A stretch of 64,000 nucleotides of DNA from a virus (IMGVR_UViG_3300029374_000001:128001-192000), one strand, 5' to 3'. Positions 1 through 64,000 are shown, numbered from the stretch's first letter. Notes: generated by a model from the letters alone, not told the origin. A program made the numbers and translations.

Positions 1-13
1 AGGATTCCATACG

Positions 14-1321
14 ATGTTTAATCCAATGAAATTAAAAGAAGTTTTTCATAAGAAACCATCTGATCAAGATATAATCAATGCTGTTCATGCTGATGAATCA
101 AATATGTTCTTTGAAGTATTGAGTATTTCTGATTCTGCTTACTTATGCTCTACTGGAGCTAAGACGTGTTATAATTTAGAGACAGCTAAAGAATATACAA
201 AGAACTTAGAACATATTGCCAGAATTATGGGATATGGTCATGACTCTATATCTGCTCATTCCAATATGATCATTAAATTGAATATAGAAGCAGATGATAG
301 AGAGCATATGAATTTGTTACCCATTTTATTTGCATTACCAGCTATGAAGTATATGAATATTGCTATTCTTCCATATAAGGAAGATTTACCAGGAACTAGA
401 CACAGTATTCAATTATTGATTTCTGGATCTGTTAGAGCATTCAGATACTTCATACAAAAATTCAATGACACCTATATAGAAAATAATGGGTATAATACCG
501 ATCTCTATGAGGTCATGAAGCAATGTATTTATCAGTCTTTTGAAAAAGAATTCTTTGTTGATTTCATTAAGGCTGGACTATTAGATGAGAAGCAGTTTGT
601 TTATAAAGCACAAATGAAATTGATTGTGTCTGAAGATGAACATGGAGATGAAGTGGCCGATGTAGGAACAGAAGCAGTTCATCAACCTGTATTGTCTACG
701 AATATGGTAGATATATTGTATAGAGATAATATCTATGATCTATATTCTCATCTTTTATCTAATGGAGCAGATCCAGATAGATTATTAGACTGCTTATTAG
801 AAACTTGTATCGTTACTTTAAGACTAAAGAATTATTCTAGAGCTATATCTCAGCAGATTAATAGACATCAGTCTGGTATATCTCAAGAATCTCAGAGATA
901 TGTAAACTATAGTGAATCTCAGTTTATTGATCCTTTGCATTTTCATGATAATATAGAAGATCAGAATAAAGAATATTCTATCGATTTTATGGGGTCTACA
1001 TTTAAAGGAACCATGAAAGAATTGGGACAATCTTTGATTGCTATTTATCCACAGTTGAAAGAACAGGGATTACAGAATCAGGATGCTCGTGCTATTCTGC
1101 CTATGAATTCTGAGACTAAAACAATCCATACATTTACCTATAAGAATTTACTCCATTTTATTAAGTTAAGAGACTCTCAATTTGCTCAGCAAGAAGTTAG
1201 ACAAATAGCTAGAGATATAAAGTTACTCTTATTTAGTAAGGATGAATATCTTTCTATGGAATCTACAGAAGTTAGAGACTTCTTAAATTCTAAGATGTTA
1301 GAGTTGACTAATCATAAATAA
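14..1321 (+). CDS. hypothetical phage protein (435 aa)
   Basis: Long ORF with AGGA-type RBS just upstream of the ATG at 14. Codon usage matches neighbouring genes. No recognisable motif. Confidence 0.6.
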   Translation: MFNPMKLKEVFHKKPSDQDIINAVHADESNMFFEVLSISDSAYLCSTGAKTCYNLETAKEYTKNLEHIARIMGYGHDSISAHSNMIIKLNIEADDREHMNLLPILFALPAMKYMNIAILPYKEDLPGTRHSIQLLISGSVRAFRYFIQKFNDTYIENNGYNTDLYEVMKQCIYQSFEKEFFVDFIKAGLLDEKQFVYKAQMKLIVSEDEHGDEVADVGTEAVHQPVLSTNMVDILYRDNIYDLYSHLLSNGADPDRLLDCLLETCIVTLRLKNYSRAISQQINRHQSGISQESQRYVNYSESQFIDPLHFHDNIEDQNKEYSIDFMGSTFKGTMKELGQSLIAIYPQLKEQGLQNQDARAILPMNSETKTIHTFTYKNLLHFIKLRDSQFAQQEVRQIARDIKLLLFSKDEYLSMESTEVRDFLNSKMLELTNHK

Positions 1322-1406
1322 TCAAAGTCTATATATCTCTACACATAGTAGTAATGAAATTTACAAGATGCTTTAAACTATTTTTTAAACTATAAGGAGA
1401 ACTAGT

Positions 1407-1889
1407 ATGCACAATATCAAAAGATTTGCCGATTTTTCTAAAGCTGTTGAAGAAATTATGAGTATTGTACCCGGTCTGACTTTCTTTTTTACACACACAG
1501 ATGAAGATGGCCGGCAGTCTGATTTATGTAAAGAACCAGATCAGGTTGTTCGAAACATATTTAACGATTTGATGAATGATTATCCATCCATACAGGATTT
1601 AGAATATCCAAGAACAGTAGCCTTCTCTATCTCTGCAGATGAAGTAGGTTATAAAACAAGAGGTCCGATAGCATTTGGATGGAGAAATATCATTTCTGAT
1701 CATAATACGTTGGAATATAGTTTTCGAATCAGTATATTCAGCAATAGCTTGGGAGCTAAACATTTAGAAGCAGAACTGAATAAGTTAGGATGGGTCCAGA
1801 AACCATATACTCACTTAGCACATGCTTCCAAATCCTATAGCGAAAAGAAAAGCAAATCTCAGATTCATGCAGAAAAGTCTGCTCAATAG
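1407..1889 (+). CDS. hypothetical protein (160 aa)
   Basis: ORF preceded by the RBS TAAGGAGA 8 nt upstream of the ATG. Confidence 0.6.
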   Translation: MHNIKRFADFSKAVEEIMSIVPGLTFFFTHTDEDGRQSDLCKEPDQVVRNIFNDLMNDYPSIQDLEYPRTVAFSISADEVGYKTRGPIAFGWRNIISDHNTLEYSFRISIFSNSLGAKHLEAELNKLGWVQKPYTHLAHASKSYSEKKSKSQIHAEKSAQ

Positions 1890-2112
1890 TTATTCATATT
1901 TCCAACTATAAATACACCATATTTTAAGCATCTTGTAATTCATCGCATAATAAAGTCTTGATATATGAGTGACCGAATGATTTCATTGGCATTAACGCAT
2001 TAAGAATCCTATATTTCAGGATTTTATTATGGAGGAATAGAATTCAGACTGTAGCATATGCTACAGTCTGCTATTTCATCGAAACATCATATTACAAAGG
2101 AAGGTGAATAGT

Positions 2113-2832
2113 ATGGCTCAAAACCCAGATTATAACAAGCCTACAAATAATCCTAAAGTAGAAGAGATAGATATTACATCTATTCCTGAATTTGATATAA
2201 AAGATTGGGATTTAGATAATCCCAAAGCTTATTTGCGCTTTATTACAAGAATTGAACGTATTTGTAGAAATTCGTTTGAATACAAGCAGTTCATTAATTT
2301 CTTAAGAGATAATGCTGGATTCAATAAATGCAGTATTATGGAAAATGTATCAAATGAAGAAAATAGAGCAATCAAAATTCATGTTCATCATTATCCGCTA
2401 ACATTATATGATATTGTATGGACTATTGCAAATAAACATAAGATGAATCACGAATCTATGGATGAAGATATGATTGCTAAAGAAGTCATGTATAATCATT
2501 ATACTCTTCATGTGGGGTTGATTCCATTATCTGAATCTGTTCATGAGATGAATCATAATAGCAGAATCTTTATTCCTACATGGGCTGTTTTAGGAAAATG
2601 GAGAACATTTGTAGAAGAATATAAACAATATATGTCATCCGATACTCTATCTAACTTAGAGAAGTTAGATGAGCTGAGCCAAAAATATAATCATGCAGAC
2701 AATACCGAGATACTGGATTCTGGATATGTTCGTCTCAAGATTGACGATCCAGATTATCAAGCAACTACAAAAGAACTTTATGATCATATTAACAAAACTT
2801 TAGATGAAATTAAATCTAAACAAAAACAATGA
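2113..2832 (+). CDS. hypothetical protein (239 aa)
   Basis: ORF 2104..2832. The likely true start is the ATG at 2113 (MAQNPDY...), preceded by AAGGAAGG. It is followed by the hairpin terminator 2837..2862. Confidence 0.6.
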   Translation: MAQNPDYNKPTNNPKVEEIDITSIPEFDIKDWDLDNPKAYLRFITRIERICRNSFEYKQFINFLRDNAGFNKCSIMENVSNEENRAIKIHVHHYPLTLYDIVWTIANKHKMNHESMDEDMIAKEVMYNHYTLHVGLIPLSESVHEMNHNSRIFIPTWAVLGKWRTFVEEYKQYMSSDTLSNLEKLDELSQKYNHADNTEILDSGYVRLKIDDPDYQATTKELYDHINKTLDEIKSKQKQ

Positions 2833-2836
2833 TAAA

Positions 2837-2862
2837 TCTGAGACTACTTGCGTAGTCTCAGA
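2837..2862 (+). terminator. hairpin terminator (TCTGAGACTAC-ttgc-GTAGTCTCAGA) followed by a U-rich stretch
   Basis: Perfect 11-bp inverted repeat directly after the stop of the 2113..2832 gene. Confidence 0.5.
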
Positions 2863-2969
2863 AATTTATGTTCTAAACTAACATGTTTAGATGTGTTTGG
2901 GATATGTAAAAATGAGTATTAGACGTTTATACACTATCTCTCGTATAGATATATATAGAAAATATCCTT

Positions 2970-3012
2970 TTGTAATCTAATATTTTTGAAATTATATATT
3001 ATAGAGATGAAA
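2970..3012 (+). promoter_or_regulatory. promoter-family copy P1: TGTAATCTA (2971-2979), T-rich spacer, TATATATTATA (2994-3004), GAGATGAAA
   Basis: One of at least nine copies of the same extended motif found upstream of genes on both strands. It is followed by the imperfect palindrome TATTGGTG..CGCCAATA. Confidence 0.5.
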
Positions 3013-3229
3013 TAAGGGAAGTAGGGAATATCGTTATTGGTGTCTCCGTCGCCAATACAATCAGGCCTATGAAACTTATTTCATGCTCCTTAAAGAGATT
3101 ATGGAGAATTGTATTATATTGGATGCCTTTCGTCGTGGGGTAATAACTGGTATAAGACAGTTCTCTATAATCTCAACTAATTTATATATTTCACAAAAAT
3201 TATTTTTATATATCAAAAGGAGAAGTATT

Positions 3230-3346
3230 ATGAGTTTCAGTACCGAATGGGTAATTAGATATCTAGTATCTGTATGTATAGCATGTGTGTTATTTGCTAT
3301 TCCATTTATGATTGAAGTATTGGTTTTACGATATTTCTTTCGATAA
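3230..3346 (+). CDS. possible 38-aa single-TM membrane peptide
   Basis: Internal ATG of ORF 3083..3346 with RBS AAAGGAG 8 nt upstream. The peptide MSFSTEWVIRYLVSVCIACVLFAIPFMIEVLVLRYFFR is strongly hydrophobic. Weak call. Confidence 0.3.
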   Translation: MSFSTEWVIRYLVSVCIACVLFAIPFMIEVLVLRYFFR

Positions 3347-3425
3347 AATAAAGAGTATAATCTCTTTTATTTTTTGTCTAAAACTCTATACTTACAAGCC
3401 AGAACATACCATTAAACGTTCATAT

Positions 3426-6400
3426 ATGAAAGGAGGAATCATTTTGCCAAAATTACCTATAGTAAAAAATTACTTAAAGAATGTAGCTAAATCTGTTAAG
3501 TATGTTGCCATTAATGAAGTACGAGAAGCATTTCCAATGCCATTTAGTATGGCAGAAGCAAATGCTGATCTGACTCATGAAGCCAGAGCTATGTTCAGAA
3601 ATAAAGGCAATATCAAAAGAGTACAAAACCAATTCTTACAGAGTGATGTATTTAAAGCTGGTAATGAAATTTACAGAAACAGCATGAGCTCTATTAAGAC
3701 TGGTAAGTTCTATGATAAAGCCAGATCTGATAAAGCAGATAATGCATTCTTTAAGAAAATGATGGGTGGAGAAGATTTTGATTTTGATCTGAGTGAAGAT
3801 ATCAACGATGTTGATACCGAATCTCAAGATGATAGTCAGGCTTCTCTGGACAGTTTAGGTGATGATTTAGATAATCTTGGATTAGGAATTGATTCCAGCT
3901 TAAAGACAACTGCATCTGCTATTTCTGCTACTGTTATGGATAGTGCTAAGTATACTTCCGAAACAGTGAAGAATACAGCAGCTATTTCTTATATGCAGTC
4001 TTTAAGAACGATGAAAGTATTAGAAGCGGGATTTTCTTCCGTCAGTGCCGGAATGAAAAATATCATTAAATTTCAGAATGAACGCTTAAATACCCATATC
4101 CAGAATGCAACCAAATTCTTTGATACTTCTACCAATCTTTTAACAGAGCAGAATGCTATGATGAAAGAAATGCTGGAGATGCAAAGAAATCTCTATAACT
4201 CAACCAGAAATGGAAATATTAATAGAAGAGAATCTCATAATGCATATAATGATATTATGGGATTTGGTGGTGCTTTTGATGCCAAAAAATATCTAAAGAA
4301 TATCAAATCTAATATAATTAATTCTGCCGAGTTCTCTCCTTTCCAAATGTTATGGGATATGAAAGATCTATTGATGGCAAATCCATTAGAGTTCGTTGTA
4401 TCTGGTACCCTAATTAATTTAATGGGTGGAGATAAGGTTAAGAGACAATTAGGCAAACTTCAAAAGACTATGAGTGGTCTATTTGGCCATTTCTTAAACC
4501 AGATGGACAAATGGTCTAATGAAGGTGGTATTAAAGGTTTCCTAGGTTCTATATTAGGGATTAATCAATCTGAGAAAGCCAGAGTTGACACAGCAAATTT
4601 TGAACGTGGAGCTATGCAATTTAATGGCATTGCTCAGAAAGCGATCACTGATGTAATTCCAGGATATTTAGCTAGAATCGAATCTGCTTTAACCGGTCAA
4701 GAAGAACGTTTCTATGATATGAAGACTGGTCGGTGGACAAATGTAACCGGAATACACAAACAGTTTAGTTCCAGATATCATTCATCTGATAATGCTGGTA
4801 TGGATGAGATTACCAATGTATTTAAGAAAGTATTGAGCAATACAGATCTTAAGAATATCAATGGTAATTCTTATTCTCAGGAAGAAGTTTCTAAAATTGT
4901 TAATGTAGTCTTAAATGGTATATTGAAAAATAATGGTTCATATAAAGATTTTGATAATGCCAAAGATTTCTTTAAACAGTTTGGATATACAACAGGAAAC
5001 TCTAAGAGAGATAATAACCTGGAAGATTTTGTTAGAGCGATTGCTATTAACTTAAATCATTCTACCCGAGCTGGATTGGTTCATGATATCCGATCCGCTA
5101 AAGGTGCTAAGAATAACTTAGCCAATGATATATCTAATGATCCATATGATTTGATGAGAAAACTCATGGATAATGGATTAGGTGGATGGAAATATGCAGA
5201 TCGAGCTGTTGATGATTTATCTTATGGGTACACAGATTCATATGAAGAACGTATGTATAGTGGTGGAACTGGTGGTAGAGGGCGTCGTAATAAGAGAAAA
5301 GCACAAAAGCTGTCTCCTGGACCTTCATTAACTACTAAATATGTAGCTCCGACTTCTGTAAAGAAAAACGACTTCAATGTGTTTGCTACGTTTGATATAG
5401 ATGATATCAATGCATTCCCAGAAGGCAGAGATCTAATCAAATATATAACAGACCTGGATCATGTAAGTTCTATTAGCGGTATGAATAAATCTGTAATTAA
5501 TTTTATTAATAAGATTACAGAATTTGGCATATCTAGCTATCCTAATAACTCTTTTGAAGAGCTGATTTATTATGTATTGAATGGTGGAGACGAAAGCTTT
5601 AAAGCTATAAGAAAAGCGGCTACATCATTTTATGCTTTACCTATTCCGGTCAGAGTATTCTTAGAAGAGTTATATTATAAGATTCATCCAAAAGATAAGA
5701 TTACCTCCAGTGAAATGGCAGCCAAAGAAGCTGCTAAGGATGATGATTATGAAAATAATAGTAAGACTTTAGGCGATTACAAAGGTAATGGTTTCTTAGA
5801 TAAACTGAAACGTGCAAAAGGCTTTGATAAGTTTGGTGTTATCAAAGCATATACACAAGACCTAGCCAAAACCCCAATGCATGCCATGGCTGGTATTATC
5901 GCTAAAGTAGACAGTTTAATTTATACAGCATTCTTTGGGGATAAGAGAGTCAAAGATGCTAATGGAAAAGAAATCACTGGATTCATTCAACGTATTGGTT
6001 ACGAAATCGGTACTACCTTTACTAAAGCTAGAGATTGGTTGAAAGAGAAATTATTTGGAGAAGGCTTTGGACGTAAGTTTAGAGAAGGAGCCACACAATT
6101 TGGTCAAAGAATGTTTTCTGGAATTAAGAGTTCTTTAGGATCATTCTATAATGAAGTTGTAGGTTCTGAAAATGCGGCCGATGATGTGATCAGCAATCAG
6201 GACGCTTCCAAAATCAATCTTCCTGGGAAAGCAAAAGGTATGGGATATGTTCCTCATACTGGATTATATATGCTTTCTAGAGGTGAAGCTGTTGTACCAT
6301 CTAAAGATAATCCAGATAATCCATTTAGAGGCTCTGCTTCTATAGCCAGAGATATGGCTAATGAAAAAGCTGTTGGAGCCAGCATGGGCATTAATGTTGT

Positions 6401-9400
6401 TCATGGATATGGTAAAGGAACTGGAAAACGTAAATTAGCTAAAGCTAAAAAGTTATCTAGCGCTGATACAGAAATTCATGCTACCAATGTAGTTGTTTCT
6501 GCAGATGGAGAAGGATCTTCTGAAGAAAATAAGAGTATATATAGTAAAGCTTGGGAATCTTTAAAGAAACAATATCCTGCTGCTCTTGGTGAAGGTACAG
6601 CAACAGCTTTAGTGGGTGGATTAATTGGTGGTCCGTTTGGATTATTGATTGGTGCCGGACTAGGTGCTGCTAATAATATACTGAAAAGTAATGAAGCAGC
6701 TAGCGAATTGTTATTTGGAGATACCAAGAAACTTAGTATATATGGTAGAATAGGAGGAGGGCTAACTAAACTTCTTCCTAAATCTATGCTTGCTAAAATA
6801 GAAAAAACTAAGAAAACGGCTACTGATATAAAGAACTTTGGTATTGGTGGTGGTGTACTTGGATTGGCTTCTGCTGCTCTTGGTGGACCGGTAGGTTTAC
6901 TTGGCGGTATGATGATTGGTGGAGCTGTAGGTTGGCTTCGTAACAATGCAGAATACCAAAATAAAATGTTTGGCAGAACCATATTCTCTAAAGATAAGTT
7001 TAATTTATCTAAATGGCTGAAAGAACATCCTAAACTTAAGAAAATGGGTATAGGTGGTGTAGTAGGCGGATTTATTGGTGGACCATTTGGTATACTTGGT
7101 GGTATGGCTGCTGGTGCTGCTATAGACTACGTTTCTAATTCCACCAAATTCCAAGACTTCTTATTTGGACCTCGTAAAAAAGACGTTAATGGTAGAGATA
7201 CCAATGAACGCGATTTCGAATCTGGGTTCTTAGGTAAGTCTTTGAATAAGATGATTGCTCCTATAAGAAATTTTGGAGATAAATTTGCAGATTATGTTAG
7301 AGAAGGTTTTGTAGAACCTATGCAAAGAGCTATAGTTCCTGTGGGTAAAGCGATGCAAGTAGGAACTAAAAATACATATAAACTAGTAGAAAGAATAATG
7401 AGTACCATATTTAGTCCTAAGTTAAAATTACCATTCTGGAAAAACTTTGGTAGATGGATGGAGACTAATAAGAAATCTAAATTACTAACGGGTATGCTTG
7501 GTGGTGGTGCTGCCGGATATATGACTGGTGGTCCATTGGGAGCTATTCTCGGTGGTGTATTAGGAGCCGGAGCTCATTATACTGGCGTAGATAAATGGAT
7601 GGTTAAAGCAGGAGCGTGGTTAGGAAAACGTCCTGGCTGGTTATTGGATAAAGGAACTAATCGTCTAAATAAATGGCTGATTAATAGTGGCAATGCAGAT
7701 CATATGACCGCTAAAGAGCGTATTAATTTTATGGATACTCATGGGTATTCATATACAGGTTCTAAAGGTCAAGCCATGCAATCTAATGATCGTCTTATGA
7801 TGGATTCTTCTTTAGCTGAAATTAAAGTCATGAAAGATTATGTAGACTTAATTCAAATGGTTAAGTCTGGTAAGAAAATGACTAAAGAAAAAGTTGCTGC
7901 TAAAGTTATTAAGATGATCAAAGATTCTCCATTAGATGATCCAAGTCAAAGAGAAATTGTTGATTTAATTAGAGGCATTCAGGAAAATTCTACAGATAAG
8001 GCAGCAATATCCGCTTCAGTATCCAGTATTATTGGAATTATTAATGAATCTGATATTCCTGATCATAAGAAACAAGATCTGATTTCTAAAGTGCAAGATG
8101 TCGTTCCTTTGGTTGCTCAAATTGGAGCAGTATCTGAAGAAGCTAAGAAAAGAATATCTAATATTAAAGGAATAAAATATACAACTAAGAAAGGTAAGAC
8201 TGGATATTTTAATTTAGACGCATATGAAGGTGATCTTAGTAAAGCATCTTCTTACCTGGAAAAAGAAGCTAAAGCTAAAATAGAAGCCGGAGATACCAAA
8301 GAAAATGATCCAGAAGTTATGCTTTTAGATGAGTCTAAGATTCAGAATCAATTGACTAGAGAATCTAATGATCTTTTAAGAGTTATTGCCCAATTAACTG
8401 CTGGAGAAAAAGTCGATCTGAATGGTATTGGTAAATATAGTAGTTTCGGTTTAGCTACAAGCGCATCTGCATCTGGTGTAGAAAGCGGAACTAAAGTTAG
8501 ATCTGATTTAGATGCTATTGGGCGTATGCAAACTGTTATTGACTTTAATAGAAAATTCAATACAGTCTTTGATGCTACAAATGATGATGTTTATAAAAAG
8601 CATTTCTCTAATAAAAATAATTTAGAGTTTGTTATGAATTATAGTGGCCATATATCACCACGTATGGCTAACTATATTCGTATGCTTCCTTCTAAAATTA
8701 CTAAAGAAGAATTTGAAAGACTTGTATACATAGACAACCATACATCTATTTCAGAACAAAGTATGGATATGGTGGCCGCTGTTCTTCGTCTTAAAGATAG
8801 TGAATGGAAGAATAGAATTAAACCATTGGCTAAACATGGATTCCCATTAACTGGAAGCTTACAGCAGATCATAGATATGGATAAAGAAGATTATGATCAT
8901 ATGCTGAAAGAATTTACGGTTGCTCATAAAGCTATAGAATCCACTGAACTTGGTAAAACGGTTACTCAAGAAGATTGGGTTAAGAATCATAAAGATATCA
9001 ATCGTTTTAATACTGGGCAGCATAGTCGAATTACATTATTCAATGATCAAAATTCTACTACAAAAACTGGATTGAGTGGAGCTGCAGCAGGTATGTTCTT
9101 AGATCCTACTGGCGTTTCTGCTGTAGCGGCCGCTGCTATGTATGCGCTACAGAAAATTATACCTAGTATGGATTTCTTCCAGACTCACAATGCTGGAGAT
9201 CATGCGCAAGAATTAGCAGAAACCATTAAGGGTAAAGCCAGAGGTGGATATATTTCTAAATCTGGTTTATATATGCTATCTAAAGGTGAAGCTGTCCGAG
9301 GCTTTGCTGGTGGAACATCTACTGGTAAAGTCATTGAAATGGTTGATGGTCATCCTAAAGAATTTAAATATACATCTGAAGGCAGCTTAGAAGAAACCAA

Positions 9401-12293
9401 CTCTAAGATGAATAAGGATGCTAATGAAGCTATTGCTAAGAAAGAATCTAGATGGGACGATGTACTTGGCTATTTCAAGATTAAGTATAAGACTCTTAAA
9501 GAAGAAACTAAAACTAAAGGCAGAAACTTATTGGGTAAAGCTAAAGGATTCTTAAAAGGTGGATTGATGGGAGCTCTTGGAGATCTCTTCAGAGCTTTAG
9601 ATCCCACTGGCGGATTAGCAACCGATGCACTTGGTTCTGCAGGAAGCTGGATGTGGCGTGGAGCTGGTAGATTAGCCAGAGGTGCTGGTCGATTTATAAG
9701 TAAAGCTGCTAAATTCTTACCAGGTAAATTTAGAGTACTTGGTGGAGTATTAGGCGGATTGGTTGGAGCTGGAGCAGAAGAAGCTGCTATTGCTAAAAAA
9801 GTAGAAACTGCTGAAAATGCTGTTCCTGAATCTGCCGAAGAACCAATTCAGTCATTTATTGCTAAGAAACTGGCTGGTATTAGTGCAGGTATCATTGGAT
9901 TGGCTGGAACTGTAGCCGGTGCTGGTAGTTTTGGCGGAGGTGGTCTCGGAGGAGCAGCAAACCTCGCTGCCGATGTAGCTATGACGGCGGCCGGAAGTAA
10001 AGCTTTATCCAAAGGAGCTAATGCAATCAAAACCAGTACCAAAGTCGCCAGTACAACTACTAAAGCTGCAACAGAATCTGCCGAACATACTGGATTCCTC
10101 GGTAAAGTGGCTGGATATGTCAGAAGTGGTTTGAGTAAAATCTTTGGTGTTGTTGCTAAACTCGTACCAGACAATGTCGCTAAAGTTCTTCCCAGATTAG
10201 GAGAAACGATTGGTAAAAAGATTATGAGTAAATCCGCCCTTCCAAATTTGGGTAAATTAATTGCTAAATTTGTTGGTGGATCTATACCATTCTTTAATGT
10301 AGCTGTCGGAGCATGGATAGCCGGTAATGCTATATTAGACTATAACAATGGTTGTGATAAAGCCGAAGAAATTGCTGGAAGACCATCTGATGGTAGTGAA
10401 ATTGGAGACGGCATAAAATGCATGTGTGGTATCTCCAATGCTATTTCGGAATTCCTTTGTGGTTTTATTTCTCCTCAAACAATCTTCCGTATGATGAATA
10501 GTGTAGCCGGAACCGAAGCTAAAGATTACGTAGACCCAACCAACCCCAGTCAAGCTATGAAAGATAATCAAGATAATAAAGGCTGGGGAGAAACAATAAT
10601 AGACAAAGCTAAAGAGCTCGGATCAAATATATATGATTCTGCTACGAAAATGGTTAGTGGTGCATATAATTGGTTTAAAGATGGAGTTACTAATCTCTTT
10701 GGTGGAAATAAAGATACGTCTAAACCGGGTACCGGTGGCCTATATCCTGGCAGATCTCCGTATTCTCATAACACTAAACCTGCATCTAGATTTGGAAGAA
10801 ATATTCCAAATAGAGTTCCCTATGGTGTTGGTGGCGGAGAAGGAATGGATAATAAATCTGTTATTTGGAATTATCTCAAAGGACTTGGTTTAGGATCTAA
10901 TGCCATTGCTGGTATTATGGGTAATATGGAAGCCGAATCTTCATTTGATCCTACGATTGTTGAAGGTGGTGGACATGCTCAGGAAATAACCGTTAATGGT
11001 AGTACTGGTTATGGCCTTTGCCAATGGACATCTGCTGATAGACAGCAAGGTCTCGTAGATTATGCTAAATCTAAAGGAACTTCTACAAGCGATATCAAAA
11101 CACAGTTAGATTATATGCTTATGGAAGCTGAAAGAGATAATCCCGGTTTAATTCAAAGAATGAATGCGGCTAAGAGTCCTCACGATGCTGCTATATTATT
11201 CCATAGAGAATTTGAACGTTCTGCTGATGATTTAGGAATGGAATCTCGTAGAGGTCGTATGGCCGAAGCTGTTGCTAATGATTTGGGTGGCGGTAATTTC
11301 TTCTCTGGCGCTTGGAAAGGAATCCAAAATGCTTTAGGTTTTGGCGGTAATGGATCTTCACAAGGCCAACAACAATCTGGAGATGGTGGCATCTTTGGAA
11401 TGATCAACGACTGGTTCAAGCAGCAGATGGGTCAATATGACTTCTTGTTTGGATCTGATTCTTCTGCTGGTGGTAGCAGAGGAGGCGGAAGCGGCGGTAA
11501 TGGTGGCGGTGGTGGATCTTTTGGATCTCCGCTTGGAAACGCTGGAAATGTTGAAGGCGGTTCTGCATTATCATACGTTCTGAACGGAATCAAAGCACAG
11601 GATCCTGGTGCTCAAATCACTGCTCCATACGCTGAAGCAAATCACTTTGGTCATGTTCATGGTGGTGTAGATATTGGCGCCAATGCTGGGACTAAGATTC
11701 CTTCACCAGTTAATGGCGTCGTTGTAGACAATAATAGAGTATCTGGAAGCGGATATGGTAATTATATTCAGATCAAAGATGATAAAGGAAACTTCCACCT
11801 ATTCCCACATATGGACGTTCCATCTACATTGTCTGAAGGTACTCGAGTTCATGTTGGAGATTATGTAGGTACAATAGGATCTACTGGTAACTCTACAGGT
11901 CCTCATTTACATTATCAGATTGATCCTCCATCTAATGAAGGAGCGTCTTCTGGTGGAGATCATATCGATCCTGGTTCATACCCCGGACCAACTCCGAGTG
12001 CTAACCAGATGGCTATTGATCTTGGTGCTAATAAAGACTTGGATCGAGCTATTGGTGGACCTAACCCTGGAGATGAACTGAAAACAGATTATACAGATCA
12101 GTTAAATCAGGTTATCCAGTTATTAGGTGCTATCTTAGCAGCTATTCAGGCTACTGGCGGTGCTGGTAATCCAACTCTTGTTGCAGCTGGACCTGGTATT
12201 GATCAAGCAGTAACCAATAAGATTCTTTCCTCTACTCCAACACAAAGTATTGCAAAGATTCTTTCCTCTATGATTGGTTTATCTAAACACTAA
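3426..12293 (+). CDS. giant virion protein, tape-measure/ejection-type, with lysozyme-like and peptidase M23 domains (about 2,950 aa)
   Basis: Single ORF 3312..12293. The likely start is the ATG at 3426 or the TTG at 3444, the latter with a perfect AAGGAGG RBS. Four glycine-zipper TM-like repeats occur (GGPFGLLIGAGLGAANN, GGPVGLLGGMMIGGAVGW, GGPFGILGGMAAGAAIDY, GGPLGAILGGVLGAGAHY). The motif GLYMLS[RK]GEAV is duplicated. A lysozyme-like motif (NAIAGIMGNMEAESSFDPT...GYGLCQWT) and an M23 metallopeptidase motif (HGGVD...HLHYQI) lie near the C-terminus. Confidence 0.8.
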   Translation: MKGGIILPKLPIVKNYLKNVAKSVKYVAINEVREAFPMPFSMAEANADLTHEARAMFRNKGNIKRVQNQFLQSDVFKAGNEIYRNSMSSIKTGKFYDKARSDKADNAFFKKMMGGEDFDFDLSEDINDVDTESQDDSQASLDSLGDDLDNLGLGIDSSLKTTASAISATVMDSAKYTSETVKNTAAISYMQSLRTMKVLEAGFSSVSAGMKNIIKFQNERLNTHIQNATKFFDTSTNLLTEQNAMMKEMLEMQRNLYNSTRNGNINRRESHNAYNDIMGFGGAFDAKKYLKNIKSNIINSAEFSPFQMLWDMKDLLMANPLEFVVSGTLINLMGGDKVKRQLGKLQKTMSGLFGHFLNQMDKWSNEGGIKGFLGSILGINQSEKARVDTANFERGAMQFNGIAQKAITDVIPGYLARIESALTGQEERFYDMKTGRWTNVTGIHKQFSSRYHSSDNAGMDEITNVFKKVLSNTDLKNINGNSYSQEEVSKIVNVVLNGILKNNGSYKDFDNAKDFFKQFGYTTGNSKRDNNLEDFVRAIAINLNHSTRAGLVHDIRSAKGAKNNLANDISNDPYDLMRKLMDNGLGGWKYADRAVDDLSYGYTDSYEERMYSGGTGGRGRRNKRKAQKLSPGPSLTTKYVAPTSVKKNDFNVFATFDIDDINAFPEGRDLIKYITDLDHVSSISGMNKSVINFINKITEFGISSYPNNSFEELIYYVLNGGDESFKAIRKAATSFYALPIPVRVFLEELYYKIHPKDKITSSEMAAKEAAKDDDYENNSKTLGDYKGNGFLDKLKRAKGFDKFGVIKAYTQDLAKTPMHAMAGIIAKVDSLIYTAFFGDKRVKDANGKEITGFIQRIGYEIGTTFTKARDWLKEKLFGEGFGRKFREGATQFGQRMFSGIKSSLGSFYNEVVGSENAADDVISNQDASKINLPGKAKGMGYVPHTGLYMLSRGEAVVPSKDNPDNPFRGSASIARDMANEKAVGASMGINVVHGYGKGTGKRKLAKAKKLSSADTEIHATNVVVSADGEGSSEENKSIYSKAWESLKKQYPAALGEGTATALVGGLIGGPFGLLIGAGLGAANNILKSNEAASELLFGDTKKLSIYGRIGGGLTKLLPKSMLAKIEKTKKTATDIKNFGIGGGVLGLASAALGGPVGLLGGMMIGGAVGWLRNNAEYQNKMFGRTIFSKDKFNLSKWLKEHPKLKKMGIGGVVGGFIGGPFGILGGMAAGAAIDYVSNSTKFQDFLFGPRKKDVNGRDTNERDFESGFLGKSLNKMIAPIRNFGDKFADYVREGFVEPMQRAIVPVGKAMQVGTKNTYKLVERIMSTIFSPKLKLPFWKNFGRWMETNKKSKLLTGMLGGGAAGYMTGGPLGAILGGVLGAGAHYTGVDKWMVKAGAWLGKRPGWLLDKGTNRLNKWLINSGNADHMTAKERINFMDTHGYSYTGSKGQAMQSNDRLMMDSSLAEIKVMKDYVDLIQMVKSGKKMTKEKVAAKVIKMIKDSPLDDPSQREIVDLIRGIQENSTDKAAISASVSSIIGIINESDIPDHKKQDLISKVQDVVPLVAQIGAVSEEAKKRISNIKGIKYTTKKGKTGYFNLDAYEGDLSKASSYLEKEAKAKIEAGDTKENDPEVMLLDESKIQNQLTRESNDLLRVIAQLTAGEKVDLNGIGKYSSFGLATSASASGVESGTKVRSDLDAIGRMQTVIDFNRKFNTVFDATNDDVYKKHFSNKNNLEFVMNYSGHISPRMANYIRMLPSKITKEEFERLVYIDNHTSISEQSMDMVAAVLRLKDSEWKNRIKPLAKHGFPLTGSLQQIIDMDKEDYDHMLKEFTVAHKAIESTELGKTVTQEDWVKNHKDINRFNTGQHSRITLFNDQNSTTKTGLSGAAAGMFLDPTGVSAVAAAAMYALQKIIPSMDFFQTHNAGDHAQELAETIKGKARGGYISKSGLYMLSKGEAVRGFAGGTSTGKVIEMVDGHPKEFKYTSEGSLEETNSKMNKDANEAIAKKESRWDDVLGYFKIKYKTLKEETKTKGRNLLGKAKGFLKGGLMGALGDLFRALDPTGGLATDALGSAGSWMWRGAGRLARGAGRFISKAAKFLPGKFRVLGGVLGGLVGAGAEEAAIAKKVETAENAVPESAEEPIQSFIAKKLAGISAGIIGLAGTVAGAGSFGGGGLGGAANLAADVAMTAAGSKALSKGANAIKTSTKVASTTTKAATESAEHTGFLGKVAGYVRSGLSKIFGVVAKLVPDNVAKVLPRLGETIGKKIMSKSALPNLGKLIAKFVGGSIPFFNVAVGAWIAGNAILDYNNGCDKAEEIAGRPSDGSEIGDGIKCMCGISNAISEFLCGFISPQTIFRMMNSVAGTEAKDYVDPTNPSQAMKDNQDNKGWGETIIDKAKELGSNIYDSATKMVSGAYNWFKDGVTNLFGGNKDTSKPGTGGLYPGRSPYSHNTKPASRFGRNIPNRVPYGVGGGEGMDNKSVIWNYLKGLGLGSNAIAGIMGNMEAESSFDPTIVEGGGHAQEITVNGSTGYGLCQWTSADRQQGLVDYAKSKGTSTSDIKTQLDYMLMEAERDNPGLIQRMNAAKSPHDAAILFHREFERSADDLGMESRRGRMAEAVANDLGGGNFFSGAWKGIQNALGFGGNGSSQGQQQSGDGGIFGMINDWFKQQMGQYDFLFGSDSSAGGSRGGGSGGNGGGGGSFGSPLGNAGNVEGGSALSYVLNGIKAQDPGAQITAPYAEANHFGHVHGGVDIGANAGTKIPSPVNGVVVDNNRVSGSGYGNYIQIKDDKGNFHLFPHMDVPSTLSEGTRVHVGDYVGTIGSTGNSTGPHLHYQIDPPSNEGASSGGDHIDPGSYPGPTPSANQMAIDLGANKDLDRAIGGPNPGDELKTDYTDQLNQVIQLLGAILAAIQATGGAGNPTLVAAGPGIDQAVTNKILSSTPTQSIAKILSSMIGLSKH

Positions 12294-12306
12294 TATACTA
12301 TAATAT

Positions 12307-12339
12307 GCTTGGGAAGCTCAAATATTTGAGCTTCCCAAC
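12307..12339 (+). terminator. rho-independent terminator (GCTTGGGAAGCTCA-aatatt-TGAGCTTCCCAA followed by a T-run)
   Basis: Long perfect stem directly after the giant gene's stop, followed by TTATATTAATTTTTT. Confidence 0.6.
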
Positions 12340-12380
12340 ATTATATTAATTTTTTACTGAGAGAAAAGAAAGGAGTAATC

Positions 12381-14522
12381 ATGCAGCTGATCGTAAAATC
12401 AAACTCATTAGATATACATGAAGATTGCAACTTTTCCTCAAAAGTTATACATAAACTAAGCAAAGATGATCCCATTATCAAATTAGCTAATGTAGGATTA
12501 TGGATGAAAATATCATATAAAGAATATACTGGATGGGTATATCCATTTAATTCTAAAGATGGGTTTTGTATTGTAGATAAAGATCTTATTAAAGAGAATT
12601 CTATTAAAGTAGGATCTGTATGCACAATCAAATCTAATACAGGAGACTTAGTCACATATAGGGATAAACATAAACGAGTCTTAACGGTTGTAGAAGATAA
12701 GACCAGTTTATATTTTTCTATTGTAGGGGAAGCTTCTAATGGATATGTATATATTAGAAGCAGAACTTCTGATAAGCAATACGAAGTTAAGAAATCAGAT
12801 ATCACTATTATAGAACAAAAAGCAGACCATAAATTTTACAGTTCTAACGCTGCTGAACCAAATGGTGGCGGTGGAGGTAAAATACCAGAAGATAAATCGG
12901 TTACTACTAAAGCGGCTGATTTTTTTAATCAACGGTTTTCTAATAGTGATATAGAAAAAATTCAAGATTCTGTAAACAGCTATTTTTATTCAAAGAACTC
13001 TGAATCCTTAGATAATGTGGTCACTTTAACTAAGATTAATTTGAATTCGCTTAGATCTATCTTTGGTATGCCCTATCAATATCTTCCAGTAGCTGATTTA
13101 AGAGTAAAAAGTACCGGGGTAGGATATGAATCATCCACTACTCCTTTAACAGATATTGCTGCTATAGGTATTAAATATAGAGAAAAGATTTTATCTCGTA
13201 TGCCATTCTGTATCTTCATGCCCGGTATGGTTGATTTCATGCCTAATTATAATTCTGCTGAAAAAGAGGATATATTGAAAGGCGTCGTTGATGAAAATAG
13301 TACCTGGAATGGTTTAAGAAAAGTTGCTGAAGGAAAAACCAGAGGTTCTTATTATAACTTTTATCCTGCATATTCTTTATACTATAGATACGTGAATGCT
13401 ATTTGTAGAATGGCTGCTATCTTTATGGGTGTAGGAGATCGAGTTGTATATGGAAATACTCCTCTCAGCAAGTTTGACTGGAGATCATTATCTCCAGACA
13501 CAATTTCTAAATCTTCTTTTTATCATGGCTCTGTTTTGTACTATCTGAATACAGAAAACCAGATATCAGAAAGTTTCAGCAACTCTACTACACAATCTCA
13601 ATTAGCACAAAAAACAAATGCGGTATCCGAACAAGCCAGAGAATTAATGTTCCTATCTAATACGGCAGTTGATGTAACTGCAGCCGCTTCAAAAGTAGCT
13701 AGTAGTGCTGTTAGCTCTGGGCTAAATAATACACAGCAGTTGTTTGAGAATATCAAAGCCAAAGTAGGAAGCGGTATGAGTTCTTCTCAGGGTGCTGTAG
13801 CCGCTATATTGAATGGATTGCATAATACTATCGCTGGTTCTAAAATGTTATTCCCAGAACTTTGGCAAGATTCTCAGTTCAGTAGAGATTATTCGGTCAA
13901 TGTTAAATTTGGGTCTCCAGATAATGACCCATTATCTATTTATCTGAATATTATTGTTCCACTAATTCACACGGTTTGTTTAGCAGCTCCTAAATATACT
14001 GGCCCAAATACATATACTGCTCCATTTTTGGTTAGAGCATTCTATCAAGGATTCTTTAATGTAAATATGGGTATTATTACAGATCTTTCTATTACTAAAG
14101 GTAATGAAGGTGCTTGGACATATGATAACGTTCCAACTACATTAGAACTTCGTATTAGTATTAAAGATCTTTTTGGAACTAACTTTATGAGTATGGGACA
14201 GAATGAAAATAATATGGATCTGAATGTACTATCTAATCAACCATTTGTAGATTATATAGCTAATACTTGTGGTATTAATATAGACGAACCGGATTATCCA
14301 AGAGCATGGAAAATGATGAAGATGATCCTTAGTCCCGAAGCTAAGGTTAAAGATACAGTTCGGTCTGTACGGGAAGCGTTCTTTGAAACTTATACACAAG
14401 CAACTGCTCGTACATATGGTTCTATTATTGGATTGCATCCTGGAAATATTCGATTGTTTGATCTTGTTACTATTGGTACGGGTCAAGCCACTCAAGCTAT
14501 ATTAAATAAGATAAATAAGTAA
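12381..14522 (+). CDS. hypothetical protein (713 aa), probably virion-associated given its position after the tape-measure-like gene
   Basis: Long ORF with RBS AAAGGAG. No catalytic motif recognised. Confidence 0.6.
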   Translation: MQLIVKSNSLDIHEDCNFSSKVIHKLSKDDPIIKLANVGLWMKISYKEYTGWVYPFNSKDGFCIVDKDLIKENSIKVGSVCTIKSNTGDLVTYRDKHKRVLTVVEDKTSLYFSIVGEASNGYVYIRSRTSDKQYEVKKSDITIIEQKADHKFYSSNAAEPNGGGGGKIPEDKSVTTKAADFFNQRFSNSDIEKIQDSVNSYFYSKNSESLDNVVTLTKINLNSLRSIFGMPYQYLPVADLRVKSTGVGYESSTTPLTDIAAIGIKYREKILSRMPFCIFMPGMVDFMPNYNSAEKEDILKGVVDENSTWNGLRKVAEGKTRGSYYNFYPAYSLYYRYVNAICRMAAIFMGVGDRVVYGNTPLSKFDWRSLSPDTISKSSFYHGSVLYYLNTENQISESFSNSTTQSQLAQKTNAVSEQARELMFLSNTAVDVTAAASKVASSAVSSGLNNTQQLFENIKAKVGSGMSSSQGAVAAILNGLHNTIAGSKMLFPELWQDSQFSRDYSVNVKFGSPDNDPLSIYLNIIVPLIHTVCLAAPKYTGPNTYTAPFLVRAFYQGFFNVNMGIITDLSITKGNEGAWTYDNVPTTLELRISIKDLFGTNFMSMGQNENNMDLNVLSNQPFVDYIANTCGINIDEPDYPRAWKMMKMILSPEAKVKDTVRSVREAFFETYTQATARTYGSIIGLHPGNIRLFDLVTIGTGQATQAILNKINK

Positions 14523-14536
14523 ATTAAACAAAACAT

Positions 14537-14566
14537 AATCTTGAAGAGCATTAATGCTCTTCAAGA
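14537..14566 (+). terminator. hairpin terminator (ATCTTGAAGAGCATTAATGCTCTTCAAGAT)
   Basis: Perfect 13-bp palindrome immediately after the stop of the 12381..14522 gene. Confidence 0.55.
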
Positions 14567-14590
14567 TTTATAGTATCAGGTGGTAGATAT

Positions 14591-15298
14591 ATGAAGAAAC
14601 GCAATCAGAAAATGAAAGAATACGAATCTAAGTATTCCAAAATACCCAGAGATTATAACGAACGTTTAGCTTGGATGTATGATAAACTTCATATCAATTC
14701 AGTTAAAGCAGATACAGTCATAGCCAATTATAATACAATGAAAGATATATTGTATTATAAACGATACAAAGTCATTCTGTATGAAGTTCCAGAAGGATCT
14801 CCCAGACCCAGAATGAGATTAATTAATAGAAAAAACTTTGCTAATATGGCTATGAAGAACTCTAACTTTATTCAAGTCTATTCTCCTGTGGGAGCAGAAG
14901 ATAATAAGTTTATGAAGAAATTAGTATCCAACCAAGAGTTCAATCAATTACATCATTTGATTTATACTCCCTGTATTGTACATTATGAGGCTTATTTAAA
15001 GACCCCCAGTACATATAATGCAGTCGATACATATTTAGCCGAATTAGGAATTCATAGGCCCATAAACAAGCCTGATTGGGACAATATAGGAAAGAAATAT
15101 TGTGATATGACCAATGAGAACTTATGGGTGGATGATAGGCTGGTCATTAAAGGAACAGTAGAAAAATATTATTCTATATTGCCTAGAATAGAAATTACGA
15201 TTGATTATCTGAATATGCTTACCAATAGTAAGCAGGCAGAATCGATTAGTAAAGCTTATAAAGGCGATATTCGATATTTTGGTGATGGTAGGTGTTAA
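14591..15298 (+). CDS. hypothetical protein (235 aa)
   Basis: ORF with RBS AGGTGG upstream of the ATG. Confidence 0.6.
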   Translation: MKKRNQKMKEYESKYSKIPRDYNERLAWMYDKLHINSVKADTVIANYNTMKDILYYKRYKVILYEVPEGSPRPRMRLINRKNFANMAMKNSNFIQVYSPVGAEDNKFMKKLVSNQEFNQLHHLIYTPCIVHYEAYLKTPSTYNAVDTYLAELGIHRPINKPDWDNIGKKYCDMTNENLWVDDRLVIKGTVEKYYSILPRIEITIDYLNMLTNSKQAESISKAYKGDIRYFGDGRC

Positions 15299-15299
15299 A

Positions 15300-15689
15300 A
15301 TGAATTGTGATAGTGATAATCTTCATGATACAATATTGAATGATTCTAAGAAATACAACCGGCTTGGCTGTATAGAATATAAATTAGAAGAAATTGATTT
15401 CTTTAATAAAGAACGAGTCGATAGACTAATGGAAATTATTAAAGAAGATGAAAAATTAAAAGATATGGTGATAGATATTAAAGTTCTTCCTCATCACAAG
15501 ATATGGTTTATGATTGATAAATCTTATAATGAAAGAGAACTCAATTATTTCCCTCTTATATCTGCATGTATTAAAAAACTCTTAACGGAAAATAAAGAAT
15601 TCTTAATGGATAAATTAGGATCACAAGATGCAGTAAGACTTGTGTTCGATAGTATTATTCTCTTATGCCAATTTGTATGTATAAAATAA
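15300..15689 (+). CDS. hypothetical protein (about 129 aa)
   Basis: ORF 15279..15689. The likely start is the ATG at 15300, after a GGTAGGTG RBS that overlaps the end of the upstream gene. Confidence 0.5.
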   Translation: MNCDSDNLHDTILNDSKKYNRLGCIEYKLEEIDFFNKERVDRLMEIIKEDEKLKDMVIDIKVLPHHKIWFMIDKSYNERELNYFPLISACIKKLLTENKEFLMDKLGSQDAVRLVFDSIILLCQFVCIK

Positions 15690-15702
15690 AAAGCAATAGA
15701 TA

Positions 15703-15730
15703 TCCATAGACTCATATGAGTCTATGGATA
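15703..15730. terminator. bidirectional hairpin terminator (ATCCATAGACTCATATGAGTCTATGGAT) between convergent genes
   Basis: Perfect palindrome between the + gene ending at 15689 and the - gene ending at 15742. It belongs to the CCATAG..ATAT..CTATGG hairpin family. Confidence 0.6.
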
Positions 15731-15741
15731 ATTTTATATGT

Positions 15742-16647
15742 TTATTTCAATGAACTAATATATGCGTCGATAACAGATTCATCGATCTTTACTAAACCAA
15801 GTACGTTGGCAGTTTCCATAACTGTATAGATAGATGCAGTATCATCAATGATCTTATCCATATTAACGTCACCAGATTCTAAGAGATATTTGTCTTTCAG
15901 ATCTGGATTGGTCATAGCTGCATTGGTAAGAGCTGTAACCATAGCTTCAAATATGGACATTGGAGCATTTTTAATACGGGATACTTGAAGCTTAGCATTT
16001 TCTTGTGCTGTCTTAGCATCCTTTTCTGTCGTATCTTTCTTACCTACAAAGTCTTTAACGTTTGTATAGATCTTCTTAATACGATCTGTTGCATTGTTTC
16101 TAGCATCTATAAAATTGGTTGTTGCTTTTTCTACACGGTCAGCAATATTCTGACGAATCTTATCTGGAGTCAGTTTAGCAATATCGTGATCCAGATTCTT
16201 CATCAAATTATCTGTAATGGTAGATTCTACAGCTTCATTGTATCCTTTAATCTTATTCAGATTAGCATACTGAAGTCTTGCTTCTGAGATATATTTGTCC
16301 ATCAGATATTGATAAGTTGCTTCTATATAAGTAGCCGGTTTGATTGGCTTATTATGTAATTCGTTCCTTTTCTTTTCTACTAATTCGTTGATGAATGCTG
16401 TACCAACTTTCTTGGATTCTTCCCCAAGTCTGAGTTTATCTGCAGCAGCTTCAAAGTTTTTATAAAGAGCTTCTTTGGTTAATGCTGCATCTCTATCAGA
16501 TTCTGTAGGAATATATTTTGCAATACGGTTAGCATCTGCCGATGGAGCATTTACCATCTCAGGAGAATTCGGATCCATACCAGCCATAAGTTTGCTGTCC
16601 TGAGCATTGATCTTTTTCATTGTATCAATTGTTTTTGTCAGATTCAT
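15742..16647 (-). CDS. hypothetical protein (301 aa)
   Basis: Long ORF on the minus strand, in a co-oriented operon with the genes at 16669..19119. Confidence 0.6.
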   Translation of the reverse strand: MNLTKTIDTMKKINAQDSKLMAGMDPNSPEMVNAPSADANRIAKYIPTESDRDAALTKEALYKNFEAAADKLRLGEESKKVGTAFINELVEKKRNELHNKPIKPATYIEATYQYLMDKYISEARLQYANLNKIKGYNEAVESTITDNLMKNLDHDIAKLTPDKIRQNIADRVEKATTNFIDARNNATDRIKKIYTNVKDFVGKKDTTEKDAKTAQENAKLQVSRIKNAPMSIFEAMVTALTNAAMTNPDLKDKYLLESGDVNMDKIIDDTASIYTVMETANVLGLVKIDESVIDAYISSLK

Positions 16648-16668
16648 AGTCTTATATTCTCCTTTCTT

Positions 16669-17751
16669 TTAGAATAATGATGGCTGTCCATCTAAATCGC
16701 TCGGATTATCAACTTCATCTTTAGTAATCTTCAGTTTAGAATCTTTTTCAAGCTGTTTATATACATTCTTCTGAGCTGGTACATATTTAACAGCCAACAT
16801 ATCGGCCATTTTACCCATACGATTAGCCCATTTTCTCTGGTTATCGGCAACTTCTTTATAGTCAACTTCTCCAGTATTTCTCATAGAACGAAGACGAATT
16901 TCGTTGGCCTTAAGAAGTTCTTCCTGTACAGAGAACCAGTCAGACAGATGAGCTCTGAAAGAATAGAAGAGATAAGAAAGATCTCTAAGGATTGGGAGTA
17001 CAACCATAGCTACAATTCCAACCAGTCCTACGATAGCCATAGAACCAATAGTAACAGTTGTATTCCATACACCAGTTCCGATATCTTTTGCTACATCTCC
17101 AATACCTTCCTGTACATTAACCATCTCATAAGATTCGTGTCTTGTTTTAGCTGTAACAAGAGCTTTGAATGCTTTATCGATCTGGCCTTTATCAACAGCA
17201 GCATTGAATTTAACCAATTCAGAGTGAACCAAATAGAATTTGGTTTTATAAGTCTGTAAGTTGGTAATTTCTAATCCTACTGTAGAATTCGGATTCTTAA
17301 TGAACTCTACACATACGGTTGTCATAAACCCAATATCAGCAATAATGGCCAGAAGAATAGTGTCATAGAAGTATTTAACCAGTGGCACATTATTTCTGAA
17401 TGCAGAAGTAAATAAAGGTCTAAGCTCTTCTACATTCTTCATAGCTCTGGCAATTTCATTGGTTTCTTCAATGCCATTACCACTTTCCTGAGCAATCATA
17501 ACCAATGTTTCAATACATTCTTTGGTCTGTTTATAATTCTTCATTCTGGTGACGTCTCCACCAGATCTTTCAATTTCCTTGAAATCCATATCTTCGAGTT
17601 TATTGGTGATCATTTTATAAAGCCGATTAGCCAGAATAACAATGGCATTCTTTTGTTCAGCTTCATTAAATGAATGAACTGTTTTGAATACTTCCAAGTC
17701 ATGCATATCCAATGCTTCATTGAAAATTTCAAGAACTCCAGTCTTTAACAT
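16669..17751 (-). CDS. hypothetical protein with one predicted TM helix (360 aa)
   Basis: ORF with RBS GGAGG. The hydrophobic segment is IGSMAIVGLVGIVAMVVLPIL. Confidence 0.6.
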   Translation of the reverse strand: MLKTGVLEIFNEALDMHDLEVFKTVHSFNEAEQKNAIVILANRLYKMITNKLEDMDFKEIERSGGDVTRMKNYKQTKECIETLVMIAQESGNGIEETNEIARAMKNVEELRPLFTSAFRNNVPLVKYFYDTILLAIIADIGFMTTVCVEFIKNPNSTVGLEITNLQTYKTKFYLVHSELVKFNAAVDKGQIDKAFKALVTAKTRHESYEMVNVQEGIGDVAKDIGTGVWNTTVTIGSMAIVGLVGIVAMVVLPILRDLSYLFYSFRAHLSDWFSVQEELLKANEIRLRSMRNTGEVDYKEVADNQRKWANRMGKMADMLAVKYVPAQKNVYKQLEKDSKLKITKDEVDNPSDLDGQPSLF

Positions 17752-17763
17752 CGGAAATCCTCC

Positions 17764-19119
17764 TTATCTATTAACCATCAGGTTAATAAGTTTCTTATAT
17801 TGACTCTTATCTTCTCTTTCCAAAGAAGTATAGGATAATACTTCAAAGTTTGTTGAATTGTCATCAAACAACATCTTTACTTTTTCTGTAACATCGTCCG
17901 CAATGATGAATCCCAAGCAGCTGTATTCACTCATAACATTCAGCATGTTATAAGGTCTGCATCTGAAGTTATAATCTTTTTCCAACAGATTTTCTGTATC
18001 AGAAGAAATAAGAAGTGTGGCAATAGCTGTACCAGAACCATTAGCAGAATCAAAGAACCGATTCTTTTTATTAACAATAGCTCTACGTTCAAGCATCTTC
18101 CAAAGAGGAGTTGAAGAGTTTCTATTGCTGAATGTATCTAATTTTGCTCTATCTACAGCAAACATGAAATCTTTAATCATAGAGAGTTCACCAGTTGTAG
18201 CTCTTAACAGACTAAAGATAACGTTGTTATCTCCATTCTTCATGATGATACGATCTGCCATATCGGCCTGAGATACATAGACCAATTTAGCCTTTACACC
18301 AATAACTGCATCTCCAGCACTCTTTTCATCTTCTCCAGAACGGAAATGAATAATCAGAAGTGACGGAACTGCTTCATTAGATTTTTTAAGTTCTTGATTA
18401 AATTCCTGATCCTGGATTTTAGCACTACCAACATATTGAGCTTCTCTTCCAGATGAAGAAGAAGATCCTTTATTTTTCATTGATTTTTTTAAATCATCGA
18501 TTTTTTGCTGAGAAGATCTAAATCCAGTATGCATTGAATTTGGAGCCATAACTGGTCTATGAAAATCTATAAGATCTTGAGCTGTTGCTCTGCCTTTATA
18601 TACAAACTTTTCTTCTAATGCTGGTTCTAATTCAGAATCCAAATAAATTCCATTGTGCTTCATAGACTCGGTCAAAGCTTTATTGATTGCTTCGATATCA
18701 AGTTCAGCACTCATTCCATCGGCAGATTCTTTATAAGGTCTGCTATCCATTTTATTAATAAAAGAAAGAATGTCATCAGAGGTCAAGTTCTTATGAACTT
18801 TACCGATAAAATCAAAGGCATCCTTGTTATTGCTAATATTAATAGCAGAAAAAAGCATTTGCAGAAGCCCGACCATCTTTCTTTCTACAGCTTTGGCAAC
18901 CATAGATGCAGTTGAAAGAGGAACAGACTCATCTACAATAATTGGAAATGTAAGTACAAGATTAGAAGTCGCTTTAGTAATGCTGGAGAAATATCTGGAG
19001 TTCTTAGCAGTCAGAAAGTTTTTGCCAGCTATATTATCTAATCCACCATCGCCAATCAAGTCAACGATATCCTTAATTACACCTTCATGGATACCATTAG
19101 TATTCTTGAGTTGTATCAT
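17764..19119 (-). CDS. hypothetical protein (451 aa)
   Basis: ORF with RBS AGGAGGTTTTATA upstream of the ATG at 19119. Confidence 0.6.
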   Translation of the reverse strand: MIQLKNTNGIHEGVIKDIVDLIGDGGLDNIAGKNFLTAKNSRYFSSITKATSNLVLTFPIIVDESVPLSTASMVAKAVERKMVGLLQMLFSAINISNNKDAFDFIGKVHKNLTSDDILSFINKMDSRPYKESADGMSAELDIEAINKALTESMKHNGIYLDSELEPALEEKFVYKGRATAQDLIDFHRPVMAPNSMHTGFRSSQQKIDDLKKSMKNKGSSSSSGREAQYVGSAKIQDQEFNQELKKSNEAVPSLLIIHFRSGEDEKSAGDAVIGVKAKLVYVSQADMADRIIMKNGDNNVIFSLLRATTGELSMIKDFMFAVDRAKLDTFSNRNSSTPLWKMLERRAIVNKKNRFFDSANGSGTAIATLLISSDTENLLEKDYNFRCRPYNMLNVMSEYSCLGFIIADDVTEKVKMLFDDNSTNFEVLSYTSLEREDKSQYKKLINLMVNR

Positions 19120-19317
19120 TATAAAACCTCCTATGTATATTGATTTACTTAGATGTCAAAAACAAAAAATAAATACCCTCTAAAGATTACCGACAGTATT
19201 TAATCTAATGTAAATTCGATCAAATACCATAAATGCACTTAATAGATTACCTTAGTACACCGGTAATCTTTAGCTTTTATAAAATAATCTGATGAATCTC
19301 TAATAGATTATTTTATC

Positions 19318-19608
19318 TTATAAATCCTTCGAATTCTTAACAAATGTTATGGCATCGATGAGTTTACGATTTATTTTTACATCACCCTCAATAGCAGTGA
19401 CTTTCTGATCTAATTGATCTATTCGTTTATTCATATCATTTATAACTCCATAAGAATATTGAAATTCTTTGCTTGTATCGTCAACAATTGCTTGAACGAT
19501 ACCTAGTATATCGTTTGTCAATTCAGATGGATTTTGATTTGCTTTTTCTAACAATTTTTGTTCAATTTTTCCTTCCCAGTTATACACATAAGGAACTACG
19601 ACTTTCAT
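19318..19608 (-). CDS. small coiled-coil protein (96 aa)
   Basis: ORF with an upstream RBS. Heptad-like sequence. Confidence 0.5.
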   Translation of the reverse strand: MKVVVPYVYNWEGKIEQKLLEKANQNPSELTNDILGIVQAIVDDTSKEFQYSYGVINDMNKRIDQLDQKVTAIEGDVKINRKLIDAITFVKNSKDL

Positions 19609-19632
19609 ACTTAATAAACCTCCTTATTATAA

Positions 19633-19665
19633 CTTCAGATCTATAATATATAACTAATGATTCTT
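19633..19665 (-). promoter_or_regulatory. promoter-family copy (minus strand): TTATATATTATAGATCTGAAG
   Basis: Reverse complement of + strand 19641-19651 (TATAATATATA) carries the family core upstream of the minus gene 19318..19608. It lies in a divergent intergenic region. Confidence 0.4.
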
Positions 19666-19715
19666 TTAATACCACAGGCAAAACATTAAAGTAACATAGA
19701 GGAGGGTCGACATAT

Positions 19716-20948
19716 ATGCCAAACGAAAGACAAGGACAGATCGTCATGAAGCGAGAAAAGAACGCCGATGGACTAACATACAAAGATTCTGATAAAGTAG
19801 TTGAATCATCTAAAAATATTATCGATCCGTTTACGGAAAAACAAACCAATATCATTAATGGTGGAGAACATACTAGCGAATCTCAATTATTATTGAGATT
19901 GTTGCATTCCAATGGAATTTATAGAAGAGAAGATTTTGATGACTTTAATACTTTCTATATATTCCCAAGAAATGATCCCTATCGTATGATGGGCACCACC
20001 AGAGAATATGTCTTTATTACTAAACCAGACTTACATATCTTTGGAACCAGACAAAATCCAAATGATCCTGTTATTAATACAGACATGAATGAACTAAATC
20101 CTGAATTACGATCGATTGTATTTTTCAGAGACTTAATAGAACGAAATTATGGAGATACTGTATTATCTTCATTACAACATGGAGTAGGTCAAAATGGATC
20201 AAAATATATTTCTCCATTTGTTAATTTGCTATCAAATTATAAGACTTCAAACTTAGACCTGTCAAATATCTCTGTTGGGGATGAAGAATCTGCAACCAAT
20301 ATTTATAACACTCGTATGTTTTATAGAAAACCATCAGATAGTGCAGATGAAGATAATGAATTCAATATTGAATTCAAAGATAATCGCTTCTTAGATTGCT
20401 ATCTGTGGTTTAAAGCATATGACCTATATGAACAGATGAAATATCATGGACAAGTTACTCCAACCAATGTAGATTATACGTGGTATAAAGTATTATCTGA
20501 TCAAATGACAGTCTTTAAATTTATTGTAGGAGAAGATGGAGAATCTATTGTATACTGGGCTCAGTTGTGGGGCTGTTATCCTAAATCTGTCCCCAGATCA
20601 TCATTCTCTGATATGCCTACAGATGGTCAAATGAAATTTACTGTAGATTGGAAAGCAACATTCCAACAGGATATGGATCCTGTAAGCATTACCCATTTCA
20701 ATTATATTATAGATGCATCTATGTTGCCTGGTAAACAGTATGCAGAAATTCCGTTGTTTGATTACATGAATGGACGAGTAACAGGAGAATCTGCTTTATT
20801 TCCAAGAATTATAAAAACAACAGGTACTACAATGACGCACACACCATATCTGTTGAAATGGTTTGGAGATCCACAAGATATTATAGAATATCATGATACG
20901 AGTAAACCGAATCTGGAAGTAGAACCAGATCGTCGTATTGGTATTTAA
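19716..20948 (+). CDS. hypothetical protein (410 aa)
   Basis: ORF with RBS GAGGAGGG. First gene of a rightward operon. Confidence 0.65.
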   Translation: MPNERQGQIVMKREKNADGLTYKDSDKVVESSKNIIDPFTEKQTNIINGGEHTSESQLLLRLLHSNGIYRREDFDDFNTFYIFPRNDPYRMMGTTREYVFITKPDLHIFGTRQNPNDPVINTDMNELNPELRSIVFFRDLIERNYGDTVLSSLQHGVGQNGSKYISPFVNLLSNYKTSNLDLSNISVGDEESATNIYNTRMFYRKPSDSADEDNEFNIEFKDNRFLDCYLWFKAYDLYEQMKYHGQVTPTNVDYTWYKVLSDQMTVFKFIVGEDGESIVYWAQLWGCYPKSVPRSSFSDMPTDGQMKFTVDWKATFQQDMDPVSITHFNYIIDASMLPGKQYAEIPLFDYMNGRVTGESALFPRIIKTTGTTMTHTPYLLKWFGDPQDIIEYHDTSKPNLEVEPDRRIGI

Positions 20949-20960
20949 AGGAGGATATAC

Positions 20961-23855
20961 ATGTCAGAATCTCTGATTAATATAAATCCTGCAGATTTGC
21001 AAGATCCAAAAGATTCTATTATTATCAAAGAAGATACAGAGGGTACAGTATCTACTAATATCTATGAACTGGCTAAATTTGTAGATTCTTTGAAAGCAAA
21101 ATATATAGATATTCCGGAAGATACTCTGACAATGGGTATCTTTGGATATATTTCGGAATTAGGCTCTAATATTTTAGAGAATGCGGCTATTATGTCAGCA
21201 GAATATGCAAATGAAGCAATTCCGACCAGAGCAAAGTTTGATCGAAATATTATTTGCCATGCTTTGACATTAGGTATCAATAAGATTAGAGCTACACCAG
21301 CTAAGATGGATGTTTATCTGGGTATTCCAGAAGATAGACTCTTAGAAAATATGGTCAATGATGAGTTCATCATTGATAAGAATTTTGAGATTAAGATTGG
21401 TAATACAGAGAATAACGTTACGTATAATTATCGTCTAGATTATGATATTAAGATCAGACGTAATAAATTACCAAATGGTAAGTTTGTATACACTGCAACT
21501 CATTTAACAGATACGGAATATTCCACTGGAATGGTTGCTACTAATGAAATCTCCGATATAACCAATCCTTATTTACCGGCTATTGGAAATATCAGTATCA
21601 GCAATACCAATATATTACTAATTACTACAACAATCAGGCAATTAGATCATACTGTTATTTCTAAGAAGATTGTTACGACCAATCCATTAGAAAGTAAATC
21701 TATGACTTTTACTTTCAATGATCAGATTTCTTATTTTTATATAGAAGTTGCAGAGCAAACGGAATCTGGAGTTGTTACTCATTATTTGAAGTGCTTGTAT
21801 GATGGATTATATAATACAGAAGATGAATGGGAATATTGTAACTATCAGTATGTGGATGAATCTACCATTCGGGTTACATTCAATAGAGATTCTTATCAGC
21901 CAAGACAGAATGCAGATGTAAGTATTCATGTATACACAACTAAGGGAAGTGAATGTAACTTCGCTTATAAGCAGAATACTGTATTAGATATGGTATCTGA
22001 ACGATATGCATATAATAATATCTACATGGTTGTTATGCCTAACTCTAATTCAGACTATGGTGTAGACAGAAAAACAATGGATGAACTCCATGCTATGATT
22101 CCTAAGCAGATGCTGATGAGAAATAGTATTTCTACTTATACTGATCTGAATAACTTCTTCAACGTATTGAATACAGATACTATTCGACTTTACTTCTTGC
22201 AGAAAGTTCATAATCAATTACAGCGATTATTCTTCTGCTATATGCTGATGAAAGATGAGAATAAGAATATTATTCCTACGAATACAGCAGATGTAAAGAT
22301 TTCCAGAGATATGTTTAACAATATCAATAGAGAAAACTTTATATTACCTGCTGGATCTATTTTCTATTTGAATGGAAGTTCTTCAGAAGCCATTGGTCAA
22401 CATGTAACCAGCGAGATGAGTGATAATAGTACACTGGAAGCTAAAGAAAGTGCTGGATTCTTATATATGAATCCATTCTTAACAGTCATCAATAAAGATC
22501 CATTTGTTCTGAATTACTATCTGAATATTTTGGATTATTCTAAGATGGTTGGGTTTGATTATATCAATGATAAATCAGAACTACAGTTTATCTGTTCCAG
22601 TACATCGACAAATCCAGTGAAAGTTAAGAAACCATTCTATCCTTCTTCAGAAAGAGATACTTATTCTATAGAAGTATTATTGACACAGAATATCTCTACT
22701 GATTTTGGATTGGTTACTACGGATGAAAACGGTCATATTATTAAGAATGATATGAAAGTTATTGGCGTAGTTTATCAGAAAGATATCAATGGTCATTACA
22801 TTCCATTCAGATATATGAATGGTGTATTGGAAGATGGAGATTATGACAATATTAACTATAGTTATACCTATAGATTTAATCTTCATACCAATAACGTAAT
22901 CAATAGAGACATCAAACTCTGTATAGACAAAGGCTTATATTATGCCAATACAACAACGGAAGCCACTACATATCTTCCGAATAATATTAAGTTTAAGATC
23001 TTTGTTTTGGCTAAGTTTGATCAGCAATATGGAGATCTTCAAGCTAATAATGAGGACGAAGATGATATCTCTGCCATTGTTCCGGGATTATCATCTACGG
23101 CTTCTTCTGTTGGATATACGCTGTGTAATATCTATGAGGTTAGTACGGGCTTAGACTTATTCATAGATTATACTAATATGATGGAATCTTATGTAGACTT
23201 GTCCAAAGCCTCTAATGGTGATTTAGACTTCCATGTAAAACGTATGCCTTTGGTTAGACATGGTTATTTCTGGGATTATGGTAAGAAGTCTTCTACTAAT
23301 ACTGCAGAAAATAGGTCGCCTTCTGGCTTACAGGAAAGAGTATCTACGTTTATTAAAGTATTAAATTATAGAAGATTATATATTCAGTCGTCTCTTTTTT
23401 TATTAGAAGATTCGTTTGGTATAGACTTCAAGTTCTTTAATACTTATGGACCATCTAAATTGTATAATGTAAGGTATTTAAATACGGCAGAACCAATAGA
23501 TAGAATTAATATTAGTCTGAAATTTGAAGTTAAGTATCAGACGGCAGCGGATCAGAATTGTAAGAATGATATTATCAACTATATTAAAGAATATATGGAA
23601 AATATCAACTATATCTCCGATCTTCATATGCCTAACTTAATTACAGCTATTAAGAATAAATTCTATAAACAGATTGTCTATATTAAGTTTGTAGGATTGA
23701 ATAACTATGGCTATATGTATCAGAGTATATATAAGAATACAGAGAAAGATGATTATACATACTCAACCACTGTACCTGAGTTTATTTCTATCAATATTAC
23801 TAAAGATACACTTGGTAATGATATCCCAGATATTCAGATTGAAGCAGCTGATTAA
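20961..23855 (+). CDS. hypothetical large protein (964 aa), likely structural
   Basis: ORF with RBS AAAGGAGG, immediately after the previous gene. Confidence 0.65.
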   Translation: MSESLININPADLQDPKDSIIIKEDTEGTVSTNIYELAKFVDSLKAKYIDIPEDTLTMGIFGYISELGSNILENAAIMSAEYANEAIPTRAKFDRNIICHALTLGINKIRATPAKMDVYLGIPEDRLLENMVNDEFIIDKNFEIKIGNTENNVTYNYRLDYDIKIRRNKLPNGKFVYTATHLTDTEYSTGMVATNEISDITNPYLPAIGNISISNTNILLITTTIRQLDHTVISKKIVTTNPLESKSMTFTFNDQISYFYIEVAEQTESGVVTHYLKCLYDGLYNTEDEWEYCNYQYVDESTIRVTFNRDSYQPRQNADVSIHVYTTKGSECNFAYKQNTVLDMVSERYAYNNIYMVVMPNSNSDYGVDRKTMDELHAMIPKQMLMRNSISTYTDLNNFFNVLNTDTIRLYFLQKVHNQLQRLFFCYMLMKDENKNIIPTNTADVKISRDMFNNINRENFILPAGSIFYLNGSSSEAIGQHVTSEMSDNSTLEAKESAGFLYMNPFLTVINKDPFVLNYYLNILDYSKMVGFDYINDKSELQFICSSTSTNPVKVKKPFYPSSERDTYSIEVLLTQNISTDFGLVTTDENGHIIKNDMKVIGVVYQKDINGHYIPFRYMNGVLEDGDYDNINYSYTYRFNLHTNNVINRDIKLCIDKGLYYANTTTEATTYLPNNIKFKIFVLAKFDQQYGDLQANNEDEDDISAIVPGLSSTASSVGYTLCNIYEVSTGLDLFIDYTNMMESYVDLSKASNGDLDFHVKRMPLVRHGYFWDYGKKSSTNTAENRSPSGLQERVSTFIKVLNYRRLYIQSSLFLLEDSFGIDFKFFNTYGPSKLYNVRYLNTAEPIDRINISLKFEVKYQTAADQNCKNDIINYIKEYMENINYISDLHMPNLITAIKNKFYKQIVYIKFVGLNNYGYMYQSIYKNTEKDDYTYSTTVPEFISINITKDTLGNDIPDIQIEAAD

Positions 23856-23864
23856 ACAAAATAG

Positions 23865-23892
23865 TTCCATGGAGTCATATGACTCCATGGAA
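23865..23892. terminator. bidirectional terminator (TTCCATGGAGTCATATGACTCCATGGAA followed by TTTTTATT)
   Basis: Perfect palindrome followed by a T-run, between convergent genes 20961..23855 (+) and 23899..26448 (-). Confidence 0.65.
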
Positions 23893-23898
23893 TTTTTA

Positions 23899-26448
23899 TT
23901 ATTGATTACGATGGTTTTTTAATCGGGTATAAGAATCCTGGATAGATTGTGCAGAGTCAACAATTTCTCCAAGAGATTTATTGGATAATCCTAGTGGATT
24001 TGAATTATAAGCTTTCAGAATCTTGCTGGAATGATTCATCAATAATTTGATTTCGTTTTGATAAGAGAATTTCTTACCATTCTTAGATTCTTCAGATATC
24101 TTGGCCATATCTAAACGAGTAGAGATAGTAAAGACATCTCCCGAACGAATGAAATAATCGATCTTCTTTGTCAGTAAGAATGTACCATTATTTTGGGAAT
24201 GTGCATCATAATTATTGACTACATATCTCTTGTTAGGAGTTAGTATGGTAGTATCCATATCGGTTTTAGTAACGGATAACATATTGGCATGATTTTCAAT
24301 ATCTGCTTTTAAGTTCTTAACCATATTGGCGTTATCATTACTAAGCCTGACTATCTTAGTTCCTGTGCCTGCAACTTCTCCTTTATCATCTTTGGTCAAA
24401 TTTAGATCTACGTTGAAATTGGATAATCCAAGCATGCCAATCTTAGAAATATCTTTAACCATATTGATGTCTTTTTGGAGATCTTTAATAGAGTTAATAG
24501 AGAAGTCTAATGATTTAATATCATTTTGAATATTCTTAGCAGATTCTACAATCTTATCTAATGATTTCTTAGCCGTTTTACCAATATTAACTAAGCTATC
24601 CCAAGTTCCTGTAATGGTAGACTTGATGTCTGTTTTAAAGTTAGACATTGCTTTGATCTGAGGTTCTATATTAGCTACTAATGAAGAGACGGCTGTATTA
24701 GCAGATTTATAATCAGACAATGTTTTTGCTAGTGATTCTGCTGATTGATCAATACTGTTCTTAGAAGTTCTTGTACTGGCTATCCATCCTGGGAATGGAT
24801 TATCTTCTACTTGTTCTCCTTGTAATCCCATAGCCGTTAAATACTTAGAATAGAATCCAGAAGCTTTTTCCATAATAATAGCACTAGCTTCTGCATAATT
24901 AGATATTTCATAAGCATCATTTACTTTAGGAATCAGATTTTTGTTTACTTCATTACTATGAGAAGCTATACCTGATTTCAGATGAAGTACGTTATCAAAG
25001 ATGGAAGATAAGTTATCTGATAAATTAATTGGAGAAATAGAATTAATCATACTGGTGATAGATGTAGAACCATGCATGACTCCAATTAATTGAGAAGTTG
25101 TCTGCCCATATATTCCCGGAATCTTATCTACAACAGATTTATGTGATTTGATTTTGCCTTTATATTCTATAAGCTTAACGATCCATTCGTCACATTGTTT
25201 ATCGGATATTAGCTTTTCTCCAGGACCATTCTCAGAAGGAAGCGTTAATCCCTTCATATATCTGATTTTGTCTACAGCATAGTCTATATTCTGAGGTACA
25301 GTTGTTGCTGTAGGGACAAAATATGGATTCATAACTCCCGATGCTGCATTGTTTGTATCCACAAAATCTATACCAGCCGGATGATCGATTTGATATTTGA
25401 TAGCATTTACATTATCGATCAATTTTCCTTTATAGTCAGTCAAAGCACTGCTTATAGGTTTAACTTGTTGTGTGGCTTTCTTAACTATTCCGGTTAGTTT
25501 ATCTTTCGCACTATTAATTTCCTGAATAGCTTGGTTAACTGTATCTAAGAAACGTATTGTATTCTTAATTCCAGGATCGATTATAGATTGAATTTCATTG
25601 TACATTTTTTGTGTATCTGTATCTACAGTGTAATAGCTATCATTGACATGGATTCCTATATAATAACATCCTTTTTCAGAATCTTCTGTGATTCCTTCTT
25701 CTATAGATGGCCCTTCATCTACTGGAATGATATCAAATAATACTGTATCGTATAGATCTCCCTCTTTAGGAGTTCCTTCTCCAGAACTGTTCATCAAATA
25801 AACACATCCAGGATCAATATAGAATCTGTATGGTGTGTCATAGAATACTTTGATATCATTTAAGAATTGAATTGTTTTGGATAATGATTCTTGAGGGGGT
25901 ACAATAAGCTGATCAATATTATCATTATAAGTAAATGTATCAATCAGATATGGATATTGCTGTAAGTAATAAGCTACAGCATTCATTCTAGTTGTATTAA
26001 CCAATGTAGTATTGGCTGTTTGTTTATTGGTCTCTATACATTCGCTAAACATTAATCCTATCGTAAATGTCTGTAAGACTTCTTTCTTATTGGGTTCATC
26101 GGTATTTTTATAATCCAATTCTTTATTGTAGTTGATGTCTTGATCGATGAAGTAAGACATCTTACCAGTATATGAAGTTAATTGCTTTAATTTTACTCCT
26201 GTATCATTCTTCTCAGACATCTTATAGATATACATGAACATATGGGCAGTCTTAGCATGTTTAATTACTTTATCCATATAATTCTTATCTATAGTGATAT
26301 CCGCATAGATAACAGGCATATTGGTTTCTTCATAATCATTGATGATGGTCATGTTATTAATATGAGCGTCATCTATTTCGAAGCTATCGTTTGTTCCATT
26401 ATCATCGCTGTCCATCCATTTCATATTAATAGAGTATTCACATCTCAT
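23899..26448 (-). CDS. hypothetical large protein (849 aa)
   Basis: Long minus-strand ORF. Confidence 0.65.
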   Translation of the reverse strand: MRCEYSINMKWMDSDDNGTNDSFEIDDAHINNMTIINDYEETNMPVIYADITIDKNYMDKVIKHAKTAHMFMYIYKMSEKNDTGVKLKQLTSYTGKMSYFIDQDINYNKELDYKNTDEPNKKEVLQTFTIGLMFSECIETNKQTANTTLVNTTRMNAVAYYLQQYPYLIDTFTYNDNIDQLIVPPQESLSKTIQFLNDIKVFYDTPYRFYIDPGCVYLMNSSGEGTPKEGDLYDTVLFDIIPVDEGPSIEEGITEDSEKGCYYIGIHVNDSYYTVDTDTQKMYNEIQSIIDPGIKNTIRFLDTVNQAIQEINSAKDKLTGIVKKATQQVKPISSALTDYKGKLIDNVNAIKYQIDHPAGIDFVDTNNAASGVMNPYFVPTATTVPQNIDYAVDKIRYMKGLTLPSENGPGEKLISDKQCDEWIVKLIEYKGKIKSHKSVVDKIPGIYGQTTSQLIGVMHGSTSITSMINSISPINLSDNLSSIFDNVLHLKSGIASHSNEVNKNLIPKVNDAYEISNYAEASAIIMEKASGFYSKYLTAMGLQGEQVEDNPFPGWIASTRTSKNSIDQSAESLAKTLSDYKSANTAVSSLVANIEPQIKAMSNFKTDIKSTITGTWDSLVNIGKTAKKSLDKIVESAKNIQNDIKSLDFSINSIKDLQKDINMVKDISKIGMLGLSNFNVDLNLTKDDKGEVAGTGTKIVRLSNDNANMVKNLKADIENHANMLSVTKTDMDTTILTPNKRYVVNNYDAHSQNNGTFLLTKKIDYFIRSGDVFTISTRLDMAKISEESKNGKKFSYQNEIKLLMNHSSKILKAYNSNPLGLSNKSLGEIVDSAQSIQDSYTRLKNHRNQ

Positions 26449-26478
26449 ATGATTATCTCACCTTCTTATACAAAAAAT

Positions 26479-26498
26479 AAATCGTGCATATGCACGAT
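26479..26498 (-). terminator. hairpin terminator (AATCGTGCATATGCACGATT) with a downstream T-run on the minus strand
   Basis: Palindrome with an ATAT core downstream of minus gene 26499... On the minus strand it is followed by TTATTTTTTG. Confidence 0.55.
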
Positions 26499-27560
26499 TT
26501 ATAATTCTTCCAAGTTTAATGGAGACTTGGCAAAGTATCGATTATTGATTTCTTGAATAGACTCTTTATCGTTGAGCTGTTCTAAGAACTTACGTTCTTT
26601 AGATTCTGGTAATGTTTTATAGAGTTTGTACTGATATCCTAAGTCGATTGCTTTATAACGATTCAGAATCATTTCTTTTGTGATATATTTCTTAGATTTT
26701 TTATGTGTACAAATCTCATACCATACATCAGGATCATGTTCACATCCCAAAGGGATCTGATCAGCCATCTTTAGAACAGTCTTAATTGCGTATAAGCTCG
26801 TAATAGAACGTCTCGGTATACCCCTAAGAGCCATAGTGAAAGAAATTGTCTGTTGATTGATTTTAATATCTGTCAGATTCAACTTAGTGATTTCATAACA
26901 ATATGCTTCTACACAATTATGGATATTATATGAGAACGTTTTATTCAAAGTGGCTGTCGGTCCTAAATCTTTTCTCAGAATAACCGCACTTCTGCTGAAT
27001 TGCGGTAACTGGTACATCATCTGAGAATTAGATATAATTAAATTTGGGTGTCGTCCTACATAATGATTCTGTATAAAATCATGAATCATTACGGAGGATT
27101 CTACAGATCCTTCTTTTAAGAATACATCTGGTATATAAGGAACTAATACTCTAACCAACTTCATATTATTTTGAATACGTTCCCACATAAAGGGATTGGC
27201 TTTCTTTCTATTCTTATAATATGCATTATATTCTGGTAAGAATTTAGTAGTGTTTTCAGAATCATTTGTTGTATAGATCAATACAATATTTGAGTACATT
27301 CCGTGTACGATTTTAAAATATCTTCTGATATGGGCAGCATAGTTAATAATAGATGCTGCTATAGAATATGGATCATTGATCTTTTTATATCGTAATCCAA
27401 TCATAAGAAACTGATATACATCTATAAATACGTTTATGGTTTGACTATAATTATCATTTGCATATTCATTTGAGATTATATTTCTGAGTTCATCGTATGT
27501 GATAAATTGCCCATATAGACTATGCTCTATAGGATAATTATCAAAAGATGTATAAATCAT
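26499..27560 (-). CDS. hypothetical protein (about 353 aa)
   Basis: ORF 26499..27653. The start was moved to the internal ATG at 27560 (MIYTSF...) because the longer version overlaps the upstream gene by 86 nt. Confidence 0.5.
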   Translation of the reverse strand: MIYTSFDNYPIEHSLYGQFITYDELRNIISNEYANDNYSQTINVFIDVYQFLMIGLRYKKINDPYSIAASIINYAAHIRRYFKIVHGMYSNIVLIYTTNDSENTTKFLPEYNAYYKNRKKANPFMWERIQNNMKLVRVLVPYIPDVFLKEGSVESSVMIHDFIQNHYVGRHPNLIISNSQMMYQLPQFSRSAVILRKDLGPTATLNKTFSYNIHNCVEAYCYEITKLNLTDIKINQQTISFTMALRGIPRRSITSLYAIKTVLKMADQIPLGCEHDPDVWYEICTHKKSKKYITKEMILNRYKAIDLGYQYKLYKTLPESKERKFLEQLNDKESIQEINNRYFAKSPLNLEEL

Positions 27561-27567
27561 GAGTTGA

Positions 27568-28041
27568 TCAACCCCAATGTTTCCAACGCTTATGACCTTT
27601 CCAATATAAAGTACATTGCTTGATAGCACTAAAGCAATCATCACAAATGCCACTAAACATTAGTTTGGCCGGTGAGTTTACCGATCTTCCACAAATGACA
27701 CAATTATGAGGAAGTTCTTCTGCTCGGTTCATTCTATCTATACAGGACTGGCAGAATGGTGCTCTCATTTCTTCTGGTTTTGCTGAAGTATCTCGTTTAC
27801 AAATGAGACACTTATAATACCAGAGTTCTACTCTTGGAGGTTTATGGTTATCCATGACACAGGTTTCAAAGATACAACGTCCTGCCGTATCTTTAAATTT
27901 ACATTCATATTCGTCGGCATGTCTGCACATTTCAAACTGTTCATAAGGCCCAGGCCCGGTATCACCCTTCATCTCATCATTGTTTGATGGATCAGACGAT
28001 TTAAATCCGGTTGACTTTAATACATCATCTGATAGAGCCAT
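27568..28041 (-). CDS. cysteine-rich zinc-finger-like protein (157 aa)
   Basis: Multiple CxxC pairs (CLICKRD...CQSC...CVICGRS...CDDC). Confidence 0.55.
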   Translation of the reverse strand: MALSDDVLKSTGFKSSDPSNNDEMKGDTGPGPYEQFEMCRHADEYECKFKDTAGRCIFETCVMDNHKPPRVELWYYKCLICKRDTSAKPEEMRAPFCQSCIDRMNRAEELPHNCVICGRSVNSPAKLMFSGICDDCFSAIKQCTLYWKGHKRWKHWG

Positions 28042-28062
28042 GCTATTCCTCCATTCTATATA

Positions 28063-28437
28063 TTAGGATAATATATCTTTAGGGTCGATATATTTATTAG
28101 AAGATTTTGCTTTGGATGGCTTACCTAAGCTCTCCAAGCTATCTTTAAAATCATTTCTGAGACTGATTGTTTCTAAGATATCCTTGGTATGTCCATAACC
28201 TTTTTGTAATAAGACGGTAAGTAAGTTATGGGGTCCTTCTTCTGTTAAGAATGTTACACCTTTGAGTGGAGTTTCTTTGGCAATATCAATAACCCATTTT
28301 CTGAGTTCCAATTTCTCTTTACCATTTTCACCCCAGGCCAATTTACGCAGTAAGATAACCGAGTTACCTTTTGAATCTACAACTTCATCAATATCTCCGA
28401 CTTTGTAAGAAAAACTTTTGTCCATTTTATTTTTCAT
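28063..28437 (-). CDS. hypothetical protein (124 aa)
   Basis: ORF with RBS AGGAGG. Confidence 0.55.
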   Translation of the reverse strand: MKNKMDKSFSYKVGDIDEVVDSKGNSVILLRKLAWGENGKEKLELRKWVIDIAKETPLKGVTFLTEEGPHNLLTVLLQKGYGHTKDILETISLRNDFKDSLESLGKPSKAKSSNKYIDPKDILS

Positions 28438-28488
28438 AATTTCGAATTCCTCCTTTGAATTATCATAGTGTCAAACTACGTAAAAAAT

Positions 28489-28516
28489 AAGAGAGGAGCA
28501 CTAAGCCCCTCTCTTA
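28489..28516 (-). terminator. hairpin terminator (AGAGAGGAGC..GCCCCTCTCT) with a minus-strand T-run
   Basis: GC-rich imperfect inverted repeat downstream of minus gene 28556..29299. Confidence 0.5.
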
Positions 28517-28555
28517 CCTTATTTTAGTCAATTCGAATTTACTAAAAGTCTTGGA

Positions 28556-29299
28556 TTAGTAGTTGATGTATCCGTTGTTGTTTCCAACAATGATATTTGT
28601 TTCTTCTGCAATTGCTTTAATTTCAGAAGCATTGAACTGACTAATCTGAATCAGCCAGGATGCCATCATCTGGTTACCCTGCAGAGGACGAATTGCCATA
28701 GCATCATATACAAAATGATCGCCTTCATCATTGTCTTTTCCGAAGATCAGAGTCAGCATACGACGAAGATCGAGTGTTACATATACAACACCATTGAAGA
28801 TACCACGGAACGGATCCACTTCATAAGTAGAATCGGAAGATACCAGATTCCAAATCGGTTCATATACTTCTTTTCCATCTTTACGTACATTTCTGAATAC
28901 AGAAGTATTGTTATCGAGATGGGTCGGAATCAGTCTCTGCAGAACAGATTTTGCTTCATCGGTGAGATCATAATTTCTCATAGAATCTGCACGTCCATTA
29001 ATGGATTCTACAATGGACAGAGCTGCTTTTTCTTTAGACATAGATTTTACGAATGCAACTTTTCCATCCGGAATATCTCTTTCTTCTACAAAACGGAATG
29101 CTACAGAAGTAGACAGCTGTCCATTAGGCTGAATACCAATCTTTACACCATTGATACAGGGTGTAATTGCTCCGAAGACTTTAGCAATCATCCGAGATAA
29201 TTTACTGGATGTTATAAGCTTGCTGGTTACATTACCAACAAAGTCACTTTTGACGATGTTAAGCTTTACAACATTTTCCTTCTTAACTTCTTCACTCAT
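28556..29299 (-). CDS. hypothetical protein (247 aa)
   Basis: ORF with RBS AGGAGGAGAACAA. The promoter-family copy 29399..29437 lies upstream. Confidence 0.6.
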   Translation of the reverse strand: MSEEVKKENVVKLNIVKSDFVGNVTSKLITSSKLSRMIAKVFGAITPCINGVKIGIQPNGQLSTSVAFRFVEERDIPDGKVAFVKSMSKEKAALSIVESINGRADSMRNYDLTDEAKSVLQRLIPTHLDNNTSVFRNVRKDGKEVYEPIWNLVSSDSTYEVDPFRGIFNGVVYVTLDLRRMLTLIFGKDNDEGDHFVYDAMAIRPLQGNQMMASWLIQISQFNASEIKAIAEETNIIVGNNNGYINY

Positions 29300-29398
29300 T
29301 TGTTCTCCTCCTTTGAGAAACAGTGTTAAAACAATTTTAATGATACGATTATCATTACGATATTGTTTTAACTAAAATAATATTTGAAACGCATAAAG

Positions 29399-29437
29399 CG
29401 TCTCATACCTATAATATATAATTTAATATAGATTTAA
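29399..29437 (-). promoter_or_regulatory. promoter-family copy (minus strand): AAATCTATATTAAATTATATATTATAGGTATGAGACGC
   Basis: Reverse complement of 29401-29437 matches the family consensus, including the downstream (G)TATGAGA. It is followed by the palindrome GAGACGC..GCGTTTC. Confidence 0.5.
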
Positions 29438-30504
29438 CGGAATCTTGATAAGATTCGATTTTGCTCATCTATACTAAATGCATCATTAATGGAATCTTTA
29501 TGGACTCCATTGGAATTATATATAAAGATGTATAATGCGCCATCTATCGTATTCCGAATTAACGTATACTTATTGGCTATACTGGATAGATCAATATCAT
29601 ACCAATATCGATACATAATAATGTCTTTTACATTATATCCAATTGTATTTCGCAATAAAGTATATAGGGCTTTATCATTCATCATATACGTCTTATCATA
29701 AGGAGATGCTTCATCTTTTTCTTCTGCTAAGACTTTTGTTTGAAATTCCATATTGATGATATTGTTAGAACAATCAACAATAAATAGAAAGTTAATAGCT
29801 TCTAAGAATGTTTTCATATTCATATATTCAGATATATCAACAATACCATTCGTTTCATGCTTAAGTAGCTCTGCTACTTTTTGTAAACAAGCATTGTACT
29901 TATTAATTTCATACTTCCCTAATAAAGGGATAATAGTATCTATCGTATCATCAAAGTATAACATAATGAATCGATAATGTTTTAGATTGAATTCATGATA
30001 AGGAATCGTTTCCATAAACTCTTCTATCTCATACGGATCATAGTTATAATAGTCCTGAATAACTCCAGATTGTAATAGAATATCAGAAACCATTTTCTTA
30101 TCTTTAGGATTTCGAAAAGCATCTTTATATTCCGTAGGACACTTTTGATACTCTTTCATAATTTCGATAGGATGGATGACTGTAGTTACTCCATCATAAT
30201 TCGAATAAGCACTTTCTTCATTGGATGAATATTCTATATAGAGATCATCCATACGAAGTTTACTATTAGCTTGTAAAATTCCTATCTGCAGTAATCCAGT
30301 AGGAATCAATCTTGTATATTTTCTGTTTAATAGTTCTATGGATAAAGTATAAATTTCTTTAGTTCGTTCGTCTTGTACTGTCACTTTGCGTCTATTTCTG
30401 TCTATAATACGAATCATATGATCTTCTGTAAACCATCTGGTTCCAATATTATATAAAAAGTTGTATCGAGTTTTACCTGTTCTACAACGAACCTGTTCCA
30501 GCAT
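29434..30504 (-). CDS. hypothetical protein (356 aa)
   Basis: ORF with RBS GGAGAAAAG. Confidence 0.6.
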   Translation of the reverse strand: MLEQVRCRTGKTRYNFLYNIGTRWFTEDHMIRIIDRNRRKVTVQDERTKEIYTLSIELLNRKYTRLIPTGLLQIGILQANSKLRMDDLYIEYSSNEESAYSNYDGVTTVIHPIEIMKEYQKCPTEYKDAFRNPKDKKMVSDILLQSGVIQDYYNYDPYEIEEFMETIPYHEFNLKHYRFIMLYFDDTIDTIIPLLGKYEINKYNACLQKVAELLKHETNGIVDISEYMNMKTFLEAINFLFIVDCSNNIINMEFQTKVLAEEKDEASPYDKTYMMNDKALYTLLRNTIGYNVKDIIMYRYWYDIDLSSIANKYTLIRNTIDGALYIFIYNSNGVHKDSINDAFSIDEQNRILSRFR

Positions 30505-30589
30505 ACTTTTCTCCTTTTGAAATAATAGTGTACTCCAAGCTATATAGCTTGGAGTACTTTATAGTTCATTTCATTATAATAATATATAA

Positions 30590-32434
30590 TTACAGATTCG
30601 TTTTGAAAGTTAGCAGTTTCTTGATCCAATCATATGCATGGCCTAATGTATAATTAGAGAACTTAACTTTATCATTATTAAAAGGAGAATCTTGATAGGT
30701 CTTGATAATATCAAAATCTGGTTCTTCTTTCAATACAATTTCAGAATACTTATTGATATCGTTTAGTATCTTAGAACGAGCTTTGTTTAGTGTTCTGATT
30801 TCTGTAGGCTTGGTTTTTCTATCATGAATCTTCTCTTCCAAGAGTATATTCATATACCAAAGTTTACAGATACAGTACTTCATTCCAGTTGTATTCTTAT
30901 TTTTCTCATACATCTTAAGAGCTAAATGAGTTCTGGAATATTCTCCTTCAAAATTAATTCGTCTTCCTTTAGAGATTAAGAGATCTCCATCTTTATTAAA
31001 TTCTACGGGGAATTCGTTGGTCATAACTGCTTCTAACATAGACGATTTGAATGGGATCTTCATCATCTTTTTGTCCAGATAATATCGGAAATATTTGTAT
31101 CGGTTGTTTAATGAGAAGAACTCTCTAAATCCGCCCATATAGATTTTATATAAGAACAGATGTATCGGAATATCAATCTTATACTTTCTATATAGCTCTA
31201 CTATAATAGCATTCAGATATAACTTAAGAGCTCCTATATTATTAATATCTATCTTAGCAAAGCCAGTATTGTATAGCGTATCTTGGGTTACGCCTTTAAG
31301 TATATCATATTTAGGAATCTCAAAGACAATAAACTTTGTAGACTCTGGTAAAATATCTATTCTTTTATTGAATGTGTATACTTTATTATTCTGGTCTATA
31401 CCAATTTCTATAGCATTTTTAGTTTCGTTAATTGTCTGAACTAGATATAGCCGTATAATATATTGGTTATCTCTATTTAACTCGCAGAATAAAAAGTAGG
31501 AATCGGGTGAATTGTATTCTGGGCTGATATTCTGTTCACTTCCAGATAAAGACTTCATATAATCCATTACATTGATAATATGAACATGATCGATAATCTG
31601 ACTCATATATTTATATGCGCCTTGTTGTATTTTAGCCAGCTTATCTAAAGTTATGGAAATTTCAGGACTCCATCCCAATTCAATCTGGCCCTGTTTATCT
31701 CCCTTTGCCTTGAGATCCAAAATCACATCCATGTACGAATTTCCATATTTAGTTGCATAGGATGACATATTTTTTCCAGTAATATATTCGTTCCATTTCT
31801 GCCAGAAATCATAAGAGATTACATCAGTTTTTCCATATTTTGGTTCTCCATTAGAATTTAGATATAATATTTTTGCATCTTCTGATCTAAACATGGGACA
31901 CTGACAATTATAATTGGTAAAGATATTTTCTGACTTATATTCTGATTCTAAATCTTCTTTAATAATATCGGTATGATAATCTAAATCAAAATCAGAAGCA
32001 TCTTCTTGGAGATTACACAAGAATTCTTTTCTGTCTATTCTTTGCAGAAACATTTTGTCATCGATCAGATGTCTCATTAAGAATACTCTGTCTATCGGAT
32101 CTATATTATAGAATCTAGGATCATATTCTACATAGTCTTTGATTACTTCTGCACTATAGAATTGATGTCTCATATCCTCATAGCGTTCTTTATTCTTCTT
32201 ACCAAAGATACGTATGGATATATCATCAGAATCTTCTTGTTGAGAATAAGGCATTTTTAAGAAGCGATTATAATCCATCTCCAAATCATTCGGTCTTTTA
32301 TAGGAAGAATATAAGAGAGTGATATTAGAGCTTAGCCTCCAGTCTTTGACTTGTTTATCTTGTTCAGACAGATCAGCATTGCTATTTCTTATTTTAAAGG
32401 CTTCATTAAATGGATCGTTGTTTGTTGAATTCAT
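30590..32434 (-). CDS. hypothetical protein (614 aa)
   Basis: Long ORF with RBS AGAGGTGATCAATAG upstream. Confidence 0.6.
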   Translation of the reverse strand: MNSTNNDPFNEAFKIRNSNADLSEQDKQVKDWRLSSNITLLYSSYKRPNDLEMDYNRFLKMPYSQQEDSDDISIRIFGKKNKERYEDMRHQFYSAEVIKDYVEYDPRFYNIDPIDRVFLMRHLIDDKMFLQRIDRKEFLCNLQEDASDFDLDYHTDIIKEDLESEYKSENIFTNYNCQCPMFRSEDAKILYLNSNGEPKYGKTDVISYDFWQKWNEYITGKNMSSYATKYGNSYMDVILDLKAKGDKQGQIELGWSPEISITLDKLAKIQQGAYKYMSQIIDHVHIINVMDYMKSLSGSEQNISPEYNSPDSYFLFCELNRDNQYIIRLYLVQTINETKNAIEIGIDQNNKVYTFNKRIDILPESTKFIVFEIPKYDILKGVTQDTLYNTGFAKIDINNIGALKLYLNAIIVELYRKYKIDIPIHLFLYKIYMGGFREFFSLNNRYKYFRYYLDKKMMKIPFKSSMLEAVMTNEFPVEFNKDGDLLISKGRRINFEGEYSRTHLALKMYEKNKNTTGMKYCICKLWYMNILLEEKIHDRKTKPTEIRTLNKARSKILNDINKYSEIVLKEEPDFDIIKTYQDSPFNNDKVKFSNYTLGHAYDWIKKLLTFKTNL

Positions 32435-32451
32435 CTATTGATCACCTCTGA

Positions 32452-33120
32452 TTATTCTTCCAAATCATCATAGATTTCAATATCTTCTACATTTTCGAAG
32501 AATCTGGATCTACGAAGAGATTTTTTATTCATAGCAAAGTATCCCATTGATTGGTCTTCCATAATAACGATATCAGAAGAATGACCTTCTAATAAATCAG
32601 AAGCTTCCTGATTAGAGATTTGGGTATATCGATTTGCCAATTCCGGATTAACCAGATAGATAAACTTATTTAATACAGTATAAGCATCATTTTCTATCAT
32701 GGCTCTCATCTCATTGAAGTTAACTTCTTGAAAATCTTCGTCAAATTCGATTTGATTATCTTCCAAGAGATACTTACCAGAGATGGTTTCATATATAAAT
32801 TCTCTTGGTACTTCTGTATCTACAGAGTTTAAAATAGTCATCAATCTCTTATTGGGATCTTTACCCATATACTTAAACATACGAACATTTTTATCTTTGA
32901 GATAATCAGAAGATATTTTTCGCAATACACCATCATTATCTGTAGTGATAATATTGTCCGTGATCATATCATCTTGTACACAATACTGAGGTCTAAGCAT
33001 AGTAGGAGACTGTAATTTAGAAACAAAGATAACATTGGTTGTTCCTATAGGACCTCCTATTCCAGCTAACCCCATAGTTTCGTTTATTTTACTCATTTTC
33101 TTCTCACCTACTTTACCCAT
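32452..33120 (-). CDS. hypothetical protein (222 aa)
   Basis: ORF that overlaps the upstream gene by 13 nt, suggesting translational coupling. Confidence 0.55.
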   Translation of the reverse strand: MGKVGEKKMSKINETMGLAGIGGPIGTTNVIFVSKLQSPTMLRPQYCVQDDMITDNIITTDNDGVLRKISSDYLKDKNVRMFKYMGKDPNKRLMTILNSVDTEVPREFIYETISGKYLLEDNQIEFDEDFQEVNFNEMRAMIENDAYTVLNKFIYLVNPELANRYTQISNQEASDLLEGHSSDIVIMEDQSMGYFAMNKKSLRRSRFFENVEDIEIYDDLEE

Positions 33121-34382
33121 CCATCAAACTTAATTTCATTTTTCTTAAGTTTACATTTTTCATGTACAATCTTATTCAAATTAGTAATTATAGCACTATA
33201 AGAGAGCTTATCTTTTACGTTGATCGTATACTTACCATCTTTAATAATAAATCTTTTAGCTTTTAGGAAATAGAATTGCTCCGATTTGTATTCATTCCAC
33301 CAATCTGGATCTATATGTAGAGTATCTTTTACATATAATGGAGTAGCTCCATGAGTACAGAGATATAAAGCATAATACAGTGCTTTCTTCTTATCATCGA
33401 AGCATTCTATTTGTTCTATCTTTCTCATAGGAATATCAAATACTCCATTATGATAGGGATATATAAAATAGACTTCATCGACTTGGTTATAATCATACCA
33501 CTGATCGTCATCTATTTCTGCTTTCAGATTAGGAATAAATCCAGATACTACTTTATCTGTACCTAAGATATTTCGAATAGATTCATGATGTATATCCGTA
33601 CTTTCATTAATTTTGATAATTGCTTTTCTATTATCATTAGAATCATCTAACAATTGCATTTTATATTCATACATGAATTCTAAGAGTTGATCGAATTGAT
33701 TATTGGTCAAACGAATATAGTTATATTCTCCCATATTCGTAATCATTTTTTCTTTAGCTACTTGTTTAGCTCTATATTCTGGCATACGAGTTTTATTGGG
33801 ATTATTTCCACCATCTTTAATATCTCCTACTAAATTAAATGGAAGTAATAAGAAGTCTAATATCCAGAAATGTTTTTCGCCTTTATATTCATATTCCAAT
33901 GTAGGTCCAGGCATCATAATATCATCCGGATCCATATGAAATACTTTATCTAAGAACTCTAAGAATTTCTTTTCATATGAGCCTGTATATTCTTTAATCT
34001 TACCATTATCAAATCTATATATACCAGAAATACCTCGATTGGCTAACATCTTTTTCTGATGTTCTGGATCATCCAATATGGTTGTCTTACCATAGACCTT
34101 CATCATATTGTGTTTATACATGCTACGCAGTTTGTCTCTACATTCTGATCTTCCACAGAGTCTTTTATATTTCTGAATATTTTCATCCCATTCGGTTCTG
34201 CGTTTACATACTACACAAGTACCATGATTCTTATGATGAATAAAATCAAATAATACTCTGGCTGCACTATAGTTTTCTGGAATCATATCTTCATGTTTAT
34301 GATCAATATGATCAATTATTTTATCTTTGGTTTCTCTATAGGTACAAAAAGGGCATTTTATTTTTCTATCAGAAGCCATCAT
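33108..34382 (-). CDS. zinc-finger protein with a PD-(D/E)xK-like nuclease motif (424 aa)
   Basis: N-terminal CPFC...HIDHKH and CVVCK...CGRSEC. Central motif FWILDFLLLPFNLVGDIKDGG resembles a D...D/ExK restriction-endonuclease-fold signature. Weak inference. Confidence 0.5.
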   Translation of the reverse strand: MMASDRKIKCPFCTYRETKDKIIDHIDHKHEDMIPENYSAARVLFDFIHHKNHGTCVVCKRRTEWDENIQKYKRLCGRSECRDKLRSMYKHNMMKVYGKTTILDDPEHQKKMLANRGISGIYRFDNGKIKEYTGSYEKKFLEFLDKVFHMDPDDIMMPGPTLEYEYKGEKHFWILDFLLLPFNLVGDIKDGGNNPNKTRMPEYRAKQVAKEKMITNMGEYNYIRLTNNQFDQLLEFMYEYKMQLLDDSNDNRKAIIKINESTDIHHESIRNILGTDKVVSGFIPNLKAEIDDDQWYDYNQVDEVYFIYPYHNGVFDIPMRKIEQIECFDDKKKALYYALYLCTHGATPLYVKDTLHIDPDWWNEYKSEQFYFLKAKRFIIKDGKYTINVKDKLSYSAIITNLNKIVHEKCKLKKNEIKFDGWVK

Positions 34383-34526
34383 TGTCCTCCTTTATAATCG
34401 TCTTTTCAGTTTAATTAGATGTTTTCGAGCTACTATAATAAAAAATAAACCATCTATAAACATAGAGATAAATATAGACTCCGTGGAGCGGCAGAGTCTA
34501 TATTTATGAGACTATGTTAAGAAATA

Positions 34527-34757
34527 TTATTGATTCTTCAATAAGATATCTTGTGCATTTATGATATTTCTCATAAATACATTCTTGAGACTAAGTAACG
34601 ATTCTTTATTTTCATCAGTCTCTTCAATTTGGCTTAGGCGGTCTAAACCAATCTTCAGATCAGATGAGAACCATTTAGCATAATCTACAGAATAAATATC
34701 TTGTGTCATTATGCCGCTCCTCCTTTCTTGTATATCTAAATCCATGATATACTCCAA
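34527..34757 (-). CDS. small hypothetical protein (76 aa)
   Basis: ORF with RBS GGAGGAGCGGC upstream and its own promoter-family copy. Confidence 0.45.
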   Translation of the reverse strand: MEYIMDLDIQERRSGIMTQDIYSVDYAKWFSSDLKIGLDRLSQIEETDENKESLLSLKNVFMRNIINAQDILLKNQ

Positions 34758-34774
34758 AAATAAATATACAGAAT

Positions 34775-34802
34775 TTGAGAGAGACTAATATTAGTCTCTC
34801 TC
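34775..34802 (-). promoter_or_regulatory. leader palindrome or operator (TGAGAGAGACTAATATTAGTCTCTCTCA)
   Basis: 28-bp near-perfect palindrome immediately downstream of the promoter-family copy at 34799..34840, in the 5' leader of gene 34527..34757. Confidence 0.4.
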
Positions 34803-34840
34803 ATCTATATAATATATCATTTCAGAAGATTTAGATTACA
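34799..34840 (-). promoter_or_regulatory. promoter-family copy (minus strand): TGTAATCTA-aatcttctgaaatga-TATATTATATAGATGAGAG
   Basis: Reverse complement of 34801-34840. It contains both the upstream TGTAATCTA element and the TATATTATATA core followed by GATGAGAG. Confidence 0.5.
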
Positions 34841-34909
34841 AGAACTCATTTTTAATTATATTCAATGCCTTCAACACCATAGTAAGCATTTTTAATGTTT
34901 TTAGGGGAT

Positions 34910-35344
34910 ATGAAAGCTGGTGATAAAGTGAATGTAAATTTGAATACAGTTGCATCTCAAATCAATAATAGATATTCAGAATATAATCTCTCATTGGATG
35001 AATTCAACAGACCACAAGTAGATACCGGAGTTAAAGCAGTTATAGATAAGATTATTATGCTGATCATGATGAAACCTGGTACATATCCGACCAGACCTAA
35101 TATGGGTGTAGGTCTTGTTGAGAACTACAGATATACATTTATGGACGATCTGGGAAGACTGAAAGATGAAGTCAATACCCAGAAGAATATATATCTGCCA
35201 GAATTTCGTTCTGTTGATGTAGAGTTTGATACAGTGGACGAATTACAAAAGAATCTGTATATCTATATTACGATAAGAAAACGGATGTATGTATTACTAT
35301 TGGATACTGAAACCAAAACTTTATCATGGTTACAGAATACCTAA
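34910..35344 (+). CDS. gp25-like baseplate wedge protein (GPW/gp25 family), tentative
   Basis: KAVIDKIIMLIMMKPGTYPTRPNMGVGLVENYRYTFMDDL resembles the GPW_gp25 signature (I..IL.T..GER...P.fG..l..l.F). The start was chosen at the second ATG (34910) with RBS TAGGGGAT. Confidence 0.4.
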   Translation: MKAGDKVNVNLNTVASQINNRYSEYNLSLDEFNRPQVDTGVKAVIDKIIMLIMMKPGTYPTRPNMGVGLVENYRYTFMDDLGRLKDEVNTQKNIYLPEFRSVDVEFDTVDELQKNLYIYITIRKRMYVLLLDTETKTLSWLQNT

Positions 35345-35366
35345 ATTTTAAGGAGGAATATTTACG

Positions 35367-37136
35367 ATGCAGGAAAAAACAATTTCTTTAGATGATTTGA
35401 TTAAGAATCCGCAGACAACTGCTGAGGAAATCAAAGAAGAACCTGTAAAAGTAGAAGAGGTTAAACCGGAGACTGTTGTAGAAACAGACCCTGCTACTGA
35501 AGTACAGATAACTAAAGAAGAAGGGAAACCTATTATCTTAACACCTAAGATGGTAGGAACAAAAGCGTCTGCTGAAATGAAAACGGTTCATGCAGGAGAT
35601 ATCAAACCGTTTACAGAAGAAGTATCTGCTGCTAAGAAGTTTGAAGAAGAGATGTATGATAGAATTGATGAGAATATCGAACGTACCAAGAAAGAAATGA
35701 TGCACGATAGAATTCAGCCATATATTGATAAATGTAAAGAATTGGCAGAACAAGCAGAATTTAATGGACAAATTGAAGCCAGAAGTATGAATGATATGAT
35801 TAATCCTAATGCGACCACTAAACAAGCAGAATCTGAACTTGGAGAAGGAGATATTACCAATATTCGTCCAGAAGCTAAGTCGGTAGAATCTGATAAGAAG
35901 ATTGAAGAAAAAGTGTCAGATTCTTTAGATGCTATTAAAGAATTGGATGTAAATGAAGATGATTTTTCTTCTATAGAAGATGCAGATATTAATGCGGATG
36001 AAGATTTAGAAAAAGAAGTAAAAACAGATGAAGATAAAAAGGAAGAAGAAAAGATTACTTTCGATAAGTTTAAATCTTTCCAGAAAGTAGTTAAGAAGAC
36101 AATTGATCCTACGGAATCTATTGATTTGACTGGATTTACTATGTCTGGGACTCCTTTGAATATCAATACGGCTATTGGATATGTAGCTAAGACAGATAAA
36201 TCTTTTACAGAATCTCAGTCTGTTCCTCTTTTTAATACAGGACGTCTGATTCATTTCACCCCATTGACCGGTTCTGATATTGTTAAACTTTCTTCTGAAA
36301 GTTATAATTCTCAATTAGATCATCTGAAGAAAGTATTTGCTACAATGTATGCTCATGATGTAACTCCAAATAAACCAGCATCGTTTACTGCATGGATGAA
36401 ATCTATCGATGCAGGAGATTTAGATCAATTGTACTTTGGGTTATATAAGGCAACATTTAGTGGATCTAACTATATTGGCTATCAGAAACCTGAATCAAAA
36501 GAGTTTATGATGGTTAAATGCAATATGGAAGACATGTATGAGTTTGATGAATCTGCTAAAGACGAAGATAAGAAACGTTTTGAAGATATCATTAAACATG
36601 GAGAAGTAGAAGATAACTTTGCTTCTAGAAAAGAAGATTATATTTTATCTGATAACTATGCTATTACTCTTCGTCCAAGATCCCTCTATAACTTAATTGA
36701 ATTAGAATACTTGGATGATGAATTTAGACAGAAGTATGAATCCGTTTATATTATCTCCAGTTACATTGATCGGGCATTCTTTATTGATAAGAAACGTAAA
36801 TTACTTCGTCCGATTGATTTCAAAGCAGATAAGAATTCTGTAGTTAAATCAATTAAGAATAAGTGTCTGGTTATATATAAGATGATTTCTTCTATTACTC
36901 CAGATAACTATTCTATGTTTAACGGTAAACTCTCTTACTTTACTTATAGAGAAGTGGCAGCAAACAATTTGATCAAGTATCATATTCCTGCACAAGAATT
37001 TGAAGATGAATATATTGAAGGGCCGCAGAAGGGGACTAAGTTTATGAATCATATTGATGCAGAAGCAATGTCTCCCTATCAGTTGCTTTTTACACGTCAT
37101 CAATTGGCAATGCAGAGCACCTGGCGAATCGACTAA
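35367..37136 (+). CDS. hypothetical protein with an acidic N-terminal region (589 aa)
   Basis: ORF with RBS AAGGAGG. The E/K/D-rich N-terminus could indicate a scaffold or internal protein. Confidence 0.6.
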   Translation: MQEKTISLDDLIKNPQTTAEEIKEEPVKVEEVKPETVVETDPATEVQITKEEGKPIILTPKMVGTKASAEMKTVHAGDIKPFTEEVSAAKKFEEEMYDRIDENIERTKKEMMHDRIQPYIDKCKELAEQAEFNGQIEARSMNDMINPNATTKQAESELGEGDITNIRPEAKSVESDKKIEEKVSDSLDAIKELDVNEDDFSSIEDADINADEDLEKEVKTDEDKKEEEKITFDKFKSFQKVVKKTIDPTESIDLTGFTMSGTPLNINTAIGYVAKTDKSFTESQSVPLFNTGRLIHFTPLTGSDIVKLSSESYNSQLDHLKKVFATMYAHDVTPNKPASFTAWMKSIDAGDLDQLYFGLYKATFSGSNYIGYQKPESKEFMMVKCNMEDMYEFDESAKDEDKKRFEDIIKHGEVEDNFASRKEDYILSDNYAITLRPRSLYNLIELEYLDDEFRQKYESVYIISSYIDRAFFIDKKRKLLRPIDFKADKNSVVKSIKNKCLVIYKMISSITPDNYSMFNGKLSYFTYREVAANNLIKYHIPAQEFEDEYIEGPQKGTKFMNHIDAEAMSPYQLLFTRHQLAMQSTWRID

Positions 37137-37195
37137 TTCATCTGCAGTCGGCTTTTAGAAGAGGATTTGACATTATCTCTGCTAAAGACCAGCCA

Positions 37196-37507
37196 ATGGG
37201 ATTTATCCATGCTCTGTACTATTATCAAGTACAGAAATCCATAGATGATGCTAAGAAAGAAAAAGAGAAGAAACAAGAAGAAGAACGATCTAAACGTCCT
37301 ATCACAAATTATAAGATAGGAAATCAGAATAGATCTGATGTAGATATGAAGTATGGACATATCTCAGATCATTCTCCCTCTTCTATAATAGAACAAAGAA
37401 GAATGAGAGAAGAATCTAGACGGAATCAGAATTCTTCGAGTACAACCTCCTCAAATGTCAGTGATGTAGATATGGAAGAAGCTTTTGAAGATGTAATGGG
37501 AGGGTAA
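37196..37507 (+). CDS. hypothetical basic and serine-rich protein (103 aa)
   Basis: ORF. Low-complexity K/E/R/S composition. Confidence 0.45.
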   Translation: MGFIHALYYYQVQKSIDDAKKEKEKKQEEERSKRPITNYKIGNQNRSDVDMKYGHISDHSPSSIIEQRRMREESRRNQNSSSTTSSNVSDVDMEEAFEDVMGG

Positions 37508-37509
37508 TT

Positions 37510-37824
37510 ATGACATTACCACAATTTGCCAAGATGTTAGACATTTCTGGCAAACCAGAAAACATTGGTAATCACTTTGAATCCTGTGTTGCTGTATATA
37601 GAATACTCAATCAGTATTTCAGTCAGGATGAAATTGAGATTGCTATTGAATCTATGGAAGCTTCCAAAGAGATATTTAAAATTAAGATTATTCCAGTTAA
37701 AAATATAGAAGACTTATTGAAGCTGTATGAGAATATACAATTAGAACTATTCTCCACCCAGGTTCATATATCTTCTAAGATTACAAAAAAGAAAGAGCTT
37801 ATTATTAAAACAATTAAAAAATAA
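37510..37824 (+). CDS. hypothetical protein (104 aa)
   Basis: ORF with RBS GGGAGGG, coupled to the upstream gene. Confidence 0.5.
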   Translation: MTLPQFAKMLDISGKPENIGNHFESCVAVYRILNQYFSQDEIEIAIESMEASKEIFKIKIIPVKNIEDLLKLYENIQLELFSTQVHISSKITKKKELIIKTIKK

Positions 37825-37855
37825 AAGAGACTCATACGAGTCTCTTTTATTTTCT
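37824..37855. terminator. bidirectional terminator (AAAAGAGACTCATACGAGTCTCTTTT followed by ATTTTCTTT)
   Basis: Palindrome between convergent genes 37510..37824 (+) and 37870..38247 (-). Confidence 0.6.
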
Positions 37856-37869
37856 TTGACCGATATGGA

Positions 37870-38247
37870 TTATGAATTCATTGCTTTCAAATCCATCTTC
37901 AATCTCGTATTCTCGAGGTCGAGTTCGCCGAGCTTTTCGTTAAGTTCGGTATTTTCCTTATCGAGCTTTTCAACATCTCTATCAAGTCCCTCGATATCGT
38001 CTCGAAGTAAACGATTTTTCTCTCTGAGCTGGTTGATCTCATTGGCCATCTTTCTACTTTGGTCATTCCGCACTTCCTGGTCGTTAATCATTTCACGGAA
38101 TGTGGTAACAATGTTCATTACATCCTTACCATTTTGAACCATTTCTTCGACAGTCATTTCGACGTTAACTTCATCTAATTTGAAGTCAAGATTAACGCCC
38201 TCGATATTCTTGCCGTTGATTGTAAAACCTTTTAATGTGAATTTCAT
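37870..38247 (-). CDS. coiled-coil protein (125 aa)
   Basis: ORF with RBS AGGAGGACTACACATC. Heptad-rich sequence (LREKNRLLRDDIEGLDRDVEKLDKENTELNEKL). Confidence 0.55.
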   Translation of the reverse strand: MKFTLKGFTINGKNIEGVNLDFKLDEVNVEMTVEEMVQNGKDVMNIVTTFREMINDQEVRNDQSRKMANEINQLREKNRLLRDDIEGLDRDVEKLDKENTELNEKLGELDLENTRLKMDLKAMNS

Positions 38248-38328
38248 GATGTGTAGTCCTCCTTTTGTTTGACCAAATTTTTCCAGGTATCATAGAAAAT
38301 TTGATAACTGGCGATATGCATTTCATGA

Positions 38329-38375
38329 TTATACATATCCTTTTCTCACCTATATATTATATAATTTAGAAAAAG
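38329..38375 (-). promoter_or_regulatory. promoter-family copy (minus strand): TGTAATCTA-actttttctaaat-TATATAATATATAGGTGAGAAAAGG
   Basis: Reverse complement of 38329-38375. The core is TATATATTATATA at 38341-38353. It lies upstream of minus gene 37870..38247 and is followed by the palindrome GATATG..CATATC. Confidence 0.45.
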
Positions 38376-38452
38376 TTAGATTACAAAATTGGATTTTTGA
38401 TGAATTCTACATTTAGGTAATGTAAGGTTAGTATATAAAGGAGGTCTTATCG

Positions 38453-46180: not shown

Positions 46181-48892
46181 GTGCGACTATATAGATTGGA
46201 ATTAAATAATTATATTGGAATCTATAATGGTATGGGGCTAAACCATATCTGTATAGATTTCTCTAAATGTATGAATAATATCACGGTAATTAAAGGAGAT
46301 AATGGTTCGGGTAAGTCAAGTTTATTTAAAGCGATCCATCCGTTTAGTGATACAAACTATTATCTCTTACCAGGAGTACAAGCATCTAAGAATATTGTAT
46401 ATCAATTGAATGATGGATCTATTCTGGATATTACTTATGTATATCCGATAGATCATAATGGAAACAGAAAATCTACCCAATGTACGGTTATCTATAATGG
46501 AAAAGATGTTAATACCAATAAGAATGTCAATGATGGAAAATCTATCATATGCGATCTCTTAGATATTGATATGGGGTTCTTAACATTGGCACAATTATCT
46601 TCTGATGATAGAGGGTTAGCGGATAAGAATCCATCCGAACGTAAGAAGTTTATCAATAAGAAGATATCGGAATTAGATGCATTCAATGATATCTATAAAA
46701 AGATATCTAAGAAGTCTAATCAGTTAAAGGCTATGGTAAACTCCTTCAATACTAAGTTAGAATCTATTGGAGATACTAAGATTATTGCTACCAATATCAA
46801 ATTGATGAATAAACAGTTAGAAGATTTAGATGAACAGAAAACTGTACTATTGGTAGAAATGTCTAAAATACAAGCGAAGTTAGAAGAACTCTCTAAGTCT
46901 TCTAACTTTAATCCAGATTCTTATAGAGAATTGAAACAATCTATCTATGAATTAAAACAGAAGCTATCCAGATATAATATTGATGAGTCAATTACTGAAT
47001 CTATGAAATCAGAAGAAGAATTATCTTATCATACACATAAGAATCAATTAGAAAATTTACAAAATATGTATGATAAGCGTTTATCTGAGGTATCCTCGTA
47101 TAGAGATAGGGTAGAGTCGTTAGAAATTCGTTTAAGCTCAATGGGTGATCTCAAACTCATTGATTCGTATGAGTTTAGGATAGCAGAAATCAAGAAAAAA
47201 CAAGAAGAGTTTAATTCAATGTGTCATAAACATGGTTTTGATAGACATGAAGAAATATCAGAAACAGAATATGATTATATATATGATACAATGTCTACCA
47301 TTTCTCATTATATCTCTATGATGAGAGACAAGTATGATTATAAAACATTGAAACAGGCTATCGAGTTATTCTGCAACCAAGTTTACGGAAAACCATATGC
47401 TCGAAAGACATCTAAGAATGAATTAGATAGTATGAAAGATAGTCTGTCTAATATGAAGATGATCTTAGAGAAACAGGAGTTCTTTAAAGAGCAATCCAAA
47501 GATTTTTCTATGATACCCGAAGATTGTCCTCATAAACATGATTGCCCATTTATAAAGACAATCATGAATGCTCATAATAGTATATTACCAGATTCTGATT
47601 ATGATAGATTATCTAAACAGATAGAAGATTTAACCAAAGATATTATTAAATATAAAGCACAGGTTGAAGAAGAAGATATTATAGAACGGTGTCTATCAGA
47701 TATGATTCATATTTTTGGATCTAATACAGAGATTATGAAGCCATCTTGTATGAAATCTATGGATAAGTTTAATATTCATCATATTATGTCTAAAGAAGAT
47801 TTTAGGCCTGCATTAGAATCTTTATTATTATCTTCTAATGCCAGTTGGTATATTTTAGACTTCCAGTATTATGATAATATCAGAAACTTCTTTATAGAAT
47901 CTAAGTCTTATCAGAGCGATATAGAAAGACTCCAGAAAGAATGTAACTCATTACGTTCTAATCAAGAATTAGCTGAGTTCATTACTAAAGAATTGTCTGA
48001 ATCTAAAGAGAAACTACAATCTTTAAATACAGAAATATCTGGAATGTATCGGAAGATTAAAGACTTGCAATCTACAATTGATAATCAGAAGCTTCACATA
48101 GAGCATATGGAACATACTCTGGAAAGAAAGAAGCAAAAAGAAGAATATACGAAACAATATACTCTTCTTACAGAGGAATATAACAAACAACAGGAAAATA
48201 TGAAAGAGTATGATATACTGGATAAAGAATTATCTGATAAGAAAGTTGTATTGGATGATTTGGTATCTCATCAAATTCCTGCGCTCACGAAAATGATCAA
48301 TGAGTCTAAGTATAAGATCGTTCTATATAACGATTATGTTAAAGAGTATAAAGAATATAGATCATCTTATGAGAAAGTAGAAACTATTAAGAAGTATTGT
48401 TCGCCCACAACAGGTATACAGACAGTCTATATGAATATGTATATGAACAATATCTTAGGAATATCTAATGAAATACTATCCTCTTTCTTTGGTGGAGAAT
48501 TCATGCTACAACCATTCGTTATTAATGAGAAAGAGTTCCGTATGCCAGTATTAGGATCCGGTATTATGAATGATGATATTTCTAGCATGTCTACATCTCA
48601 AATTTGCATGATCAGTATGATTATTAGTTTTGCATTATTAAGTAAATCCTCTTCTATCTATAACATAGTTAAGTTGGATGAATTGGATGGCGGACTGGAC
48701 ACCAATAACAGATTAGTATTCTTTAACTCTCTAATATCTTTAATGAACAATATGAATTTCCAGCAGTGCATTATGATCTCTCATAATACGGAACTCAATA
48801 TGAGCAATATGGATATTATTATATTAAAGAATTCTGACCCAACTATGACCGTAGATGGTAATGTTATTTATGACTATGCAACAGAAGCATAA
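46181..48892 (+). CDS. SbcC/Rad50-like (gp46-like) recombination/repair ATPase (903 aa, GTG start)
   Basis: N-terminal Walker A in VIKGDNGSGKSSLFKAI. Long central coiled-coil. C-terminal signature/Walker B/D-loop in IVKLDELDGGLD. RBS AGGAGG upstream of the GTG. No Mre11/SbcD partner is evident in the flanking genes. Confidence 0.7.
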   Translation: MRLYRLELNNYIGIYNGMGLNHICIDFSKCMNNITVIKGDNGSGKSSLFKAIHPFSDTNYYLLPGVQASKNIVYQLNDGSILDITYVYPIDHNGNRKSTQCTVIYNGKDVNTNKNVNDGKSIICDLLDIDMGFLTLAQLSSDDRGLADKNPSERKKFINKKISELDAFNDIYKKISKKSNQLKAMVNSFNTKLESIGDTKIIATNIKLMNKQLEDLDEQKTVLLVEMSKIQAKLEELSKSSNFNPDSYRELKQSIYELKQKLSRYNIDESITESMKSEEELSYHTHKNQLENLQNMYDKRLSEVSSYRDRVESLEIRLSSMGDLKLIDSYEFRIAEIKKKQEEFNSMCHKHGFDRHEEISETEYDYIYDTMSTISHYISMMRDKYDYKTLKQAIELFCNQVYGKPYARKTSKNELDSMKDSLSNMKMILEKQEFFKEQSKDFSMIPEDCPHKHDCPFIKTIMNAHNSILPDSDYDRLSKQIEDLTKDIIKYKAQVEEEDIIERCLSDMIHIFGSNTEIMKPSCMKSMDKFNIHHIMSKEDFRPALESLLLSSNASWYILDFQYYDNIRNFFIESKSYQSDIERLQKECNSLRSNQELAEFITKELSESKEKLQSLNTEISGMYRKIKDLQSTIDNQKLHIEHMEHTLERKKQKEEYTKQYTLLTEEYNKQQENMKEYDILDKELSDKKVVLDDLVSHQIPALTKMINESKYKIVLYNDYVKEYKEYRSSYEKVETIKKYCSPTTGIQTVYMNMYMNNILGISNEILSSFFGGEFMLQPFVINEKEFRMPVLGSGIMNDDISSMSTSQICMISMIISFALLSKSSSIYNIVKLDELDGGLDTNNRLVFFNSLISLMNNMNFQQCIMISHNTELNMSNMDIIILKNSDPTMTVDGNVIYDYATEA

Positions 48893-48897
48893 AGTAT

Positions 48898-48931
48898 ATC
48901 AGAGACTCATAAGAGTCTCTGATTCTTTTTT
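48898..48931 (+). terminator. rho-independent terminator (ATCAGAGACTCATAAGAGTCTCTGAT followed by TCTTTTTT)
   Basis: Perfect stem directly after the SbcC-like stop, followed by a T-run. Confidence 0.65.
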
Positions 48932-48972
48932 GTAATCTAAGTTCTTTTTATTTATATATTATAGATATGAGA
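48931..48972 (+). promoter_or_regulatory. promoter-family copy P6: TGTAATCTA-agttctttttatt-TATATATTATA-GATATGAGAGAAG
   Basis: Core at 48953-48963. Followed by the palindrome GAGAAGATATAG..CTATACCTTCTC. Upstream of small gene 49031..49204. Confidence 0.5.
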
Positions 48973-49030
48973 GAAGATATAGGTGGATCTATACCTTCTC
49001 CAAATCTATAAAAAGGAGGACTTAGAAATT

Positions 49031-49204
49031 ATGGAAAACTATAATTCCATAAATTACGCTTACAAGTATCGCAACATACTTAAACAGGCGTTGTCTGATT
49101 TAGAGGTTATTAGACCTCATCAGACTAAGGAGAACTATCTCACGATGAAAGATAAGCTCCTCGATAATCTTGTAAAAATACAAGATATCATATTAGAATC
49201 TTAA
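49031..49204 (+). CDS. small hypothetical protein (57 aa)
   Basis: ORF 48983..49204. The start was set at the internal ATG 49031 (MENYNS...), which has a strong AAAAGGAGGA RBS. Confidence 0.4.
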   Translation: MENYNSINYAYKYRNILKQALSDLEVIRPHQTKENYLTMKDKLLDNLVKIQDIILES

Positions 49205-49276
49205 TAGATTCTACAGAACCAAAGAAGTTTGCCTCCAGTAAGCTTCTTTACTTACATGTACATATGAAAATAAAAA

Positions 49277-49304
49277 TCTCCAGAGACTATATAGTCTCTG
49301 GAGA
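49277..49304. terminator. bidirectional terminator (TCTCCAGAGACTATATAGTCTCTGGAGA)
   Basis: Perfect palindrome between convergent genes. T/A-runs lie on both sides. Confidence 0.6.
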
Positions 49305-49327
49305 AATCTATATATTTATTTTTTGTA

Positions 49328-50179
49328 TTAATGGAAAGAACTATATCCGTTAGCAATAGCGGACTTCGGTTCATCATTCTTATCGGACGGTTTAGCCATA
49401 TCGATAAGAGCATTGTAACCAAATCTGGATTCTTCGAATACGGTACGTTCATTAATCCAATCCAGGAATTCCTGAGCCTTCATAGTTACACCTTTACCGG
49501 TGATCGGATATCCATTGAACTGAACGTTCAATTCTCTCCAGTTGATATCACCTTTGGTGTATTCATACATAGATGTTTCAGCTGCAGTCGGCTGGCAAGC
49601 TACGAGCAAGTAAGCCTTTTCAATTTCACGAGCTGTATTATCTGTGTTGAAATACAGGAACTGGAAGGTTTCATTCTCATAACCAGGTTCGATAAGGGAC
49701 TTATCTTTACCAGGCTGGAGAATACCATTATATCTCTTAACCTGTGTACGAGGATCTTTTACACCACGCAGGAACAGTTCATGTACTTTGGTAATGATAG
49801 AACCAGAACGTTCATAGTATCTCATAGAGAACTGAGAAGCAGACTGTTCATTAACCTTAGTGATAACGTTAAGAGAGTTGATACCATCCTGAAGATCATT
49901 GGTATCTACCGTAATATCTTCAATACCGCTCAGACTCTTAAAATCATATTCAAGAATATGTTGATAAGAATGAATGAGAGATTTGTATTTAGAGTTCTGG
50001 TCAGCCAGAATTGTCAGGAATGTCGGAATCTTAAGACAAATCAAGAAGCCGTAACCTGTTTCGTAGTTATTGAACTGATAGAGGTCAGAATAATCTGCTA
50101 CACCTCTGGTCAGCATATAACCAGTGACGTCACGAGGTTCTTTCATTCCGTCAAATATGTTATTAATATATTCAGCCAT
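49328..50179 (-). CDS. hypothetical protein (283 aa), probably a virion structural protein
   Basis: Minus-strand ORF with RBS AAGGAGAACC. The mirrored + strand ORF 49331..50185 was rejected as an antisense artefact. Confidence 0.6.
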   Translation of the reverse strand: MAEYINNIFDGMKEPRDVTGYMLTRGVADYSDLYQFNNYETGYGFLICLKIPTFLTILADQNSKYKSLIHSYQHILEYDFKSLSGIEDITVDTNDLQDGINSLNVITKVNEQSASQFSMRYYERSGSIITKVHELFLRGVKDPRTQVKRYNGILQPGKDKSLIEPGYENETFQFLYFNTDNTAREIEKAYLLVACQPTAAETSMYEYTKGDINWRELNVQFNGYPITGKGVTMKAQEFLDWINERTVFEESRFGYNALIDMAKPSDKNDEPKSAIANGYSSFH

Positions 50180-50207
50180 AATTAGTTAGGTTCTCCTTTC
50201 ATCTAGA

Positions 50208-53200
50208 TTAGTTAATCATTGTAATCTTGAAGATTTCACTCTGGATGAAATCTCTGAACTTGACTTTGATTACAGCATAGAAAATCTTATTCAGTTCATA
50301 CTGTTCATCTTCAGCATATTCTACACCAATTTCTTTGAACTGGCTCTTATAGCGGTTGAGAACAGCTTCTACGTCAGCTTTATATCTGAGCAGATCCTGA
50401 CCATCGAGGAATGTATAACGATTCTTCGGGCACTGTTTACGGATTTCATGAATAATCTTCTGAACAAGCAGAACATTGTTAATCCAGGACAGCTGAGTAT
50501 ATTCAGTCTGAGATGTATATTCAGTATCCAGTGTAGGAATACCAGAATAGTAAGCGATGTAGTTCAGACGTTCATTATCAAACCATTCTTTCTGGTTGTA
50601 TGTCTGAGCATTTTCATCAGTCTGCGGAGTACGTTTCGGCGAGAAGTTAATGGTACCAGGAATGATATCATTTTCAAAGGTAACTCCATAAGCCTGTCCG
50701 CAGAACGGACGGTTAACGCCATTCAGATAATGACCAACGAAACGTGTTACCAGGTTGTACATAATGGTTACGTTAACCTGTTTTCTGTAATACGGTTCAA
50801 TGACATCATAGCTATTGATGTAGTTGGCTACGAACTTATTCTTCTTATAAGTATCGTTAACAGCTTCAATTTCATTAAGTGTGGTCAGACCAAGTCCGAA
50901 ATCACGGAAGAAGAAGCAGTCTTCACGGAATGTAACCAATTCATGGATAGCATCTTTAATATCTCTCTTATAGTTGGCATCAAAGATGGCATCAATTCTT
51001 GTGTTGTCGAGATCATAGATATCGTCAGCGAAAGAACCATTGAATACTCTGAGAACCTGATTATCATAGAGAGACATGCCTGTAGAATCTCCAACAGAAT
51101 TAAGGATTTCCGGAAGAGCAATCGGATAATCACCAAATGCGCCGTTATCACCATTTTGGAGAAGAATACCATTTTCTACAGAGAGATTATCGCCAGCCGG
51201 ATCAATGCCTACAGCATTAGATACTTTACCGTAGCGATCGAAGGCAAACAGAATATCCATATGAGCTACTTCATTCTTAGTCAGTTTAGACTTTTCAGAA
51301 ACATCATCTACGAATTTATTCCATTCGCTTTCATAATATTTACAACGAATATTTCTGGAGTTCTGGTTAATAACCTGATCTACAGCTTTGTTCTTAGCAT
51401 TAGCAGCACTACCATCAGAGGATTCAACAATCAGATTGTCAAATGTGAAGTAATGAGTTTCAAGCTCTTTATTACCTTCCAATACTTTCATTACGTATTT
51501 AATATATCTAACCGGTCTACGAACAGATGTATCAGCATAAATACGAATCTTCTTATTAGAAATACCACGGCCTGTATCAGTCAGAGTGAAGAGAACATAG
51601 TTCTTTTCTCCGGTTTCCGGAACAACCAGTGTATCTTTAGTTTCTTCTACTGTAGCTACTACAGAGTTGAATACTTTATCAATATCATCTGTATTGTTAA
51701 TCTGTTCTGTCAGAGGAACAGCTTTCAAAGAATACTTGATCATAGCTGCATCAACTTTGATCGGTGTATTCGATATATCATTGGTCTTGGAGTCTGTGGT
51801 TTCTACCTGAACAGTTACACCAGGAGTTGTATCTACGCCAACTTCTGTACCAGTAATAGCCTGAGCCGCAGCATAATATTTGCCGCCATATACAACAAAC
51901 TTACCTACAGCATAGGCAGTGCCAGGAGCATAAGCAGGAACATTGATATCCCATACAATCTTATAGAGAGAAGTCTTTTCTACTTTAGCTTTGTAGTAAT
52001 GACTAGCTTCTTTAACTTTAGAACCTACAATATAGGTATCTACAGCAGCTTCGTTGTAGTTATCAATGGATTCCTGAACCTGTTTCTTAAGAGCTTTATT
52101 AGCAACCTTAGCTTTATAGAACTTGGTTTCAAACTTAACAACTGTTCCAACTGTATAAGTGCTAATATTAGCTACAGAATATTCCGGAACATGTTCATCA
52201 GGTACATCAATCATCAAAGGTTTATGAGCAACTTTAGCCTTATAGAACTTTGTGCCAGATTTAACAACTTTGCCTACACCATAGGTCGGTACATCAGTAT
52301 CGGAATATGCAGGAATAGTTGTATCCGGAACTTCTTTCATCAAAGGTTTATGAGCAACTTTAGCCTTATAGAACTTTGTGCCAGATTTAACGATTGTATT
52401 TACAGTATAAGTAGATACATTAGCTACAGAATATTCCGGAACGTTATCGTCAGGAACTTCTTTCATCAAAGGTTTATGAGCAACTTTAGCTTTGTAATAA
52501 GTAATTACAGCACCTTTAGTTACTTTAACCTTAGCGCCTACTGCATAAGTAGAAACAGCAGAGTCAGCATATTCTGTATAAGTGGAAGCATCAGACGGAG
52601 GCGTTACATTGTCACCAGTCTTTTCCCAAGAATCAGTATCAAGAACTTTAATCTTAGGCTGTGGTACTTCCTGCCAAGAAGCTGTATCTACAACTTCTAC
52701 CATAGGCTGAGAAATTTCTTCCCAAGACAGAGCGTCAACTGCTTTTACAGTCGGCTGAGGAACTTCATCCCAGGAGTCAGTATCAAATACTTCAATCATT
52801 TCGGGAGTATAATCCTCCCAAGCATCTGTATTGATATCTGTGGTAATTCTCTTAGTCTTGTAAGCATCAGGAATATCTGCTTCTTCTTTTACAGCCCAGT
52901 AAGTCTGATCAACTTCTGTTTTGTAATAGAGAGGTTTACCTTTAGCATTGGTTTTCTGAATTTTATCAGCTCTAACTGTAGCGATAAGAGCCAAGTTAGC
53001 CAGTTTAGAATCTGGAGCAACAACACGCTTTGCATACTGTAAACCACCAGCATTAGCAATAGCCGCTGCCTGTACGAGAGCCTGGCCATGTTTGAAATAA
53101 TTGGGATTGTCTCCATATAGAGCAAAGAAATCTTCTCCTGAAAGTTCCTTCTGGAATTTTTCCGGTCCTTTATCAGAGGAGAATACTGTCATAAGCACTG

Positions 53201-53288
53201 GGCGGTCTACACCATCATTTCCAACAGCAGTGTTGGGGTTAATAACGGATTGATCATCCCAGATAAATCTAGTATCTGGAGCTGCCAT
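50208..53288 (-). CDS. large structural protein with tandem CBM5/12-like carbohydrate-binding repeats, likely a fibre or decoration (1026 aa)
   Basis: Five to six ~35-aa repeats ([FY]YKAKVAHKPLMKEVPD..VPEYSVANVSTYTVGTVVKSGTK) resemble the CBM5/12 chitin-binding pattern (Y..G..V.Y.GK.YKA...H). N-terminal 16-aa repeats have the form DT.SW.EVPQP.V.V. Near-identical ~105-nt DNA repeats at 52200-52500 match. RBS is AGGAGG. Confidence 0.65.
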   Translation of the reverse strand: MAAPDTRFIWDDQSVINPNTAVGNDGVDRPVLMTVFSSDKGPEKFQKELSGEDFFALYGDNPNYFKHGQALVQAAAIANAGGLQYAKRVVAPDSKLANLALIATVRADKIQKTNAKGKPLYYKTEVDQTYWAVKEEADIPDAYKTKRITTDINTDAWEDYTPEMIEVFDTDSWDEVPQPTVKAVDALSWEEISQPMVEVVDTASWQEVPQPKIKVLDTDSWEKTGDNVTPPSDASTYTEYADSAVSTYAVGAKVKVTKGAVITYYKAKVAHKPLMKEVPDDNVPEYSVANVSTYTVNTIVKSGTKFYKAKVAHKPLMKEVPDTTIPAYSDTDVPTYGVGKVVKSGTKFYKAKVAHKPLMIDVPDEHVPEYSVANISTYTVGTVVKFETKFYKAKVANKALKKQVQESIDNYNEAAVDTYIVGSKVKEASHYYKAKVEKTSLYKIVWDINVPAYAPGTAYAVGKFVVYGGKYYAAAQAITGTEVGVDTTPGVTVQVETTDSKTNDISNTPIKVDAAMIKYSLKAVPLTEQINNTDDIDKVFNSVVATVEETKDTLVVPETGEKNYVLFTLTDTGRGISNKKIRIYADTSVRRPVRYIKYVMKVLEGNKELETHYFTFDNLIVESSDGSAANAKNKAVDQVINQNSRNIRCKYYESEWNKFVDDVSEKSKLTKNEVAHMDILFAFDRYGKVSNAVGIDPAGDNLSVENGILLQNGDNGAFGDYPIALPEILNSVGDSTGMSLYDNQVLRVFNGSFADDIYDLDNTRIDAIFDANYKRDIKDAIHELVTFREDCFFFRDFGLGLTTLNEIEAVNDTYKKNKFVANYINSYDVIEPYYRKQVNVTIMYNLVTRFVGHYLNGVNRPFCGQAYGVTFENDIIPGTINFSPKRTPQTDENAQTYNQKEWFDNERLNYIAYYSGIPTLDTEYTSQTEYTQLSWINNVLLVQKIIHEIRKQCPKNRYTFLDGQDLLRYKADVEAVLNRYKSQFKEIGVEYAEDEQYELNKIFYAVIKVKFRDFIQSEIFKITMIN

Positions 53289-53400
53289 TATTATAATTCC
53301 TCCTTTAATAATAGTTAAAAATTAAAAACTCACCTTGATTTTATAGCAAGTAAAAAACAAAGTAAACTTTAATGATATGTTCTTATACGACTCTTTCACA

Positions 53401-54144
53401 TTATACATCTTCACCAGTTACGATTCTTTCCAGAGGACTCTGGACTTTATTATCGTTCAATGAAGCGTATATAAGAGCTTCATTTATGTTTTCAGATGTA
53501 ATAGCACTATAGGCACTAATCAATCTGGGAATTACTTTGATACTGATGGATTTGTAATTATTCATATCATTATCTTTAGAAAGTCTGAATGGAACGTTTA
53601 TATCCTTTTTACTTCTACAGAGTTCGGATATAATAATTCCAAACAACTGCAGAGAGATTTTATACTTAGCTCCGTTGTACGTACAATTGTCTACAATATA
53701 ATTTTGAATCTGATCATATGGTATTGTATTAGGAATGAAACCGTTAATAATAAACAGAGAGATCATATCTTCTGTATTATCTACACTTTGAGGGACTTTA
53801 GTTTCTACCAAGATAGCATCATCTTTTTTATAGCATAGAACTCTATAGTCCAATGGTTCAGATTCTTTAATTAATTTAATAGACTTCATTTTTTCTACTT
53901 TGAATGGTTTGGTCAATATTCTGGTTGGATAATTGAACTGTTTCAAAGCAGACATCTTTCCGTTTTCTTTCATAGCATAGCTCATAACTCCTAATGTAGA
54001 AATGTATTCTCCATTATAGTATGCTATATTTCTTTCAAAGTATTTTTCTGGGATATAAAAATAGAAATTTCCGTTGCCATTATATAAAATAGAATCACCT
54101 TTTCTTCTAAGAAATGGTGGTAATTGTTCATTCATATTAGGCAT
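53401..54144 (-). CDS. hypothetical protein (247 aa)
   Basis: ORF with RBS AGGAGGAAATATG. Confidence 0.55.
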   Translation of the reverse strand: MPNMNEQLPPFLRRKGDSILYNGNGNFYFYIPEKYFERNIAYYNGEYISTLGVMSYAMKENGKMSALKQFNYPTRILTKPFKVEKMKSIKLIKESEPLDYRVLCYKKDDAILVETKVPQSVDNTEDMISLFIINGFIPNTIPYDQIQNYIVDNCTYNGAKYKISLQLFGIIISELCRSKKDINVPFRLSKDNDMNNYKSISIKVIPRLISAYSAITSENINEALIYASLNDNKVQSPLERIVTGEDV

Positions 54145-54198
54145 ATTTCCTCCTTCCTATGAGACTTACATAAATGTTTAAGCAGGCAAAACTGAATA

Positions 54199-54224
54199 AG
54201 AAGACTCTATATAGAGTCTTCTTA
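54199..54224 (-). terminator. hairpin terminator (AAGAAGACTCTATATAGAGTCTTCTT)
   Basis: Perfect palindrome with a TATATA loop, downstream of minus gene 54231..55628. Confidence 0.5.
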
Positions 54225-54230
54225 TTTTGA

Positions 54231-55628
54231 TCAGCCACCATTATATACAGTATCGTAATTAGAAGTTAAGGGGTATCCCTGAACGGTTTTCCACCAAATA
54301 ATTACATCAATTAAGTTTCTATGATAATTAGGATAGATCTTAGGACACTTACAAATAATTTCTCCAGGTAAAGAAACAGATTCTGGACGAATAAAGCTAT
54401 CGGCATCTCCTAATTTAGTTGTACCACAAGTTGTTACTCCAGCTTCCGCTACACCACCATAGACAGTAGCTCCAACGATTGTATTTTCAATCTTTTTACC
54501 ACCTACAACTCTACCACCAGTTACAGTAGATTTCAGAGTTGTACCACCAGTAGTAATACCATTGATGATTGCATAGGGTTCTCCATCAATCAATCCAACA
54601 GCTATACCACCATATAAAGTACCACCTGTAATAGCGCCATTGTAAGCAATCTCTCCAATGACAGTAGCTCCTGTAGTAATCATATCTTTACCAGATCTCT
54701 TACCACCAGTTACTGTACTATTCTCTAATATAGGAGTAATTAATTTACCTTTATATGCTTTAGCCCCTACTACTTTACATCCAGTAGCAACAATTGTACC
54801 TTTCTTAGCAGTAAGCAAGCAATTGGTTGTTATTTTAGTTACTGGATCAGTTACTCCTCCAGAAATAGTAAACTCATCTACTTTACCAGAAGTGATTGTT
54901 CCAGAAACTGCTGTACCCATAATGATATGAGCTTTAGCCACCACAATCTCATGACCATTACCATTCATTCCTACAGCACAGGAATCTGTAATGATGCAAT
55001 TATCTTTATCTAAGACAGCATTGGTTAATGTACCTGCCGTAATATTGCCATCTTTATCAACTGTAGCAGAAGAAATGGAAAGATTGGTTACATCACCAGC
55101 TACTGTAGCTCCTGCCGTTCTTGCATTCAATATAGTGGTATCTTCATCAGCATACTGATTGTATTTAGAAATACCTCTAATATTAGACGTTCTAATATTA
55201 ACGACATTAGAAGCATAATCTACAGATGCATCTACTGTAATAATATAATCTTCTCCAGTGCAGCAGTTGCATGTGCATACCCCATTGGTATTTACTTTAC
55301 CAATACCAGTAACTACGCCGACAATAGAATTGATGACTCCATTATCTAAGTACTGAATTTTATACTTAGTTCCTTTACAAAGCTCTACTTTTTCAGATGT
55401 ACCATCAGAGAAAGAAATCGTTACAGTCAAAGATGTCTGACTCTGTACAGCTACATCAGTAACCATCAAAGCTACACTATGTTTTTTAATTTCATCCTGG
55501 ATGTTATACATAGGATTCCAGTTACATCCACAAATATGCTCTAAATGATATCCATTTTTATATGTAGTAATATAATTATTAGAATATAAAGACAGAGGAA
55601 AAGCTCCTTCTGAATAATGAATGGGCAT
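54231..55628 (-). CDS. glycine/threonine-rich repeat protein, possible beta-helical fibre or tail-associated protein (465 aa)
   Basis: Numerous TGG/VGG/GAT short repeats (TGGTTLKSTVTGGRVVGGKKIENTIVGATVYGGVAEAGVTT). RBS AGGAGGTTTCTATA. Confidence 0.5.
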   Translation of the reverse strand: MPIHYSEGAFPLSLYSNNYITTYKNGYHLEHICGCNWNPMYNIQDEIKKHSVALMVTDVAVQSQTSLTVTISFSDGTSEKVELCKGTKYKIQYLDNGVINSIVGVVTGIGKVNTNGVCTCNCCTGEDYIITVDASVDYASNVVNIRTSNIRGISKYNQYADEDTTILNARTAGATVAGDVTNLSISSATVDKDGNITAGTLTNAVLDKDNCIITDSCAVGMNGNGHEIVVAKAHIIMGTAVSGTITSGKVDEFTISGGVTDPVTKITTNCLLTAKKGTIVATGCKVVGAKAYKGKLITPILENSTVTGGKRSGKDMITTGATVIGEIAYNGAITGGTLYGGIAVGLIDGEPYAIINGITTGGTTLKSTVTGGRVVGGKKIENTIVGATVYGGVAEAGVTTCGTTKLGDADSFIRPESVSLPGEIICKCPKIYPNYHRNLIDVIIWWKTVQGYPLTSNYDTVYNGG

Positions 55629-55699
55629 TATAGAAACCTCCTTTAAATTTAAAAATCATTTAATAGAATGTTAAGACTAAGGAAGTTTATGGGAAAATA

Positions 55700-55727
55700 A
55701 TCTCCAGAGCTATATAGCTCTGGAGAT
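55700..55727 (-). terminator. hairpin terminator (ATCTCCAGAGCTATATAGCTCTGGAGAT) with a minus-strand T-run
   Basis: Near-identical in architecture to the hairpin at 49277. Downstream of minus gene 55747..56034. Confidence 0.55.
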
Positions 55728-55746
55728 CTTTATGATTGAAATATAA

Positions 55747-56034
55747 TTATTTCTGAGCTTCGAGAAGAGCAGATTCAAGAGCAGTCAGATCTTCTTCTTC
55801 ATCCTCTTTTTTATCTTTTTTCTCTTCGTCGTCTTCTTCTTTGTCTTTCTTAGATTTCTTCTTGCTCTTTTTGTCTTCAGAATCTTCGTCATCATCCTTC
55901 TTAGAATGTTTCTTGGATTCCTGAACAAGAGAGAATTCATATTCAGATTCTTCAATCATAGCTTCGAGTTCATCACAGGCAGCATTGTAGCCTTCTGCAT
56001 ATGATCTCTGGAGATCTTCTTCTGTATATAACAT
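55747..56034 (-). CDS. small protein with a K/E/D-rich acidic tail (95 aa), paralog of 62356..62586
   Basis: The N-terminus MLYTEEDLQRSYAEGYNAACDELE matches MLYTEEEYRQAYRQGFNDAVHEFNEGY of the + strand gene at 62356. Confidence 0.5.
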   Translation of the reverse strand: MLYTEEDLQRSYAEGYNAACDELEAMIEESEYEFSLVQESKKHSKKDDDEDSEDKKSKKKSKKDKEEDDEEKKDKKEDEEEDLTALESALLEAQK

Positions 56035-56086
56035 AATTTGACTTCCTTTCTTAGGAGTATAATGATATGATGATTACCTTAATGTA

Positions 56087-56476
56087 TTAGATATCATTTT
56101 TAAGGCGATCAATCATTCTATTTCTCATAGCATGAAGCATATGCTTATCATACTTCTTTGCTAATTTAGGATGTTTTTCTAATGTTTTATCAATTCTTTC
56201 GCTAAGCTGCCCAGGACGGCTGTATCCTACATTCTTACTCTTATCATTAATTCCCAATTTATTATAGGGAACAGTATAAGATCCATCCTGTTTGGTAGCA
56301 GTCATACGAGCTACTGTTTTCAAACCAGCAAATCTCTGTTCTTTATCTGCTCCAGCTTTCTTAAGAACCTTATTGGTTGTTCTCATTAGCTTCTTATCTA
56401 CAGTCTCACTATAGATTTCGCATTCTTCTTGTAATGAAAATTCAAATTCTATATCTTCATCGTCGTCGAATAACAT
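56087..56476 (-). CDS. hypothetical protein (129 aa)
   Basis: ORF with RBS GGAGAGTAATC. Confidence 0.5.
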   Translation of the reverse strand: MLFDDDEDIEFEFSLQEECEIYSETVDKKLMRTTNKVLKKAGADKEQRFAGLKTVARMTATKQDGSYTVPYNKLGINDKSKNVGYSRPGQLSERIDKTLEKHPKLAKKYDKHMLHAMRNRMIDRLKNDI

Positions 56477-56482
56477 AATAGA

Positions 56483-57332
56483 TTACTCTCCTCTCATATG
56501 ACCCGAATATTCTCCGGTATCAAAATTTTGGAAATTCATATTTTTAGCAATTTCTTTTTGTATACGTTCTTCTGGATCTTCTCCAAAAGAAGTAAATACA
56601 GAATCAGGAACTCTGAACTTATTAGACTTACTCATTCCTTCCAATTCAGATACAGGAATCTGTGTAGCTTTAGAATATGCTTCTCGTACTGCTTTATTTT
56701 GCAGCATATCCATAAGCATTTGTTGTTCATTAGCTCTTTGTTTTTGCACAAATTCATTGAACATCATGCCCATACCCATCTTCATCATCTTAAGCTGATC
56801 GTTCATTTGCTTAAGAGATTCAGATTGTTCTTCTGGAGGAAGTTTAAGTTCTTCTACAATTTCTGTATAGCGTTCTTCTAGTTCTCTACCAACAGAATCA
56901 TCTACAGAATCTTCTGTCTTAATAGTAGACTTATTAATACCAAAGTTTTCTTTTAGATTCTTTCCTTCATACCATACATAAAGAGCCATTAAGTAAGAGA
57001 ATACCAGATCGTCATGTGAATTGTCTGAGTGTTCCACTTTACCATTTCTCTTAACAACCATCTTTGATAATTCATCAAACATGACTGGAGAATATATTTT
57101 ATCTTTATGACGTTCCATACGTTCTCTTAATATCTCTATCAAGAGGTCTCGTACATCTTTGGATGAATCTAAACCATATACTTTTGTTCTTTGTTTACGA
57201 CGAATAGGTCTTCCCAAAGAATCAGAAGTTTCTTCTATAATACGATCTTTAATTTCGTAATATAAGTTTTCCTTAATACCACCAGGCTCTTTAAGCTTGG
57301 ATATTAACGATGCGCCAAAACCCAATCTGTTT
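56483..57332 (-). CDS. terL: large terminase subunit, 3' exon (C-terminal nuclease part plus a long acidic tail)
   Basis: Contains the terminase-nuclease C-terminal catalytic motif (KVEHSDNSHDDLVFSYLMALYVW; HDD + AL). Neither the TTG at 57325 nor the reading frame extended upstream has a credible RBS. The frame is continuous with terL exon 1 if a 291-nt intron is removed. Confidence 0.55.
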
Positions 57333-57623
57333 CATTATAGACGCAACTCTATAACGCTTGGTCAATTCCAATGCACCTTCCATTACAGAACGTGTGCAGA
57401 TCATTTGTCATCCCTCTATAATTATTTATAGTAGGGCCAGGATTTTTCTTCCACCATATGCTTGTGGTTCTACTCTCCCGTCAGGAGATGATCGTTGAAC
57501 GTCTCATCTTAATTAAGATGCTTTCGCTGCTAAACAGAGGAGATTACTTTTGCTCCTCTTTCAAAGCAATTAACCCTGTTGAAATATATAGATTACTCTA
57601 TATACTGAGATTGCTGTTAAGCT
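57333..57623 (-). ncRNA. putative group I self-splicing intron (about 291 nt) splitting terL
   Basis: On the minus strand: R-like GUUCAACGAUCAUC. A partner S AUGAUC forms a P7 pairing with GAUCAU. P-like AAUUGCUUUGAAAG pairs with Q-like GCGAAAGCAUC. The intron ends in G. A 5' splice site after ...GGAGU gives an in-frame junction ...NIERNGV|NRLGFGASL.... Exact boundaries uncertain by a few nt. Confidence 0.5.
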
Positions 57624-59104
57624 ACTCCATTTCTTTCGATATTAACTACCGCATTGGGCATCATTGTTTTAACCAACCATATTAATACTCTGGCTAAGTC
57701 AGGAATACTCATATAGTTACATTTGATTCCGCCAATAAATTTAGTAGTGGCAGAATCTATAACAGATATAGCCGTATAGTCTCGTTTATATCCGCCAGAT
57801 ACGTCAACTCCGATAATAGGAGGATTAATTGGAATACCGGTTACACTAACCGGAACCGTATCATAAATATTAAACGAATATTTGTTAAGAATAAGTAGTG
57901 AACGAATTGGTTCGTGTAGCATACCTCTAAGAGCTTCCAAATCATCTTGACTGAATGGGGAGTTCTCAGGAGTATCAATCCACTCCAACAAAATTTCTCG
58001 ACGTATGTCTACCATTTTCCAGAGCATACTCTTACACTGATTATAGAACCATTCTTCACCAAGTCCAAGCTGTCTATAGTTATACTTAATATATACAAAG
58101 ACAGAGTTCATATTGCTGGAAACAATATTCATAATCTGCTCATATGTCAGATCATACCATCTCTCAGAGAATGGTGTAGCATTGTTAATCATATCAAAAG
58201 CAAACTGGCCTTCATGAGAAGATAGTATACCTGCTGTTGTTGTGATTGTAATGCCATGAGGAACTCCTGCTGCTTTTGCATTTTCAAACGCTTTGGTCAA
58301 TGCAGGCATAGAGTTAATCATAATGGTTTGGTTATAAGCAGTAAATGCCCATTCGTCCGCCCACCATAACGTAACAGTCTGACCACGTAATAAGTTAGCC
58401 GCTGCTGTTTCATTACGAGCACCTGGTACGGTACGAATAATATTATGGTTAATCGGATGCTGGATATTGGTAACTGTAGACGGAAGTCTTTTCTTCTTAC
58501 CATTGACCATAGAAAATTCCTGGGACAATTGTAAGTATGTTGGCAATAGATCTCGTATCGCTTTAAATGATTCCAGGTTTCGTTTAGAGTCCTGGTTATT
58601 TTTATTCATGAAGATAATATTAGAGTTCGTTGAAGCAAAATTGTAAATATATAAATATCTTACATTGGCCGCCATCGTCTTACCAATCTGACGAGGCATT
58701 TCAAAGAAGAGATTTAAATTATACATTGCACAGAAGTTATATGCTAAGTTACCTCTGTTTAACTGATATGGTACACCTTTAGGATGACCGTTGGCTGTAA
58801 CTCTAACTACTTCTCTTAAGAAATACCAATAATTAATTTGTACTTCTTTAAGAATCTTAATCTTCATTTGCGTACTTAGCATAGGATCATATGGATCTAC
58901 TCCTGCTAAGTCAGGATCAAATAAAGCTAACATGAATCTATTATTTTTTATATCTTGAGACTTCAAAAAATAATGCATCTCTAAGAAAGACTTATTTGAT
59001 GTAGACATCTGATAATAAATCTGTCTGTTTGCTGGTCGAGGTTGTTGTAATGCTGGTACTGGAGTTTCATCAGGAAATAAAGCACTTCCTTGTAATGATT
59101 CCAA
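57624..59104 (-). CDS. terL: large terminase subunit, 5' exon (ATPase domain plus the start of the nuclease domain)
   Basis: Walker A PRQIGKT. Walker B WWADEWAF. First nuclease-domain motif IIGVDVSGGYKRDYTAISVID. The ORF 57617..59104 stops 45 aa after that motif. The nuclease fold is missing unless it is joined to 56483..57332. Confidence 0.7.
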
Positions 59105-59148
59105 TCTTAATACCTCCTTTCCAAATTATTAGTATGTCAAAAATATTA

Positions 59149-59176
59149 TCTACCACACCAAAAATGGTGTGGTAGA
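59149..59176 (-). terminator. hairpin terminator (TCTACCACACCAAAAATGGTGTGGTAGA) with a minus-strand T-run
   Basis: Perfect 11-bp stem downstream of minus gene 59199..61442. Confidence 0.55.
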
Positions 59177-59198
59177 CTTATTATATAGATTAAATAGA

Positions 59199-61442
59199 TT
59201 ATTTTGCCTGTTGTTCGTTATTCTGTTCAGGAGTTTCTTCTTTCTTTTCTTCTGGTTTAGTTTCTGTTGTCTGACCTTCCTCGGGTTTTTCTTCAGGAAC
59301 TTCATCCAGTTTTTTGCGCTCTATTAAAGATTTAAGAATCTTGTTATAGTAATCATTATAGATTGCTTTCAATGCATCGCCTTCACAGCTAAGAATATTA
59401 TTAACTACTTTGGAGTAAATATTGAAAGCAGTTTCAAGAGATTTAATCTTCTTTTCAGCTTCCGGATTAGGAGCATTTTTCTTATCTTCCGATTTCTGCT
59501 GGTCATCATTCTTCTGATCTGACTGAGGATTATTACCAGTAGAATTATTTGCATTAGCCGGCGGAGGAGGAGTTCCAGCCTTATCATTATTAGGCTGTGG
59601 TTTAGTTTCACCAGCATTTGTATCTGGACCTTCATTATAAGATTCTATTCCATCAATATCATTAAAGTATTCTTCTAAGATCTTTTTGATATTTACAGAT
59701 TCTTGTGTTCCATTAGCCGCAGCTGGAGTCGTTTTAATCTTATTCAATTCCTGATCCTTATATCTCTGAGCAGCTTCTAATTTATTCTGAAGTTTATTAC
59801 CAAACTGTGCAGGAACTTTCAACTCTGCTATAGCATCAACCTGAGCAAAGAGTTTAGCGACTGTAGTTGTCTTCATATTTGCTGCTGTCAGTTTAGACAT
59901 AACATAGGTTACATTGTCATCTTTAATTTCTTTTACTTTGGTCAGATCATTGCCAGCAAAATAGTTCTTCAAATATCTCTGACAGGTTTTAGTATCATCG
60001 AGTCCTTCTAGATTATTCATTTCCGGAATAATAGCGGCAAGTAATTTCGGAACTGCTGTCTTTTCATCAGAAGTATTTTCATTAGACATAATCTTTTCAT
60101 AGAAGAACTGGAAGTCTTTCATATTCAGATTAACAGATCTGGATAATGCTGCATCTAAGTTGACAGATGGTACTTCAACTTCATATTCATTTGCAGTAGC
60201 GTCCAATGCTTTCTGCATATTGCCAAGTAAAGATTTATCGTTCTTAATATTCTGTAACTTCTTAGCAGCCATGCCAAAGAAATTAAGAATAGCTTCTTTA
60301 ATTTTAGCAAAGAGAGCTTTGATACGTTCCCAGATTGTTTTGCTGCTATTTTCATCTGCCTCATTAATCAGATCATATACAACCGTATTTGCAAATTCAG
60401 ATTCCAAAGCAATCAGTTGATTAGAATAAATAACATCTTTGGTTTCACTGAATGTATAGAGATCAGACAAATCTGTGTCTTCATCAATCAAAGCGTCTTC
60501 ATCGTCACTAATATCATAAGATTCTGTAATTTTAAACTGATCACAAATATAACTATCAGATTTATCTGGATTTAAGTATTCTGATAAAGCATCAGCTTTC
60601 ATAGAATAGATAATATTAGCATATTTGAGATACTTATTAAAATAAGAGCAAATTGTATTGGACAATTCCTGTTTTCTAAAATCAATCTGCCTACCCTGCT
60701 GATCATCCATTGCTCTATAATGAATAGCTAACTCTGATCTAATCTTATTCAATCTCTTGATAACATCGTTCAGAGAAGAATTATACAGAGCTACAGAGTC
60801 TGTAATTTTATCTATATTTTCTTTGATTTCACTCAGTCTGGATCCAATTTTATCGTCTGATGTCAACTGAATAATTTCAATCTTGTCTCCGCCTCTAAAA
60901 TGAGCATATGTTTTGGCAACCAAATCGGCATCTGTGACTTCATGACATCCGGTCATATCTCCAATGATTGTTCTTTTATCATCATTGATATGATGAATCA
61001 TTTCATTTAATGCGTCATAATAACTCTTAGCTTTATCAGATACTACACCTACTCCACTATAATTATTCATCATAGTTTCAATCTGTGTCAAGACCATGCT
61101 TAATTTCTTCAAGCAAGGAATGGGTTCAGATAAGTTTGTGTATTTGTAAGACTTACCATACATACCGCCATGATCCATTGTAAGAGACATTTGAAATCTG
61201 TATAGATCAAACAGTATTTTCTTAGAAATAATCTTTTCAGATTCTTTAATTCTATAGATCGCATCTTTATAAGAATCAGCTTGGTCAATCTTAACATCAT
61301 CATCAGCAATCAATACAGACTGCTTCATAATAGAAGTTGTCAAAGATGGGTTTTTACTCTCTTTATTGAATTTTACCCCCATGCTATTAGGAGTAAAAAT
61401 CTTTTGAGCCATATTATCAAAAGAGAAAGTAGTATTCTCCAT
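59199..61442 (-). CDS. hypothetical protein (747 aa) immediately upstream of terL, with a low-complexity P/N/Q/K-rich C-terminus
   Basis: Long ORF with RBS GGAGAATTATA. No portal motifs could be confirmed by eye. Confidence 0.6.
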   Translation of the reverse strand: MENTTFSFDNMAQKIFTPNSMGVKFNKESKNPSLTTSIMKQSVLIADDDVKIDQADSYKDAIYRIKESEKIISKKILFDLYRFQMSLTMDHGGMYGKSYKYTNLSEPIPCLKKLSMVLTQIETMMNNYSGVGVVSDKAKSYYDALNEMIHHINDDKRTIIGDMTGCHEVTDADLVAKTYAHFRGGDKIEIIQLTSDDKIGSRLSEIKENIDKITDSVALYNSSLNDVIKRLNKIRSELAIHYRAMDDQQGRQIDFRKQELSNTICSYFNKYLKYANIIYSMKADALSEYLNPDKSDSYICDQFKITESYDISDDEDALIDEDTDLSDLYTFSETKDVIYSNQLIALESEFANTVVYDLINEADENSSKTIWERIKALFAKIKEAILNFFGMAAKKLQNIKNDKSLLGNMQKALDATANEYEVEVPSVNLDAALSRSVNLNMKDFQFFYEKIMSNENTSDEKTAVPKLLAAIIPEMNNLEGLDDTKTCQRYLKNYFAGNDLTKVKEIKDDNVTYVMSKLTAANMKTTTVAKLFAQVDAIAELKVPAQFGNKLQNKLEAAQRYKDQELNKIKTTPAAANGTQESVNIKKILEEYFNDIDGIESYNEGPDTNAGETKPQPNNDKAGTPPPPANANNSTGNNPQSDQKNDDQQKSEDKKNAPNPEAEKKIKSLETAFNIYSKVVNNILSCEGDALKAIYNDYYNKILKSLIERKKLDEVPEEKPEEGQTTETKPEEKKEETPEQNNEQQAK

Positions 61443-61563
61443 TTATAATTCTCCTTTCTAACTAAAAAAGTATTTATTTAAATGTTTATGGGGAAGTTTA
61501 TGATATTCTTATAATAAAACATTTTATTAATTAAGCCTCTTTATGAAAGGAGAGTTGATTTAT

Positions 61564-62343
61564 ATGCCTGGAGTTGGTATTGTAAATAGACAAAGCCAAT
61601 TACTTGATCTAATAGAACATCGTTTAGGAACGAAACAATTAAATCTTCCAGATACTTTAAACAAAGATGTTTGGTTTGATAATGTTATATCTAAAGAAAC
61701 GTTGAATACATTTTCTAGATTTTTTCCCTATGAAATGACCTACTATCTGACAGCAGATAGAAGAAAAGGTCCATATTATTTAATTGATGAAAATGTATGT
61801 CCTTCTGTCAATATTATTGGTATAGGAGATATTGATTGGCATATCTTAAGTAAGAATATGCCTGCCTTTGGATTTGGTTCGGGATTCTATTCTACGTTTG
61901 ATTTCTTCTTGAATGGACTGGATGTTGAAGGTATTGCCATGCAGCAACAGATGGTAGACCATGCCAGTATCTTCAAAGCAGGAATCTATGTAGAGTTCAA
62001 ACCACCGAATATGGTTAGACTCCAATCTAATCTTAGTAACAATATGCTGGAAATGCTAAAAGCAATTCCAATTCATTTGTTCGTCGTTCATGCTCCTAAC
62101 TTGATGACTATTGAGCCTACTAAGATGGAGACATTTGAACAATTGGCGGTATCTGATGTAGCAATATTCCTTTATAATAATTTGAAGTACTATAATAATA
62201 TCAATACTCCATATGCTACAGCAGAATTACAAATTGATATACTTCAAGATTATGCTAATAGACGAGACGATATTGTACAGCAACTTCGTGACGGATACGT
62301 CTCAGCAAGCAATCGTTATCAGAATATTATGATTACAATTTGA
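61564..62343 (+). CDS. hypothetical protein (about 259 aa)
   Basis: ORF 61543..62343. The start was set at the ATG 61564, preceded by AAAGGAGAG. Confidence 0.55.
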   Translation: MPGVGIVNRQSQLLDLIEHRLGTKQLNLPDTLNKDVWFDNVISKETLNTFSRFFPYEMTYYLTADRRKGPYYLIDENVCPSVNIIGIGDIDWHILSKNMPAFGFGSGFYSTFDFFLNGLDVEGIAMQQQMVDHASIFKAGIYVEFKPPNMVRLQSNLSNNMLEMLKAIPIHLFVVHAPNLMTIEPTKMETFEQLAVSDVAIFLYNNLKYYNNINTPYATAELQIDILQDYANRRDDIVQQLRDGYVSASNRYQNIMITI

Positions 62344-62355
62344 TGGTGATATATT

Positions 62356-62586
62356 ATGCTATACACAGAAGAAGAATACAGACAGGCTTATAGACAAGGC
62401 TTTAATGACGCTGTACACGAATTTAATGAAGGATATCAGATTAAAGATAAGACGATGAATAATGCAACCTCTAGAATTGTATATAGACGTCATTTGCCTA
62501 AACTAAAGCCCGAAAAGGCTAAAGCTAAAATCTTTAAAAAGTCTGCTTATGAGAAATATAAAGACAAATCTTTAATAATCAAATAA
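62356..62586 (+). CDS. small basic protein (76 aa), paralog of 55747..56034
   Basis: Shares the MLYTEE..Y..G.N.A..E N-terminal domain with the minus-strand gene at 55747. Confidence 0.5.
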   Translation: MLYTEEEYRQAYRQGFNDAVHEFNEGYQIKDKTMNNATSRIVYRRHLPKLKPEKAKAKIFKKSAYEKYKDKSLIIK

Positions 62587-62602
62587 AAAATAAAGATGAT
62601 AT

Positions 62603-62628
62603 TCCCATAGCCCATATAGGCTATGGGA
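62603..62628. terminator. bidirectional terminator (TCCCATAGCCCATATAGGCTATGGGA)
   Basis: Perfect palindrome of the CCATAG..ATAT..CTATGG family between convergent genes. Confidence 0.6.
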
Positions 62629-62633
62629 GTCTA

Positions 62634-62939
62634 TTATGCGCTACATACTTTAAGAAAATCATCTTTAGATATAGTACAGATATATACACCATTATGTTTA
62701 TCTTTAATAAACAGTCTGTAATCTGTAGATGGCTTAAGATCTACAGATGAGGTATTATCTGTAATATAGATATCCAATCCATGTTTCCTAAGAGTTTGAA
62801 TATCTTCAGAGGTTAACATAAATTGTCCATCTTGATACAGAAAAGATTTTACAATTTCCCGAATTAATCCAGAATTATTATCCTTTGATATATATTCGAA
62901 TAGAAGTTGTAATTCTTTAATAAGTCCTTCATCAATCAT
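62634..62939 (-). CDS. hypothetical protein (101 aa)
   Basis: ORF that overlaps the upstream gene by 4 nt (ATGA coupling). Confidence 0.5.
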   Translation of the reverse strand: MIDEGLIKELQLLFEYISKDNNSGLIREIVKSFLYQDGQFMLTSEDIQTLRKHGLDIYITDNTSSVDLKPSTDYRLFIKDKHNGVYICTISKDDFLKVCSA

Positions 62940-63619
62940 GATAATCCTCCAGACTTAGCAATAGCTGTTCTAATTAGATCATATGCATCATTAAGATCCA
63001 TTGTCTTTCTGTCTACATATGTTTCTAATGGAACTCGTAATGATTCTTTACAAATCATATCTAGTTCATCAAAAGCTTTTTCTTTAGACATTGGAATGTA
63101 GTATTTATTTACATTAGATTTAAGTTCTTCATAAGATAGATGTTGATATGTCTGATCAAATACCACAGGAACTTTTAATGCTTTAATCAAATCATTCTTA
63201 TGCTCTCTGATAAATAAGAGAGTATTGTACTTATTACCCAACTCAATATCTTTATAGTTTCTATATTGTATAGAATGTCTATTAAAAGTGTAAGTATTCT
63301 TAGCTTTATATTGATTCAGATGAGATAACTCATGAATAACTACTTCCGCTATGAATCCTCTCTGTCTGGGTAAATTGTTGGCAAATGCGAATTGTATATA
63401 TCTGACTATAGTATCTAAATAAATTGTAATCGTATTCAGATACATAGATGCATTATACCGAGTAACATATCCTTCAGTAGAATAAGACAATTCTGCACAA
63501 ATAATGAGTGGATTAATCTTTCCATTGGTATAATCGTAAGTATCATAGACAATATTCTTAATATCTTCTATAGATAATATTGTCTCTATTCCATATTCTT
63601 GAATTAAGGATGCATCCAT
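62936..63619 (-). CDS. putative zinc metallopeptidase-like protein with an HExxH motif (about 227 aa)
   Basis: AEVVIHELSHLNQYK contains HELSH (HExxH). ORF 62936..63652. The start was moved to the ATG at 63619 (MDASLIQ...), which has an AGGAGA RBS. The longer start sits inside the upstream terminator hairpin. Confidence 0.45.
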   Translation of the reverse strand: MDASLIQEYGIETILSIEDIKNIVYDTYDYTNGKINPLIICAELSYSTEGYVTRYNASMYLNTITIYLDTIVRYIQFAFANNLPRQRGFIAEVVIHELSHLNQYKAKNTYTFNRHSIQYRNYKDIELGNKYNTLLFIREHKNDLIKALKVPVVFDQTYQHLSYEELKSNVNKYYIPMSKEKAFDELDMICKESLRVPLETYVDRKTMDLNDAYDLIRTAIAKSGGLS

Positions 63620-63645
63620 ATTACTTTCTCCTATGACATAAAGTA

Positions 63646-63673
63646 TATGCATAGCCTATATAGGCTATGCATA
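63646..63673 (-). terminator. hairpin terminator (TATGCATAGCCTATATAGGCTATGCATA)
   Basis: Perfect palindrome downstream of minus gene 63686..63985. It has the same core (AGCCTATATAGGCT) as the hairpin at 62603. Confidence 0.55.
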
Positions 63674-63685
63674 CTTCTTATTATA

Positions 63686-63985
63686 TTAAGGAATATCAAC
63701 ACCTTCAGACTGTAATTGCTGTCTGATGATATTGATCTTATTAAAGTTAATTGTATTCAATTGTCTAAAGCTCAAACCAATAGCATATTCATTGAAATTT
63801 CTTCTAGAGAATTCATCACCAATCATCTTCAGATAGTGAATGATAGCCGATGTATCTAAGTTCTCCAAGATCAATAGAATCGTGTTCTTGATTTGCGCGT
63901 TATTTCCTTCTACAATAGGAGTTACCCAGGGTTCTTCTTTTTCTATACCTCGATCAATCGTTGTATCGAAGACAGTACCCATCAA
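63686..63985 (-). CDS. hypothetical protein (99 aa)
   Basis: ORF near the window edge. Confidence 0.45.
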   Translation of the reverse strand: MMGTVFDTTIDRGIEKEEPWVTPIVEGNNAQIKNTILLILENLDTSAIIHYLKMIGDEFSRRNFNEYAIGLSFRQLNTINFNKINIIRQQLQSEGVDIP

Positions 63986-64000
63986 TAGAGCAGAAAACTC

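Follow-up and report, generated by a model that had tools for sequence, protein, structure and literature searches.

What reads a short, highly conserved DNA element that recurs on both strands of a viral genome, each time ahead of co-directional genes? The question is raised by a 64,000-nucleotide stretch of viral DNA (IMGVR_UViG_3300029374_000001:128001-192000; hereafter the window), in which a sequence-only reading had described a promoter-like element of about 45 bp at nine or more sites and had considered both host sigma70 polymerase and the virion RNA polymerase (RNAP) of giant phages as its reader. Our analysis points to the latter. We estimate at about 80% the probability that, by analogy with phage AR9, the elements are early promoters of an uncultivated AR9/PBS1-like jumbo phage, read by a multisubunit RNAP packaged in the virion. 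A signal of this type is already known, and the present set is a further example, as a specialist would expect in such a genome.

Eleven intergenic copies of one motif

The conserved element is found at every site where it had been described, and the window contains 11 copies in all; two of these (46128 on the plus strand and 30586 on the minus strand) had been missed. All 11 are intergenic in a window that is 89.5% coding and 10.5% intergenic, and each copy is co-directional with the next gene. The start codon lies 28-105 nt downstream of the motif, a range slightly wider than the 30-100 nt initially proposed. Taken together, this placement supports reading the elements as a promoter family.

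Common to the family is TATATTAT-N5-T-G-A, of which the window holds eight exact copies against 0.51 expected, a number reached in none of 100 shuffles. All 11 copies fit (T/G)ATA(T/A)(T/A)AT-N6-G, and 8 of the 11 are exact instances of TATATTAT-N5-TG. In this regard, the octamer TATATTAT occurs 29 times in the window and is followed by T-G at the right distance in eight cases, which are precisely the intergenic ones. Five of the 11 copies (class I) also carry the 9-mer TGTAATCTA upstream, and the two-part form TGTAATCTA-N15-TATAWWATA is present five times where 0.00 would be expected in the window. The spacing between 9-mer and core is constant at 15 nt, rather than the 13-15 nt of T-rich spacer suggested before, and the near-identical form attributed to all sites is complete at five sites only; the copies with cores at 29418 (-), 44868 (+), 19650 (-) and 40537 (+) have the core without TGTAATCTA.

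Three candidate class I early promoters lie on the plus strand. At 2971..3009, the 9-mer (2971-2979), a 15-nt T-rich spacer and the core TATATTAT (2995-3002) lead to a predicted start at G 3009; this copy has no 5' hairpin and precedes a small ORF (3083/3230-3346) and a gene for a 2993-aa lysozyme/M23 protein. At 41531..41595, the upstream element (41531-41539), core (41555-41562), +1 (41569) and a hairpin (41572-41595) are preceded by a terminator-like hairpin (41505-41522) and followed by a tasA-like gene (41652-42527). The copy at 48931..49001 has its upstream element at 48931-48939, core at 48955-48962, +1 at 48969 and a 5'-terminal hairpin at 48969-49001, with a terminator just before it (48898-48923) and a small gene downstream (ATG at 49030). 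On the minus strand, the class I copy at 34777..34840 (upstream element 34840-34832, core 34816-34809, +1 34802) shows a perfect 11-bp hairpin (34802-34777, z -4.6) and heads a minus-strand cluster that extends from 34757 down to about 30590. The remaining one, at 38313..38385 (-), has the core variant TATAATAT (38361-38354), +1 at 38347, a hairpin at about 38339-38313 and a downstream gene at 38247-37870. An element had been placed here at 38329-38375; this interval leaves out the upstream 9-mer at 38385-38377, and the full two-part form spans 38385-38347.

Among the copies that lack the 9-mer, three are assigned to class II as candidate early promoters. The one at 29386..29442 (-) is core only (29418-29411, +1 29404), with GTTAAA, an AR9-like form, at the position of the upstream block and a hairpin at 29404-29386 (z -3.3); it precedes a gene at 29299-28556 and further ones downstream. 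The copy at 44844..44901 (+; core 44868-44875, +1 44882, hairpin 44882-44901, z -3.1) heads the genes 44949-45323 and 45343-46056, and that at 19636..19674 (-; upstream block GGTATTAAAA, core 19650-19643, +1 19636) lacks a hairpin and is followed 28 nt on by an ATG with its Shine-Dalgarno (SD) sequence, opening a 96-aa gene (19608-19318). A deviant copy at 40513..40568 (+; core 40537-40544, G at 40551, hairpin 40551-40568) has C for T at -1 and is part of an HNH endonuclease cassette (40530-41483) that is missing from some relatives. Of the two newly recognized copies, that at 46104..46142 (+) has the core GATATTAT (46128-46135, in the context GATATTAT-AAGAA-TGA) and +1 at 46142, with a terminator before it (46075-46098) and an SbcC-like gene after it (46181-48892). 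The other, at 30530..30610 (-), has its core at 30586-30579 (TATATTAT-TATAA-TGA), +1 at 30572, a strong hairpin at 30557-30530 (z -6.9) and a downstream gene at 30504-29434.

Kinship with AR9 and the virion RNAP gene

By its predicted proteins, the window is distantly related to Bacillus phage AR9/PBS1. Near-identity DNA searches, run with 41 kb of the window on 50,697 phage records, gave no match, and only protein searches identified the phage. Its terminase shares 40% identity with the enzyme of Bacillus phage BpSp. A single virion-RNAP subunit gene is present within the window, at 38453..40528 (+), and encodes a beta' N-terminal subunit, the proposed reader of the promoters; it is about 30% identical to subunits of AR9, PBS1, LPJP1 and Staphylococcus jumbo phages, and its AR9 ortholog is gp144, annotated as a virion RNAP subunit (beta' N-terminus). 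The gene consists of exon 1 (38453 to about 39924) and exon 2 (about 40322-40528), corresponding to ORFs 38453-39985 and 40319-40528.

The RNAP gene is split by a group I intron, which interrupts a catalytic motif. Rfam searches at gathering thresholds and a tRNA scan across the window returned no matches, and an intron signal sought in the ORF-free stretch 3' of the terminase ORF was not found.

The AR9 early promoter, AAATATATATTAT-(6N)-G(+1), has been mapped by dRNA-seq and primer extension; early transcription in that phage is insensitive to chloramphenicol and independent of host RNAP (Lavysh et al., 2017, PMC5312081). The core in the window fits the AR9-type consensus, in which 6 nt separate (AAA)TATATATTAT from a start at G, and the aligned consensus lines read AAATATATATTATAata.TGatA for AR9 and AaTTATATATTATA.a.aTGA for the window. 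The two systems share the core TATATATTAT, the 6 nt to the G, a frequent T at -1, intergenic sites before early-type genes (homing endonuclease genes included), an encoded orthologous virion RNAP beta' subunit, a related block at -38 to -29 and the late motif AACA-N6-TA. An AR9-type transcription program has AACA-(6N)-T-A/G before its late genes; in the window, AACAT-N5-TA has 18 matches, 12 of them intergenic, and nine lie 10-82 nt upstream of co-directional, mostly structural or virion genes. The two systems differ in that A(+2) is invariant in the window copies, in that about 45% of these copies have the upstream block in a sharper, invariant form (TGTAATCTAA), and in that most transcripts in the window are predicted to start with a hairpin whereas the AR9 leaders examined have none.

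The kinship with AR9, the RNAP ortholog, the match in the core and the late motif together argue for early promoters of a virion RNAP and not of host sigma70, and they bear out the giant-phage reading proposed earlier. By analogy, the reading enzyme, the start site and the timing are assigned from AR9, a phage whose subunit shares only about 30% identity with that of the window. On this analogy, the phage would package a multisubunit RNAP in the virion and inject it with its DNA. The enzyme would recognize an upstream block at about -38 to -29 (TGTAATCTAA in five copies and a looser (G)T(A)TTAAA-like sequence in most others). From this block, a spacer rich in T and A leads to AAATTA (-20 to -15) and on to the near-invariant core TATATTAT (-14 to -7), which five free bases separate from T(-1) G(+1) A(+2). 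Transcription would begin at the G, directly upon DNA entry and with no need for a host sigma factor. The genes that follow the copies are in keeping with such a program, and their early products would be small proteins of unknown function, nucleases (SbcC-like, HNH and another endonuclease) and TasA. Three observations weigh against this scheme: the window has one virion-RNAP subunit gene only, the copy at 2995 precedes the gene for a giant virion-associated lysin, which would be expected to be late, and the copy at 40537 carries C at -1. In AR9, one departure from the early consensus abolished activity.

Upstream block, hairpins and rival readings

The 9-mer TGTAATCTA spans -38 to -30. In 475 kb of related phage DNA it does not occur apart from a core and stands at N15 from it in 69 of 72 occurrences. 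Among jumbo contigs of relatives in IMG/VR, roughly 48 loci carry the two-part motif, and one contig of 260 kb holds at least 11 exact copies; in these loci T-G comes after the motif, and then a hairpin, a Shine-Dalgarno sequence and ATG. Variants of the 9-mer with 1-2 mismatches are rare in these relatives, an invariance that is partly by construction since the relatives were found by searching for the exact 9-mer. The unbiased evidence comes from the in-window copies and from the ortholog comparison, in which 14 orthologous class I copies show substitutions at 1 of 126 sites in the 9-mer, 2 of 112 in the core and 31 of 210 in the spacer. In addition, 16 annotated early promoters of AR9 show at -38 to -29 a less pronounced block, (C)GTATTAAA(A), which shares G-37, T-36, A-35, T-33, A-30 and A-29 with TGTAATCTAA; the AR9 consensus as quoted in the text of PMC5312081 does not include it. 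Given that the 9-mer is tied to the core while the spacer drifts, and that AR9 has a counterpart, the block looks like a second recognition element of the same promoter.

A stable hairpin at or soon after the predicted transcript start accompanies 8 of the 11 copies and is absent from three; its stem begins at +1 in five, z falls below -3 in four, and three hairpins pass a loose terminator scan. Paralogous modules show compensatory changes together with hypervariable loops. Stem-loops at the 5' terminus are known to stabilize mRNA, as in the E. coli ompA leader and the 5' stabilizers of B. subtilis, and the structures described here resemble them in lying at the transcript start with little or no single-stranded 5' overhang. 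The most likely role of the hairpins is a putative shield of the mRNA 5' end against 5'-end-dependent decay. They could instead cause attenuation or terminate transcription of the genes upstream. They differ from the hairpin promoters of N4-type virion RNAPs, whose recognition element is a DNA hairpin upstream of +1, in that they lie downstream of +1 and are lacking in 3 of the 11 copies.

Among the alternatives, host sigma70/sigma-A early promoters, with TTGTAA as -35 and TATATA or TATTAT as -10, seem highly improbable to us, even though the early genes of many phages use host RNAP and the elements, like such promoters, have a block with TTG upstream of an AT-rich, -10-like hexamer at -12 to -7. 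The 17-bp spacing of TTGTAA to TATATA, on which this reading was originally based, holds in the five class I copies, but it yields a -10 hexamer without the essential final T, and TTG is absent in the other 6 of the 11. TATTAT at -12 to -7 agrees with TATAAT at all but one of six positions, A-11 and T-7 being among those that agree, and sits at the canonical distance from the G, yet it is 21 bp from TTGTAA; neither choice gives a TTGACA-like -35 at 16-18 bp from a TATAAT-like -10 with A2 and T6. The number of sigma70-like sites is at chance level (131 against 134.6 expected between 29.1 and 49.1 kb), and the best 60 of these 131 include a single family copy, 46128 (TTGTCA-18-TATTAT). Conservation in the window runs through the start site instead: an invariant 8-mer, a fixed N5 and a T-G-A start fit the AR9 virion-RNAP promoter, sigma70 promoters have no counterpart of the invariant T(-1)G(+1)A(+2), and the phage encodes a virion RNAP subunit of its own. 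As TATTAT is a good sigma-A -10 at the canonical distance, some use of the host polymerase is possible. The early motifs of phiKZ-like phages (phiKZ, 201phi2-1), likened here by description, are also long, AT-rich and highly conserved, centred near -10 and read by a virion multisubunit RNAP; conservation at -10, -20 and -30 has been reported for them (PMC7598289; PMC11512511). They differ in sequence and phage family.

Two further readings concern the parts around the core. The 9-mer might serve as operator for a distinct DNA-binding factor, encoded by the phage or delivered with the virion, that marks a temporal subclass of early promoters, which we regard as unlikely. Its all-or-none occurrence (perfect in 5 of 11 copies, with near variants rare in relatives), the purifying selection on it and its location at -38 to -30, a common place for activator or repressor binding, would suit such an operator; however, it is not palindromic, its distance to the core is fixed, and phiKZ-type early promoters are likewise conserved around -30 (PMC11512511). 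The related AR9 block and the AR9-like TTAAA of class II copies at the same position argue for one graded promoter element. A dedicated factor site had also been proposed from supposed inverted copies of the 9-mer at 19120-19317, where the 9-mer is in fact absent. Only the 7-mer GTAATCT/AGATTAC is present there, three times, with two copies (19184-19190 and 19263-19269) in the arms of a 13-bp stem and the third (19244-19250) in the enclosed region; this stem is a separate conserved structure. GTAATCT as a free-standing factor site or late promoter was discarded as well, its excess being explained by the promoter copies and the 19.2-kb stem arms. The other reading, which we hold to be quite doubtful, is that the elements are chiefly dispersed recombination cassettes of terminator, promoter and stem-loop that shuffle small early genes, with promoter activity secondary. 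They do resemble the PeSLs of T4-like phages, short modules of stem-loop plus early promoter repeated before small variable genes (PMC2839356, PMC4122927): terminator hairpins lie directly before the copies at 48955, 46128 and 41555, a module of roughly 160 nt around 48955 recurs elsewhere in relatives with 85-92% identity, and the HNH cassette with copy 40537 is present or absent among relatives. On the other hand, PeSLs use host sigma70 and their shuffling is documented by many indels, against one suggestive case here, and terminator hairpins are absent at the divergent copies 34816 and 38361. That one case, the HNH cassette, abuts copies but is a homing-endonuclease gene able to move alone; the difference at 33081-33089 and others do not abut copies. 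The small gene after 48955 keeps its ortholog in relatives, and its apparent replacement was traced to BLAST fragmentation. A function as cassette would complement the promoter function and not supplant it.

Returning to early promoters of a virion RNAP, a more speculative version, possible but tentative in our view, holds that AR9-like early promoters are truly bipartite. Some further specificity determinant in the virion polymerase would then recognize the -38 to -29 block separately, and early genes would fall into two classes of strength or timing owing to the all-or-none form of this block. Terminator, promoter and 5' hairpin, as a fixed unit, would in addition make up a portable cassette for both expression and recombination.

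The TIGR-TasA locus and the use of the probable promoter set

A TIGR-TasA system of about 54 units is located at 41652-44774. TIGR-Tas systems are defined by a Nop/IS110-C-like Tas protein beside 36-nt units with two alternating repeats and two roughly 9-nt spacers (PMC12045711). The locus conforms to this description: the Tas family profile retrieves both TasH from the PDB (E 2.8e-14) and a protein with an IS110 C-terminal domain (E 3e-19), at least 107 half-units follow one another in the array in an 18-19-nt phase, and the same pairing of tas gene and array is present in unrelated contigs. The identity given by the PDB profile search displaced an interpretation as iterons or a protein-binding array. 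Tandem Repeats Finder missed the periodic array, and a scan of viral contigs for the array pattern gave mostly chance matches. Adjacent spacer-pair targets within the window were absent at up to 1 mismatch, with functional configurations scoring no better than controls.

How jumbo-phage virion RNAPs recognize promoters without sigma factors is still unexplained according to a 2026 review (PMC13282480). In this regard, the promoters of the lineage described here form a clean natural collection, with about 11 of them within 64 kb and dozens more in relatives, and the sharp block at -38 to -29, together with its weaker homolog in AR9, provides concrete positions to mutate in that tractable phage. 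For this uncultivated phage group, the motif offers a means of annotating early operons, and, judging from its predicted expression, the TIGR-TasA system would sit behind an early-type promoter.

A conserved two-part element ahead of co-directional genes

Alignment of eleven copies on their core (named by core start: 2995, 40537, 41555, 44868, 46128 and 48955 on the plus strand, 19650, 29418, 30586, 34816 and 38361 on the minus strand) gives the consensus (T/G)ATA(T/A)(T/A)AT, five free bases and T-G-A, the triplet being C-G-A in a single copy, 40537. Within the window, the exact pattern TATATTAT-N5-TGA occurs eight times, where dinucleotide-preserving shuffles (n = 100) predict 0.51 and none attained that count, and the 9-mer TGTAATCTA lies exactly 15 nt 5' of the core in five copies (2995, 41555, 48955, 34816 and 38361; class I) against 0.00 expected. 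The window holds 29 TATATTAT octamers, of which only eight have T-G at the correct distance; these eight are all intergenic, coding sequence making up 89.5% of the window. All eleven copies are aimed at the next gene, whose start codon lies 28-105 nt away.

These results show that the sequence-only reading, which had described a conserved element ahead of co-directional genes, was essentially right on both its presence and its placement. The single ~45-bp family that it proposed does exist as a conserved family, but is made up of five long and six core-only copies; the sites that it listed carry the element, although 46128 (+) and 30586 (-) had been overlooked and the bounds given for the 38361 copy left out the upstream 9-mer.

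Source phage, polymerase and promoter kind

Near-identity searches of 41 kb of the window against 50,697 phage records found no close DNA-level relatives. PHROG, Pfam and tblastn searches indicate a jumbo myovirus, with genes for a sheath, a terminase, many virion proteins and a 2993-aa lysozyme/M23 protein. ORF 38453-39985 encodes an RNA polymerase beta' subunit ~30% identical to its counterparts in AR9, PBS1, Listeria phage LPJP1, Bacillus phage BpSp and the Staphylococcus jumbo phages. In AR9 this counterpart is gp144, which carries the annotation virion RNAP beta' N-terminus. For the terminase, identity to the BpSp protein is 40%. From these polymerase and terminase matches, we place the source of the window, an uncultivated phage, as a distant member within the AR9/PBS1-like group, whose phages carry two RNA polymerases of their own for genome transcription.

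As reported in PMC5312081, AR9 early promoters mapped by dRNA-seq and primer extension read AAATATATATTAT-(6N)-G(+1), and early transcription does not require new protein synthesis, being therefore attributed to the injected virion polymerase. The window motif has the same core sequence at an equal distance to a G, the aligned consensuses being AAATATATATTATAata.TGatA in AR9 and AaTTATATATTATA.a.aTGA in the window. By this analogy, the motif is a predicted member of the AR9-type virion-RNAP early promoter family, and thus of an already known promoter kind. The virion-RNAP origin considered in the sequence-only reading is borne out by both the core match and the orthology of the beta' ORF to gp144.

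The same reading had also offered recognition by host sigma70, from the spacing of about 17 bp between TTGTAA and TATATA. The distance between TTGTAA and TATATA is indeed 17 bp, but TATATA has no T at its last position, the spacing from TTGTAA is 21 bp for the better hexamer, TATTAT (-12 to -7 from the predicted start G), and TTG is absent altogether from six of the eleven copies. Sigma70-like sites between 29.1 and 49.1 kb stand at chance level (131 vs 134.6 expected), and the best 60 of these 131 include a single family copy, 46128 (TTGTCA-18-TATTAT). In addition, an invariant 8-mer combined with an invariant start triplet is a trait of phage-polymerase promoters, unlike sigma70. The sigma70 alternative is accordingly not supported, although the host polymerase may use the -10-like hexamer to some extent.

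Regarding the AR9-type early promoter, the genes found 3' of the motif, namely an SbcC-like nuclease, two endonucleases, tasA and small proteins without known family, are of the kind expected early; AR9 likewise has an early promoter ahead of an operon with an SbcD-like gene. The AR9 late motif AACA-(6N)-TA occurs in the window too. Among the 18 matches to AACAT-N5-TA, 12 fall in intergenic DNA, which makes up 10.5% of the window, and nine lie 10-82 nt 5' of genes with the same orientation, for the most part virion ones (e.g. the sheath gene). Examples near virion genes are 12337-12348, 19682-19693 and 61518-61529 (+), and 53370-53381, 54167-54178, 55661-55672 and 61475-61486 (-). In AR9, the late motif is recognized on the template strand and only in uracil-containing DNA.

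Insertions and a TIGR-TasA system

The virion RNAP beta' gene (38453-40528, +) is split in its catalytic motif (...GGDY / DGDQV...) by an insertion at 39925-40321, which aligns with the whole of the Rfam Intron_gpI model (40.7 bits, E 5e-9, short of the gathering score) and which we identify as a group I intron without ORF. It is missing in three related phage sequences (L036, L007 and L037) and present in a fourth (L038); the AR9 gp144 gene also has introns, which harbor homing endonuclease genes. Directly 3' of the window gene, a free-standing cassette (40530-41483, +) encodes an HNH endonuclease and brings a deviant early-type promoter of its own; its absence from L036 and L037 makes it a mobile presence/absence polymorphism. 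At the junction of ORFs 32452-33120 and 33108-34382 (endonuclease), around 33081-33089, relatives carry an extra 0.8-1.3 kb (L038, 7745-8545; L052, 1885-3201). A 290-nt stretch free of ORFs (57326-57616, -), which separates the terminase ORF from its neighbor (56483-57325, TTG start), contains two GTAATCT copies and has no Rfam match even at E <=1. The sheath-like gene (1026 aa) shows internal repeats at 51980-52496 (-), offset by ~126 nt and 71-79% identical, which show up as staggered BLAST matches to relatives and suggest tandem domain repeats in the protein.

The class I copy 41555 precedes tasA, which encodes a 291-aa Tas protein with a Nop/IS110-C-like domain and no nuclease domain, and forms with a dual-repeat TIGR array the stretch 41652-44774 (+). 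A terminator-like hairpin (42546-42577) separates the gene from the array, which spans 2.2 kb without ORFs, with A(T)TGTA(T/A)CA and A(A/G)TGA(A/G)TCA alternating every 18-19 nt (repeats ATTGTAWCA / AATGAATCA, 9-10-nt spacers), and holds at least 107 half-units, equivalent to ~54 units of 36 nt. In relatives, the conserved repeat G and C change by 0-4%, compared with 8-14% for spacers. The gene-plus-array pair is also found in unrelated viral contigs and human-gut contigs; the protein family comprises >3,800 clusters, and its profile matches solved TasH and IS110 C-terminal structures. Judged from its sequence by the definition of Faure et al. 2025 (PMC12045711), the pair qualifies as a TIGR-TasA system. 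TasA has been reported as an RNA-guided repressor; no spacer targets were found within the 64-kb window.

Leader hairpins, structured elements and the upstream block

Folding of +1 to +50 in the eleven copies places the beginning of a stem at the start G in five (48969, 34802, 29404, 44882 and 40551) and at +4, +9 and +16 in three further ones, with no hairpin in this interval in the other three; z-scores fall below -3 in four copies. The stem of the 48955 module persists in 15 paralogous/orthologous versions, with compensatory changes (one pair being A-U in seven and G-C in six) and a hypervariable loop. The AR9 leaders examined are unstructured, unlike those of the window. Given the likeness to known 5' stem-loop stabilizers, the hairpin would most likely shield the 5' end of the transcript. 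The hairpins may also act as attenuators or terminate the upstream gene, as three of them pass a loose terminator scan.

A terminator hairpin lies directly 5' of three promoter copies. The ~160-nt unit around 48955, comprising terminator, promoter, hairpin, Shine-Dalgarno sequence and first codons, recurs at several further places in related genomes with 85-92% identity. Such units resemble the PeSL cassettes of T4-like phages (PMC4122927), and a role in gene shuffling might very tentatively be considered.

At 19120-19317, where copies of the upstream block had been proposed, the 9-mer is absent. The 7-mers found there belong to a separate stem structure, two of the three in its arms and one inside the enclosed stretch, and are not copies of the upstream block. 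On the minus strand, a perfect 13-bp stem (CTAAAGATTACCG/CGGTAATCTTTAG) closes a ~95-nt structured stretch (19170-19275; z -4.1), followed by a T-rich run. The element is nearly invariant in six relatives, though the adjoining early 96-aa gene has strongly diverged, and it separates this gene from a virion-gene operon preceded by GACATCTAAGTA. Most simply, this would be a terminator, insulator or small RNA with a late promoter beyond it.

Scanned with the exact two-part pattern, IMG/VR yielded 59 loci, ~48 of them in related jumbo contigs of 216-260 kb and fragments from several metagenomes (84-96% identity to the window where overlapping); at related loci the motif is followed by T-G, hairpin, AAAGGAGGAC and ATG. 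In 475 kb of related phage DNA, 69 of the 72 occurrences of TGTAATCTA lie at N15 from a core, and therefore the 9-mer is not an independent site. An unbiased constraint test on orthologs of the five class I promoters (14 sequences) counted substitutions at 1/126 sites in the 9-mer, 2/112 in the core and 31/210 in the 15-nt spacer. The lone mutated 9-mer, in the L007 ortholog of 34802-34840, comes with changes in all three blocks (TGTCATCTA, TATACTAT, G at -1), which looks like decay of the promoter after inactivation or, possibly, sequencing or assembly error.

Sixteen annotated early promoters of AR9 (L060, L191; NC_031039.1) carry at -38 to -29 a weaker, semi-conserved block, (C)GTATTAAA(A), outside the consensus as quoted in PMC5312081. 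This block shares G-37, T-36, A-35, T-33, A-30 and A-29 with the TGTAATCTAA of the window. An AR9-like form stands at the same place in core-only copies, such as GGTATTAAAA at 19650 and TTAAA in three copies, and phiKZ-type early promoters show conservation near -30 too (PMC11512511). The 9-mer was rejected as a sigma70 -35 element or private operator, being tied to the core at N15 and having an AR9 counterpart. In view of this linkage, the constraint among orthologs, the AR9 counterpart and the AR9-like form in core-only copies, we read the 9-mer as the putative strong form of a second block that promoters of this phage group share. How virion RNAPs initiate is still counted as unexplained in a 2026 review (PMC13282480). 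Specific to the clade of the window are two refinements of the AR9-type early promoter, the sharpened upstream block and the +1 hairpins.
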